Below are positions 1 to 64,000 of a stretch of DNA of 64,000 nt, one piece after another. The DNA is from Macrostomum lignano (Eukaryota). Each line of letters begins with the position of its first letter. The stretch's first letter is position 1. A program made the translations under genes and the position numbers. The notes under the pieces were generated by a model. It ran no database searches and was not told the origin of the DNA. It saw nothing but the letters and a program-made list of their open reading frames with translations. Where the stretch lies: contig NIVC01001374.1 in NCBI GenBank assembly GCA_002269645.1, forward strand, positions 124,001 through 188,000. Reading direction: 5' to 3'.

Positions 1-1545
1 CTCCGTTGCTGCAGCCGTCCGGGAAGAAGTCGCCACCGATGGCCACGTTCAGGATGAGATGGAACGGCTGGTCGAATGGCGCCATCCGGTTGCCGCCGGC
101 CCACAGGTTGTTGCCCTGGAAGTTGCCGAGCTTCCAGAAGCCGCCAGCGTCTGGCCGGATCGCTCCGATGAACACGTCGTCAACCTTGTAGGCGATGTAG
201 CTGTCTGACCACTCCAGCTCGTACTTGTGGAAGGACTCCGTGTAGGGGTTGGAATAGTCGTCCTTTGTCCAGGCGGTCAGATCCCAGCGGTTCTGACCCG
301 GGTGAGGTCCCCAGTGCAAAGTGGATCCCATGTGCTTGTTGCCGATGTGCTTGTTGCCGCAGCTGAAATCGGTGTTGCCGCGAATCTCCACCAGGTCGAT
401 CTCGCCAGACATTGGCCAGCCGCCGTATTTCCAGTCTGTCGGCAGCATCCAGATGGCTGGCCACAGCCAGTCACCCTTGGGCATCTTGGCCGACACCTCC
501 AGACGACCGTAGCGGAAGGAGAAAGACTGGGAGGTGCGCATCCTGGCTGACTGCATTGGATTCAGGATGTCCACGCCAGCGGAGATCATGCAGCCGCCGT
601 CGATGTTCATATCGGGCTGGCAGCCCTGCTCCCAGAGGTTAAGACTGCCTGAAATGTGCGTTTTTTTAAAGCAAGCTCAGTTCCCTTATTTGGTTGTTTA
701 CACGTGTTCGTGGTGCGGCATGTTCTAACCGCCAAGGTCTTCTATAGGTTTTTCTGGTCAAGTAGACTGGTATCATGACCGATACATGACATGATGACCG
801 ATCCGCACCCTTGTGTTTGTTATACCTGTGCAGAAAAGATTTATACATGGAAACGAACGACTCTGCTACTTAAAATGCTCTTGACTTGGTCTTTTGGTTT
901 TGGATGCAGGAGTAGGTTACGCAACGGTCTCAGCACTGTACAAGCTGTATGCTCGTACGCAGGGGCTTGATAGTCTCATACACTTGGCTACCTTGCTGGA
1001 TCAGTGGATTAACCAAAAAGAGAAGCCTTCTCACCTCTATAAAGAAAGTCGTTGCCGTACTCGCTAGCCGTGGACGATGGCTTGATGTAGAGCTTGCCAT
1101 TTCGTACGTAGCTATTCTTGCGACTGTTTCTGTAGTACTGGAACTCGTGGTTACCGCCGCGCCAGCCGGTGACGAGGTGCTGCCAACGGCGCTCGTCTAG
1201 AGTGTTGAAGTCCTCCTGAAAGATGAGCTTCTCGTTGACGGCACAATTGGCCGGGCCGGCGATCCGGTAGCGATTGTTCTCCGGCTTGCTGTTGCCGCTC
1301 TTTAGCCAGCAGGTGAGGCGGCACTGCGGACAGTTCTGGTCAGTTGGCGGCGACCAGGAGAAGAACCTGCAGCCGGGCCTGAGCTGGCAGTGTCGCTGAC
1401 AGGCCTCGGCCGAGGCCACTCCAGTGATGGTGCCGGAGTTCAAGTCGTCGCCGGTGTAGTCAAGTCCGTACTCGAGACAGACCCGATGGCCTTCGGCAGC
1501 TCCGAAGGCGACTAGAGCTAGAATAGCTAGGATGCGAGCTGGCAT
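1..1545 (-). CDS. Secreted PAN/apple domain + GH16 beta-1,3-glucanase (LGBP/laminarinase family); exons 1545-1035 and 648-<1, 3' end outside window
   Basis: Signal peptide MPARILAILALVAFGAAEG, then PAN module CLEYGLDYTGDDL...CWLKS...GPANC, then GH16 (LIFQEDF...WRGGNHEFQYY). The GT-AG intron 1034-649 joins in frame to SARMRTSQSFSFRYGRLEVSAKMPKGDWLWPAIWMLP...WPMSGEIDLVE (intact ExDxxE)...APFDQPFHLILNVAIGG. Confidence 0.93.
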
Positions 1546-1595
1546 GGTTCTGCTGTTGCTGCCGAATACAGCAGTCTGTGCCGGATTGTGGCTTA

Positions 1596-1604
1596 CCTTT
1601 ATAC
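1596..1604 (-). promoter_or_regulatory. Candidate TATA box of the PAN-GH16 gene
   Basis: GTATAAAGG on the minus strand about 55 nt upstream of the ATG at 1545. Confidence 0.5.
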
Positions 1605-2205
1605 CTTTTCTCAGGGTCGGCAGGTGGGGTTGGAGGGCAAAGTTTGAGTAAGACGTTGCTCCAACGCAATCGATAAGCAGGTGGTTCTCGCAGGTTGTTT
1701 TTTCCCAGGTGTCAGGGGGGGGGCGGTTTTTGGTAATAATGTCACGTTGTAAAATAAATACTGCATTGCATTGCATTCATGCCCTGATTTGCCAATCGCC
1801 CAGCTATGGGGCCACTCGGTTCGGTTAGCAAGCACCTGAAGTGAGTACTATGCCATTGCTTAGCGGTGTTTTCCTTTGTTTTGTCCTAGATTAGCTTGGG
1901 AAAATTCTTGTATCGAAGGGGTGTGCTGCAAGGGCAGTCTTATCTGTGCCGTTTGAAATATGGCCTGCTATTGCGTTTTCCAGAAAATATCTTTAAAAAA
2001 TGGGCGTGTATTACTGGGTGTGTATTGCGACTAGGCGTGTACTACTGCACTTTTTCTACAACCTTAACCGAGATTTGTTAACGAAAAAACCCAGAAAATC
2101 TTTGAAGAGAAATCACGCGATCCAGTCTTGTTTGCGAATTTCTGTAAAATTTTAGTGCAGAAGCATCTCATTCGTTTAATCTTAGGTAAAAAGCTCTGCA
2201 ATTAG

Positions 2206-2365
2206 TTGGTTACTACTACTGCTGCTAATACTAATACTACTACTACTACTACTACTATCGCTGCCAGACTAATACTACTACTACTACTACCACAACTACT
2301 AATACTACTGCTAATACTAATACTACTACTACTACTACTACCACAACTACTAATACTACTGCTAA

Positions 2366-2403
<38 letters not shown>

Positions 2404-2456
2404 TCGCTGCCAGACTAATACTACTACTACTGCTACCACTACTACTAATACTACTG

Positions 2457-2495
<39 letters not shown>

Positions 2496-2677
2496 TCGCT
2501 GCCAGACTAATACTACTACTACTACTACTACTACCACTACTACTAATACTACTGCTAATGCTAATACTACTACTACTACTACTATCGCTGCCAGACTAAT
2601 ACTACTACTACTACCACCACTACTACTAATACTACTGCTAATACTACTACTACTACTACTACTACTATCGCTGCCAG

Positions 2678-2709
<32 letters not shown>

Positions 2710-2778
2710 TACCACTACTACTAATACTACTGCTAATGCTAATACTACTAATACTACTACTACTACTATCGCTGCCAG

Positions 2779-2813
<35 letters not shown>

Positions 2814-2834
2814 TACTACTAATACTACTGCTAA

Positions 2835-2922
<88 letters not shown>

Positions 2923-2935
2923 GCTGCTGCTAGTC
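2206..2935. repeat. (CTA)n microsatellite with higher-order spacer
   Basis: CTA/TAC runs interrupted six times by ATCGCTGCCAGACTAATA (about 2257, 2403, 2495, 2584, 2667, 2768). Confidence 0.95.
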
Positions 2936-2968
2936 ATAATGACCTCGAATTTCTCTATCACCCTTCAG

Positions 2969-5019
2969 ATCGGTAATTCGCCGCTGCAAACTTGGCGAAA
3001 GCGACTTCGCACTGGTGGAAGGCGAACGGCTTGTCACTTCTGTGGCCAAACTGAGCCAGTCGCCGCCCAGCTACCTGCTGTCCACCTGTCCCCACCTGCT
3101 CGCCCGTCTGCGCGATCGCTGCCGGGCCGGTCACCGAGGCCAAATCGGCGACTGCGTCCTCGTCACCGACCGCCTGATGTCTCAGCTAGCCGACGCTGCC
3201 ACTCCGCAGGCCTGCCTAGCCGTGTTCCCCAAGCCCGACCCGACCAAGGCTGCCGAGATTCGACAGCGTCGACTCGACGCGGTGACCTCCGGAGGACTTC
3301 GACTCGACTATTCGGTGCTGTGCTGGCGAGTGTCCGATCCGGCTAATGTTGGCGGCATCGCTAGGCTCAGCTGGTGCTTGGGGGCCAGGTGAGACTTGGG
3401 TAGAGTTGGCGCTTTTGTTTTTTAGAATTGGCGATTTTGTGTTTCTTAGAATAGGTCACATTTGTGTTTCTTGGAATAGAAAATAGCACCTTGACTTTAT
3501 CAGACACTGCACCTTTTCTGTATTAGAAATTTCACCTTGCTTTTCTTAAAAAATGCACTTTTTCTTTCTTAGAAATTGCACTGACGCACATCGCGTGCCG
3601 CCTATTTAGCTTAGAAAGTGCATACAAGTGATACAATTCTGCACAATTTCGATTTTTCTAGTTTCTTGATCGCCGGATTGATAAATGCTTTTGTTAGCCT
3701 AACCAGGGTCTTCTGCGATATAAACTTACCATAGAATTTACTCGTAAATACTTTTCAGACCATGTCGGCCGAAATTTGGTAAACTTGCCTTGGCCGCGTC
3801 TTGCCCTAGTCTATGGGCCATAGACTGCAAAAGCCAAACAAAGCAGATGATATAGCATAGAGTTAAGACTCCGTGGGTCGAAGGCTCAAGGGGTTTACGA
3901 AAAATACACCCGCATCTCTATGCTACATCTCTCTTAAATTTCTGCGTTTGTAGCGATAAAAATACAAACCCGCAAATTTATACGTTAAAGATAAGTGCGA
4001 TTTCCGGGGTGTCAGTAGTTTTGCGGGTTATGCTATGAAGTTATGTGAAGGATTTAGAATAGAAATATTAGGGTCGTGGGGCCAGAGCCCCTACAATCTT
4101 CACCATAGGCAATTTTCATCATCAAGGAGATCACTGCTCGATTCATTGATTCCTTGGCTCCTCAACTTAAACACAATATGATTTGATTTGCCTAACTATA
4201 CAACTGCTGGTCCTTAGATCCCTCGGTAGGTTTTTTCGAAAAAATACACTACGGAGCTCGGAAGTTTTCATTTTTCATGGAGAATGATAACAGCATATCA
4301 AAAGATGAACACAGGGTCTGCCTCCTATCGAAAGCAATAACAATTTTTATGCTGAAAGATAAAAACTTCCTATCTCCGTAGTGTATTTTTCGAAAAGACC
4401 TGCCTCCTAAAATATTCTAAGAAACGAGGTTTTTCCGTCTTTCTACTTGAGTAGTCTTTGTATCAAATATTTGTACCAACACGTGGATACAGTTTCGCTA
4501 ACCTGCACACGCCGCAGGCGCCTCCTGATGACCCCGGGCAGCGCCAATCCATGGCTGCCCAAAGCCATCCGCGCCGGCGCTGGCGCCCATTTCGACCTGC
4601 CAATCGTGTCGAACTGCGCAGAGTTCTCCGACGCCTCGCAGCTGTTGTCGGCATTCAGCCGGATTCTGGTCGCGTGCTCGGCCAGACCCAAGGACTCGCT
4701 GTTGCTGACCGGGAGCCGTGAGCTTGCCGATACGCTCCGACAGGATGCCGGCTCGTCCATCTGCCTGTTGCTCGGCTCAGAAGCCAACGGGCTGCCCGAC
4801 GAGCTGATGAAGAGTCTAAATGAGGCTGCACCCGAACGGGTCACAATGCTGCACGTGCCAATGTCCGATTACAGGCAGACTGCCTCGCTGAATGTGGCTG
4901 CCGCTGCTGGCATTGTGCTGCACAGGCTGTATAGTCTGGCTGACGGTGGCGACCTGCTGGACTCTGCTGCTGATGCTGCAGCTGACAGACTGAGCAGTGC
5001 TGGAGGTCGCTATCGCTAG
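2969..5019 (+). CDS. MRM3: SpoU/TrmH-family RNA 2'-O-methyltransferase, MRM3/RNMTL1-like; exons 2969-3388 and 4518-5019, 5' exon not resolved
   Basis: FALVEGERLV; SpoU motif 1 VSDPANVGGIAR; NPWLPKAIRAGAGAHF; LLLGSEANGL; VPM...SLNVAAAAGIVL. The intron 3389-4517 is GT-AG and phase-consistent. Confidence 0.85.
4228..4401. mobile_element. Short palindromic MITE-like repeat in the MRM3 intron; related partial copy at about 20195-20300
   Basis: AGGTTTTTTCGAAAAAATACACTACGGAG ... CTCCGTAGTGTATTTTTCGAAAAGACCT inverted ends. The internal CTGCCTCCTATC(G/A)AAAGCAATAACAATTTTT recurs at about 20210. Confidence 0.6.
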
Positions 5020-5020
5020 C

Positions 5021-5581
5021 TGCCGGTCCTTAGATCCCCAAATGGTCCTTAGATCCCCAGATGGTGCTTAGATCCCCCAAATGCTGGTCCTAGACCCCCC
5101 AACTGTCCTTAGACCCCCCAACTGTCCTTAGACCCCCCACTTGTCCTTAGACCCCCCAACTGTCCTTAGATCCCCAAATGGTGCTTATATCCCCCAAATG
5201 CTGGTCATTAGACCCCCCAAATGGTGCTTAGGTCCCCAAAATGCTGGTCCTTAGACCCCCAAATGGTCCTTAGATCCCTTAAAAGGTGCTTAGGTCCTCC
5301 AAATTCTGGTCCTTAGATCCACCAAAAGGTCCTTAGATCCCCCAACTGCTGATCCTTGGATCCCCAAATGGTCCTTAGATCCCCTAATGGTCCTTAGATC
5401 CCCTAATGGTCCTTAGATCCCCAAATAGTGCTTAGATCCCCAAATGCCGGTTCTTAGATCCCCCAACTGCCGGTCCTTAGATCCCCCAACTGCCGGTTCT
5501 TAGATCCCCCAACTGCCGGTTCTTAGATCCCCCAACTGCCGGTCCTTAGATCCCCCAACTGCCGGTCCTTAGATCCCCCAA
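5021..5581. repeat. 19-23 bp minisatellite (GGTCCTTAGATCCCCCAACTGCC)
   Basis: Tandem array starting immediately after the MRM3 stop codon. Confidence 0.93.
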
Positions 5582-5930
5582 ATGTAAACATCGCTGAGCA
5601 TTTATGCAACTATGATTAGTTCGCATTTATTTGTTCTGCATCCAATCATGTTACAGTGTTCTCAAATAAATTTGAAAATGCCAGCTGTAGAATTTCTGTT
5701 TCTGTTGATAGCAGGATCTATTATTTTGGTTCAAAAAACTCATATTTTCCAAGACCTTTTTTATTAGTTACTAATAGTAAAAATGCACCAAACTCTCCAG
5801 TTTCTTGAGCAGTGCTTAAACCGTGCTCATGGGGGGAAGGAGCTGCTCAGCAACAAAAACGTCTGACTCTCTCTGACTCCCTTGGTGTGCACAAAAATTG
5901 GCCTGAGGGTTGTCTTGCGATTCACAGACC

Positions 5931-7516
5931 ATGAGACCCAGACCCCCAAGGCCTCTTGCAAATTATGATTATCAATTCCGCTCCCATATTTTGCAGGCGG
6001 AGAATCTCATCAACCTGGAGTTCCTCAGACCAGGCCGGCAGGCTATTCGACTGAAAATTCCCAGTGATCCCCTCAACCAGCTGGGTGCCCGGCTGTGGCC
6101 GAGCTCTCTGAAACTGAGCTGCCTGTTGATGCGGCAGCTGCAGCCTCATCAGGGTGAGCAGCTGGGCACCTGTCTTGAGCTTGGCTGCGGTTGTGGCCTG
6201 GCTGGCGCCATGGCGCTGGCGCTTGGCGCCCGCCGTGTTACATTTACAGACTCGTCACCGAAAGTGCTCAACAGGTGCGCTAAGCAGTGCCGTCTAAATG
6301 GATTCTCAATGAGTGCAGCTTCCAGTAGCTTTGCTGAGCCCGACTTGAAGAGATTCAAGGTAAGGAGCGTTAGAGAAGTTGATTGTTGCTTTCACAAGCT
6401 CGAAATTTCAAGCTGGTGACTGAAATTTAAGTTTAGAGTTTGTGACTCTTCGAGTTTGTGAAGCTTCGAGTTTGTGAAGCTTCGAGTTTGTGAATCTTCG
6501 AGTTCGTGAAGCTTCGAGTTTGTGAAGCTTCGAGTTTGTGAATCTTCGAGTTCGTGAAGCTTCGAGTTTGTGAATCTTCGAGCTCGTGAAGCTTCGAGTT
6601 TGTTAAGCTTCGAGTTTGTTAAGCTTCGAGTTTGTGAATCTTCGAGTTCGTGAAGCTTCGAGTTTGTAAATCTTCGAGTTTGTGAATCTTCGAGTTCTTG
6701 AAGCTTCGAGTTTGTATACTTTCGAGTTTGTAAAACCTTAAAGTTTGTGGATTCTCAAGTTTGTGAATCCTCCAGTTTGTGAATCTTCGAGTTCGTGAAG
6801 CTTCGAGTTCGTGAAGCTTCGTTTTTGTATACTTTCGAGTTTGTAAAACCTTAAAGTTTGTGAATCCTCCAGTTTGTGAGGCTTCGAGTTCGTGAAGTTT
6901 CTTTTTGTATATTTTCGAGTTTGTAAATCGTCAAGTTTGTGAATCCTCGAGTTTGTAAATCCTCTAGTTTGTGAATCCTCTAGTTTGTGAATCCTCTAGT
7001 TTGTGAATCCTCGAGTTTGTGAATCCTCCAGTTTGTGAATCCTCCAGTTTGCTTATATAAAGTCAAACCTACGAGACTCCCCCTTCATTGGAGCGACAGG
7101 CTTCCGTTGGCGAGTTTGACTGTCGCCAGCTCTGCTGGGGCAGCCTCGACCAGCTTCTGCAGGGCCTGGCAGACGGCTGGCTCGCCCAACCGCTGGACCT
7201 GATCCTCGCGTCCGACTGCCTGTACGATCCAGCTGTGTTCGACTCGTTCTTCGCCACTCTGTCCGGTCTGTTCCGACTGGCCAGTCCGGTTCGTCTGGGC
7301 TGTCTGATGTCCGCGCACAACAGGAATCCGGATTGGGGATTTGCGAGACTGCTGGCTCGGTATGGGCTTAGGGCGACGCCGCTGACTCTTGACGATGCAG
7401 ACTCTGTCGAGGCCTGCATCTCTGCGGACTGTTTGGCCTCGCTGCCAGCTGACTTTGCCAGCTGCCTGCTGGAAGATGAAACTGTGCAGCTGTTCAGAGT
7501 GACGCCCGAGCTTTAG
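5931..7516 (+). CDS. METTL23: Methyltransf_16-family protein methyltransferase, METTL23-like, 281 aa; exons 5931-6359 and 7100-7516
   Basis: LGARLWPSSLKLS; SAM motif CLELGCGCGLAG; VTFTD; LCWG; LDLILASDCLYDPAVFDSFFATL. The intron is GTAAGG...GACAG, phase 0. Family is secure, exact orthologue less so. Confidence 0.8.
6446..7050. repeat. 16-bp minisatellite (CTTCGAGTTTGTGAAG) filling the METTL23-like intron
   Basis: Direct tandem array with drifting variants. Confidence 0.93.
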
Positions 7517-7931
7517 GCGAATCGTGTGGGGTTTTGCGAGACCAATCGTATTTGCATTTGAACTCAAATTCAAGGAAAGTGAAGAAGTTCAGTTTCTGTC
7601 TTCAGAACACAAGAAACTGTATTCTGGCGCATTGCCTGTCTTTATTAATAGTTTTTTACTAAGATTTACTGTTTTAAACTGGTAAATTCCAATGTTCCAA
7701 TTGTACTGCCTTAATTCTTTAAACGCCACGATATAATAAGCTTTTGTGATTGACGCACCGAGTCGTCAGCAGCGTAATGGAATTCCATTGTCGATTTACC
7801 CTTTTACATCGTGTGTCAGAAAAGTTCCGGGACTGTGCTTATAAAAAATTTATTAATAAAAATCACTCAGAACCGAAGCTGGCCCCTTCAAAGTAATCCC
7901 CCCTGAGACGTATAAGAAATTTGTACAAGTA

Positions 7932-8326
7932 CAACCAGACCGTAAATTAGGCTAAGCTTGTGCTTCTCATCTTAATTCAATTTCACATTGCGGGGTCAAG
8001 GGGCGGAGAACCCTCTCTATTCTTCTATGAGCCTGTATCAGTTAGACCCTCTTTTATAGCTTCCTTATTATCTAACCTGTTTGCGCCCTTAGTTTACTTA
8101 ATTGCACGATTAAGTTGTAGATTAAATTCTTATCTTTTCTCATCTCTCGAATCTCGCAATAGTTATCTAAGTTAACCATGTTTGTTATCGGCAAGCCTTG
8201 CGTTGCCTATTTATCAATCTCAATTATCACAACAAGCCCCCACACACCCCAAAGGGCCTCTCCGCCCCCTAATTGACCCGAAAAGATGAGAACCATAAAA
8301 GCTTATCCAAATTTACGGTCTGGTTG
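7932..8326. mobile_element. MITE with TA target-site duplication (Tc1/mariner-type)
   Basis: TA|CAACCAGACCGTAAATT ... AATTTACGGTCTGGTTG|TA, with imperfect TIRs extending about 90 bp. Confidence 0.75.
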
Positions 8327-9479
8327 TACAAATTTATTATCTACATAAAAGGGTCAATCAACAATGTTATAATAATATAACTATGATTACATTCGCGTCA
8401 AATACTAGTGTTGAATAATGACTAAAGGCGGGCACGCTTGTGTATAGTATATAGCATTTCCCGGTCAATAGCGCGGTACATATAGTCAGTTTCTAGATTC
8501 CTACAATCGGGTTCGCAGAAATTTTCTGTCCATCATCAGTCGTGAAAAAAAAGTGCTAACAGTTTCGCAGATTTGTCAGCACTAACGATTTATCATATTT
8601 CGATTTCTCCTCGTCCACTTAAAACCAATTTAGCTTCACATCGTATCAATACAGTGCAGTCAATATCGTGTTCAGCAATCTTGTTCGCACATGTGGAAGT
8701 CATTATCGAGTCTAGCAATCAGTTTATGATGCAATTCATACCTTTAAAACTCAACGACTACTAGTGCTGGCATGCTGTTCTCAAAATTGGGTTGCATTCA
8801 ATGAACTTAGCGCTTTCTGTGATCTATTTAACTCGCACCTCAAAATCGCTGTGTTACTTCATCTATAGTCACCCAGCTGCTTTATTTTGCACCGAAAATT
8901 TACTCCTGAGATTCAATATGGCTGAGCAAGTCCGTAGAAACTGAACGACAAATACTGATCGGCAATGACTGGTTGATGCCTTTGAAGCTGGCGACGACCA
9001 AAACCAGAATAAGCGCGCAGTTAACTTTCCACAGACCGGAATAAGCGCGCAGTATTTTTGATCGATACAGGAAAAAGCGCGCACGAGTTTTCCCATGACT
9101 TGGAACAAGCGCGCCAAAATTTTACCCGCTTTCGGAATGAGCGCGCAGCTGCTTTTGTACTGACGGGATTAAGCGCGCAAATGATGATTTTAACCGACTG
9201 ACTGCAGGGGCCTGAAATTTTCAAAGGGCATGGGCCTTTAGGCTCAATATCTGACTGACTGACCACAGTTGGCTCTCTCGGCTTCTGATTGGCTGCAGGG
9301 GAGAGGGGTGCAATGTACAGTGCCCAGCGCATGGAGCGTGCAAATCAGGTTGTGGGCCTGATATGACTTACACTTTCAATTGCGGCGTTTAAAAGCCGAT
9401 TACACTGCGATCAAATTATTCAGTGTTACTTCTAGCTATGGAGTGCATAGAAGACTGCGCGCTGAAACACGTTTCTACA

Positions 9480-10070
9480 GTGCTTTGTCCCTCCGGCGGT
9501 AAAGACAATTGTGACTGATTTTGAACTTGAATTGATGAGTTCCGCCGAAATTGCATTCGCTCCAGCAGAAGTATCTGGTTGCTGCATGGTTCCACTTCTG
9601 TCAAGCTGTGGTCGGGAAATTCAAGTTCAGCGGATTCCAATCGCAGATCGGGCGAGGTTGCGACTCCGCAGTCAGGAGGTGGATGTTGAGCCTACTGGGT
9701 CTGCCTCTGCTGCCCGCAGACGAAATTTCTCCCGCTTTACGTCTCTTGCGTCCGACGCCGAGCATGATACCAGAAGAGAATCGCCCTGCTGCTGACCGAA
9801 TTTACATGTATTTAGAAAGCTTCTGGATTTTCTGCGTTGGAGTCCAGCGCCTCTCAGTGCACTGGAAAACCAGGCGCACCAACTGTGACATTGAAGCCTA
9901 CCACAGAGGTCTGAGCCGACGCTTCAAGGCGCACCCTAACTGGTGGCTGTATTTGGAGGGCCTCGTAAAGGCAATCCGAACTCATTCGCTAGACTGCATG
10001 CATACGCTCAGAACGTGGACGTAAAGTGCGGCGTGGCTGACCAAATGATGGCAACAAAACGGCAAGCCGA
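9480..10070 (+). pseudogene. MULE transposase fragment (frameshifted)
   Basis: KTIVTDFELELMSSAEIAFAPAEVSGC, then a 4-nt insertion near 9583, then WFHFCQAV...YLESFW...RRTNCDIEAYHRGL...HPNWW. These match the MULE motifs TDFE, CxFHxxQA and RTNNxxExxH. Confidence 0.8.
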
Positions 10071-10074
10071 CCAG

Positions 10075-10830
10075 CCGGCTCTGGACTCTCAGCCTGTCTC
10101 GTATCAGCAGCTCCAGCCGGCTCTGGACTCTCAGCCTGTCTCGTATCAGCAGCTCCAGCCGGCTCTGGACTCTCAGCCTGTCTCGTATCAGCAGCTCCAG
10201 CCGGCTCTGGACTCTCAGCCTGTCTCGTATCAGCAGCTCCAGCCGGCTCTGGACTCTCAGCCTGTCTCGTATCAGCAGCTCCAGCCGGCTCTGGACTCTC
10301 AGCCTGTCTCGTATCAGCAGCTCCAGCCGGCTCTGGACTCTCAGCCTGTCTCGTATCAGCAGCTCCAGCCGGCTCTGGACTCTCAGCCTGTCTCGTATCA
10401 GCAGCTCCAGCCGGCTCTGGACTCTCAGCCTGTCTCGTATCAGCAGCTCCAGCCGGCTCTGGACTCTCAGCCTGTCTCGTATCAGCAGCTCCAGCCGGCT
10501 CTGGACTCTCAGCCTGTCTCGTATCAGCAGCTCCAGCCGGCTCTGGACTCTCAGCCTGTCTCGTATCAGCAGCTCCAGCCGGCTCTGGACTCTCAGCCTG
10601 TCTCGTATCAGCAGCTCCAGCCGGCTCTGGACTCTCAGCCTGTCTCGTATCAGCAGCTCCAGCCGGCTCTGGACTCTCAGCCTGTCTCGTATCAGCAGCT
10701 CCAGCCGGCTCTGGACTCTCAGCCTGTCTCGTATCAGCAGCTCCAGCCGGCTCTGGACTCTCAGCCTGTCTCGTATCAGCAGCTCCAGCCGGCTCTGGAC
10801 TCTCAGCTTGCCTCGTATCAGCAGCTCCAC
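10075..10830. repeat. 42-bp tandem repeat, 18 units (17 identical, last variant)
   Basis: CCGGCTCTGGACTCTCAGCCTGTCTCGTATCAGCAGCTCCAG with no spacers. Confidence 0.97.
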
Positions 10831-11418
10831 CTCTACAACCAATGGTTTTATTGGTATTTTGTTATTACAGTATTTTGACAAAACTTTGCGCGCTCATTCC
10901 TCACTGTAAATCTTATGGGTCCGGATAAGGTCCGAATTGCATAATGCGGACCTTCATGCCTGAAGGCGGACCTTCATGTCTGAAGGTCCGATTTTTTTGG
11001 TCAGAGAAAACGAATGAAATTTTTTCAAGTGCCCTCAAATGATATTTTTTTAAGCACACGCGAGATTTTATAGAGAAAATCGGACTGGAAATAAATTTAG
11101 GTTTTATACCACCGTATTTTTTGCCGCATAAAAACACAAATAAAATTATCCGTCAAATGTAATTGCATCAATCGAAAGCTCTAAATGCCTTAAATTAAAG
11201 GAATTATATATTGTATTCCTTTTAACAGGTACAAGCGCATTTCTAACACAGATCAAAAATATGTTGGGAACTTTTGTTTCACTCTACTAACTTCGAACAT
11301 TTAGATTGTTGCGTGCAATTCGTTCTGATCAAACCTAAAAATTAGTGCTTTTTAAACGTTTTTACGCGTTGTCCATTCCACAACGACGAATTTAGTAGGC
11401 TTATCCACTGTCCAGGAT

Positions 11419-13973
11419 ATGTTAAATGGAGATGAAAATGTAATTTCAAAACTATTTCAATGTAGTATATGTCTTCATACACACAAGGATTTATTTAAGC
11501 TTATAATTCATATAAAACTATACCATTCTTTTGGGAATAGCAATTTTTTATGTCCAGTTAGGGGATGTTACCATATTAGTGTTACAATTGAAGGATTACA
11601 AGCACATGCCTATCGTATGCACAAAAACAGTGTTGTTGATAATTTTTCCCAAGACCAAGTTCTACAGCCAAATTGTGTTCATAATAACCCTACTCTAGAC
11701 TTATTAGGAAACCCTTTAGAAAATGAATTGCAAGCTGTGCCTATAGATATAGCCATATTATCTACTATTTGTAACCAAGTTGAAAATGAAAAAAAAGACC
11801 CTGAATTTGAAATGTCTAGTGATTTTTTATGTGAAAATACAAGAAAACATCTTGCTGAAAATTTTGTTTACTTTTATCTAAAGTCTAGACATTTCTTTTT
11901 AATTCCTAAAAGCAAATCTAATCAATTATGTGAACTTGTTAAGGAAATAGTATTGAAGTTTGCTGATGACTATTTTTTGTTATTTGAGCAATTTTTAAAA
12001 GAAGAATGTCCTTCAATAGTTAACAGCTATAATTCTTATAAAAATAAATTAAATTTGCAAGAAATGATTGACCTTTCATTAGAGCATCTATTAAGTAATA
12101 AAAAAATATTTGAAATTTTACAAAACAAGTTTAATTTTGTTGAGCCCATTGAAATCATAGATGAAGAATCAAAATTAAAAATTCTATATATTCCAATAAA
12201 AGAAACACTTAGTTCTATTATAAAAAATGAGACATTGCTTAAGTATATTATTACAAATTCTTATTTAAATGCAACCAACAAAGAAAATTTTTTTTTAAGT
12301 CTACTTATTTTGAAGAACATATTAGTCCATTGTTAACAAATAAGAATGGTATATTCATAAAACTTTATTCAGATGAAATTGAAATATGTAATCCTATTGG
12401 GTCTGCCAAAACAAAACATAAATTATGTGTAGTATACTTTACTATTCTTAATTTCCCTGAATATCTTAGTTCATCTTCAGACTTATATTTTCTTTTAACA
12501 GTATTTAATGATTCAAATGTTAAAAAGAAAGGTTTACAGTTTTGTTTATTTCCATTAATTAGAGAGCTGAATGAGCTTTACTTTGAAGAATTTCAAATAA
12601 GTAATTTGATAAAAATGCCTGTTATTGCTGCTTTCATGACTGGGGATAATTTATCAATACATAGAATGTTAGGTATGCAAACTTGGTTTTCAAGTGGTTA
12701 TATTTGTAGATTTTGTTTTATAGGTTATAAACAGCTTTGTAGCATTAGATTAGAAGAATTAAGTACATTATTCCTATTTGAATATCGAGATAATTCATCA
12801 TATATTGAAGATTTTAAATCCTTAAGTAATGGTTTAATTTCACCATCTGTGTTTAGAAGTGTAGCATATATTAACTTTCAATATTTTTTCCCCCCTGATA
12901 TAATGCATGATGTGTTTGAAGGGTTTTCTCATGTTGTTATATGTATTATTCTATTAAGTATTATTCAAAATCATAATATTAGTATAGACTATATAAACAA
13001 ACAACTAAATTTGATTAAAGAAGTCAGTATTCCTACAATAAATAAATATCACTTACAAAATTATCATCTACCATGTACTTCTAATCAAATAATTGTTATT
13101 CTACAATACTTTGGACTTTTATTTGGACATTTGTTTGAGTTGGATGATGATATTTGGATATTATTTAATTGTCACAGGCAGTTTCTTGACATAATTTTGT
13201 CCCCATATGATAGTAGCATAAACTTAGAATATTTTCAATCTCTTATTTCTGGCCAATTAGAATTAATATATAGAAACACGGGCTTCAATCCTAAATATAA
13301 ATGTAAATTGCATTATATATGTCACTATCCTGAATTTTATCATTATTATAGTGGTCTTAAATACTTATGGTGTATGCGAGGTGAAGCTCATCATCAATTG
13401 CTTAAGAATATAAACAGGCATGCAAGAAATTTCAAAAATCCTGCCTATACATGTGCAAAACAATATCAAATTCGAAAGGCACTTATCATTAAGCACTATG
13501 AACCAGGCACAATTAAGAGCCATAATATAAATCCTATTAGCTTAAATATGCTATTGACAATAGATGAACAAACTGAGTTATGCAACAACATGAATTTAGA
13601 TACAGACTCAATTATTGGCACTATTTGTCTTTCTACTAATGAACTAAAATATCAGGGGTTTGTATATCGGACTCCAACATTAAATTACCGTTATTGTTTG
13701 CCAATTTTAGAACCAACTGGAATTGCTTTAGCATTAATTAGCCATATTATTCAACTTTCCAACAAGTGGATAATTATTTGTAAAAAAGTGAATGCTAAAT
13801 TTTCTTGTCATTATAGCAGTTTTATATGCACTGTGAATAATGACCATTTAGTATTTATTGAACCTACTCAGCACTTTTTTCATCAGCCAATTCCATTTTT
13901 AATGTATCAAGGGAAACTTTTTCTTTCTTTAAAATATTATCCAATGCTACATTGCCAAAACATTGATCAATAA
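11419..13973 (+). CDS. EnSpm/CACTA transposase with N-terminal C2H2-like zinc fingers; split by a -1 frameshift at the T9 run 12288-12296
   Basis: CSIC...H..H and CPVRGC...H...H; LYSDEIEICNPIGS (D1); MTGDNL (D2); CRFC; FPPDIMHDVFEG; WCMRGEAHHQ (E). One extra T joins ORF 11419-12336 to ORF 12330-13973. Confidence 0.88.
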
Positions 13974-14334
13974 TCTACAATCTTAGTGGGTATCATTTTA
14001 GATAAATTTAAGCATATAACAATATGGCATACACTTGCACTTCATAAAATAACAAATTATTACAAGGGCCACCTTGCCTCTAGCACAAGGAACTGTGCTC
14101 TCCACCTTACATAGATTTCTGGCCTATAGGTGTCTAACCTTTTTATGATAGGTCGGCTTGCCCTTCCTTGACTAGGCTAGTTCTATGTAGATGGTGCAGG
14201 TTTTCGAACCATTTCTTGCCTAAAATGGGTTCATCCTCTGTCTAAGCTTGTTGAAGCTTCAGCTTTTAGTATTGAAGAGTGAAGATTGTTCAGAAAAAAG
14301 CAACAAAAAAACAAAAACATCATAAAAACACTAA

Positions 14335-14821
14335 ACATTTTGTTGTCACAGTCATTACTTATGGCTGCAAGGTATGGGGTCCACTGGCCAGGCAATCAAA
14401 AATTAAGGATCTGGATAATATTCAATTGAAATTCTATAAGTCTCTCCTTAAATTCTTAATCTACCAGAGCATACATACAAGCAATAAAGTCATACTCAAT
14501 GAACTCAACATTCTTCCTATTTCTGAAATCATTAAGAAAAGGTACCTCCTTTTCTGGTTAAAACTTATTTAAAGCTAACTCTACTACCACTAGTCTCTTT
14601 AACAACAATGACAATCCAATTGATCCTTGGAAGAAAGCCATCTCACAGCAACTTAAAGGCATTGATCTAATGCAAAAACTTCTACTGTTTAAATTGTATT
14701 GTCCATTATTGACAACTTTTGTTAACACTAAGTTATTCATATCTAATTAAATACACTCTATTAACATAACGGGCACTACTTGCCCAAGCCAATTAACTAC
14801 TACTACTACTACTACTACTAC
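14335..14821 (+). mobile_element. 5'-truncated non-LTR retrotransposon (LINE) 3' fragment with (CTA)n tail
   Basis: ITYGCKVWG...LDNIQLKFYKSLL...SNKVILNELNILPISEIIKKRYLLFWLKL is typical of LINE ORF2 just after the RT domain. The fragment ends in CTA repeats at 14797-14821. Confidence 0.7.
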
Positions 14822-14952
14822 ATTAAGTCAAGCCAAGGACAAAAGCCGAAAAATCATAATGAACAAGAATTCCTTGGCTTTATAAATTCATTTTATCTGT
14901 GTCTTACCAGATGTATTCTGATTGAGGTTGTGCACATCATACCTCATTTCAG

Positions 14953-16671
14953 CTTCGAATCTGCAACGGCTCAGAGGAGCGCAAGAAGCTCCTTCCAGCT
15001 TCTGGCCTGACCTTGGCGGACCTTCGCATCAAAGGTTGTTTAAAATTGGACATTGCAGATGTTGAAAATGTTCGCATTGTCACTTCTGACGGTTTCGAAA
15101 TCGACGACGATGATTTAATATCGGAGGTGGCAAAGGAATGTAGAACTGTGTACTTCCTTCTTTCTGGAGAGTTGCTTCCAAGCTGCGGTGCATGCCCTGT
15201 AGAACCTTCAACTACACCAAAGCAGCAAAGCGAAATACGCAATGTCGAGATTGCCACAACACCGAGTCGAGGCACACAGGCTCTGAGTCCAAATCCAGCT
15301 GTAGCAGCTACGGCTGCAACTACACTTCCATGGCCCGAAGTGTACTCGCTTCCACGAATGGACGATCTCGCCAACGCCCTTCGTGATCTACGAATGCACC
15401 CCGAAAAGGGTTCCGATTTAAAAATGAACGCGACGTTTGTCAACAAGTTCCTTAAATTCATCGTCGATCACATCTGTTTGAACTATCTGTCGCCAAATGA
15501 ACCATACCTGTCATCTAGCCAGATAACAGATGTGTGCACTTCCATAGTAACTTCGTATCCTGGACTGAAGGACACCTCATTAAGTGGGAGCTCAAGCTTT
15601 TGGCGCCAAAAGCTTATTCGGCGTTTCAAAGAGCTCCGGTTCGTTGGCGACTTTGTCGACAAGAGCAGCCCAACGGTTCAGGAGATGCGACGGAAGCATG
15701 GTCGACTTGGTCATCGGCGTATAATTCTACCAAATGCTGCTGCAGCTGCTGCAGGCCCAAGTGCGGTTACTGTGAGCCAAAGGCATAAACGGCAGTACAA
15801 GGAAGTTGAAGGCCAGGAAGATGATGACGACAATGAAATTATAGCTTCACGTGCTAAAAGAGCCAACAAGCAGCGTATCAACGACGACGAAGATCTGATC
15901 GAAGAAGAAGGCGATGATGATAGTGATGCAGACGATGCTGGCAGTGCAATGGCGAAGAGCGTTGACTTCGGCGAGTTCGATACCGATGTACCACCGTCAC
16001 ACGAAGCTCGTCGAACGAGATTGAACGAGACTCATCATGACTCTTCAATATCAGACGTTCTCAACGAAATGCAGGCTCTGTTTCCGATTCGAATATTGCG
16101 GTGCCAAGATTTGACGGTTAGTGACGAAATTGCCTTATATGCGCCACTGGTAAACATCGAAGTACTGCAGCAGGAGGCGTATCTCATGATCCAGACATAC
16201 AACAGAAGCAAAACTGACTATGTACTTCCACCAAGTCCATCGGAAATGAGAAGCAGGATTATTAACGCCTTGTTGCTTGTGTACAGTAAAAGGCAGTTGC
16301 TAAAAAATTTCAAGCTGTGCAAGGATTATGTGGAATTGCCAGTTGTTTCAGAGGAGGACAAGCTGCCTGTGGCTGTCTTTCTTCTTCTCGGTCGGTTGCG
16401 AGTCGACCCGTCTATTATTCTTCGCGACGCACTGCCAGTCAGAATTCTGACAGAGGATGGAAAATGGTGCGGCGTTTTCGTCAACGGTGCGAGCATCCCA
16501 TTCGACAGTGTTACTGACTCGATAATTGCATTTGTAATTGTCTTCATCGCGTTCAACCTCCAGCACCTCCCTGCCCTAGAGGCGTTTCTGGAGGTAATCG
16601 AAGTGCTGTCGGGCCTTCGCAAGAAAGCCGTCCGCAAGGCTGCAGTAGCTATTTTGGATGCACTTCGTTAG
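14953..16671 (+). CDS. CACTA ORF2 accessory protein with N-terminal CIDE-N/PB1-like fold; 5' exon unresolved
   Basis: Open frame from acceptor CATTTCAG|CTT: LRICNGSEERKKLLPASGLTLADLRIKGCLKLDI...IVTSDGFEIDDDDLI. An acidic central tract and a C-terminal ...AFIVFNLQHLP...FLE segment follow, as in animal EnSpm second ORFs. Confidence 0.7.
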   Translation, partial: LRICNGSEERKKLLPASGLTLADLRIKGCLKLDIADVENVRIVTSDGFEIDDDDLISEVAKECRTVYFLLSGELLPSCGACPVEPSTTPKQQSEIRNVEIATTPSRGTQALSPNPAVAATAATTLPWPEVYSLPRMDDLANALRDLRMHPEKGSDLKMNATFVNKFLKFIVDHICLNYLSPNEPYLSSSQITDVCTSIVTSYPGLKDTSLSGSSSFWRQKLIRRFKELRFVGDFVDKSSPTVQEMRRKHGRLGHRRIILPNAAAAAAGPSAVTVSQRHKRQYKEVEGQEDDDDNEIIASRAKRANKQRINDDEDLIEEEGDDDSDADDAGSAMAKSVDFGEFDTDVPPSHEARRTRLNETHHDSSISDVLNEMQALFPIRILRCQDLTVSDEIALYAPLVNIEVLQQEAYLMIQTYNRSKTDYVLPPSPSEMRSRIINALLLVYSKRQLLKNFKLCKDYVELPVVSEEDKLPVAVFLLLGRLRVDPSIILRDALPVRILTEDGKWCGVFVNGASIPFDSVTDSIIAFVIVFIAFNLQHLPALEAFLEVIEVLSGLRKKAVRKAAVAILDALR

Positions 16672-17689
16672 ATGATTTTATAACGCCTAGACATGACTAT
16701 TGTAATCATTTTCATTTTTATAATAATTATATTCATTTTCATGTTAGTACGATTGAATATGACTGTGAATTAATCGTAATCACAAGCCTAATCACAATCA
16801 CAATATTTATTTTCATATTCACAATCATAATCATAGAGTGTTATCTGTCATCAGAGGGTCACGGCGATGTTGGCTGCTTATTTATTGCCCTGTGTATTTA
16901 GTTTGTGCTTTTTAGTCTGTATATTCAACTTCACTCTTTGAGTGACCAAAGCAAACACTTATTCGCAATGTGTAATGTGCAACAAATAATTACTAAATAT
17001 TATTATTACCACTGTTTTTGTACTACAACAATAAATATTTTAGGATCAATCTTTATATACCATAAAAAATACTTTAAATTGGTTAACATCCTTCATAAAC
17101 ATGCAATTGTTGATTACGAATGCTTCACTTCTTACTTTTCTTAAATTGAGCAATGACTGACAACATTGTATGCCTCACATAATGTAATTGGGAACAATTT
17201 TACAGGTAAGGAAATTCATAAAATTCATACCTATAATAGTGGGTATTTTGTGTCTTGCAGATCAAGTGAATACATTTTGGGGTGTAATCGTTTTTATATT
17301 TCGGACCCATAATGCGGACATCTGAAAAATATGGACTTTGCAATAGGGACCTTTCAAAATACGGACCTTTCAAAATACGGACCTTGCAATACGGACTTTA
17401 CAATACGGACCCATCAAAATACGGACCTTTCATGGTCCGTTATTTCGACGCTCCGGACCCTCCACAATGGACCTTTCCCGGACCCTTCTTCGGACCTTTA
17501 GGAATTACAGTGCTGTATCGAGGAATATCGATGCGCACTTATTCCAACATTTTCCGTGCGCGCTTTTGCGAAGTGTGCAAAAAAATACACGTGCGCGCTT
17601 ATTCCTGGTACGCTTAATCAGCCCTCCCCATCCTAACACATCAAGAATTCCACTGCGAGATCGATCATCGCTACCTGGGTTCGAGAAGT

Positions 17690-17915
17690 GGAAGAAGGCA
17701 TGTAAAGATGGATGCCGAAATAAAAGACCTAGTCTCCCAAATCGTCACCGCGAAGCCATTCGTAACTCTCGTTTGAAGTCAAGGAGCTTCTACAGCAGAG
17801 AATGCCCGGAAAGCCGCCTGTGTCTATCCTTATACCATTGCCAGAGTGCTGGAAGGACAGCTCATCACCTGAAAAGTTGCAGGCAAGGATGCCAAACCTG
17901 CCGTGGCGCGTCAAA
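17690..17915 (+). pseudogene. Possible decayed PAN-module gene relic
   Basis: IRNSRLKSRSFYSR resembles YRNCWLKSGGYSR, and CAAGGATGCCAAACCTGCCGTGGC (QGCQTCRG) resembles CAAGGGGTGCCAAACCTGCAGGGGC (KGCQTCRG) of the neighbouring PAN genes. Confidence 0.4.
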
Positions 17916-18689
17916 TAGCTGATGCTGAAAATAATCGCCGGAATGAAGGATTCAGCCTCTGCGACTATAGCTTCTAATACAAGGTATAGGTATTGTATTG
18001 TATTAGAATTGTATTGTATTACAATAGAAAGGATTCTAATAGAAGTAGGCGAAACTGCTTTTTAGACACCATCACCATTCAGAAGTGTCAAAACTGGTGC
18101 GGCCGTCTGCACCACTTCATGCCCGACTCGCTGACAGAGTGACAGGCAGGCCGATCGTCAACGGATAATTAATAATTCATTGAACTTTTTCTGATATTGT
18201 TGGTGTGATTTTACGTTGTGTTATCCAGAAAGTTGAAATTTATGAAAATAAATTGAAAATGATGAAGGAACATGGCTCCTTCATCATTTTATATGCTAGA
18301 CTCGATAATTCTGCTCGACTCGATAGACTCGACAGAAAAATTCTGCGAACCATGATTGTAGGAATCTGAAACTGACTATATGTACCGCGCTATTGACCGG
18401 GAAATGCTATATAAACCCTGGCCTACCCCTGTAACAAAGCGTGTCACTGTTAATAATCGCCTGTTCATATTTTATATGACGTCATTCTTTCTTAATTCAT
18501 TTATGGATTAGGACTTTTAATGTTTCATTAGCGCAAAGTTTCGGCTACTTTGATTGAACCATATGATGATGATCCAACGTGCAAGACAGAGACGCGGCAC
18601 GCTAACACTTGACTTTATAGTTGATATCGCGTGCAACTGCGTGCAACGTGCAACTCCGTGCAACTGCGTGTATTTATACACTATTAGTG

Positions 18690-18697
18690 TATAAATA
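18690..18697 (+). promoter_or_regulatory. TATA box of triple-PAN gene 1
   Basis: TATAAATA about 65 nt upstream of ATG 18756. A poly(A) signal AATAAA lies at 19679. Confidence 0.6.
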
Positions 18698-18755
18698 CGG
18701 CCTTCAAATTGCCCTTCAAGCCAATAACTCCTTAACTCAATCAAGCCTACTCAAG

Positions 18756-19595
18756 ATGAACAACAGCTCAACTCAAAGCAAGCGTCGGTCGTTGAGGTTT
18801 CTCCTACCGAAATCGGTAGCAGTGCTCTTGGCCGCTCTGTCCCTGCTCAGCCCATTCGCTTCGGCCTCTTCCTGCAGGGCCGCTGATGTCGAGTTCAAAG
18901 GCGAGGAGTTGCCTTTCGGAAGACTGATGGCTGGCAGTGCTGCGGAGTGCCAGCTCAAATGCCGGTCAATCAGCCGCTGCAAGTTCTACACTTTTACACC
19001 TGACAAAGAGCGGTCGAGTTGGAGTTTGTGCTCGATCAGGTCCGGCGACTACACGGCTACTTACAAGAAGAATTCGATCTCGGGACTACCGAATTGTCCT
19101 GGCACCTGCATTGAGGCTGGCGTGGACTACTACGGCTCTGACCTGCCGGACGGTCTCGTGAAGGACGTGCCCAGTTCTGACGTCTGCCAGAAGCTGTGCC
19201 AGCAGCGGAGCGACTGCGAATTCTTTGCTTACGCCACACAAAGCGACTCGAACTGCCGGCGCTGCTACCGCAACTGCTGGCTGAAGTCTGGCGGCTACAG
19301 CCGCACTGAGAACAGAAACCGGATCTCTGGACCAGCCCGCTGCAAGGACTGCGTTGAGACTGGCGTGGACTACTATGGCTCTGACTTGCCCGACGGTCTC
19401 GTGAAGGACATCGCCAGCGCCAAGGACTGCCAGTCGCTGTGCGCCAATCGCAAGGACTGCGAGTTCTTCGCCTGGGCTCCCGACAATGACAAGGGGTGCC
19501 AAACCTGCAGGGGCAACTGCTGGCTGAAGTCTGGCAACTACCGACGGGTCGTCAATTCCAACAGAGTCTCCGGGCCCGCCGTTTGCAACTTTTGA
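18756..19595 (+). CDS. Secreted intronless triple PAN/apple-domain protein (279 aa), copy 1
   Basis: Hydrophobic signal (AVLLAALSLLSPFASA), then three modules of the form C..G.DY/F.G.(D/E)L...C...C.....C.FF......C.(L/I)(K/R)S......SG...C. Confidence 0.88.
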   Translation: MNNSSTQSKRRSLRFLLPKSVAVLLAALSLLSPFASASSCRAADVEFKGEELPFGRLMAGSAAECQLKCRSISRCKFYTFTPDKERSSWSLCSIRSGDYTATYKKNSISGLPNCPGTCIEAGVDYYGSDLPDGLVKDVPSSDVCQKLCQQRSDCEFFAYATQSDSNCRRCYRNCWLKSGGYSRTENRNRISGPARCKDCVETGVDYYGSDLPDGLVKDIASAKDCQSLCANRKDCEFFAWAPDNDKGCQTCRGNCWLKSGNYRRVVNSNRVSGPAVCNF

Positions 19596-21003
19596 CCTTT
19601 TGACCTGAGACTGCGAGTTTTAGCTGCCGGTCACTTGGGCCTCAAACTATTCCGCACTGTTTTAGCTGTCTTGAATTAAATAAACTGTTTTAAGCTTTAA
19701 ATCGTTCATTAAATAAACACAAATCGCTCCCTCTGCGCTTGTTGGTCGATATTCGCAACCGTCTGGATACGGACATTTAAGCAACTGTGCATTTATGCTG
19801 ATTCAATTATCTATAAGGATAGTTATAGTTATTACGACAGGACTTGTTGGAGAAGATTTCAGAACCTAGCCGAAGTGTTCGATCTTCATCAAACGTCGAA
19901 CGGATCAAACGTCATGTAACAAATATTCGTATCTTCTTATTATAAGGGCGCCGTTTCCGATCCAAGTATCCAAGTATTTCCAACACTACCAAATATACTC
20001 GGCAACAGTCAAAAGTTGCACCAGAAGAAATCACGCGTAGTTAATTGGAAAACTTTTAATTTCAAATTCACAGCAAATAAAATTTGAATAACAATACCTT
20101 TTGATTGTTGGGTGGAGCTTTTGACTATTTTGTATAGTTAAAATACAAATATTTATGAATATCGATAGAGCAATAAGAAAGGCACAACATATCAAAAGAT
20201 GAACACTGGATCTGCCTCCTATCAAAAGCAATAACAATTTTTGTGCTGAAAAAATGAAAAACCTCCTATCTCTGTAGTGCATTTTTCGGCGAAAAGTTGC
20301 CTTCGAAACATTTACCATTAGATTTCGAGTGCAGCGTCCTATATAGATTGAGTAGTCTTTGATTGAAGAATGAAGTGAGGGGCGGTGTGCGAGGGTTGGA
20401 CAGATTAAGGCTACCCCGATCAGTTTTCTCGTATATTTTATTTCAGAACAGAAATTGCTTCACTGGCGCATAGAGAGGCGACTTTTCAATGTTGCTGAGT
20501 ACATTTTGCTGTCCCTTTGTTCAGTTAGTTTGATAGGTTATTTTTTAGAGCGCAAAAAATTGGACAAACTTGAAGGCATGGAAGACGTACGAAGAAAATA
20601 TTGTAACTGGATAAAAAACCAGAAATATCTTGCTACTGATCAAAAGATCCCCGGATTTCCATTGTGCGCTCTTGGCCGAGCAATTTGTTCTCTAATGTAG
20701 AAACTGGTTCTGCCTGCGTTTCTATGATTGCATAGAAGTCTATATAACTAATCCTGAAAATCTAGATCTAAATCTCTATTTCTGATTCTAATGATAAAAG
20801 GTGCATCAATTTGCCTGCAAAGTTAGTCTAATAGTCTTCAGTTTCTTCCTCAAATTTTTACCATTGTTAGACAAATTTTCGCTATTCTCTGTTGTATGCA
20901 CGTGTCTATTAGCTACAGCTGCAGTTTTACTTGTATGAATTGCATCTATTATATAGCTAATTAATTTAATAAAATAAAAAAATAAATTTATAATAATAAC
21001 CGC

Positions 21004-21610
21004 GGTAGGCATGAGCATCTGGTGGGATGAGAATCTGGTGGGATGAGCATTTGGTGGACATGAGCATCCGGTGCGTGGACATGAGCATCCGTTGGACATG
21101 AGCATCCGGTGGACATGAGTATCTGGTGGACATGAGCATCCGTTGGACATGAGCATCCGGTGCGTGGACATGAGCATCCGTTGGACATGAGCATCCGGTG
21201 CGTGGACATGAGCATCCGTTGGACATGAGCATCCGGTGGACATGAGTATCTGGTGGACATGAGCATCCGGTGGACATGAGTATCTGGTGGACATGAGCAT
21301 CCGGTGGACATGAGTATCTGGTGGACATGAGCATCCGGTGGACATGAGTATCTGGTGGACATGAGCATCCGGTGGACATGAGCATCCGGTGGACATGAGC
21401 ATCTGGTGGACATGAGCATCCGGTGGACATGAGCATCTGGTGGACATGAGCATCCGGTGGACATGAGCATCCGGTGGGCATGAGCATCTGGTGGGATGAA
21501 CATCCGGTGGACATGAGCATCCGGTGGACATGAGCATCCGGTGGGCATGAGCATCCGGTGGGCATGAGCATCTGGTGGACATGAGCATCCGGTGGGATGA
21601 GCATCCGATG
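21004..21610. repeat. 17-bp minisatellite (CCGGTGGACATGAGCAT)
   Basis: Tandem array between the two PAN genes. Confidence 0.95.
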
Positions 21611-22068
21611 AGCCAGCATCAAATTCACGACCTTCTTCATCAGGTATGACGTTAAGCAAACACGCTGACTTCTCACCCATAAATAACCAGGTGGATATAA
21701 AAGTTGCTCAATGACTATACACCACATGACGCGTGGCCCTAAAACATATATTAGCTACGAGTATACTAGAGAATAGGCGAGGAGCTAGCTTATTCCCAGA
21801 CAGCGCTTTCAAAATGAGCCAACGTACATATGCATTCCTACGGGCTTAAGCAGCCTTTTCACGTAGATTTACTCCAGGTGCAAGAGAAAATGAAAGTTAT
21901 CATCACACGCAGCTTGAGGCAGCTAGCAATAACAATAATTAATTGGCTGTTTAGGCTGGTCATTTTCTGACCAATCAGCGCTCAGCAAGGCAGGTTGCTC
22001 TAACTATGTAATAAATTATATAATTCAATGCACGCTGCTTGTACGTGTAACTATATGCCGAGTGGCAC

Positions 22069-22076
22069 TATAAATA
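22069..22076 (+). promoter_or_regulatory. TATA box of triple-PAN gene 2
   Basis: TATAAATA about 65 nt upstream of ATG 22134. Confidence 0.6.
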
Positions 22077-22133
22077 CAGAGCTGGAAATATTCAAACAGC
22101 TTGCAAGATCACCCAGTTAAAGATAGTCAAAAT

Positions 22134-22951
22134 ATGAACTCATTTTTGAGAAGCGGAGCGTCCGTGCGGTCTGCACTACTACTATTAGTAGTTGCACTGG
22201 CAGCTCCACTGGCCGCTTCTGCCTCTTCCTGCAGGGCCGCTGATGTCGAGTTCAAAGGCGAGGAGTTGCCTTTCGGAAGACTGATGGCTGGCAGTGCTGC
22301 GGAGTGCCAGCTCAAATGCCGGTCAATCAGCCGCTGCAAGTTCTACACTTTTACACCTGACAAAGAGCGGTCGAGTTGGAGTTTGTGCTCGATCAGGTCC
22401 GGCGACTACACGGCTACTTACAAGAAGAATTCGATCTCGGGACTACCGAATTGTCCTGGCACCTGCATTGAGGCTGGCGTGGACTACTACGGCTCTGACC
22501 TGCCGGACGGTCTCGTGAAGGACGTGCCCAGTTCTGACGTCTGCCAGAAGCTGTGCCAGCAGCGGATCGACTGCGAATTCTTTGCTTACGCCACACAAAG
22601 CGACTCGAACTGCCGGCGCTGCTACCGCAACTGCTGGCTGAAGTCTGGCGGCTACAGCCGCACTGAGAACAGAAACCGGATCTCTGGACCAGCCGCTGCA
22701 AGGACTGCGTTGAGACTGGCGTGGACTACTATGGCTCTGACTTGCCCGACGGTCTCGTGAAGGACATCGCCAGCGCCAAGGACTGCCAGTCGCTGTGCGC
22801 CAATCGCAAGGACTGCCAGTTCTTCGCCTGGGCTCCCGACAATGACAAGGGGTGCCAAACCTGCAGGGGCAACTGCTGGCTGAAGTCTGGCAACTACCGA
22901 CGGGTCGTCAATTCCAACAGAGTCTCCGGTCCTGCCGTTTGCAACTTTTGA
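22134..22951 (+). CDS. Secreted triple PAN/apple-domain protein, copy 2; 1-nt frameshift near 22694 (pseudogene or sequencing error)
   Basis: A different signal peptide (MNSFLRSGASVRSALLLLVVALAAPLAASA) precedes a mature region almost identical to copy 1. GCCCGCT in copy 1 reads GCCGCT here. Confidence 0.82.
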
Positions 22952-23267
22952 CCTTTTGACCTTTTGATCTTTTGACCTGAGACGCGGACATTGTCTGCGA
23001 GTTTTACCAAGCCGCTCAATAGGCCTTTACCTGTTATAACCAAGTCAAATATTTAGTCAGCCTTTAAATACAACCGCTGTTTTAAAAAAATACTTTGATT
23101 TATCAAATATACACTCGACTTGGCTGTGTCGAAATTTGCTACAATTTAACCGCCAAATGTCCTCGGTGTTTGTTTTCTTCTAGGCAAAATCCAGTTGTCT
23201 TGACTTCCTAGCCCTGTGTGATTGTCAACTCTTAATGAACACAAAATTGCGCAGCAATCTGTAATCT

Positions 23268-23420
23268 GCTTGCTATCTGGGGGATGCTTGCTATCTGGGG
23301 GATGCTTGCTATCTGGGGGATGCTTGCTATTTGGGGGAATGCTTGCTATCTGGGGGATGCTTGTTATCTGGGGGATGCTTGCTATCTGGGGGATGCTTGC
23401 TATCTGGGGATGCAGCTTGC
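23268..23420. repeat. 18-bp minisatellite (ATCTGGGGGATGCTTGCT)
   Basis: About 8 tandem units. Confidence 0.9.
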
Positions 23421-23759
23421 TAACCCCTAGGCCTTAGGCTTTAAACCTTAAACCTCTCTGCAGCCCCTGATATTTATCTCTAAGCAACGGTTTTAAATTT
23501 TAGTTGACGCTAGCAACTCTCAGTGTGCGTTTCTATTTGTGCGATTCCTATTGGCTGGCTCTCACTACTCAGCTTCCACCTCTATAGGGCAAAGTGCGAC
23601 TGCATTAGAAAGGGAAACCTCTAGGGGATAGAGATCAGCTCGCTGAGACTTTATAAATCCCAATACTTTTTGTCAAGTCAGCTTCTAGCTTAAACACTTA
23701 GCTTAAACTTCTTGATAAATAAATACTTACTTCCATTGAGTAGCTTATTAAAACAACTG

Positions 23760-26700
23760 ATGCCGATAAAGTTTGGCTCGGAGAGGTCAGGTTTGGACGG
23801 CCGGTCAAAGTCTGAGCTGTCCATGGTACAGCAGCAGCAGCAGCAGCAAAGAGCGACTCGGACAGCTGTTGGCAGCCGGGATTCTCTGCAGTTTCTTCGC
23901 CATGCTGATGAAGAATCTACGGATTCTGGATGGAGCTTGCAGATGTGGCGCAGACGGTATTTGGTAAGACTGAAAGGTCGGGGGTTCGATTCTCGACTCC
24001 ACTCGGACATTATTTGTGTCCTTGAGCAACAGACTTAACCCTGCATTGCTTCAGTTCACCCAGCTGTAAAATGGGTGCCAGCATTAGCTGGGTTATTGAG
24101 GGTATGTGTGGGGACCCCCAGCCGTACGCAGCCTTCAGATGCGCCGTGCAACAGCCCGGAGTCCATACATCAACACGAGTGGACGGCTGCACCAGAATCC
24201 TATATTTATCTTGCAACCGTAGCTTCTTCAGTGTTTATTGAGTATATCAACTCAGATTTGGAATGGAAGTGATAAAAATCGGTTCCAAGGATAGAATATT
24301 CACACCGGATTCTGGTCTGAGGTCTCCATGGCTCTATTGACACCTAGTCTCTCTGGAAAGATTAAAACTAAACAATGGAATTCCGCTGGAAGAACGGATG
24401 GAGCCGGTATTTAATCAGCGATGAGAACAATAGATTGAGACTGCTTTTCATTTTTTTCACGGTAGTCATAGCAAAACCAGACTGTGCTTTTGTAGTCAGC
24501 ACACTGCAGCTAGCTGGATTTGCTATGAATTTCATTTTAAAGCCTTTTAAAGCTCGCTTTATTGTTCGCGTTTTTGTGCTCAACAATACTGGATTTTTTC
24601 TAGTTGGCAGCTAGAGAATACATGCAGGTTAGATGCAGATTCATTCTCTCTGCTCAGGATTCATGGCGTTCTTAGGATCATTTCAATAAAAGTACATTTC
24701 GTGCTGCAACGAATGCCGCTCCGATTGGATGTGGCTTGTCTGTTTGTGTCTGACGCATTTGTCTGTTTGTGTCTGAGGCATTTGTCTGTTTGTGTCTGAG
24801 GCATTCGTGTGTTTGTGTCTGACGCATTTGTCTGTTTGTGTCTGAGGCATTCGTGTGTTTGTGTCTGACGCATTTGTCTGTTTGTGTCTGAGGCATTTGT
24901 CTGTTTGTGTCTGAGGCATTTGTCTGTTTGTGTCTGACGCATTTGTCTGTTTGTGTCTGACGCATTTGTCTGTTTGTGTCTGACGCATTTGTCTGTTTGT
25001 GTCTGACGCATTTGTCTGTTTCTGTCTGAGGCATTTGTCTGTTTGTGTCTGACGCATTTGTCTGTTTGTGTCTGAGGCATTTGTCTGTTTGTGTCTGAGG
25101 CATTCGTGTGTTTGTGTCTGACGCATTTGTCTGTTTGTGTCTGAGGCATTTGTCTGTTTGTGTCTGACGCATTTGTCTGTTTGTGTCTGACGCATTTGTC
25201 TGTTTGTGTCTGAGGCATTCGTGTGTTTGTGTCTGACGCATTTGTCTGTTTGTGTCTGAGGCATTTGTCTGTTTGTGTCTGACGCATTTGTCTGTTTGTG
25301 TCTGACGCATTTGTCTGTTTGTGTCTGACGCATTTGTCTGTTTGTGTCTGAGGCATTCGTGTGTTTGTGTCTGACGCATTTGTCTGTTTGTGTCTGAGGC
25401 ATTCGTGTGTTTGTGTCTGACGCATTTGTCTGTTTGTGTCTGAGGCATTTGTCTGTTTGTGTCTGAGGCATTTGTCTGTTTGTGTCTGACGCATTTGTCT
25501 GTTTGTGTCTGACGCATTTGTCTGTTTGTGTCTGAGGCATTTGTCTGTTTGTGTCTGACGCATTTGTCTGTTTGTGTCTGGGGTATTTGTCTGTGTGTCT
25601 GAGGCGTTTGTCTGTTTGTATCTGAAGGATTCGTCTGGGTGTCTGTACATATTTGCATACCCCATCCAGAGCAATCAATTATTTTCAAGCCATAGGCCTC
25701 ACTATACTGTATGAATGACTGTCAAAGCTAACTGCGTATAATAGTGATGGCCGTAGTATATACCGCCGTATGTTTGCAAAATAATAAGGAAGTAGAGGAA
25801 ATCAGCTTCCTCTTTTGTTGCTTCAGCAATTGTGCGGTCTGCTTAGTTGGTGCCTCAATTTTCCCTATACAATCAGCGATTCACAGGAGGCAGAGCGAGT
25901 CAGAATAGCCGCGAGTCCCAGTGATCAGCCCATGAGCACTTTCTCATTGCGACAGGCTGCTTGAGAACCGGGGGCATGCAGTGCAGCTGGTGGCAATCTG
26001 CAGCTCTCTCGCCTTGTTTCTTGTTTTGGGGAAGCTAAAGGCACAGCGAACTGCTTTAATTTTCTGTCACTAAAGTGCATGTATAGTGCGAGACTTACAA
26101 AACCAGTATGGCGTTACATTTCGCTTTGTATACTACTGGATCGTTTGTACAATTGCTCAAGGGTTTCATGGCTATGACTATAGTTATCTTTTTTTCCTTC
26201 CAACCGTTTCCATCGAATTGCAGGCGCTGAAACGGTTTCAGGGCATTGTCAGGTCTGTTGTGATAGCCATTCGGTGGATGAAGTCGGTGATCAATCAGTG
26301 AGTTGCTGGGATGGAAGAAATTTCAAGTTCCAGACTCCTCATCCCTCCCAGATCCTCATTTGGTGAACCAGCCTCTCAGATCCTCAGTTGCTGGGACAGC
26401 CTCCCAGATCCTCAAGTTGCTGGGTCAGTCTCCGAGATCCTCAGTTGCTGGGCCAGCCTCCCAGAGCATCAGTTGCTGGGCCAGCCTCCCAGATCATCAG
26501 TTGCTGGGCCAGCCTCCCAGGTCCTCAGTTGCTGGGACAGCCTCCCAGATCCCCAGTTCATGGGCCAGCCTCCAAGATCCTCAAGTTGCTGGGTCAGCCT
26601 CCCAGATCCTCAGTTGCTGGGCCAGCCTCCCAGAGTGTCAGTTGCTGGGCCAGCCTCCCAGAGTGTCAGTTGCTGGGCCAGCCTCCCAGATCCTCAATTC

Positions 26701-29700
26701 ATGGGCCAGCCTCCCAGATCCTCAATTCATGGGCCAGCCTCCCAGATCCTCAAGTTGCTGGGTCAGTCTCCCATATCCTCAGTTGCTGGGCCAGCCTCCC
26801 AGCTCATTAGTTGCTGGGCCAGCCTCCCAGAGTGTCAGTTGCTGGGCCAGCCTCCCAGATCCTCAGTTCATGGGCCAGCCTCCCAGATCCTCAGATGAGG
26901 CTAGGCCACTGCCCCTCTCCCAGCTGTTCAGGCAAGATTAGACCCAAAGAACCTATTTAACTCGCGTAGCTATGGCTTGCAGTCCTTGCATTTCACTGCG
27001 CCGCAGATACGACCAATCGAACAACCGGGTAGCTCGAGCTCTGATGCCAATCGAAGTGGACGCCTCGAATGCCGCCAATTTGGTCTTCAATATGTCTCAC
27101 TTTCGGGCTAGCAAAGAGGTATAATTCTTTTAGATTCTCTTTTTACTACTGAGAGTAGTGCAGTTAAAGTGTTGAATTCCAATTTTGTTACAATTTCTAT
27201 AGGCCCTAGTGTTGTGGCTTTTCAAAGATTAGTAACGAATCGATTTAAATACATGTTCGTTGGAGCCATAATTTCGGAAAATATGGAAAATGTACTTTTT
27301 TAGTCTGAAAATGACTTGACTTGGAGATGTCAGAAGCAAGTTTAAGCAGCAGTTCAATGAGTCAGTAAAGCTTGCTATTCATATAGAGACCTCTCTCCTA
27401 GATAGAAGCAAGATGCGCAGCAGAAATTTTAGCATGGCTGCAATTTGCAACTCGCAAAACGGAAGTTCACCGCACAGCGCAGCACACACAACAGCAAGGG
27501 AAGATGAGCGCTATTGTAAAAGCAACTTGAAGCAGGGGCAGCACAGAGGATGCGGTCCCATAGAGACGAGCGCGCGGCTGCCAACTTAAAAATCAGAATT
27601 TCTGTCTGCCACTCCGCAGACAGAGCTCAACGCTGAGTTGAAGCAGATTCTGCAGCTACAGCCACAGCAGCGCAGCACTGAGCAGGTTCGCATCCTCACC
27701 AGGGGTCTGCAACGGCTGCCGACATTCAACGAGTATCCAGTTCGAGTGCAGGAGAAACTGGCCAAAGTGGCCAGATACCACACTGTGCCAGCTGGGCGAG
27801 TCATCATCCGACAGGGCCACGCCGGCGTCAACTTCTACGTGATCATCAGCGGTCGTGCCCTGGTGCACGTGATGCAACAGCAGAGGGATACCATTGTGGC
27901 CAGGCTGGGCCAGGGCCAAGCCTTCGGAGAGGTGGCCCTGATGCAGGAGGTGACGAGAAACGCTAGCATAGTCAGCCAGGAGCCGATGCAACTGTTAGCT
28001 ATCGGTCGAGACGAGTTTCAGGTAATTCCTTTGTTTAGCTGTCTTCCTTTGAATTTTTCGTCAGCTGAACCGTCTTTACACTTCAAGCCAATCGAAAACT
28101 TGACATGCAGGGAGCAAAAACGACTAGAAGTAGTGCACCAAAAATAGCACACCAAAATATGCCTGCCATACTACTATATGTCAAGATCGCAAGGCTGAAA
28201 TACTCGATCTTTTACTTATTAGCAATCCTTGCCGCTGAAGACGGAAGGTCAAATAAAACAAATCCGACATATTTTTGTGTGGCAGGAAATTTTCACCAAT
28301 CCCGAACCGGAGAAGAAAAACCAGAGCGCTGACGCAGGCATTCCGGACCACCTGCGCTATTTGCTTAGCTGCTCATTTATGCGCCACTTTCCGGTTGAGC
28401 CGCTGCTGTCGAGTCCAACCGCCTGCAGAGCCGGCTGCTACCGGCGCAATGCGGTTGTGGTTGCTGACAGCAAAGCTTGCCCTGACCTGGTGGTGATTCG
28501 CTCCGGATTTTGCAGGGTGATGAAGCGGCTGATGGTCAACCGGAACGACAGTCCGAGGCAGCCAGACGACGCGATTTCGATGTCGAGCAATGCTAGTGGC
28601 AGAAGCGGCGGCAGCAGCAGTTCGAGAGCATCGAAGGCGAAGGTGCTAGCGGAGACTAGACTGCCAGTGCTGCAGCCTAGTAGTGGGCCAAGCTGTAAGC
28701 AGCGGGCTGCAGACAGTCTTTAAATACAGCTATTGCGGCCATAGACTATATTAGTTTGAAAATGCAGATGCAGACCATAGACTGTATTAGTTAGTAGATG
28801 CAGTGCGGCCATAGACTATATTAGTTTGAAGAAGCAGATCGACCATAGACTATTAGCATGCGAATAAACAACTAATATTCCTCTCCAGATGCCAAAATCG
28901 ACACTGGCCGAGCCAAGCCGAAGAGTCACCAGTTTAACGTTGAGAGCACCAAGAAAGGCTTCGGTTTTGAAAATATCTCCGGAGAAGGAAGCTTGGAATT
29001 CTCGTCGCTGCGGCTGTCACTTCCGCAATTGAAGCCTCAACAGCAGCAGCGGCCGCCGCCGCCGCTACCCCCGTGGCTGCAAAAACAGCGCCCCCCAGTG
29101 CCAAGACTTATCGTCACCACCGACGACGGTCGAATGGATTTCAGCGTCGACGCCAGCAATGTTGAAGAGGTGTCCGCCGCGGTGGCCGCCTCCGCGCCCG
29201 ATGCTGCGCTCACCGATCAAGACGAAGATAAGAAATGCGTTGCCGTGGAGATTTGCATCTTGAAACCCGGAGACGTGTTTGTGAGTAACCATAGTAACAA
29301 CTGTCATTTTATTGATGCAAGAGCCTATACAGACAAGTCCAACTTCAATTTCAGGGCCTTTCGGACATCATGTTCAAGGATGAGAAAATTCACGAGGTTG
29401 AGGACAGCGCAAGTGTGTCATTGGTAAGGCGGAGTAGTCAGAATGGCGAGTTCAGACTATAAGATTTACTTCTCAATACTCAAGGCACCGCAATCAAACC
29501 ACAATCCGCAGGTAAGCAACGGAGCAGAGTGCGTGCTGCTCTCCAAAGCATTCTTTATCCAGCACGCCCCAGAAAGAGTCCAACGTCGAGTTCGGGCCGC
29601 TGTGCAGCCGTACCCAAACGAACAGGTGTTCGAGCAGAACTACTACACCCAGGTGGCTTGGAATCGCTACAGACGGACCGTGTTCAAACTGGCGCTAAAC

Positions 29701-29757
29701 CGGGCGCTTGCGGCTGGCGCCAATAGAAAAGCGGCGGCGCGAAGTAGCGTGAAGTGA
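23760..29757 (+). CDS. Cyclic-nucleotide-binding-domain protein (CNBD2-like), about 635 aa; exons 23760-23963, 26224-26297, 27007-27118, 27620-28021, 28286-28694, 28889-29280, 29355-29423, 29512-29757
   Basis: cNMP domain (GRVIIRQGHAGVNFYVIISG...LGQGQAFGEVALMQEVTRNASIVS) and a second degenerate domain (LKPGDVF|GLSDI...SL|VSNGAECVLLSK). All introns are GT-AG and phase-consistent. Exons 1-2 are less certain. Confidence 0.82.
23968..24160 (+). mobile_element. tRNA-derived SINE (5'-truncated) with central conserved domain
   Basis: B box GGGTTCGATTC, then GTGTCCTTGAGCAA..ACTTAAC...CCCAGCTGTAAAATGGGT. Head and tail are shared with the copy at 30663. Confidence 0.7.
24735..25625. repeat. 23-bp minisatellite (GCATTTGTCTGTTTGTGTCTGAC/G) in CNBD intron 1
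   Basis: About 38 units; source of three spurious 330-aa ORFs. Confidence 0.95.
26372..26895. repeat. 28-29 bp minisatellite (CCTCAGTTGCTGGGCCAGCCTCCCAGAT) in CNBD intron 2
   Basis: Tandem array. Confidence 0.92.
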
Positions 29758-30662
29758 CGTCATCGATGACGTCATTGATTAATGGGTCGATATTGTACGG
29801 CCAGTTCTATGCTAACAAATCATATGGATCAATGATTCCTTTTTTTAAACGGATTTTTGGCTTATCGTCAAATAAACCATAGGAGCATGTTCTGCTACAT
29901 AGACCTGCAAAATTGTGCTTAAAAATCAATTATTCAAAATTTAATAAATTAATACATTTCTTGTGTATGAGAAGACTGTATGTCGTATATACACTCAGCA
30001 ACATGTTAAAGTTTTCACCCGAAACTAACATTTCTCCGATTTCAGGTCCAAGTGACGAAATTCGTGACGGGCGATCAGCTTTAATATGTTGCTGAGTGTA
30101 TATAGATGCAAGTATTAATTCAATGTGTTTTTTATTTAGACATATCAGCGCATATATAGACACATCCAATACCAGAAAAAGCAGAATTTAATAATAGACA
30201 AAATACAAACCAAGATGTCTACAGAGCAAACTTTGATCTACTAATATCAACAAGTTCAACTGCTCCCTAAACAGTGTAATAAATTAGTTGTTTTACTGTA
30301 GATGTTTTACATGTAGAACGAGAGGCTGAAAGAGAGCCATTAAGACAGACAAGCAATCAAGCAACGATAGCATAATAATATTGTCGAACCGAAAAGGAAA
30401 GCCGAAAACCATTAAACAGGCCAAACACCATCCGCTTATTCACAAAGTGCCGCGAAATTAAAACTCGAAAGGAACAGCAATCACCGCAATAAAGGTTCAA
30501 TAGCTGACTGATGACCTTTATTATATTAACTTATCACAAATTAAAAAGTTTGATTATTGATTTTTTATAACGCATGGCTATATTTTAGCTACTTATATTC
30601 AGTAGTATATAGGGCTTACTTTTTCAAACAGAGGCTACTGATTCTACTCCCTATGTTTCATA

Positions 30663-30860
30663 GGGGGTTGTAGCTTAGTGTGGTTAGAGTATCGGGCTCA
30701 TGACTGAAAGGTCGGGGGTTCGATTCTCGACCTGACTCGGAAACAATTTTAACCAGCTTTAGCTGGGGTAATTGAGGGTCCTTAGACAGAACAGCCGTAA
30801 CGCAGCCTTCAAACGCAATAGCTGCGGCTGAGCTGTCGGTTGCACATCTGGCCCAATTAG
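30663..30860 (+). mobile_element. tRNA(Met-like)-derived SINE
   Basis: GGGGTTGTAGCTTAGTGTGGTTAGAG (A box), CTCATGA loop (CAT) and GGTTCGATTC (B box). The stems are mismatched and the tail is shared with 23968. Confidence 0.7.
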
Positions 30861-31113
30861 GGCAGGTGCAATCAATCATTATTAGCTCATATTCATTATT
30901 TTTCAACAGTTTCGGTAGTTATAGTTAAAAGCATAATAATAACCATTTTTACCATTAGGTTACTTAGCATCAGCTACTAAGTCAGTAGTATAGTAAGTAT
31001 TGCAGTATAGAACGGATATTTCTGCCTCATTACAATCTAAATTAATTGGTGAGCGACTTAAAAAATTCCAACAGAAAGCAGATAAAAACAGATTTCAATC
31101 CAAGCCTCAGAAC

Positions 31114-31785
31114 TCAGGCCAACAGACGGAGGTGCAGCGACTGCAGCTTCTCCGGGGCCAGGGCGACTCGAACGACGCCTTCGCCGCTGTCGGCCTGGCC
31201 GCAGCGGAGCCGGCCAACTAGTCGGCACTGCTCAAACGCCGGCCCAGGCGTCGGCCGACGCTCGCCGGCCAGCCGCGGCCGGGCCGGCACCGACGAGGTC
31301 GACGCCACCTCGCCGGCCACCTGTCGGACGCGGGCGGCCAGAGCGGCCAGACGAATTCTTGACTCGGCCAGCTGGCGCTCCGGCGGCTCCTGGCGCGGAT
31401 GTGTCAGCTGGACAACGCCGACTCCGCCATCTTCCAGCAGCTGGCGCTTCAACTCGCCGGCCAGGTCGCAGGATCGGCGCCACAGTTCGGGCACGCCGGG
31501 AGCGGGTGACTCGGACGCCTGGCAGAGACCCGTGAGCGACTGGTCCAGGCCTGTCGGCTTTCTCGGCGGCGGCGCCAGCGGCTTCAGACGGGCCAGTTCG
31601 CGTCGGAGTCGCTCCGACCGGAGCCGGGCGTTCTCGCTGGTGGCGAACTGCAGAGCGGAGTTGGCCGCCTCCAGCTGGCGCTGCAGGTGCGACGAGTCGC
31701 CGCCGCCGCCACCGCTGGATGCGCCTGCGCCAGCTGCTGCTGATGGCGCGGTGATTAATAGGAAGGGATTCAGATGGGAATTGCC

Positions 31786-31816
<31 letters not shown>

Positions 31817-32373
31817 GCCTGTGTCTGTCTGTCTGTCTGTCTGCCTGTCTGTCTGTCTGTCTGCCTGTCTGTCTGTCTGTCTGCCTGTGTCTGTCTGTCT
31901 GTCTGCCTGTCTGTCTGCCTGTGTCTGTCTGTCTGTCTGTCTGTCTGTCTGCCTGTGTCTGTCTGTCTGTCTGTCTGCCTGTCTGTCTGTCTGTCTGCCT
32001 GTCTGTCTGTCTGTGCCTGTGTCTGTCTGTCTGTCTGCCTGTCTGTCTGCCGGTGTCTGTCTGTCTGTCTGTCTGCCTGTCTGTCTGTCTGTCTGCCTGT
32101 CTGTCTGTCTGTCTGTCTGCCTGTCTGTCTGTCTGTCTGTCTGCCTGTCTGTCTGTCTGTCTGCCTGTGTCTGTCTGTCTGTCTGCCTGTCTCTGCCTGT
32201 GTCTGTCTGTCTGTCTGTCTGTCTGCCTGTCTCTGTCTGTCTGTCTGCCTGTCTGTGTCTGTCTGTCTGTCTGTCTGTCTGCCTGTCTGTGTCTGTCTGT
32301 CTGTCTGTCTGTCTGCCTGTCTGTGTCTGTCTGCCTGTCTGTCTGTCTGTCTGCCTGTCTGTCTGCCTGCCTG

Positions 32374-32422
<49 letters not shown>

Positions 32423-32437
32423 TTCTGTCTGTCTGTG

Positions 32438-32482
<45 letters not shown>

Positions 32483-32529
32483 TTCTGTCTGTCTGTCTTT
32501 CTGTCTGTCTGTCTTTCTGTCTGTCTGTG

Positions 32530-32570
<41 letters not shown>

Positions 32571-34414
32571 GCCTGCCTGTCTGTCTTTCTGTCTGTCAGT
32601 CTGTGTCTAAGTCACAGCATGCCCAAGCGATCAGCTAATCGTTTCCTAGCAACAAGGTCTCAGGGCCCAACACGCCCTGGAAACTCACCAGCCCCGGGCT
32701 GCTGTCCCGCCGCAGCTGGCACCCTGCTAGTGAGGCCTTCCAGCAAGTTCTTCTTGCTCAGCGATTTCAGCTTGTCGCGCAGTTCGTGCCGCTCCGACTC
32801 AAGGGAGTCGATGTCGCTCTGCAACGCCTCCAGAGTCTGCTCAAACTCTGCTGTCTTCTTCTTCAACTGGGATTCGGTCTGTTCCAGAAGCACCTGCAGC
32901 CGGCCGCATCTGTCTTCGTACTCTTTCTTGGTTGTTTCAAGTCGCTTCTCCACCATCGCTAGCTTGGTTGTGGCCTGAGGGTTTTATAAATGGAGATTTT
33001 CTTCATATTGAGGCTGAGATGCATGCCAAAAATACAAAATTGACAAATATACGAGTGTACAGCTGTGTATTGCTAATATAACATGTAGAACAGAGTAAAG
33101 TACTTCTACAGTGACTATTATCCGCTATATATTTCCCTACTACATTACTACTGCTACTACTGCTACTACTATTGGTACTACTGATACTACTACTTGTACT
33201 GCTACTGCTACTATTACTACTACTACTGCTACTACTACTGGCACTACTACTACTAATGCCACTACTACTACCACTACTGCCACTACTACTACTACTACTA
33301 ATACTGCTACTACTACTACTATTAAAAATACTACTGCTGCTACTACTATTAATAACACTACTGCTTCTACTACTACTAATACTACTACACTACTACTACA
33401 CTACTACTACCACTACTAATACTACTACTAATACTACTACTACTAATACTAGTACTACTAATACTGCTACTACTACTACTACTACTACTATTACTACTAC
33501 TACTACTACTATTAATAATAGTACTGCTACTACTACTACTACTACTGCTACTACTGCTACTACTACTACTACTAATACTACTACTATTAATAATAATAAC
33601 ACTACTACTACTACTAATACTACTACTATTAATAATAAAAACACTACTACTACTACTGCTGCTACTAGGGAAAGCAGCACCAACCTCAGACAGATCCTGC
33701 TGACGCTGCTTGATCTGCACAACCAGCTCCTTGAGCTCGGTGTCCTTGGCCTCCAGCTTGCCGCGCAGGATGTCATTATCGGCCAGCTCCTTGCGGAATG
33801 CCTGAGCCCGCAGCAGCACCGGTTCGGTTGGCCGAACATCGGCCGAAGTTTTCGTGCCATCGAAGTCGAATTCGCCGTGTTCAACTGCGGCGCAGACGGA
33901 CTGCAGAGTGTCGAAGACGCCGTCGAGTTCTTTGTCAAGCCGGTCTAGCGAGGCGGCGCCCTTCAAATCGTACACAGTTTCCACTCCGGTCAGCAGGAAG
34001 CCGACAACGGCGGTGACCGAATCGGACTCGGGGGCCTGCAAAATTGCAATGTTTAACTCCCTACTGTTAGTAGGCGAAGCATGTGAGTAGTTTTTTGAAG
34101 GCTATAAGTTCGAAGTGCTTGATTAATCAATCAAGTATGCTAGCGCGAATTTCACCTGGTGCATCTCGCGACAGGCGTGCTGCAGAGCTCGCATAGCCGT
34201 GCTCAGCTGGCCGATGCTGGCGTCGAGGCGCTGACGAACTGGCTCGGGCAGGCGCAGCGGCTGTTGGCGACTGTCCGCTGGGAGCCGGCGTCTGATACTG
34301 CGGCCTGGATGCGGTTGAGGGTTGTGCGGATCGCTTGGACCATGGTAATGATTAGGGTACTACTTACTAATCTTAGGTTAGTTGCAGTGTTGGGCATAGT
34401 TAGTTCGCAAAATT

Positions 34415-34472
<58 letters not shown>

Positions 34473-37400
34473 GACAGGCAGACAGACAGACAGACAGACA
34501 CAGACAGACATACAGACAGGCAGCAGACAGACAGACAGACAGACACACAGACAGACAGACAGACACAGACAGACACAGACAGACAGACAGACACAGACAG
34601 ACACAGACAGACACAGACATACAGACACAGGCATCTCAGCAGCGCAGCCTCACCCTTGCTAGCGAACTCGGACTTAAGCGAAGTGAGCTTGACAAACAGG
34701 GACTTGGCCTGCGACTCGGCAGTGAGAATGGACGGCAGGCAGGCCTTCATTCTGTGCACAGTGGAGCCGAAAGCTTCGCCAGCGTAGCCAGCCATGCTGG
34801 CCAAGCCGCGCAGGCAGGTGGCCGGATCGGCTGGCAGGGCAGCCAGGTTGATGCGGTACAAATCGTCCATGTAGTGCAGCAGCCGCTCCAGAGCTGCCAT
34901 GTCGCAGTTCTCATCCAGAGCGCCTTTGCGCAACTGTTCGATCAGCTGGTCGACCTTGATTTAATTCGAGGGTTGAGGTAGGAGCTTATCTTTTCGATCT
35001 GACTTAAATAATGGGAGATTTATGGAGAGTAGCCATTGTCTGATTTGGGTGTTTTCTAGAGGTTGCTGCTTTTCAGGCGTTAGGAGTGGTTGTGCGGGCG
35101 ATTCTCATGGGTATTTGAAGGGCGATTCTTAGGGGTCATTTGAAGGGCGATTCTTAGGGGTCATTTGAAGGGCGATTCTTAGGGGTCATTTGAAGGGCGA
35201 TTCTTAGGGGTCATTTGAAGGTCGATTCTTAGGGGTCATTTGAAGGGCGATTCTTAGGGGTATTTGAAGGTCGATTCTTAGGGGTCATTTGAAGGGCGAT
35301 TCTCAGAAGTATTTGAAGGGCGATTCTCAGGGGTATTTGAAGGGCGATTCTTAGGGGTATTTGAAGGGCGATTCTTAGAGGTATTTGAAGGGCGATTCTC
35401 AGGGGTATTTGAAGGGCGATTCTTAGGGGTATTTGAAGGGCGATTCTCAGGGGTATTTGAAGGGCGATTCTTAGGGGTATTTGAAGGGCGATTCTTAGAG
35501 GTATTTGAAGGGCGATTCTTAGGGGTATTTGAAGGGCGATTCTTAGGGGTATTTGAAAGGTGATTCTTAGAGGTATTTGAAGTGTGATTCTTAGGGGTAC
35601 TTGAAGGGTGATTCTTAGGGGTATTTGAAGGGCGATTCTTAGAGGTATTTAAAGCGTGATTCTTAGGGGTATTTGAAGGGCGATTCTTAGGGTTATTTGA
35701 AGTGTGATTCTTAGGGGTACTTGAAGGGTGCTTCTTAGGGGTACTTGAAGGGTGATTCTTAGGGGTACTTGAAGGGTGCTTCTTAGGGGTACTTGAAGGG
35801 TGATTCTTAGAGGTATTTAAAGCGTGATTCTTAGGGGTACTTGAAGGGTGCTTCTTAGGGGTACTTGAAGGGTGATTCTTAGAGGTATTTAAAGCGTGAT
35901 TCTTAGGGGTATTTGAAGGGCGATTCTTACGGGTATTTGAAGAGCGATTCTTACGGGTACTTGAAGGGCGATTCTGACGGGTATTTAAAGGGCGATTCTC
36001 AGCGATTTAAATGGCAATTCTCAGGGGTGTTTGAAAGTTGATTCTCAGGGAGGACCTTTCTGGGACGATTCTACAGGAAAGTACGTTAGCTTTTCTCTCT
36101 AATGTTCAGCTTCAATCGCCGGGCACTCACAGCAGCCTCGTGGCCCAGCAGCTCCGGGAACAGACTAGCCAGTTTAACCAGCAGCTCAGGTGAGCAGGTG
36201 GACAAAGCGTGCTGGAAATGGCCCAGCAGGTGACGCAGGTGGCCTAGCAGGCAGCGCAGATGAGCAGCGAATCTCTGCTGTTCAGTAGCCGGCGTTGGAG
36301 AAGGCGGGGCGACCTCTGAAGCTTCAGGGGCGTCAGCGGCGACAGCGGCAGCAGCGGCGGCGGCAGCGGCCACAGCGGCAGTGGCCTGTTGATCAAGGCC
36401 GAATTTCTCCTTGAGCTGGTCGCAGAGCAGGTCGCACTTGCTAGCCAGACGGGTCATCAGCAGGCAGATCAGAACGCAGTCGTGATCGCCGCCGCGCCTA
36501 GCAAAGGACTCGGGCAGGAAGGCGCACAGCAGCTTGACGTGGGAGGCGTTCTGAGCGGCGTCCAGTTCGCGCAGCTCCGAGTCGATGAGGCGGGCCAGCT
36601 GCCGGGTCTCGGCCATATGGCTTTTGAAGTCGAAACTGCCGGCTACAGCGGCTGCGGCTGCATCGGCTGCGGCGGCCGCGGCTGCCGTCTTCTGTTGCTG
36701 CTGCTGCTGGGATGCGGAGTCTTCAGCGGCTGCGGCCGACGGCTTTGACTGCTGCAGCTGCCGGTTCTGGTCCTGTTGGGGTGTTGCGAGTGACTCTCAT
36801 TGGAGTGATTCTCACTAGGTGTTGCAAGTGACTCTCAATCGAGTGACTCTCATTGGAGTGATTCTCATTGGGTGTTGCGAGTGACTCTCATTGGAAAGAT
36901 TCTCATTGGAGTGATTCTCACTGGGTGTTGCGAGTGATAACTCATTGGAGTGATTCTCATTGGGTGTTGCGAGTGACTCTCATTGGAGTGATTCTCATTG
37001 GGTGCTGCGAGGAATTCTCATTGGGTGTTGCAAGTGATTCTTATTGGAGTGATTCTCATTGGAGTGACTCTCATTGAAGTGATTCTCATTGGAGTGACTC
37101 TCATTTTAGTGACTCTCATTGGAGTGATTCTCATTGGGTGCTGCGAGGAATTCTCATTGGGTGTTGCAAGTGATTCTTATTGGAGTGATTCTCATTGGAG
37201 TGACTCTCATTGGAGTGATTCTCATTGGAGTGACTCTCATTGGAGTGACTCTCATTGGAGTGATTCTCATTGGGTGTTGCGAGTGACTCTCATTGGAGTG
37301 ATTCTCATTGGGTGCTGCGAGGAATTCTCATTGGGTGTTGCAAGTGATTCTTATTGGAGTGATTCTCATGGGGTATTGCGAGTGATTCGTTATGTGATAG

Positions 37401-40400
37401 GATCGTATAATCAATACATCTGTCTAACCTGCAGCTCCTTGACGAGATCCCGGAACTTCCCAATGGTGGTCTCATAGTCTCGCACGCTATCCTGCAGGCA
37501 ATTGTACATTCGCTTCAGTTCGTTCAGCGCCCCCTGTCGCAGTTCCAGCTGTTCACGAAGGCCCGATTCGGTTTCGCGCGAGCTCTCCAACAATTCGTCA
37601 TTCATTTCGCACAGCTGTTCGAGATCTTCTTTCTCTTCGGCCAGCTGTTCCACTCTCTCTTCTAGGGTGAGATTCTTCTCGGTCAGGGTTGAGACCATCT
37701 CCTCAGCGCCCAGGGCCGCGTCAACCTGGATTTATGAAATTGAGCATTTTAGTCAGTAAAAATGTTACTTTTTTATTGGTACCAGGCCCTTTAAATGGAA
37801 ATATTCTAGTGTTCTATCTTCCATATACTAAAATTCTCTCAGTTATGATGGTCCACCTTGTGTGACAAATGCACACTGAGTCTATACACAGAGATAGTAG
37901 AATAACTAGTGGGCCACTCAGCAAATTTGCGTATAAGCTACTTTCAGTTCAGTAGTAGGTTAAAAATGCATTTTAATGCATTTTTAAAGCCAAGGCTCAT
38001 TTATTTATTGGCCTTTACCGCCAAGCTGAAACCCTCCAACCACGCCTTTTCACACTACCCCCTGCCCCGCCCCAATTTTTATTGCCTTTCTCTCGGAATT
38101 CCAACCTAAAGCTGCCATGTACATTTCAGTGGAATGGCCAATGTACATTACTGCTGAACCAATTAGCAAGTTGTTTGGGCTTCTGAACTAATCAAAGTAA
38201 TTTCAGCTGCCTTTATTTTTATAAAATAGCTTATGTATTCTTCTTTGCTACTGAACTGAAAGTAGAAAGCTGCTTTACTAAGTATTTATGCCTGAGTTGC
38301 CTATCTAGTTATTCTAGTATCTTCTAAAACGAATATAAGCCCCAGCCAGGTACTCACCTGTTCCTGCAGTTCAATAAGCTTCTCATTAGTAGCGGCCAGC
38401 TCTTCCAACGCTCTGGACTTCTCCCTGCGCAGGTGGTCAACCTCGGAGCGCAACTCTTTGCACTCTTTTCGGCACACCTGCAATTCCTGCTTGTCCTGAT
38501 TGGACAGGTCGCGGAATTTCACCAGGCCCTCCTTCAGCTTGGTATTCTGCTCTTGCAGCTGCTTCACCTCCAGCGGAGTGACGCCGTGCTGATTGGCTAA
38601 AGATAAAGCAAATAGAATTGCACTACTTATTAATTAAGTAGGCTGAATGCAAATTGCAATCAAAATTTACGATAAATACAGAAGCTTTCGATTGACTCTT
38701 ATTTAATATAACTTTTCAAGTGTGTGCAACACTTGAAATCGCAAGCTGTCGGATGGTGCTTGGGTCTGCCTGATACATGCGGATGTACATGTACCATTAA
38801 TCTGTTCAAGTCGTTTTCACGGCTCGTATATCTGCTAACTTCTATCTAATGCACAGTGGAATGTACAGGTAATGTATCGGTGTATAATGTACAGCTATGG
38901 CTAGAGCACCAATACTGTACACACGCTCACACAGGATGTACAGCCTGTACACACGCTCACACAGGATGTACAGCCTGTTCACACGCTCACACAGGATGTA
39001 CAGCCTGTACACACGCTTACACAGGATGTACAGCCTGTACACACGCTTACACAGGATGTACAGCCTGTACACACGCTCACACAGGATGTACAGCCTGTTC
39101 ACACGCTCACACAGGATGTACAGCCTGTACACACGCTCACACAGGATGTACAGCCTGTACACACGCTCACACAGGATGTACAGCCTGTACACACGCTCAC
39201 ACAGAATGTACAGCCTGTAAACACGCTCACACAGGATGTACAGCCTGTACACACGCTCACACAGGATGTACAGCGGCGTTTTGACTTTCTAACCGTCAAG
39301 TATGTACATTCTCTAGTCTCTGTGCCTTATGTGCCTTAAAATCGTCTCTCGCTACTACTAGTAAGTAGGAACAGACAAACCATGCCAATGTAACTAAGCT
39401 AACAAACGAAACTTATTTCATACGCTCATAGCGTTCAGTTTCAATCAATACTACAAGCGGGTGCTTTTAAAGCATTCCTTAGGTAAAAAATTCAAAAAGG
39501 GTCCAGATAAAACAATTTTCAACAAAGTTTTCTGATGCAAATTAATCGCTATTAGCAAAATATACCTACACATTATTTTGGCTGAAATAAACAAGGCGAT
39601 TATAAAATAAACAACCTATAGTACGAGAAAATCTTTTTAACAATACTAACAGATAGGTAACAATAGTCTTTAAATAACTGCTATTAACTAACTGTTAAGA
39701 ACAAGCTTTGGGTGTCCTGTTCTTTACCTAATAAACCAGCCCAGCAACAACTGAAGGAACCAATTTAACAGAGAACTGAGCTTACCCATTTTCACTACCG
39801 ATCGGACTTTGCAGACTAAGGGATTGATATTTTCTAGGGGAACAAATTGCAGTATGCTTGTAGAGTATGTAGCATTTGGGTAGATTGGGAAGGTTATGCG
39901 ATCACTGACCCCTGAAGTATCTGATCACTGACCCCTGAAGTATCTGATCACTGACCCCTGAAGTATCTGATCACTGACCCCTGAAGTATCTGATCACTGA
40001 CCCCTGAAGTATCTGATCACTGACCCCTGAAGTATCTGATCACTGACCCCTGAAGTATCTGATCACTGACCCCTGAAGTATCTGATCACTGACCCCTGAA
40101 GTATCTGATCACTGACCCCTGAAGTATCTGATCACTGACCCCTGAAGTATCTGATCACTGACCCCTGAAGTATCTGATCACTGACCCCTGAAGTATCTGA
40201 TCACTGACCCCTGAAGAATCTGATCACTGACCCCTGAAGTATCTGATCACTGACCCCTGAAGTATCTGATCACTGACCCCTGAAATATCTGATCACTGAC
40301 CCCTGAAGTATATGATGACTGACCTCTGAAGTATTTGATCACTGAACCCTGAAGTATCTGATCACTGACCTCTGAAATATCTGATCACTGATCCCTGAAG

Positions 40401-43400
40401 TATCTGATCACTGACCCCTGAAGTATCTGATGACTGACCCCTGAAGTATCTGATCACTGACCCCTGAAGTATCTCATCACTGACCCCTGAAGTATCAGAT
40501 CACTGACCCCTGAAGTATCAGATCACTGACACCTGAAGCCTCTGGAAGATTGATGACTAAAGGGTGATTTCTAGCATTATAAAGGCAAGGCACTCAAGCG
40601 CAAGTGAAGCACAATAAGTGTTCTCACCTGTTCCCTCAGCCTCCTCGCGCAAGATATCATTCTCCAAGGTAAGCTCTTCAACTCGCTGCTTGAGCGACTC
40701 AACTTCTTTATCGAGTTCGTCAGCCCGTTCCTCGGCCATCTCCTTGTCTAGCGTGGCCAGTTCCATGTTCTCGGACACGTCGGCCATGTCCTCTTTGTAG
40801 CTGAGTAAAGATTGCGATAATAAACAAGGTATATTCATTAAGAAGCTGACGCATGACATCTGACAAGTACTGACATCTGACAAGCACTGACATCTGACAA
40901 GCACTGACATCTGACAGTATGCACTGACATCTGACAAGCACTGACATCTGACAGTATGCACCAGTTGATATCTGACAAGCACTGACATCTGATAAGCACT
41001 GACATCTGACAAGCACTGACATCTGACATGCACTGATATCTGACAGTATGCACTGACATCTGACATGCACTGACATCTGACATGCACTGACATCTGACAG
41101 TATGCACTGATATCTGACAAGCACTGACATCAGACAAGCACTGACATCTGACAAGCACTGATATCTGACAAGCACTGACATCTGACATGCACTGATATCT
41201 GACAGTATGCACTGACATCTGACAAGCACTGACATCTGATAAGCACTGACATCTGATAAGCACTGACATCTGACATGCACTGATATCTGACAGTATGCAC
41301 TGACATCTGACAAGCACTGACATCTGATAAGCACTGACATCAGACAAGCACTGACATCTGACAAGCACTGACATCTGACAAGTACTGACATCAGACAAGC
41401 ACTGACATCTGACAGTATGCACTGACATCTGACAAGCACTGACATCTGATAAGCACTGACATCCGACAAGCACTGACATCTGACAAGCACTGACATCTGA
41501 CAGTATGCACTGACATCTGACAAGCACTGACATCTGATAAGCACTGACATCAGACAAGCACTGACATCTGACAGTATGCACTGACATCTGACAAGCACTG
41601 ACATCTGATAAGCACTGACATCCGACAAGCACTGACATCTGACAAGCACTGACATCTGACAGTATGCACTGACATCTGACAAGCACTGACATCTGATAAG
41701 CACTGACATCAGACAAGCACTGACATCTGACAGTATGCACTGACATCTGACAGTATGCACTGACATCTGACAAGCACTGACATCTGATAAGCACTGACAT
41801 CAGACAAGCACTGACATCTGACAGTATGCACTGACATCTGACAAGCAATGACATCAGACAAGCACTGACATCCGACAAGCATAAGTAGAGGCTCATGTAA
41901 CGAATTGCAGAGAACTCATTGAAAGGCCAAGCTAGCTTATTTGCATCTATTTATAGTTTCTGATTTCCATCAAATCAACTAACCGATCGAACGCCTCCCG
42001 AATCTGAGTAGCCTCAGCCTTGGCAGCCACCAGCTGTCTCTGCAGGTCGGCATTCTGCTCAGCCATGCGCCTCTTATTCTCCTCCAATTGTTGCAGCAGA
42101 AGGCGGGCCTTCTCGCCCTCCTTCAATTTGTCCTTATCTTCGGCTCGCTTCCGTTTCAGCGTGTCCAACTTGTCCTGCAAGTCGGCCACTTCCGCTCGCA
42201 AATTGTCAACAATCTGATTGGATTCGGCCAGTTCAGCGTCGCGCTGAGTGGAATCCACCTCGCTGCTGCCCAACAGCTGGGCTGGGTCGGCTGCGATGGC
42301 CTAGAGCCGGGCAGGGGGGGGGGTCAATGCATTGCGCAGTCCTGAGTGGGTGACCGCCAACACTAGGCAGTATTTTATCTAACGCTTATCTACTCTCATC
42401 TGTCTCTACCATCTAGCTTATCTACTCTCATCTGTCTCTACCATCTAGCTTATCTACTCTCATCTGTCTCTACCATCTAGCTTATCTACTCTCATCTGTC
42501 TCTACCATCTAGCTTATCTACTCTCATCTGTCTCTACCATCTAGCTTATCTACTCTCATCTGTCTCTACTATCTAGCTTATCTACTCTCACCTGTCTCTA
42601 CCATCTAGCTTATCTACTCTCATCTGTCTCTACCATCTAGCTTATCTACTCTCATCTGTCTCTACCATCTAGCTTATCTACTCTCATCTGTCTCTACTAT
42701 CTAGCTTATCTACTCTCATCTGTCTCTACTATCTAGCTTATCTACTCTCATCTGTCTCTACTATCTAGCTTATCTACTCTCATCTGTCTCTACCATCTAG
42801 CTTATCTACTCTCATCTGTCTCTACCATCTAGCTTATCTACTCTCATCTGTCTCTACTATCTAGCTTATCTACTCTCATCTGTCTCTACTATCTAGCTTA
42901 TCTACTCTCATCTGTCTCTACCATCTAGCTTATCTACTCTCATCTGTCTCTACTATCTAGCTTATCTACTCTCATCTGTCTCTACCATCTAGCTTATCTA
43001 CTCTCATCTGTCTCTACCATCTAGCTTATCTACTCTCATCTGTCTCTACCATCTAGCTTATCTACTCTCACATGTCTCTACTATCTAGCTTATTTACTCT
43101 CACCTGTCTCTGTCATCTAGCTTATCTACTCTCACCTGTCTCTACCATCTAGCTTATTTACTCTCACCTGTCTCTGTCATCTAGCTTATTTACTCTCTCC
43201 TGTCTCTACCATCTAGCTTATCTACTCTCTCCTGTCTCTACCATCTAGCTTATCTACTATCTCCTGTCTCTACCATCTAGCTTATTTACTCTCACCTGTC
43301 TCTACCATCTAGCTTATTTACTCCGATTACTCTTAACTGTCTCATGTGTCTACCATCTAGCTTATCTACTCTCTCCTGGGTCATGTGTCTACTCTCTCCT

Positions 43401-46400
43401 GTGTCATGTCTCTACCATCTAGCTTATCTACTCTCTCCTGTGTCATGTCTCTACCATCTAGCTTATCTACTCTTTCCTGTGTCATGTGTCTACCATCTAG
43501 CTCATCTACTCTCTCGTGTCTCTCTGTTCCCTTGTCTCATCTTTATCCAGTTCACTCTCTAAAATCTCATCTACCGCATGGCAGGCAAAAGATCCCCCTT
43601 AAAATACTGTCTGTACCTGATTATTCAACTACAAAAACGGATACAAAGGAGGCATGCAATTATTGGGTTAACAAAAGAAACACGGTGAATAATGCTAGTG
43701 TTACCTGTTTTGCAATCCAGACGGATAGAGGCTTTAATTCATGCATAACTATTTCGAGCTAGCACGAAAATTAAATCAATGCTGTTACTGTAAACATGTA
43801 TTGTCAAATAAAATTTGACGGTTTTAAAGTGGTTAAAACTCAAAATGTTAGGAATAAAAGTTTTAGCTAATGAAGCTCTCTACAACTCAGGGGTTGGTAA
43901 ACTCCGGCCCGTGAAGACTATCTATCCGGCCCTTGGGTCCTTTGAGACTTCAAAATAGCAATCCGGCCCTATCATCTTCCCTCTCTCCTTTCTCCCCTCC
44001 TCTCTCCTCTCCTCTCCTCTCTTATCTCCCCTCTATCAACTCCCATCTCTCATCTCCCTTCCTCTCTCCGCTCCTTTCCTTTCTTATCTCCCCACTTCTC
44101 TCCTCTCCTCTCTTATCTCCCCTCCTCTCTCCCGTCCTCTCCCTTCTCTCATCTCCCCTCCCTCCTCTCTCTTCTCCTCTCCCCACCCTCCTCTCTCCTC
44201 TCCCCTCCCTTCCCTTCTCTCTCCTCTTCTCTCTCATCTCCCCTCTCTGTCCCAGTCATTCACTAGATAGACTATACCTGGCCCTTAATGAACTAAAAAA
44301 GGTTTGCAACCTCTGATCTATTCTACAAGAAAAGCTGTTAAACAAATGTTTTTAGCTGTACTGTCTTGTCACGAAAAGTACAAAAATAATGACGAAAAAC
44401 ACAAATTTATCAAGCACTTCAAATGGTGCGCATTTATAATTAGGAGTTTTGCTTTACCGAAGACACCATTGGCGACGACTGACTAGCTGGTATACGCTGG
44501 ATACCAGCTGATGGTGGAATTAACATTGACTGCCGCTTAGATGGCTGCTGCTGCGGCTCTTGCTGTTGCTGCTATTAGAAAATTATAATAATACAATAAT
44601 TATAAGCATTCATAATCAAACAATTATTGATGCATAAAAAATGACACGGCAAACTTAAAAAAATCAACATAAATTATGATACTGCGCAAGATTTTCTAAT
44701 TATTAGATTTATCATTTATAGTCGCTATGGTGGAATAGACCCGCAGGCGACAGACTAAATGAAATATTAATTAATAAGACAAGGGTTCGTACCTTCTGAC
44801 GACCTTCGGGAGACTATAGGGTAGTATTGGTAATTACGAAGAGCTGATAATATACGAGTATTAAGCATGTAATAGGGCATAAGCGATTTTCAAGCCTGAC
44901 AATGTAATCCTAAGTGGAATAATCTAGCTATTCAAGACTTGCTTTTTATTGTCTATGGCCAAAAAGTGGGTCTGTGTGGAGCAGCCAGTTAGAGAATTTT
45001 CGGTCCGCATCAGAGAATATCGAGCGCTACACTATCCCGCTGTCGAATTTAAAAGCCCGTCAGTTGCTTCTGGTTTGTGCCATAGACTAGCCAGCATTCT
45101 CTGGGCTTTGCTCAACTCTGTGTCCAAATGAAAAGCAATTTAGACAATTCTTTGTTTCACCCTCGATTGTCTATGGTTTAAATAATAAGGAAATAATCGA
45201 TTATTGTTAGTTATTATTATTATTTCAATGCACAACATAAAAAACTTCCGTGAGTGAATTGAGCAACTGTCTAAATGTATTGTCGGTGGCTTGTCTAAAT
45301 ATAAACTTTTAATGGTGTTTAACAACAAATTGAATGACGAAATTTCATGATAGCAATGAAACGAATGCGCCGTTTTCAACGAGTATGGTGTGAATTATTG
45401 CTATGAAAAAGCTTCCCTTAACTACCCTGTAAATAAAAACTAAATTTATAACTCGAGCATTAGATGAGCAATCACTAAAACTTTTATTCATACATTTAAA
45501 CAGCAATGAAAGCAACACCAATGTATAGAAATAATCGCCACCAATGCTAAATAGTCTACTATAAGTAGAAATGAGAGAAAACCAAGCCATTTATCCGAAT
45601 AGAAAAATTGAACAAAATCTAAGCACAGGCCAAGCCAGCTCACCAGCGAAACGCGTCGAGCTTGCGACTGCCCCTGGTCCACGCCAAGAGTGGCGCCGCT
45701 GCCCCGCCGCCGCCTGCGGCATCCTCGTCTAGGAGGCTCTCCCGACTGCGGTGTAACGATTCCCGACTCTTCGACACTGCCAGTGTTGTTGGCTTTTTTA
45801 AACCGGACGGAGCGACGGCCGGGGTGCCAGTTTTGGCGGCTGACGACGGGGCTGTTGCACCTTTAGATGGCGTTCCACTGCTCGGCTTCGAGTCCGGCAG
45901 CACAGTCAGCTGGGGGATGAGCGGTCATTTCAGTTGCTAACATTAGGCTTTATGACTTGAATGGCACTTCGACAGGGTTCGGGGCGATTCTTGGGAGGTC
46001 TGAGGGGCGATTCTTCGGAGGTCTGAGGGCGATTCTTGGGAGTTCTGAGGGGCGATTCTTGGGAGTTCTGAGGGGTGATTCTTGAGAGTTGTGAGGGAAG
46101 ATTCTAGGGAGTTCTGAGGGGCGATTTTTGGGAGTTTTGAGGGGCGATTCTTGGGAGTTCTGAGGGGTGATTCTTGAGAGTTCTGAGGGGTGATTCTTGA
46201 GAGTTGTGAGGGAAGATTCTAGGGAGTTCTGAGGGGCGATTTTTGGGAGTTCTGAGGGGCGATTTTTGGGAGTTCTGAGGGGTGATTCTTGAGATTTCTG
46301 AGGGAAGATTCTTGGGAGTTCTGAGGGGTGATTCTTGAGATTTCTGAGGGAAGATTCTTGGGAGTTCTGAGGGGTGATTCTTGAGATTTCTGAGGGAAGA

Positions 46401-47113
46401 TTCTTGGGAGTTCTAAGGGGCGATTTTTGGGAGTTCTGAGGGGCGATTCTTGAGAGTTCTGAAGGGCGATTCTTAAGAGTTCTGAAGGGCGATTTTTGGG
46501 AGTTCTGAGGGGCGATTTTTGGGAGTTCTGAGGGGCGATTCTTGAGAGTTCTGAAGGGCGATTCTTAAGAGTTCTGAGGGGCGATTCTTGGGAGGTCTGA
46601 GGGACGATTTATGAGGGTTCGGAGGGGCGCTTTTTGGGAGGTCTGAAGGGGCGATTTTTGCGAGGCTTGAAAGCCGATTTTATAGAGGTCTAAGAAAGAT
46701 TTCTAAGGGGTCCGAGCAGTGATTTAAAGAGTTTTAAGAGGCGACTTTTTAGAGTTTTGAGGAGCGGTTCTTGAGAGTTGCGAGAACGATACACGAGAGT
46801 TCCGAAGATCTCTAAGCTCAATTTAAGGACAAGCTGAAAACATACGTAAAAACGTCAATAATGACACTCAATTACGAATTCACACCTGAGTCTGGCGAAC
46901 AAACAGGCCGTGATTCTCCGGACAGGTGAAATACCGTTTCCCATTCACTGAGCCATCATTTTTGCCCTGAGACTCGTCCAGAGCCACGCCAACCCATTTG
47001 CCGGCAGAGAACTGGGTGGTGCCCACAAAGGCGACGGTGCCGCGCAGATTTTTACCCGACACCTCCACCCGGTTGCCGACCTTTACATTTGGTCCAGCGG
47101 CTGGGGACGCCAT
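31114..47113 (-). CDS. DCTN1: Dynactin subunit 1 (p150Glued), about 1329 aa; exons 47113-46886, 45909-45644, 44571-44458, 42300-41984, 40800-40628, 38596-38358, 37725-37429, 36772-36131, 34954-34654, 34304-34156, 34035-33685, 32974-32689, 31739-31114
   Basis: CAP-Gly ([32 protein letters not shown]); CC1 ([15 protein letters not shown]; [11 protein letters not shown]); dynactin domain ([17 protein letters not shown]; RSIRRRLP); CC2. Splice phases fit except for one missing base in exon 2. Confidence 0.95.
31784..32605. repeat. (CTGT)n microsatellite, DCTN1 intron 12
   Basis: Tetranucleotide array with CCTGT variants. Confidence 0.97.
33125..33667. repeat. (CTA)n microsatellite, DCTN1 intron 11
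   Basis: Trinucleotide array. Confidence 0.95.
34414..34630. repeat. (CAGA)n microsatellite, DCTN1 intron 9
   Basis: Same motif as intron 12 but on the opposite strand. Confidence 0.95.
35095..36050. repeat. 24-25 bp minisatellite (ATTTGAAGGGCGATTCTTAGGGGT), DCTN1 intron 8
   Basis: Tandem array. Confidence 0.95.
36780..37385. repeat. 15-bp-based minisatellite (CATTGGAGTGATTCT) with higher-order units, DCTN1 intron 7
   Basis: The array runs up to the splice acceptor at 36773. Confidence 0.93.
37898..38316. mobile_element. MITE family A, copy 1 (DCTN1 intron 6)
   Basis: TAGAATAACTAG...CTAGTTATTCTA inverted ends; extensive similarity to 51421-51761. Confidence 0.7.
38914..39273. repeat. 30-bp minisatellite (CAGCCTGTACACACGCTCACACAGGATGTA), DCTN1 intron 5
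   Basis: About 12 units. Confidence 0.95.
39900..40535. repeat. 23-bp minisatellite (GATCACTGACCCCTGAAGTATCT), DCTN1 intron 5
   Basis: About 27 units, homogeneous at the 5' end. Confidence 0.96.
40853..41880. repeat. 17/19-bp minisatellite (GCACTGACATCTGACAA), DCTN1 intron 4
   Basis: Tandem array filling the intron. Confidence 0.96.
42385..43500. repeat. 32-bp minisatellite (TTATCTACTCTCATCTGTCTCTACCATCTAGC), DCTN1 intron 3
   Basis: Tandem array that degenerates rightwards. Confidence 0.96.
43888..44315. mobile_element. hAT-like MITE with CT-rich interior
   Basis: CAGGGGTTGGTAAAC ... GGTTTGCAACCTCTG termini and CCGGCCC subterminal motifs; TSD not preserved. Confidence 0.6.
45980..46790. 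repeat. 22-23 bp minisatellite (GGGAGTTCTGAGGGGCGATTCTT), DCTN1 intron 1
   Basis: Tandem array sharing the GGGCGATTCTT core with the intron 8 array. Confidence 0.93.
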
Positions 47114-47329
47114 ATTGGCTGATAGATTGATTTATTATTGATTTGTTTGTTATATAGCGATAGCGGATTTTAAGAAATTAAACTCGTTTCCTTTCTCTCT
47201 GAAAGGACAGAAATGATATTTTTAGGATAGGTTGTATATGAATACTAATACTGAGATATATTATATGGTTCTTAATTAATAACATACTTTACGTAAGAGC
47301 TATATACGAGTTACAGGTAAGGGGGGGGG

Positions 47330-47678
47330 GCGGTGTGCACCCTGGCGCACTTTAAGCAACATTGTCACACAACCGGCGAGAGGCATTGCTGCCCATTCCG
47401 CCGACTCCCCTGAGCAGGCATACAAGCGCGCGGATACGTTACGCAGGCACAAACTCACACAGGAGTGTACAGAGGCCCTGACTTTATTAATCGTTAGGCA
47501 TGTACACTTCACTGTGAATTGGGGGGGGGGGGTTGGCCCTTAAGGCAGTTAATTGCCCTGAGCCGAGCCAAGCCGAGATTCTAATTCAGCCCCAAATTAA
47601 TGTGACTGCACTTGGAATCGAGCCTGGGCCGCTGGAACATCAGAGCGCCGCGCTGGACCGCTGGGCTACGGCACCCTG
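47330..47678 (-). mobile_element. tRNA-derived SINE family 2, copy 1
   Basis: The minus strand begins GGGTGCCGTAGCCCAGCGG (A box) and contains GGCTCGATTCC (B box). A collinear copy lies at 56945-57288. Confidence 0.8.
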
Positions 47679-47938
47679 CACCAGAGAGCTATATACGGCT
47701 ACCTATTATTTATTATTGATGCATATAATGTACAAAAATACAAAACAGACTACATCAAGTTTATTTACTCATAGAACATATGCTTTGAAGCTACTATGAG
47801 TACAGAGTAACAGTATTTAAAATTTAATTATTGATCAAGGAGGAATTAGAACGGCAAAGCCAGGCCTTCAAATGTTTGTGAACGATTTAGCCAAATTTAA
47901 ATGCTAATTTTTACACAGTCAATTTCAGTCACTACATG

Positions 47939-50900
47939 TCAAGAATCAGCAGTTGCAGACGAAGACGTCAAAGGCAACCTCTGTTTAAACTTTATCAACC
48001 GTTTGTGCACTTCGTCGGAGCCCAGATGGTGGCAAATCTCGCGCACTGATGGCCCCTCAGATTGGCCTGTCAGTAGCAGCCTGGCCGCTTTGAAATGCAA
48101 CGGCGAAGGCTTCTTAACTGAGCCAGTCGGCAAGGATGATGACGTCATGCTTGACAGTAGATCCATAGCGGACAATGCTAGACTGTCAGCGGTGCAGTGT
48201 GCTGCAGCAGACTCTGATAAGAGTTGAGCCAGGCCTTGCCACACTGCACTATCATCGGGAGCTCGAAATAGGTAACTATGCGAGTCCACATCGAATAGAG
48301 TTGCTAGGCGACCGCGTAGGGTTGCTAGGCATCTGTGCAGTTCGGCGTCGCTTGGAGAACTGTTTAATTTATGGGGAATTAATTAGGGTGAATTAGAGTA
48401 GTTATTAAAAAATGCCACATGTGAGATTCTAGCGCCAATAAATACCCGAAAGTGAGTTTAAAGCTCCAATTTATCACCACAGGTGAGATTCTGGCGCCAA
48501 TTTAGCACCGCAAGTGAGATTTTAACGCCAATTCAGCGCCCCAGGTGAGATTCTAGCGCCAATTTAGCGCCCCAGGTGAGATTCTAGCGCCAATTTAGCG
48601 CCCCAGGTGAGATTCTAGCGCCAATTGAGCGCCCCAGGTGAGATTCTAGCGCCAATTGAGCGCCCCAGGTGAGATTCTAGCGCCAATTTAGCGCCCCAGG
48701 TGAGATTCTAGCGCCAATTGAGCGCCCCAGGTGAGATTCTAGCGCCAATTTAGCGCCGCCCCAGGTGAGATTCTAGCGCCAATTTAGTGCCGCGAGATTC
48801 TAGCGCTAATTTAGCGCCGCAGGTGAGATTCTAGCGCCAATTCAGCGCCCCAGATGAGATTCTAGCGCCAATTGAGCGCCGCAGGTAAGATTATAGCGCC
48901 AATTTAGCGCCTTAGGTGGTATTTCAGCGCCAATTTAGCACTGCAAGTGAGAGTTTAGCGCCAAATTTAGCAGAAACACATGACTAACCCTTCGATCCCA
49001 TCAGCCAGAGCCAGCCGATCTCTAACAGCTTGGATAGCAGCTGTGGATGCTAATTCCGGAGTTAGCGAACGCAGCCCGGCAGATCGCAGAGCGGCAGGAT
49101 CCAGCCGGGCATCCCGACTAGCCAGACACTGCTCCGTGAGCTCGATTGCGCTGCAGAACTCTGACAGCGTTTTGGCTGGCGACTGCTGTGCCTGAATAGC
49201 GGCGGATTAGTGCTAGATATACATGCAGATAGGCTACCCTTCGATAATCCGCCTCCTTATTAGACCCTTCAATAATCCGCCTGACCCTTCGATAATCCGC
49301 CTGACCCTTCGATAATCCGCCTCCTTATTAGACCCTTCGATAATCCGCCTCCTTATTAGACCCTTCGATAATCCGCCTCCTTTTTAGACCCTTCGATAAT
49401 CCGCCTCCTTTTTAGACCCTTCGATAATCCGCCTCCTTATTAGACCCTTCGATAATCAGCAGCCCATTCTGGCACTTCGATAATCCGTCCACTCTGAACC
49501 TTTGATAATCCACCCACTCTGACCCTTCGATAATCCGCCCCCATTCTGGCCCTTCGATAATCCGCTCACTCTGACCCTTCGATAATCCGCCCCCATTCTG
49601 ACCCTTCGATAATCCGCCTGACCTTTCGATAATCCGCCTGACCCTTCGATAATCCGCCTCCTTATTAGGCCCTTCGATAATCCGCCTGACCCTTCGATAA
49701 TCCGCCTCCTTATTAGACCCTTCGATAATCCGCCTCCTTATTAGACCCTTCGATAATCCGCCTCCTTATTAGACCCTTCGATAATCAGCAGCCCATTCTG
49801 GCACTTCGATAATCCGTCCACTCTGAACCTTTGATAATCCACCCACTCTGACCCTTCGATAATCCGCCCCCATTCTGGCCCTTCGATAATCCGCTCACTC
49901 TGACCCTTCGATAATCCGCCCCCATTCTGACCCTTCGATAATCCCACTCTCTCTGACCCTTCGATAATCCGCTCACTCTGACCCTTCGATAATCCACTCT
50001 CTCTGACCCTTCGAAAATCAACCTCTTTGACCCTTCGATAATCCACTCACTCTGAGCCTTCGTTAATCCACTCACTCTGACCCTTCGATAATCCACTCAC
50101 TCTGACCCTTCGATAATCCACTCTCTCTGACCCTTCGAAAATCAACCTCTTTGACCCTTCGATAATCCACTCACTCTGAGCCTTCGTTAATCCACTCACT
50201 CTGACCCTTCGATAATCCACTCACTCTGACCCTTCGATAATCCACTCTCTCTGACCCTTCGAAAATCAACCTCTTTGACCCTTCGATAATCCACTCACTC
50301 CGAGCCTTCGATAATCCACTCACTCTGAGCCTTCGCTAATCCACTCACTCTGAGCCTTCGTTAATCCACTCACTCTGACCCTTCGATAATCCACTCACTC
50401 TGACCCTTCGATAATCCACTCACTCTGACCCTTCGATAATCCGCTCTCTCTGACCCATCGATAATCTGCCCCCATCTGAGCCTTCGTTAATCCATCCACT
50501 CTGAACCTTCGATAATTCGCTCTCTCTGACACTTCGATAATCCACCTCTTTGACCCTTTGATAATCCATTTACTCAGACACTTCAATAATCCACTCGCTC
50601 AGACACTACGATTATCCGCCCCTTTGACCTTTTGAAAATCCGCCCATTTGATTTTACCCTTCGATAAGCCGCTCATTTGCCTTTTGATAATCCGCATTTT
50701 TGACACTTCGATAATGAGCCCCCATTTGACCCCTCGATAATCCGCCCCCTTTAATCCTTCGATAATCCACCCACTCAGTTACCAGTTCCTGCTCAGCAGA
50801 CGACTCTCCAATCCGCCGTCCAGTCCAAGTGGCCGACACCAGCCAATCAATAACAGCCTCGGGCAGGTAGCCGAGAGCGCGCAGCTCGCGAATCTCCGTA

Positions 50901-53900
50901 GCAACCGCCGGTCCGTCTTTGCCGCTACTGCCGCCGCCGCCGCCCTTCCGTTTAGACAGCTTGGCACCGTCTCGCCAGTCTAACAACAGCGGTAGATGAG
51001 CGAACAGCAACGACGGCGGCGGCGGCGGCGCGTCAGTGTTCGACGGCAGCACAGAGTCGAGCGCGGCTCGCAGTAGCACATGCTTCGGCGCCGATGGCAG
51101 CCATTCCCGGCCGCGGATGACGTGAGTAACGCCAGAGCATCGGTCGTCGAATACGCTGGCAAGATGGTACACTGGCCAGCCGTCAGATTTCAATAGCACA
51201 GGATCGGCTTCCATGCCGGTTAGGGGGAAGCTTAGATCGCCTAGCAGGAGGTCGCGGACTCGAATCGTTGATGGCGATGTTGATGATGAGGATGACAATG
51301 ATGACGGAAGTAGACGAGCAGCTGCGGCGCGCATGTTAAAGCGAATCACTGGTGAGCGCTCACCTGATGAGGCAAAAAGTGTTCAGTCGGACACGGGCTG
51401 CCAGTCTAGCGCACAGATAGTAGAATAACCAGATTGGCCAGTCAGCACATTTGCGTGTAAGCTACTGTCAGTTCAGTAGTAAGTTAAACTGAAGCAGTTT
51501 GATGTATTTTTAGAGCCAAGGCTCATTTATAGGTTCTTAACCCCCAGCTTAAACCCTTCAACCACGCCTTTCCACACTAGCCCCCCCTCCGCCCCGCCCC
51601 AAAGCACCTGCAAGCTTTGCTTGGGCTTCAAAACTTATTTAAGTCATTTCAGCTGCCTTTATTTTTATAAAATAGCTTCTGTATCTTCTTTGCTACCGAA
51701 CTGACAGTAGAAAGCTGTTTTACTAAGCATATATGCCTGAGTGGCCCAGCTAATTATTCTATACATATTAGGTAATTGCAGGAGGGGCATTGAGGCAATT
51801 CTACCCAATCCGCTGACTCCCTGGGCACATACAAGCTACCGGTAACGGTAAGCCACTGTACGCGGGCACGCACTCATACACAGGCTTACATAGGGTGTAC
51901 AGCGGGTCTTTGATTTCTAATTTCTCGAGCACACAAGCCCGAAATGAAAGTGGCCGCGCAGGGAATCAAATCAGCTGTTCTGCTTTTTCGAAGATCTTCA
52001 AAGACTGTTGCCAATGCTTAATAAATTCTTCTGTTTTTGTGCTTTCGCAATTGATGCGACAGAGAGGCGACTGTTGCGTCACAAGTGCGTCACGTGAGTT
52101 GTAGAATCAGAGTCGCGAAAGAGTCGTCCCAAGAATCGTTGGCGCTCTTGAGTCACTGAGTTGTGTCTGAATGTGATAGAGACGCTATTGAGTCACTGAG
52201 TTGTGTCTGAATGTGATAGAGTCGCTATTGAGTCACTGAGTTGTGTCTGAATGTGATGGAGTCGCTATTGAGTCAATGAGTTGTGTCTGAATGTGATAGA
52301 GTCGCTATTGAGTCACTGAGTTGTGTCTGAAGGTGATAGAGTCGCTATTGAGTCACTGAGTTGTGTCTGAATGTGATAGAGTTGCTATTGAGTCACTGAG
52401 TTGTGTCTGAAGGTGATGGAGTCGCTATTGAGTCACTGAGTTGTGTCTGAATGTGATGGAGTCGCTATTGAGTCACTGAGTTGTGTCTGAATGTGATAGA
52501 GTCGCTATTGAGTCAATGAGTTGTGTCTGAATGTGATAGAGTCGCTATTGAGTCAATGAGTTGTGTCTGAATGTGATAGAGTCGCTATTGAGTCAATGAG
52601 TTGTGTCTGAATGTGATAGAGTCGCTATTGAGTCACTGAGTTGTGTCTGAATGTGATAGAGTCGCTATTGAGTCAATGAGTTGTGTCTGAATGTGATAGA
52701 GTCGCTATTGAGTCAATGAGTTGTGTCTGAAGGTGATAGAGACGCTATTGAGTCACTGAGTTGTGTCTGAATGTGATAGAGTCGCTATTGAGTCAATGAG
52801 TTGTGTCTGAATGTGATAGAGTCGCTATTGAGTCAATGAGTTGTGTCTGAATGTGATAGAGTCGCAATTGAGTCACTGAGTTGTGTCTGAATGTGATAGA
52901 GTCGCTATTGAGTCAATGAGTTGTGTCTGAATGTGATAGAGTCGCTATTGAGTCAATGAGTTGTGTCTGAAGGTGATAGAGACGCTATTGAGTCACTGAG
53001 TTGTGTCTGAATGTGATAGAGTCGCTATTGAGTCAATGAGTTGTGTCTGAATGTGATAGAGTCGCTATTGAGTCAATGAGTTGTGTCTGAATGTGATAGA
53101 GTCGCTATTGAGTCAATGAGTTGTGTCTGAAGGTGATAGAGTCGCTATTGAGTCACTGAGTTGTGTCTGAATGTGATTGAGTCGCTATTGAGTCACTGAG
53201 TTGTGTCTGAAGCGCATTTGAGTCGCTTGATAAATTAGAGTCACAGCGGCGTTTCGGCGGCATTCTCCAGTCGCTAAAGCGCTTAAGCCACTGTAGCGCT
53301 TTGTATACGTTACAGAGTCAGAGTTACAGTTACACAATAAACATTCAGTGTAGTTTATTAAATTCTAATTGCACTCTAACTAGCCTACTGAGTTAGTAGT
53401 AGAAAGTTAAGCGTCAAAACAATGATTCTTGGCCAACTCTTGCAACTTTTACGATTCTACAACTCAAGTGACGGGCTTGTCACGCAGCAGTCGCCTCTAC
53501 CGTCGTATCAAGACACATTTGAATCGTAATTAAGTCACAGGAGTCTCCCCAGAGTCACTAGAAAGTCGTTTGCAATGACTTTTCAGCAATTCTTGTCACT
53601 GTAACATTTTCAAAGAGGTGTTACAGATGATTAAATTGTCAACTGACCAGCCGCCATCAGCTGCTGTCGCTCGTCAGCCGTCAACATTTGGCATTTGCCA
53701 TCGTAGCCGGGCGTCTGCCCGGCGGCCCGTTGATGCCGACGCAAGAGCTCCAGCCGGTGCTCGGAGCAGAAGCACGGATAGGCCAGGCCGCTATCCACTA
53801 GCCTAGCAGCGGCGTCTCTGTATTTGTCCAGCCTGTTAGACTGAACCGGCACTGAGTCTGCATTGTCCGGCCTCAGTCCTAGCCAATCCAATGACTCTAA

Positions 53901-54155
53901 TATATCGCTAGCAGCTTCCGGTTTGCAACGCTTAGCATCCGTATCCTCTAGGCGTAATAGAAACCGGCCGTTGCTATGCCGTTTGGCGAAGGCAAAATTT
54001 ACTAGAGCTGTACGAGCTCCGCCAACGTGCATGCGACCGGTGGGCGAAGGTGCAAAACGAACCACTACAGGCTGAGGCTCGCGGCAGCCGCCGCCTCCGC
54101 TGCTTGAGCAGAGCCGCAGGCGGCTGATGTGGCCAATAATTCCAGTAGATTTTCG
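47939..54155 (-). CDS. EARS2: Mitochondrial glutamyl-tRNA synthetase; exons 54155-53648, 51363-50783, 49191-48989, 48359-47939, start exon unresolved
   Basis: VRFAPSPTGRMHVGG (HIGH); LRLEDTD; YPCFCS; LLKSDGWPVYHLA; THVIRGREW; KLSKR (KMSKS); anticodon-binding LLLTGQSEGPSVRE...LG. All phases are consistent. Confidence 0.93.
48420..48965. repeat. 31-bp minisatellite (CCCCAGGTGAGATTCTAGCGCCAATTTAGCG), last EARS2 intron
   Basis: Tandem array. Confidence 0.93.
49236..50775. repeat. Variable 20-27 bp minisatellite (GACCCTTCGATAATCCGC), middle EARS2 intron
   Basis: The array fills almost the whole intron. Confidence 0.95.
51421..51761. mobile_element. MITE family A, copy 2 (EARS2 intron)
   Basis: TAGAATAAC...TTATTCTA ends; collinear with 37898-38316. 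Confidence 0.7.
52150..53212. repeat. 40-bp minisatellite (GAGTCACTGAGTTGTGTCTGAATGTGATAGAGTCGCTATT), EARS2 intron
   Basis: About 26 units. Confidence 0.96.
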
Positions 54156-54289
54156 CTGCAGAGATATTTAGGAAAACTATAATTTAATGCATGGTTGCTA
54201 GTGCTTTAACTAATGACTTATGAAATGGCTTATTAGGACTAGAGCTGAATAGTACTGCAGAGAGGGAGAGAGTGATACCCCAGAGGACT

Positions 54290-54635
54290 GAATGAGTCAT
54301 AGAGTGGTGTAAGACCATTGAATGAGTCATAGAGGGAGGACTGACAGACTACTGAATGAGTCATAGAGAGAGGAATGACAGACTACTGAATGAGTCATAG
54401 AGGGAGGAATGACAGACTACTGAATAAGTCATAGAGGGAGGAATGACAGACTACTGAATGAGTCATAGAGAGAGGAATGACAGACTACTGAATGAGTCAT
54501 AGAGGGAGGAATGACAGACTACTGAATGAGTCATAGAGAGAGGAACGACAGACTACTGAATGAGTCATAGAGAGGAATGACAGACTACTGAATGAGTCAT
54601 AGAGAGAGGAACGACGGACTACTGAATGAGTAATA
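54290..54635. repeat. 34-bp minisatellite (ACTGAATGAGTCATAGAGAGAGGAATGACAGACT)
   Basis: About 9 units between UBE2S and the first resolved EARS2 exon. Confidence 0.93.
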
Positions 54636-55340
54636 GAATGGTTTTAAACTACTAAAATACGAGTATCTATGCACAGACTGGTCATAAATTGTATTAAACT
54701 ACAGTAATATAAATTAAACCAGTCAGTAAGTAGTTTGTTAAAATACGTGTTACAGTTTATTACATTTTAAACAAATATTGGTTGAGTCATTAATTGCGAA
54801 TGTTGTGGAAAACAAGTATTAGCTGTTGTCATAAAAAATACCGGTCAATTATTGGCATTTGCTCGTGCAGCAAGGGATGTAAAAAATGAGAAAAATCAAT
54901 TTCATACTAGCATTACTTTCAATTGGTCAAGTACAAAATGAGTTGTTGGAATAAAATAAGACGCCACTCAGTTGAGTTAACAAAAAGCATTATTAATTTT
55001 TGTGCACTGTGTGCTACAATTGGCATAGCCGCAACTTAATTGTTATTAAATAGATAGGTAAACGCAATAATAAAATGAAATAAATTAGAATACATACCGA
55101 AGACTTTTAGTTAGCAGAATGTAAAAAAATTAATAAAAGCATCGGCCGTGTACAAGTATAGGCTATTGACGTTTATTACTGTATTAAAACAATGATACAA
55201 AATGTACACACACTTGATGAAAGTAAATCACACTACTAATAGTAACAGGTCATTTTAAGCAACGAGGACCATTTAGATATTTAAAGTTAATAAAAGCGGT
55301 TCATTTATTCTCAGCTGAACGCTTAAGCGACCGCACCGCA

Positions 55341-56724
55341 TCACAAACGTTTCAGCGCCTTTTTAGTCTTGCTTTTAGCTGCATTGGCTCCGGCTGCGGT
55401 TCCAGTTGATGAGGCTGACGCTGCAGAGGGCTTCTTTGAGCTGTCGCTGCCAGATCCGTTCTCGTTGGAATCCTTCAGGCTGGACGGCGGTTTGGGATTT
55501 GAGATGGATTTTTAAGCTGGTGACTTAAATTTTGGATTTGGGATTAAGGTTTGGGATTTGAGATGGATTCTTAAGCTGCTGACTTAGATTTGAGATTTTG
55601 GGATTAAGGTTTGGGATTTGAGATGGATTTTTAAGCTGGTGACTTAGATTTTGGATTTTGGGATTAATGTTTTGGATTTGAGATGGATTTTTAAGCTGGT
55701 GACTTAGATTTGGGATTTTGGAGTTTGGGGTTAGGTTTAGGATTTGAGGATTATGCTAGGGATTTGGGGTTAGGTTTGGGATTTGCGGATTAGATTTGGG
55801 AGTTCAGGATTATGCTATGGATTTGAAGATCAGGTCTGGGATTTGGAGATTAGGCTTGGGATTTAGGGATTAGGTTTGGGATTTGTGGATTAGATTTGGG
55901 ATTTGGGATTAAGGTTTGGGATTTGAGATGGCTTTTTTAAGCTGGTGACTTATATTTGGGATTTTGGGATTTGGGGTTAGGTTTGGGATTTGAGGATTAC
56001 GCTAGGGATTTGGAGATTAGGTTTGAAATTTGAGAATTCGTTTTGGGATTTGATGATTATGCTAGGGATTTGGGGTTAAGTTTGGGATTTGGGAGTATGT
56101 TTGGGATTTGAGGATTAGATTTGGGATTTGAGGATTATGCTATGGATTTGGAGATTAGGTTTGGGATTTGGGAAATATGCTTAGACTTAAAATCATAACT
56201 GAATAGACTATGATGATTACTTAAACTCACATAGCAGCAGAGTCGCCGCCTTCTGTACACTTTAACGCGTGAATCTCCGTGTAGAGTCGAGCCCGAGCAA
56301 AGTACTCAGAGTACTCTTCTAGCAAAAGTCGGCCAGCATCTTCATTTAAGGCTGACTCGGGATTAGGCACAATGAGCAGGCATTTAATCACTAGGAGAAG
56401 CTTCTTAAGCCCGGTGTCCGGTGTCCAATCCCGTTTGAGCGTGTTAACACAGATCTCCCCAGTCTGAGGTGCAATATTCGGATGAAATATCTTAGTGATA
56501 AAGTAGCCCTTCGGCGGCTCATTAGGATAGTTGGAACCCAGATGCAGCTTGATGTGAAAACTGCCGCCAGCGTAGGGTGTGTCAACAGGACCATCAATAT
56601 AGGCCTGGATGTCTGCGAGGTTGGATTCATTGAACACAATTCTAATGCCTTCTGGTGGATGAAGCAGCAGTTCCTTCACTTCCTTTGACAGCTGCCTCAC
56701 CACCGATGGCTGACAGTTTTCCAT
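55341..56724 (-). CDS. UBE2S: Ubiquitin-conjugating enzyme E2 S, 210 aa; exons 56724-56231 and 55479-55341
   Basis: UBC core [21 protein letters not shown]; [23 protein letters not shown]. The splice gives the UBE2S-specific basic C-terminus [11 protein letters not shown]. Confidence 0.95.
55490..56175. repeat. G/T-rich degenerate tandem repeat (GGGATTT-based) in the UBE2S intron
   Basis: About 60-bp higher-order units, then GGGATTT/GGATTAG variants. Confidence 0.88.
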
Positions 56725-56944
56725 TCCTTACTAATAAATAAGGTCAAAGGCTGCAATGTAATGTTATTGCAATACTTTAATAGCATAATTAGTTATAATT
56801 AATCAGAACTTATTTAACCTCTGGATTATCCAGCAACACTTCATGTATTTTTCATTAACTGACTATATTTTAAAAAGCTATTAAAATATTTTCATTTACT
56901 AAAGAATCTAAAATAGCTAAGCCTTTTTTTTATTAGTGGCAGGG

Positions 56945-57288
56945 AGGTTGTGTGCACCCTGGCACACTTTAAGCGACATTGGCACACAACCGGCGAGAGG
57001 CATTACTGCCCATTCCGCCAACTCCCCTGAGCAGGCATACAAGCGCGCGGATACGTACGCAGGCACAAACTCACACAGGAGTGTACAGCAGCCCTGACTT
57101 TATATTATCATTACGTATGTACACTTCACTGCGCCTTGAGGGGTTGGCTCTCAAGGCCATTAATTGCATAAGCAGAGCCAAGCCAAGATTCCATTTTAGC
57201 CCCAAATTAATGTGACTGCACTTGGAATCGAGCCTGGGTCTCTGGCACACTAGAGCAGCTGCGCTACCGCTGGGCTATGGCCCCCCCA
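56945..57288 (-). mobile_element. tRNA-derived SINE family 2, copy 2
   Basis: Collinear with 47330-47678. Confidence 0.8.
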
Positions 57289-57656
57289 TTAGCTAAGCCT
57301 AACAATTGAATATTTATAATAATCAACTCAACTAAGCCAAGGGCCACATGACATGAGTTAGTGCCTCATGGCCAAGCCAACTTATTTTTATTGGGTTTAT
57401 TAAATTGATATTAACATAGAAATGACGAAGTAAACATAAAATTATTAGCACTATAAAGTTTATATTACTAATGTCTATAGATCTGACAATGCCAAACATA
57501 ATAAAACTATTTGACAATGAAAGGTGCATACTGTATAGGCCAAATCTTTTATATTAAAAAAGCTAATACCAAATAAAATTGCTTCTGATATTTCCTACCA
57601 CATATTATAAATACAATTCTTGTCTATTTTCAATATCAGAGTTTTGAAATACGAGC

Positions 57657-59365
57657 ATGAGGGGTGATTCAAAAGTAACAAGAATTTTGTGTTATAACTT
57701 TTGGACAGATGAACTTATCAACTTGAAGTTTTCACACAACAATTTTTCAAATATTCATGAAATACATAGCTTCAGTTTTAGCTCTATAAGCCAATTCAAA
57801 ACAAGTAGTATCCTGCGTAAAAGTCTGAGCTTTGAGATAAAAAAATATGTATCTTGTCTATGGTCTGGAGACTAGAAAAAAATTCTTGAATTTTAATGCT
57901 GGCTCTTAGTGCTGGCTCCTTCTTCCATTATTTATGGACAAAGCTGATTTGATTTTTTTGTTTTAAACTGCATAGTGTCATGCCAATTTACAAATGTTTA
58001 GCTCAGTGACTGGACTAATCAAAGTGCCTTAAAGTTACAAGTGAGAGCATCCAAAAAATCACACAGAGATTAGATCAAAGGATAGGCCAATGACATTTTA
58101 TTGCCAGTCTGGTCTAACTTGGAAAGAAGCTATACAAAACCACTTGGGACCTAAACCAACCCTTTGGAGATCACTGCATGGGTTTATGCTCACTGCAAGG
58201 CATTCTACAAGGGTGCAATAGGATGTGGTGATGCACCAAAGTTTGGTCCTCACTGCATGGTCAACAGGCAATAAAAGCAAGGAAATTGCCTATGATTATC
58301 TTTGTACCAATTCATTTATCACAATGCATAAAATTAAGGTTTGTGACCTTTCCATCACTTCTATGAGCCACATCTTCAAGGTCAAGGAGATCAATTGGTC
58401 TATGCTAAGTGGGTGCTGCATGAGTTGACCTTGGAGCAAAAAAGGTAGCAAATTCAATGTGCTATGGAAAACTTGTAGGTGTGGCAACAAGTTAGTGATG
58501 AAGAGCTTAAACAACTTTTTATCATCATGGATAAGATGCAGCTGCCAATGTTCAACCCACTCACTAAGCAACAGTCAATGCAGTGGGGGCCTAGGGGCTG
58601 TCAGCCATACACAAAGCCAATGAAGTTGGCTTGGACGTGCAACATCATGTGCACTATGTGGTTTGATGCCTGTGGTATTCTGATAGTCAACTATCTGCCA
58701 GAAAAGACTATCAATTCCACTTACTTGCAAGATCAGCTTGTTTGCACAAGGTCTTCAAATTTTAACAAGGAGTTTAACAAGGAAGCGCCACATTATACAT
58801 GCTAGGACTTTCATCCTATGGGACAATGTTCACCCTCATATTGCTGCATCCACCATAAAGAAAGTGGAAGAGCTTGGCTTTTAGCTGCTCAATTATCCCC
58901 CTTATTTACCAGACCTCCCCATTGCTAACTTTCACTTGTGAATGAAGAAGCCTATGCAAGGTTGTGCCTTCACCAGTCATGAGAAACTTGTAGTGGAGGC
59001 CAACAAATATTTTTATTTCTTGCCTATGAGCTTCTGGGAAGAGAATGTTGACAAGCAGCTATATTGTATAAGAAATACATTTAACTCAATGATAGCTTTG
59101 TGGAACATTTTGAAATTGTTAAAAAAATAGATGGAGGCACTAGTTTTTTACACAGTAAACATGTTCAACTTATTCACTTTTCTATAAACAAAAAATTTTA
59201 GTTGTTTATCTTGAGGTTTAGACTTTCACACAGGATGCTACTGTTGAGTATTGGCTTATAGAGCCAGAACTAAAGCAGTATGTTACATGAATATTAGAAA
59301 AATTATTGCATGAATTTTCAAGTTGATAAGTTATAACAAAATTCTTGTTAATTTTGAAACACTTC
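57657..59365 (+). mobile_element. Old degenerate mariner element with long imperfect TIRs
   Basis: GAGGGGTGATTCAAAAGTAACAAGAATTTTGT...AACTTGAA is mirrored at 59215-59365. Relic motifs are WVLHELTLEQK and LLNYPPYLPDL, with many stops. Confidence 0.78.
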
Positions 59366-60637
59366 TTATATATTAAAATCAAAGCCATATACATAGAGTA
59401 CTACACTACACCCCTATTGGAATAAATGTTGAAAACCCATGGACATGTGCTTTAGAATAGTCAAATTATTGTACTATGCTTTAGCATTATTAGAGATGTT
59501 CTAAAGGAGCATTTTCTATTGAAATTGAAATTTGATAACTTTCCAAAATCAAAATTGATATTTTCTACCTTTCTGAAATCAAAATTTAGAAAAACAAACT
59601 TTAGTACAATTGAAACTTACTTTTTTACTTTTGATTTATTGCTTATGCAAAACAAATTGCATGTACGAGGGTCATCCCAAAAGTTTCAGCAATCGAATGA
59701 TTTTGTGCCATAGACAACTTTTAGGACTACAGCATTTATACCACACAAAAGATGAGCATATTTTGGGTGTCTGAGTAAGTTTTTAGCATTCTAGCTTCAA
59801 AATTCTGTTTTCTAGAGAACATTTTGTGAGATCCTAAATCAAACATCGGCCGACAACGATAAAATGGAATTTCAATTGAACTTGGAGCAGCGCTCATACA
59901 TTAAAACGGAATGTCTTCGTGGTGTCCCTGCAGCTCAAATTCACCGTCAGTTGCTGCAGGCCCATGGGCCAAATGCGATGAGTCAGCGAGCTGTGTACAA
60001 CTGGTACAGTTGATTCAAGAATGGCCACTCTGATGTTGAGGATGACCCACGATCTGGAAGGCCAAAAGAAGCTTGCACAGAGTCGAACATCGAGTTGATC
60101 CAAGGGCTGCTGAACATTGATTGCCATTGGACATGCAAAGAAATGGCTGAGCTGTCCGGAATCCCCTCGTCAAGTGTGCATTGGATCCTCATCTAGGATC
60201 TTGGACTGTAGAAGGTCACAGCCAGGTGGGTGCCGCACCATCTCACGGATGACAACAAGGCACGCCGGGTGACAACTGCTCAGCAGCTTCTGCATTGGTT
60301 CAGGAGAGAGGGTTTGGCTTTCCTAGACCGTATTGTCATGCTTGACGAGACATGGATCTGTTCATACGAGCCCAATCTCAAGAGCCAGAATTCCGAGTGG
60401 CAGTCGAAAGGTTCTGCCCAGCCATCAAGACCATCAGTTCTGCAGCGCGCCAAGGGAGCCGACAAGATGATGATCATCGCATGCTACAACAGCTTTGGCA
60501 TTATTCTCATCCACTGCGTTCCTGAGGGCCAAAACATCAACCAACAATACTACTGGAGCTTCATTATTCACCATCTTCGGCCTGCCTTGTGCAAAAAGTG
60601 GCCACAGACCCTGGAACTTGGTCCACTCCTTCTGCAC

Positions 60638-60911
60638 CCCTATTGCAGCGCATGGCTTAAGTACGCCAGACGCCTACACAACCTGCGCCACGCTGTGAAA
60701 TGACTTACCTGTGAAAGAAACCCTAAAGCAAAATTAACGCAGTTTTGGGTAAACGGCAGGAGTAACTATGACTGTCTTATCAAGCCTAAATGCCTCGGCA
60801 TCTAATTAGTACCGCGCCGCGCCATACTAATCGCTGCGCGCCATACACGCTGCGCTGCATTAGATCCGCGCCGGACGCCGTCCGCCAAAATGCCCATGCA
60901 CTGCAATCAGG
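60638..60911. mobile_element. 274-bp non-autonomous TIR element with 8-bp TSD
   Basis: TTCTGCAC|CCCTATTGCAGCGCATGG ... CCATGCACTGCAATCAGG|TTCTGCAC. Removing it restores the mariner L-L-H-D-N-A motif. Confidence 0.85.
60747..60810 (+). pseudogene. 28S (LSU) rRNA fragment, helices 69-71
   Basis: GGGTAAACGGCAGGAGTAACTATGACTGTCTTATCAAGCCTAAATGCCTCGGCATCTAATTAGT versus the recalled eukaryotic consensus GGGTAAACGGCGGGAGTAACTATGACTCTCTTAAGGTAGCCAAATGCCTCGTCATCTAATTAGT: about 57 of 65 positions match by eye. Confidence 0.85.
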
Positions 60912-62149
60912 TTCTGCACGACAATGCCAGTTTGCACACAGCCCGCATTGTGCAGGACCTACTGCGGGACTACTAGTGGGAGGTGCTGCCTCATCCTCCT
61001 TACTCCCTAGACCTCAGTCCCTGCGATTTCGACCTTTTTCCAATGCTTAAGAACCAGCTCCGAGGGCATTGTTTCCATTGCCTGGATGACCTGTTCAGCG
61101 AGGTCGGCCGCATTGCAAAAGACCTGTCCAAATCCAGCGCTAGTGACGGCATTCAGAAGTTGCCTAGCTGCTGGGAGCGCACAATTCAAGTCAACAGAAG
61201 TTATTTTGAAGGTTTTTGACATGTTCATTAATCATTGTTCTGACACTTGTTTGTTGAAAATTAGTAGGTGTTTGCTGAAACTTTTGGGATGACCCTCGTA
61301 TATGTAACAGAAATTAGTTTTTTTTGCCACTTTTTAGACATGACAAAATTTTGACTTTTAAATATTTTGAAATTGTAATTCACTCATAAAAGTTCTAAAT
61401 TTAAGAAAATCAAAATCAAAATCTTGGAATATCTCTAAGCATTATAAATGACAAGTGTATACACCTTTCCACAGAAGTATTATTAGGCCCTTTCCATGTA
61501 TGTTTGTTTGCTAAAGCAGCAGCCAGAAGGAAGAGGCAATGTGCCAGAAAAAAATTCAAATGTGCAATGCAGGATCCCATCTAGTTTTATAACTTTTTCC
61601 TATAGAGCACTATACAAACATTAAAGAATAATAAAAAAGATTTCTAGAATTGAGACTAGGATTTTAGAAAAAAAACTAGAGCATTATATGGACAAGCATA
61701 CAAACAAACAAACCTTAGACTTAGAGATTTAGTATATTTAGATTATAGAAAAACTGATAAAGTTGCCTATACTAGGCCTATAAAATTTAAGTGCCTAAAA
61801 CTTTCATTAAAGGAAAACCTGCATGAAAAATTTGTTCCATTTTCTATTACAAAACCATTGAAAAGATTATATCTTTGATTATTGAAATAGTTTGCTATTA
61901 TAGGCCTAGTAATGCAATATTAATTTAAATATTGTACACTTTAACTTTAAGTAGGGCCTAGGCCTAATTAATACATTTTAAAGCATGAATTTGATTAAAT
62001 CTAATTTTATCTTAATTTAGGGGGCCTAGCCTGGGTTTTTTGTGAGAAACAAATGCAAAATTATACCTTGAATGTCATTTCAAGGTGCAACTTTAAGGCT
62101 CAGAGTGCACTTTCTTTGATTTTAGAAAATTAGGAATAGGGCCTAGAAT

Positions 62150-62437
62150 GGCAATGGCTAGAGTTCCAGCATCGGAACCCATTTTCTAACGGCTACGGAT
62201 CCGGCAGTGCCATTATAATATAGATGGAACATTATATTTTTCTTTCTATAGGTGGCTGATATTGAGATTTTGTTCTAGATTAAAATTTAAGATGATATGA
62301 TAAGATCCAGGACGAGATGCTTCTAATATTCAGACTTTTTAAGATATGTTCTTACCAGTCTTTATGCTTCTATACGGCACTGCCGGATCCCTAGCTGTTA
62401 GAAAATGGGTTCCGGTGCCGGAACTCTAGCCATTGCC
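62150..62437. mobile_element. MULE-type MITE with about 70-bp TIRs
   Basis: GCCTAGAAT|GGCAATGGCTAGAGTTCC ... GGAACTCTAGCCATTGCC|ACCTAGAAT: a 9-bp TSD with one mismatch. Confidence 0.8.
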
Positions 62438-64000
62438 ACCTAGAATAGGTCTATAGGCATGTCTTTTCTTATGTTTAGACTCAGAGAATGCTTTGACTTC
62501 TTGGCTTGTGTTTTTTGATTGAATGCAAATGAGGCTTTAAAAAAAGAAAAATTAGAATAGGTTGTGAGACTAGTCCTATGGCTGCACTTAAACTACACCC
62601 AATTTAATTTAAGCCTTAGGGTATAATTTCAAAATTCAAGGTGCATATGTATACACACTTTGTTTGAGTCTTTGACTAGGCTTATATAATAGTATTATAG
62701 TTTACTTTAACTTCCTAAATGTCATGGATTCTTGCCTTAGGCCTAATACATGGCTGAGAGCAATAGCACCGGCTATACATTACTAGGCCCTAATACTAGA
62801 TTCACACTGCATGTATTGGGTAGTACTGTAGTAGTAGTAGTAGTAAGTTAACACGTCTAGTTTTGCCAATCAATTAAAGAATTCAGACAAGACTATGATG
62901 ATGTACGCGCTATCTATCGTGCATATGCTGCTTATGACGTCTACAATTCCAAATAATTTTTCTTTAAATAAAAACCGCAAAAGGTATGCATTCAAAGTGA
63001 GGTGGGGGCGGAGGAAGAAAATTTATGGTATAGACTAGGAAGTAGTAGTAGTAGTAGTAAGTTGGCTCAGGCAAGAAGCCTGTTTGGCCAGTATATTTCT
63101 GTGTATTTAAGTTATTTTAGCATTAGTTGTTTAATTACGATTAAGTTCAAAAGGTCAAATTTGTTCAAAAGGTTAAATTTTTACACGAGTTACGATGCGA
63201 GTTACGATATTTGTAAAATTATTAAGGTATTTGAAAGAGCGTTTTTTGTAAAAAGATGTAGTATTTTGCAAGCGCGCAATATTTCAAAGCGTGAAAAACG
63301 AACGAAAAATGAACAAAAACGAACTTCGAAAGAACTTTAACGTTAAACGAATGGCGACGATTTAAATAGGTATTAGATAGGAAACTAATTAAATACTAAT
63401 TAAATGCTAATTAAATAGGAAATTAAAAAGACAGTAAATGAATAAACAAAAGAAAAGCGGATTTATTACACTGCTGATATGTCTGTTTCAGTTTGCATTA
63501 CTGTTTTAGCTATTCATGACTTCATATATTTTAGCTACACCAGTGAGCTCTTTTCTGACTCTTTTTTCATTTGTAGCATATCCTAACTTGTGTACTTGCT
63601 TGTCATTTAAGAGGTACTGACAGAAGTATTTTTTTCTGATCTTTTCAGTTTGTGGACAGCTTGGCGTTTGCGGATTTTGAACTCGGGGTTTCTTCGAAAC
63701 CGGTCGTCGTTGCGTTCGCACGAATTGAAGCCGGAAGATCGCGCAGATGAATCACAACGGAAGTTTGCCTCCTGTTTTACTCCGACTGCCGGGGTCCTCA
63801 ATTCCGGGGGGAGGGTAGTTTCGGTCGTAGACGAGCGGTCTTCGTTAGGCGCGAGCGTTCAGAGAGGGTCCTCAGACACCGTAGTTATGCACTTCGATTG
63901 CTTGACTGATTACTGTTAGTAGAGTAGCGCTGCCACCACCGTAATTTACGTATTACGGAACGTTGAAGTCTCAGAGCTTGCTTCGAGATGAGACGGGGTT

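What the first reader, a model, noticed from the sequence alone, without database searches (positions are those of the whole stretch)
1..22951. Glycan-recognition cluster: PAN-GH16 glucanase plus free secreted triple-PAN proteins built from the same module
Seen: the PAN module fused to a catalytically intact GH16 (EIDLVE) aligns closely with modules 2-3 of two enzyme-less secreted tri-PAN proteins 17-21 kb away (DYxGxDL...CQxxC...CxFF...CWLKSG...NR.RI.GPA.C). All three genes have signal peptides and candidate TATA boxes, unlike the neighbouring housekeeping genes. Known: invertebrate GH16/LGBP proteins bind or hydrolyse beta-1,3-glucan, and PAN/apple modules act as lectins in oomycete CBEL and apicomplexan microneme proteins. 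Inference: an enzyme-plus-multivalent-lectin system for digestion, mucus or immunity against algal or fungal glucans.
Basis: partly seen in the sequence, partly recalled or inferred. Interest (0 to 1): 0.72.

Follow-up and report, generated by a model that had tools for sequence, protein, structure and literature searches.

The report
Flatworm PAN-glucanase with tri-PAN neighbour genes
In the diatom-eating flatworm Macrostomum lignano, a secreted beta-1,3-glucan-cutting enzyme carries an unusual eight-cysteine PAN/apple module that recurs in two neighbouring, unannotated genes made only of three PAN modules; the shared origin is real, but a joint sugar-binding role is untested.

Summary
The sequence observation holds. 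The window is Macrostomum lignano (Mlig_3_7 contig NIVC01001374.1).

- **GH16 gene.** On the minus strand at 1545..1 sits a two-exon gene, cut by the window edge. It encodes signal peptide + one PAN module + a GH16 domain with an intact EIDLVE motif. Its model matches solved laminarinases.
- **Tri-PAN genes.** At 18756-19595 and 22134-22951 (+) are tandem genes for signal peptide + three PAN modules. They are absent from the protein collections searched and not called at homologous locus L003.
- **Copy 2.** As assembled it has a one-base frameshift and no canonical poly(A) signal nearby.
- **Shared module.** The GH16 module is 47-48% identical, without gaps, to modules 2-3. All three share a CxxCxxxCWLK (8-Cys) signature absent from 167 related modules taken from the best 150 hits of a 1.84-billion-protein library.
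- **Promoters.** All three genes have a TATA box 58-66 nt upstream of the ATG.
- **Spacing.** The 17-21 kb gap is inflated by an 8.6-kb transposon-rich block absent from two other copies of the locus.

Best reading: a probably digestive laminarinase with a PAN module where relatives carry CBM39, plus locally duplicated PAN-only secreted proteins. The "enzyme plus lectin system" is plausible, with fungal WSC precedents, but no binding or expression evidence exists. Modest interest.

The parts
1..1545 (-). PAN-GH16 gene: signal peptide, one PAN module, GH16 catalytic domain. Two exons in the window; the 3' end (about 50 codons) lies beyond the window start.
   Evidence: The full protein is cluster P0001, and the 436-aa form starts at MPARIL. 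Gene called at L005 10001-11787.
1598..1603 (-). TATAAA box, 58 nt upstream of the GH16 ATG. It sits in the roughly 260-bp divergent region shared with the SpoU methyltransferase gene.
1489..1545 (-). Signal peptide MPARILAILALVAFGAAEG (by inspection)
   Evidence: no predictor available
1243..1482 (-). GH16-linked PAN module: 80 aa, 8 Cys, contains CPQCRLTCWLKSG
   Evidence: Pfam PAN_4 1.8e-10; alignment
649..1034 (-). Intron (GT..AG, phase 1) inside the GH16 domain. There is no intron between the PAN and GH16 coding parts.
   Evidence: The spliced product matches P0001 at 100%.
386..403 (-). Catalytic motif EIDLVE (ExDxxE)
   Evidence: E253/D255/E258 are invariant in A4 and align to SGEIDIME of 7wwc.
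18690..18697 (+). TATAAATA box of tri-PAN copy 1 (-66), inside a 29-nt palindrome at 18670-18698
18756..19595 (+). Tri-PAN copy 1: intact intronless ORF of 279 aa. Signal peptide 18756-18866. The mature protein is 242 aa, 26.8 kDa, pI 8.3, with 22 Cys.
   Evidence: It is also intact in L003 and L004. A poly(A) signal lies 80-113 nt after the stop.
18870..19097 (+). Copy 1 module 1: canonical 6-Cys PAN, divergent (24-32% identity to the other modules)
19104..19343 (+). Copy 1 module 2: 8-Cys PAN with CRRCYRNCWLKSG
19347..19586 (+). Copy 1 module 3: 8-Cys PAN with CQTCRGNCWLKSG
22069..22076 (+). TATAAATA box of tri-PAN copy 2 (-65)
22134..22951 (+). Tri-PAN copy 2: own promoter and signal peptide. 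The mature coding part is 99.2% identical to copy 1 but is interrupted by a frameshift as assembled.
22692..22694 (+). Frameshift site of copy 2: the C-run is one base shorter than in copy 1. This is either a pseudogene lesion or a residual long-read homopolymer error.
   Evidence: The assembly is PacBio/Canu plus Pilon (PMC5730564).
18857..19606 (+). 750-bp tract 99.2% identical to 22214-22962. It covers exactly the mature coding region, while the flanks are only weakly alignable, so this is a gene-conversion tract between old tandem duplicates.
1805..5019 (+). Intervening, unrelated gene: SpoU-type RNA methyltransferase (318 aa model)
5910..7516 (+). Intervening, unrelated gene: Methyltransf_16 lysine methyltransferase (at least two exons)
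8997..17628 (.). About 8.6 kb present only in this copy of the locus. It holds a 42-bp minisatellite (9945-10958), a 27%-GC two-ORF element (11419-13973) and an ORF at 15013-16671. It inflates the GH16-to-tri-PAN distance.

Best explanation
**What it is (shown).** Three linked genes of Macrostomum lignano share one lineage-specific PAN/apple module type.
- One gene encodes a secreted GH16 endo-beta-1,3-glucanase with its catalytic residues intact. A single 8-Cys PAN module sits at the N-terminus, where many metazoan relatives carry CBM39 or nothing.
- Two tandem genes encode secreted proteins of three PAN modules: one canonical 6-Cys module and two 8-Cys modules. Copy 1 is intact in all three copies of the locus. 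Copy 2 is frameshifted in this assembly.

**How it arose (inferred).** The 8-Cys module spread by local duplication. This was an old event (dS above 1) and the modules have since been kept under moderate purifying selection. The two tri-PAN genes are old tandem duplicates whose mature-coding parts were recently homogenised by gene conversion.

**How it works (inferred, untested).** The enzyme is a gut laminarinase that degrades chrysolaminarin from the diatom diet. Its PAN module acts as a targeting or binding module, holding the enzyme on a glycan-rich surface such as diatom material, glucan, or the worm's own mucus or glycocalyx. The PAN-only proteins are soluble multivalent binders of the same class of ligand.
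For: **Organism and locus**
- P0295 lies on GCA_002269645.1, which papers name as M. lignano Mlig_3_7.
- L005 is 100% identical to window 1-11635.

**Enzyme**
- Pfam GH16 hit and PDB laminarinase hits at 1e-22.
- ExDxxE is invariant.
- The AF2 model has pLDDT above 95 over the GH16 part, and its top 30 Foldseek PDB hits are almost all laminarinases or endo-beta-1,3(4)-glucanases.
- There is no CBM39 hit, whereas relatives P0057, P0068, P0069, P0084 and P0106 have PF15886.

**PAN modules**
- PAN_4/PAN_1 hits.
- FXI and kallikrein apple domains at 1e-12, and TgMIC4 at 7.7e-5.

**Shared origin**
- The three modules are reciprocal best hits at 88-89 bits and 47-48% identity. The best external module scores 70 bits at 42% identity.
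- CxxCxxxCWLK is found in 0 of 167 external modules.

**Selection and gene integrity**
- dN/dS is 0.38-0.49 between modules.
- The copy 1 ORF is intact in L003 and L004.
- TATA boxes and a poly(A) signal are present.

**Gene conversion**
- A 750-bp tract is 99.2% identical, while the flanks are homologous only at z = 4.3 and 7.5.

**Diet and precedent**
- The worm is cultured on the diatom Nitzschia (PMC5730564).
- Catalytically intact insect GH16s are digestive enzymes (abstract of PMC6403176).
- PAN/apple-fold WSC domains occur on a Trichoderma beta-1,3-exoglucanase and form the beta-glucan lectin SiWSC3 (PMC9024836).
Against: - There are no expression data of any kind. Exact-sequence look-ups of both tri-PAN products found no transcript contig. 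The tri-PAN genes are absent from the protein collections searched, and no gene is called over tri-PAN in locus L003.
- There is no evidence of carbohydrate binding. PAN/apple modules bind proteins at least as often as glycans.
- The PAN part could not be modelled: pLDDT 42-56, and 45 for tri-PAN alone.
- Copy 2 may be a pseudogene.
- Two unrelated housekeeping genes lie between the GH16 and tri-PAN genes, which are on opposite strands.
- Linkage was seen only within one neopolyploid genome.
- Between the locus copies, tri-PAN copy 1 differs at five non-synonymous sites and one synonymous site. The numbers are small, but this is not a sign of strong constraint.
Confidence: 0.5

Rival explanations
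1. Paralogy without partnership. The shared module only records local duplication and domain capture. The PAN modules mediate protein-protein contacts (anchoring to mucus or matrix, oligomerisation, protection from gut proteases). The tri-PAN proteins would then work in an unrelated tissue or process, such as epidermal or gland secretions, eggshell or reproduction.
For: - The closest solved relatives by sequence are the protein-binding apple domains of factor XI and kallikrein.
- The same PAN type is attached to unrelated partners elsewhere: a phosphoesterase/nuclease in P0127, a discoidin domain in P0265, and many PAN-only proteins.
- The genes are on opposite strands, with two unrelated genes between them.
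- The module divergence is old, with dS above 1.
Against: - The PAN module occupies the N-terminal position where metazoan relatives carry the glucan-binding CBM39.
- PAN+GH16 recurs in at least two other, unidentified eukaryote lineages (P0004, P0042). This hints at a recurrent functional fit between the two domains.
Confidence: 0.28
2. Immune recognition system. The GH16 protein and the tri-PAN proteins would be pattern-recognition or opsonising factors against fungal or algal beta-glucans, like the arthropod LGBP/betaGRP proteins.
For: - Database names of the closest homologues are 'beta-1,3-glucan-binding protein-like'.
- Secreted multivalent binders are typical of invertebrate humoral immunity (general knowledge).
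Against: - The defining features of betaGRP/GNBP-type receptors are absent. There is no CBM39, and the catalytic E/D/E residues are retained rather than lost.
- The diatom diet offers a simpler explanation.
Confidence: 0.1
3. The tri-PAN reading frames are not functional genes. They would be decaying or never-expressed duplicates of a PAN-encoding segment.
For: - They are absent from the protein collections searched, and no gene is called over tri-PAN in locus L003.
- Copy 2 is frameshifted and lacks a canonical poly(A) signal.
- No transcript contig was found by exact look-up.
Against: - Copy 1 is an intact 279-aa ORF in three separate copies of the locus.
- All 22 cysteines are kept.
- dN/dS between modules is about 0.4.
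- A TATA box, a signal peptide and a poly(A) signal sit at canonical distances.
- Exact-sequence look-ups are fragile in a genome with three near-identical copies of the locus, so the negative transcript result is weak.
Confidence: 0.08

Closest known systems
Metazoan GH16 endo-beta-1,3-glucanases (laminarinases), usually annotated 'beta-1,3-glucan-binding protein-like', e.g. in Daphnia, Artemia and insects; the digestive Aedes GH16 is described in PMC6403176
   Same: - 56-57% identity to the Daphnia and Artemia proteins over the catalytic domain.
- ExDxxE motif and WPAIWMLP cleft motif.
- Secreted.
- Beta-jelly-roll model that matches solved laminarinases.
   Different: - It carries an N-terminal 8-Cys PAN module. 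Most relatives have no extra domain or have CBM39 (PF15886).
- Among the best 120 homologue clusters, only P0001, P0004 and P0042 combine PAN with GH16.
Arthropod LGBP / betaGRP / GNBP pattern-recognition proteins
   Same: Homologous GH16-like domain, and the same database naming.
   Different: Those proteins have CBM39 and have lost their catalytic residues. This protein has no CBM39 and keeps E/D/E.
Fungal WSC-domain proteins: Trichoderma harzianum beta-1,3-exoglucanase ThCrd2 and the Serendipita indica beta-glucan lectin SiWSC3 (as cited in PMC9024836)
   Same: The logic is the same. A cysteine-rich module with a PAN/apple fold is appended to a beta-1,3-glucanase, and it also occurs as an enzyme-free multi-module secreted protein. 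In the fungal case that protein binds beta-glucan.
   Different: - It is a different Pfam family: WSC is PF01822, and no WSC hit was found here.
- The extra disulfides differ and the kingdom differs.
- Binding has been shown for the fungal proteins but not here.
Apicomplexan multi-apple proteins (TgMIC4, Toxoplasma and Cystoisospora 'PAN domain-containing proteins') and oomycete CBEL
   Same: - Tandem PAN/apple modules in secreted proteins.
- By summed score, the coccidian PAN proteins are the best named hits to the module profile.
- MIC4 is hit at 7.7e-5.
   Different: - Identity per module is only about 35-40%.
- None has the CxxC insertion.
- CBEL is defined by CBM1, which is absent here.
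- The biology is different: parasite adhesins and oocyst proteins.
Vertebrate factor XI / plasma prekallikrein apple domains
   Same: They are the best solved-structure relatives by sequence (E about 1e-12), with the six-Cys core pattern.
   Different: Those are four apple modules fused to a serine protease and they bind proteins. No protease domain is present here.

Membership tests
Glycoside hydrolase family 16 (laminarinase type) | Significant match to the GH16 profile | tested here: met
   PF00722 at 45.7 bits against a cut-off of 22. PDB laminarinases at 1e-22 to 1e-18.
Glycoside hydrolase family 16 (laminarinase type) | Catalytic ExDxxE motif (nucleophile, Asp, acid/base) | tested here: met
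   EIDLVE at 403-386. E253, D255 and E258 are invariant in 49 aligned homologues.
Glycoside hydrolase family 16 (laminarinase type) | Beta-jelly-roll fold | tested here: met
   AF2 pLDDT above 95 over residues about 103-436. Foldseek TM-score (target-normalised) about 0.8 to laminarinases, E about 1e-20.
Glycoside hydrolase family 16 (laminarinase type) | Hydrolysis of beta-1,3-glucan | not testable with these tools
   Needs an enzyme assay
CAZy subfamily of metazoan GH16 enzymes | Placement by the CAZy subfamily models | not tested
   No CAZy or dbCAN library was available. The nearest neighbours are metazoan GH16s.
PAN/apple domain superfamily | Significant match to the PAN profiles | tested here: met
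   PAN_4 at 41 bits (GH16 protein) and 83.8 bits with 3 stretches (tri-PAN). PAN_1 at 28 and 56 bits. All are above the cut-offs.
PAN/apple domain superfamily | Six-cysteine core pattern | tested here: met
   C2, C28, C32, C38, C58 and C80 are invariant in all five aligned modules. Disulfide connectivity itself is not testable.
PAN/apple domain superfamily | Apple fold (helix packed on a five-stranded sheet) | tested here: inconclusive
   Models are of low confidence over the PAN parts: pLDDT 45 and 42-56.
LGBP / betaGRP / GNBP pattern-recognition proteins | N-terminal CBM39 glucan-binding domain | tested here: not met
   No PF15886 hit. The domain is present in relatives such as P0057 and P0068.
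LGBP / betaGRP / GNBP pattern-recognition proteins | Loss of the catalytic residues in the GH16-like domain | tested here: not met
   The residues are retained.
WSC domain (PF01822) | Match to the WSC profile | tested here: not met
   No WSC hit at E <= 0.01.
Oomycete CBEL | CBM1 cellulose-binding modules paired with PAN | tested here: not met
   No CBM1 hit.
Lectin (carbohydrate-binding protein) | Demonstrated or residue-level predicted glycan binding | not testable with these tools
   No usable model of the PAN modules and no binding data.
Functional gene cluster (co-regulated system) | Co-expression, or linkage conserved across species | not testable with these tools
   Linkage was seen in three copies of the locus within one recently polyploid genome, which is not independent evidence. 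No expression data could be reached.

The most novel reading that the evidence does not exclude
The 8-Cys PAN variant (with its extra CxxC pair before CWLK) would be a flatworm-specific beta-1,3-glucan-binding or diatom-binding module, in effect a new animal carbohydrate-binding module family. It would serve both as the substrate-targeting domain of the laminarinase and, in trivalent enzyme-free form, as a secreted agglutinin that captures diatom material or chrysolaminarin in the gut. That would be a convergent counterpart of the fungal WSC exoglucanase and WSC3 lectin pair.
Probability: 0.18. Interest if true: 0.55.

Novelty: new variant of a known kind. Interest (0 to 1): 0.3.

Why it matters
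- **Possible new binding module.** If the PAN module proves to bind beta-glucan, it would add an animal carbohydrate-binding module type. It would also show PAN substituting for CBM39 on metazoan laminarinases.
- **Digestion in a lab model.** It would give a handle on how a meiofaunal grazer digests diatom storage glucan, in an organism with transgenesis and RNAi.
- **Annotation gap.** Short, intronless, cysteine-rich secreted genes are missing from the gene calls over this locus and from the protein collections searched.
- **Concerted evolution.** The locus is a clean small example of gene conversion confined to a mature-coding region.
- **If there is no binding.** Without binding, it is an ordinary case of local duplication and domain shuffling.

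Tried and rejected
- **Homologue search with tri-PAN.** The search for homologous proteins on the whole tri-PAN protein found nothing, not even the protein itself. The genes are therefore not in that collection, and the word-index search is too insensitive for this domain.
- **Transcript look-ups.** Exact-sequence look-ups of tri-PAN copy 1 and of the truncated copy 2 product found nothing. This is uninformative, because the genome holds three near-identical copies of the locus.
- **Tri-PAN structure.** The single-sequence AlphaFold2 model had pLDDT 45 and was unusable, so it was not sent to the fold search. The PAN part of the PAN-GH16 model was also of low confidence.
- **Organism from UBE2S.** The search gave only 65-68% identities, with flatworms near the top, and was not decisive. 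The organism was settled through the contig record instead.
- **Early guesses at the organism.** A crustacean origin (the GH16 domain is nearest to Daphnia and Artemia) and a tardigrade origin were both considered and then rejected on the contig identity.
- **Literature.** Searches for PAN+GH16, and for Macrostomum with PAN or glucan, found nothing relevant.
- **Single origin of PAN-GH16.** This is not supported. In a neighbour-joining tree of the GH16 domain, the PAN-bearing P0004 is nested among PAN-less sequences and P0042 is distant. Their PAN modules also differ in number and subtype. The tree is weak, with 66% support for the sister group.
- **Ends of the 8.6-kb block.** A search for terminal inverted repeats found none that were convincing.
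- **Exon shuffling.** This is rejected as the simple mechanism, because PAN and the first part of GH16 share one exon.

Full report
**1. What is in the sequence**

The region is eukaryotic, at about 45% G+C, with microsatellites and minisatellites.

The GH16 gene lies on the minus strand.
- It starts at ATG 1545-1543.
- Exon 1 runs to 1035, a GT..AG intron spans 1034-649, and exon 2 runs from 648 off the window start.
- The spliced product is 100% identical to database cluster P0001, whose 436-aa member begins at MPARIL.
- Pfam finds PAN_4 (1.8e-10), PAN_1 and Glyco_hydro_16 (6.5e-12).
- EIDLVE lies at 403-386.

Two tri-PAN genes lie on the plus strand.
- Copy 1 (18756-19595) is an intact intronless ORF of 279 aa with three PAN stretches (PAN_4 at 8.6e-24).
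- Its mature form is 242 aa, 26.8 kDa, pI 8.3, with 22 cysteines.
- Copy 2 (22134-22951) has its own promoter and signal peptide.
- As assembled, copy 2 has a C-run one base shorter at 22692-22694, which shifts the frame between modules 2 and 3.
- Copy 2 has no AATAAA or ATTAAA within 400 nt of its stop, whereas copy 1 has one 80-113 nt downstream.

**2. The observation tested**

A tblastn search of the four module types against the whole window finds only these seven modules.
- The GH16-linked module matches module 3 at 48% identity and module 2 at 46-47%, over 79-80 residues without a gap (E about 1e-23).
- Modules 2 and 3 are 64% identical to each other.
- Module 1 is a divergent six-Cys PAN, 24-32% identical to the others.
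- The three similar modules have eight cysteines. The extra pair lies in a CxxCxxxCWLKSG motif.

I built a profile of the three modules and searched 1.84 billion representative proteins.
- It gave 1441 hits at E <= 1e-3.
- From the best 150 hits I extracted 167 near-full-length modules.
- The best external match to the GH16-linked module scores 70 bits at 42% identity with gaps. The tri-PAN modules score 88-89 bits. The relationship is reciprocal.
- None of the 167 external modules, and no fetched protein, has CxxCxxxC[WYFH]LK.
- A single-module protein closer than the tri-PAN modules would have scored above the listing cut-off of about 63 bits, so it would have been seen.

The clustering claim therefore stands.

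TATAAA lies 58, 66 and 65 nt upstream of the three ATGs.
- Both tri-PAN boxes read TATAAATA.
- The background is 0.5 TATAAA per kb per strand, and only eight TATAAA[TG]A sites occur on both strands of the window.
- The SpoU neighbour has none in 150 nt.

Signal peptides were judged by eye only.

**3. Organism and locus history**

- A 466-aa member of the P0001 cluster lies on GCA_002269645.1. Papers identify this assembly as Macrostomum lignano Mlig_3_7.
- Locus L005 (contig NIVC01001374.1) is 100% identical to window 1-11635, so the window comes from that contig.
- Two further contigs of the same neopolyploid assembly (L003, L004) carry the same locus at 90-99% identity.
- In both, tri-PAN copy 1 is an intact 279-aa ORF.
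- Both lack window positions about 8997-17628, a block that holds:
  - a 42-bp minisatellite;
  - a 27%-GC element with two ORFs and no Pfam match;
  - a 552-aa ORF.
- Without that block, tri-PAN lies about 8 kb from the GH16 gene. Only a SpoU methyltransferase gene and a Methyltransf_16 lysine methyltransferase gene separate them.
- The gene calls listed for L003 include none over tri-PAN. A search of 5.8 billion proteins with tri-PAN found nothing. These genes are therefore unannotated in the collections I could reach.

**4. Evolution of the parts**

- The two tri-PAN copies share a 750-bp tract at 99.2% identity (18857-19606 and 22214-22962). It begins in the last codons of the signal peptide and ends 11 nt after the stop.
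- Outside the tract, the 5' segment from the TATA box to the tract (z = 4.3) and the 3' flank (local z = 7.5) are only weakly alignable. Further upstream nothing aligns.
- This is the pattern of old tandem duplicates with a recent gene conversion over the mature coding region.
- Variants S->I and E->Q are shared between window copy 2 and copy 1 of L003 and L004, which fits such exchange.
- Between modules, dN/dS is 0.42 (module 2 against 3, dS 0.76) and 0.38-0.49 (GH16 module against modules 2 and 3, dS above 1). The modules are old and have been kept as coding sequence.
- PAN and the first third of the GH16 domain lie in one exon, so simple exon shuffling does not explain the fusion.

**5. 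What the enzyme is**

- The catalytic E, D and E are invariant in an alignment of 49 homologues.
- The AlphaFold2 model has pLDDT above 95 over the GH16 part.
- Its best 30 matches among solved structures are almost all laminarinases or endo-beta-1,3(4)-glucanases, with E about 1e-20 and target-normalised TM-score about 0.8.
- The closest named relatives are branchiopod and insect 'beta-1,3-glucan-binding protein-like' proteins, at 50-57% identity.
- Several metazoan relatives carry CBM39 at the N-terminus (PF15886 in P0057, P0068, P0069, P0084, P0106 and P0110). Here a PAN module occupies that place.
- Among the best 120 homologue clusters, only two others combine PAN with GH16:
  - P0004, with two PAN modules, from a JGI metatranscriptome contig;
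  - P0042, with two PAN modules, from a Logan contig.
- In a neighbour-joining tree of the GH16 domain, the flatworm enzyme is sister to an unnamed metatranscriptome clade, with 66% support.
  - P0004 is nested in that clade among PAN-less sequences, and P0042 is distant.
  - With the different module numbers and subtypes, this suggests repeated acquisition, though only weakly.

**6. What the PAN modules are**

- By sequence they are apple/PAN domains. Factor XI and kallikrein apple domains match at about 1e-12, and Toxoplasma MIC4 at 7.7e-5.
- The best named hits to the module profile are coccidian multi-PAN proteins.
- Unnamed environmental eukaryote proteins carry the same PAN type in different contexts:
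  - alone, in two to five copies;
  - with a discoidin domain (P0265);
  - between a metallophosphoesterase and an endonuclease/exonuclease/phosphatase (EEP-family) domain (P0127).
- It is thus a generic extracellular binding module, and PAN-only secreted proteins are a common kind.
- Structure prediction of the PAN parts failed, so no binding site could be examined.

**7. Most likely mechanism**

- M. lignano is cultured on the diatom Nitzschia curvilineata (PMC5730564).
- Diatoms store chrysolaminarin, a beta-1,3-glucan (established knowledge).
- Catalytically intact insect GH16 enzymes are digestive (abstract of PMC6403176).
- I therefore read the enzyme as a secreted digestive laminarinase.
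- That the PAN module targets it to a glycan-rich substrate, and that the tri-PAN proteins are multivalent binders of the same ligand class, is inference only.
- The best precedent is fungal. WSC domains, which have a PAN/apple fold, occur on a Trichoderma beta-1,3-exoglucanase and make up the beta-glucan lectin SiWSC3 (PMC9024836). The modules here are not WSC members.

The rivals are:
- paralogy without partnership, with PAN as a protein-binding module;
- an immune role, disfavoured because CBM39 is absent and the catalytic residues are kept;
- non-functional tri-PAN ORFs, disfavoured by intactness in three copies of the locus, the conserved cysteines, dN/dS below 1 and the promoter and poly(A) signals.

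**8. Novelty and verdict**

- No paper in the held library describes a PAN-GH16 fusion or PAN proteins of Macrostomum.
- The architecture is already visible in database domain annotations, and both domains are well known.
- New here are the 8-Cys module variant, its sharing between an enzyme and unannotated PAN-only neighbours, and the gene-conversion pattern.
- This is a new variant of known kinds and of modest interest. The 'glycan-recognition system' remains a reasonable but untested hypothesis.

Noticed in passing
window 1-11635 = L005 (NIVC01001374.1, reversed): The window is 100% identical to a contig of the Macrostomum lignano Mlig_3_7 assembly. Two other contigs (L003, L004) hold the same locus at 90-99% identity, as expected for this neopolyploid genome.
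   Followed up: yes
window 18756-19595 and 22134-22951: The tri-PAN genes are absent from the 5.8-billion-protein and 1.84-billion-representative collections. The gene calls listed for L003 include none over tri-PAN, so they look like unannotated genes.
   Followed up: partly
window 8997-17628: A block of about 8.6 kb is absent from the other two copies of the locus. It contains a perfect 42-bp minisatellite (9945-10958), a 27%-GC element with ORFs of 305 and 547 aa and no Pfam match (11419-13973), an ORF fragment at 9551-10024, and a 552-aa ORF (15013-16671, faint CIDE-N). No terminal repeats were found. L003 and L004 resemble each other, so an insertion here and a deletion there are equally parsimonious.
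   Followed up: partly
window 18857-19606 vs 22214-22962: A gene-conversion tract covers exactly the mature coding region of the two tri-PAN copies (99.2% identity). The promoters, signal peptides and 3' UTRs have diverged to near-random similarity.
   Followed up: yes
window 1545-1805: The GH16 gene and the SpoU methyltransferase gene are transcribed divergently, with their ATGs about 260 bp apart. Only the GH16 side has a TATA box.
   Followed up: partly
L003 1230-2069 (-) vs window 18756-19595: Between copies of the locus, tri-PAN copy 1 differs at six sites, five of them non-synonymous (A->V, S->I, V->I, E->Q, A->T). The numbers are small, but the ratio is high for a gene under constraint.
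   Followed up: partly
window 18670-18698: A 29-nt near-perfect palindrome contains the TATA box of tri-PAN copy 1. It is preceded by four GTGCAAC(T) repeats at 18629-18668.
   Followed up: no
window 20184-20288 / 4290-4392 and 18331-18413 / 8448-8530: Short interspersed repeats (about 100 nt, 89-95% identical) flank the genes. They may be miniature transposable elements.
   Followed up: no
window 20806-21727, 24661-25688, 26303-26941, 31700-33000, 33170-34040, 40557-41896: Long minisatellite and microsatellite arrays that read as spurious ORFs in several frames, for example (CTGT)n-like runs giving 'CLSVCLSV'.
   Followed up: no
window 27638-28147; 34400-36616 (-); 50654-51349 (-); 56227-56724 (-); 60230-60703: Other genes in the window, by Pfam: a cyclic-nucleotide-binding protein, dynactin p150-like exons, a class I Glu/Gln tRNA synthetase exon, a UBE2S-like E2 enzyme, and a mariner-type transposase fragment.
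   Followed up: partly
window 56227-56724 (-): The UBE2S-like exon had no match closer than 68% identity among 5.8 billion proteins. Even a Macrostomum lignano entry reached only 68%, so this copy also seems to be missing from public protein sets.
   Followed up: no
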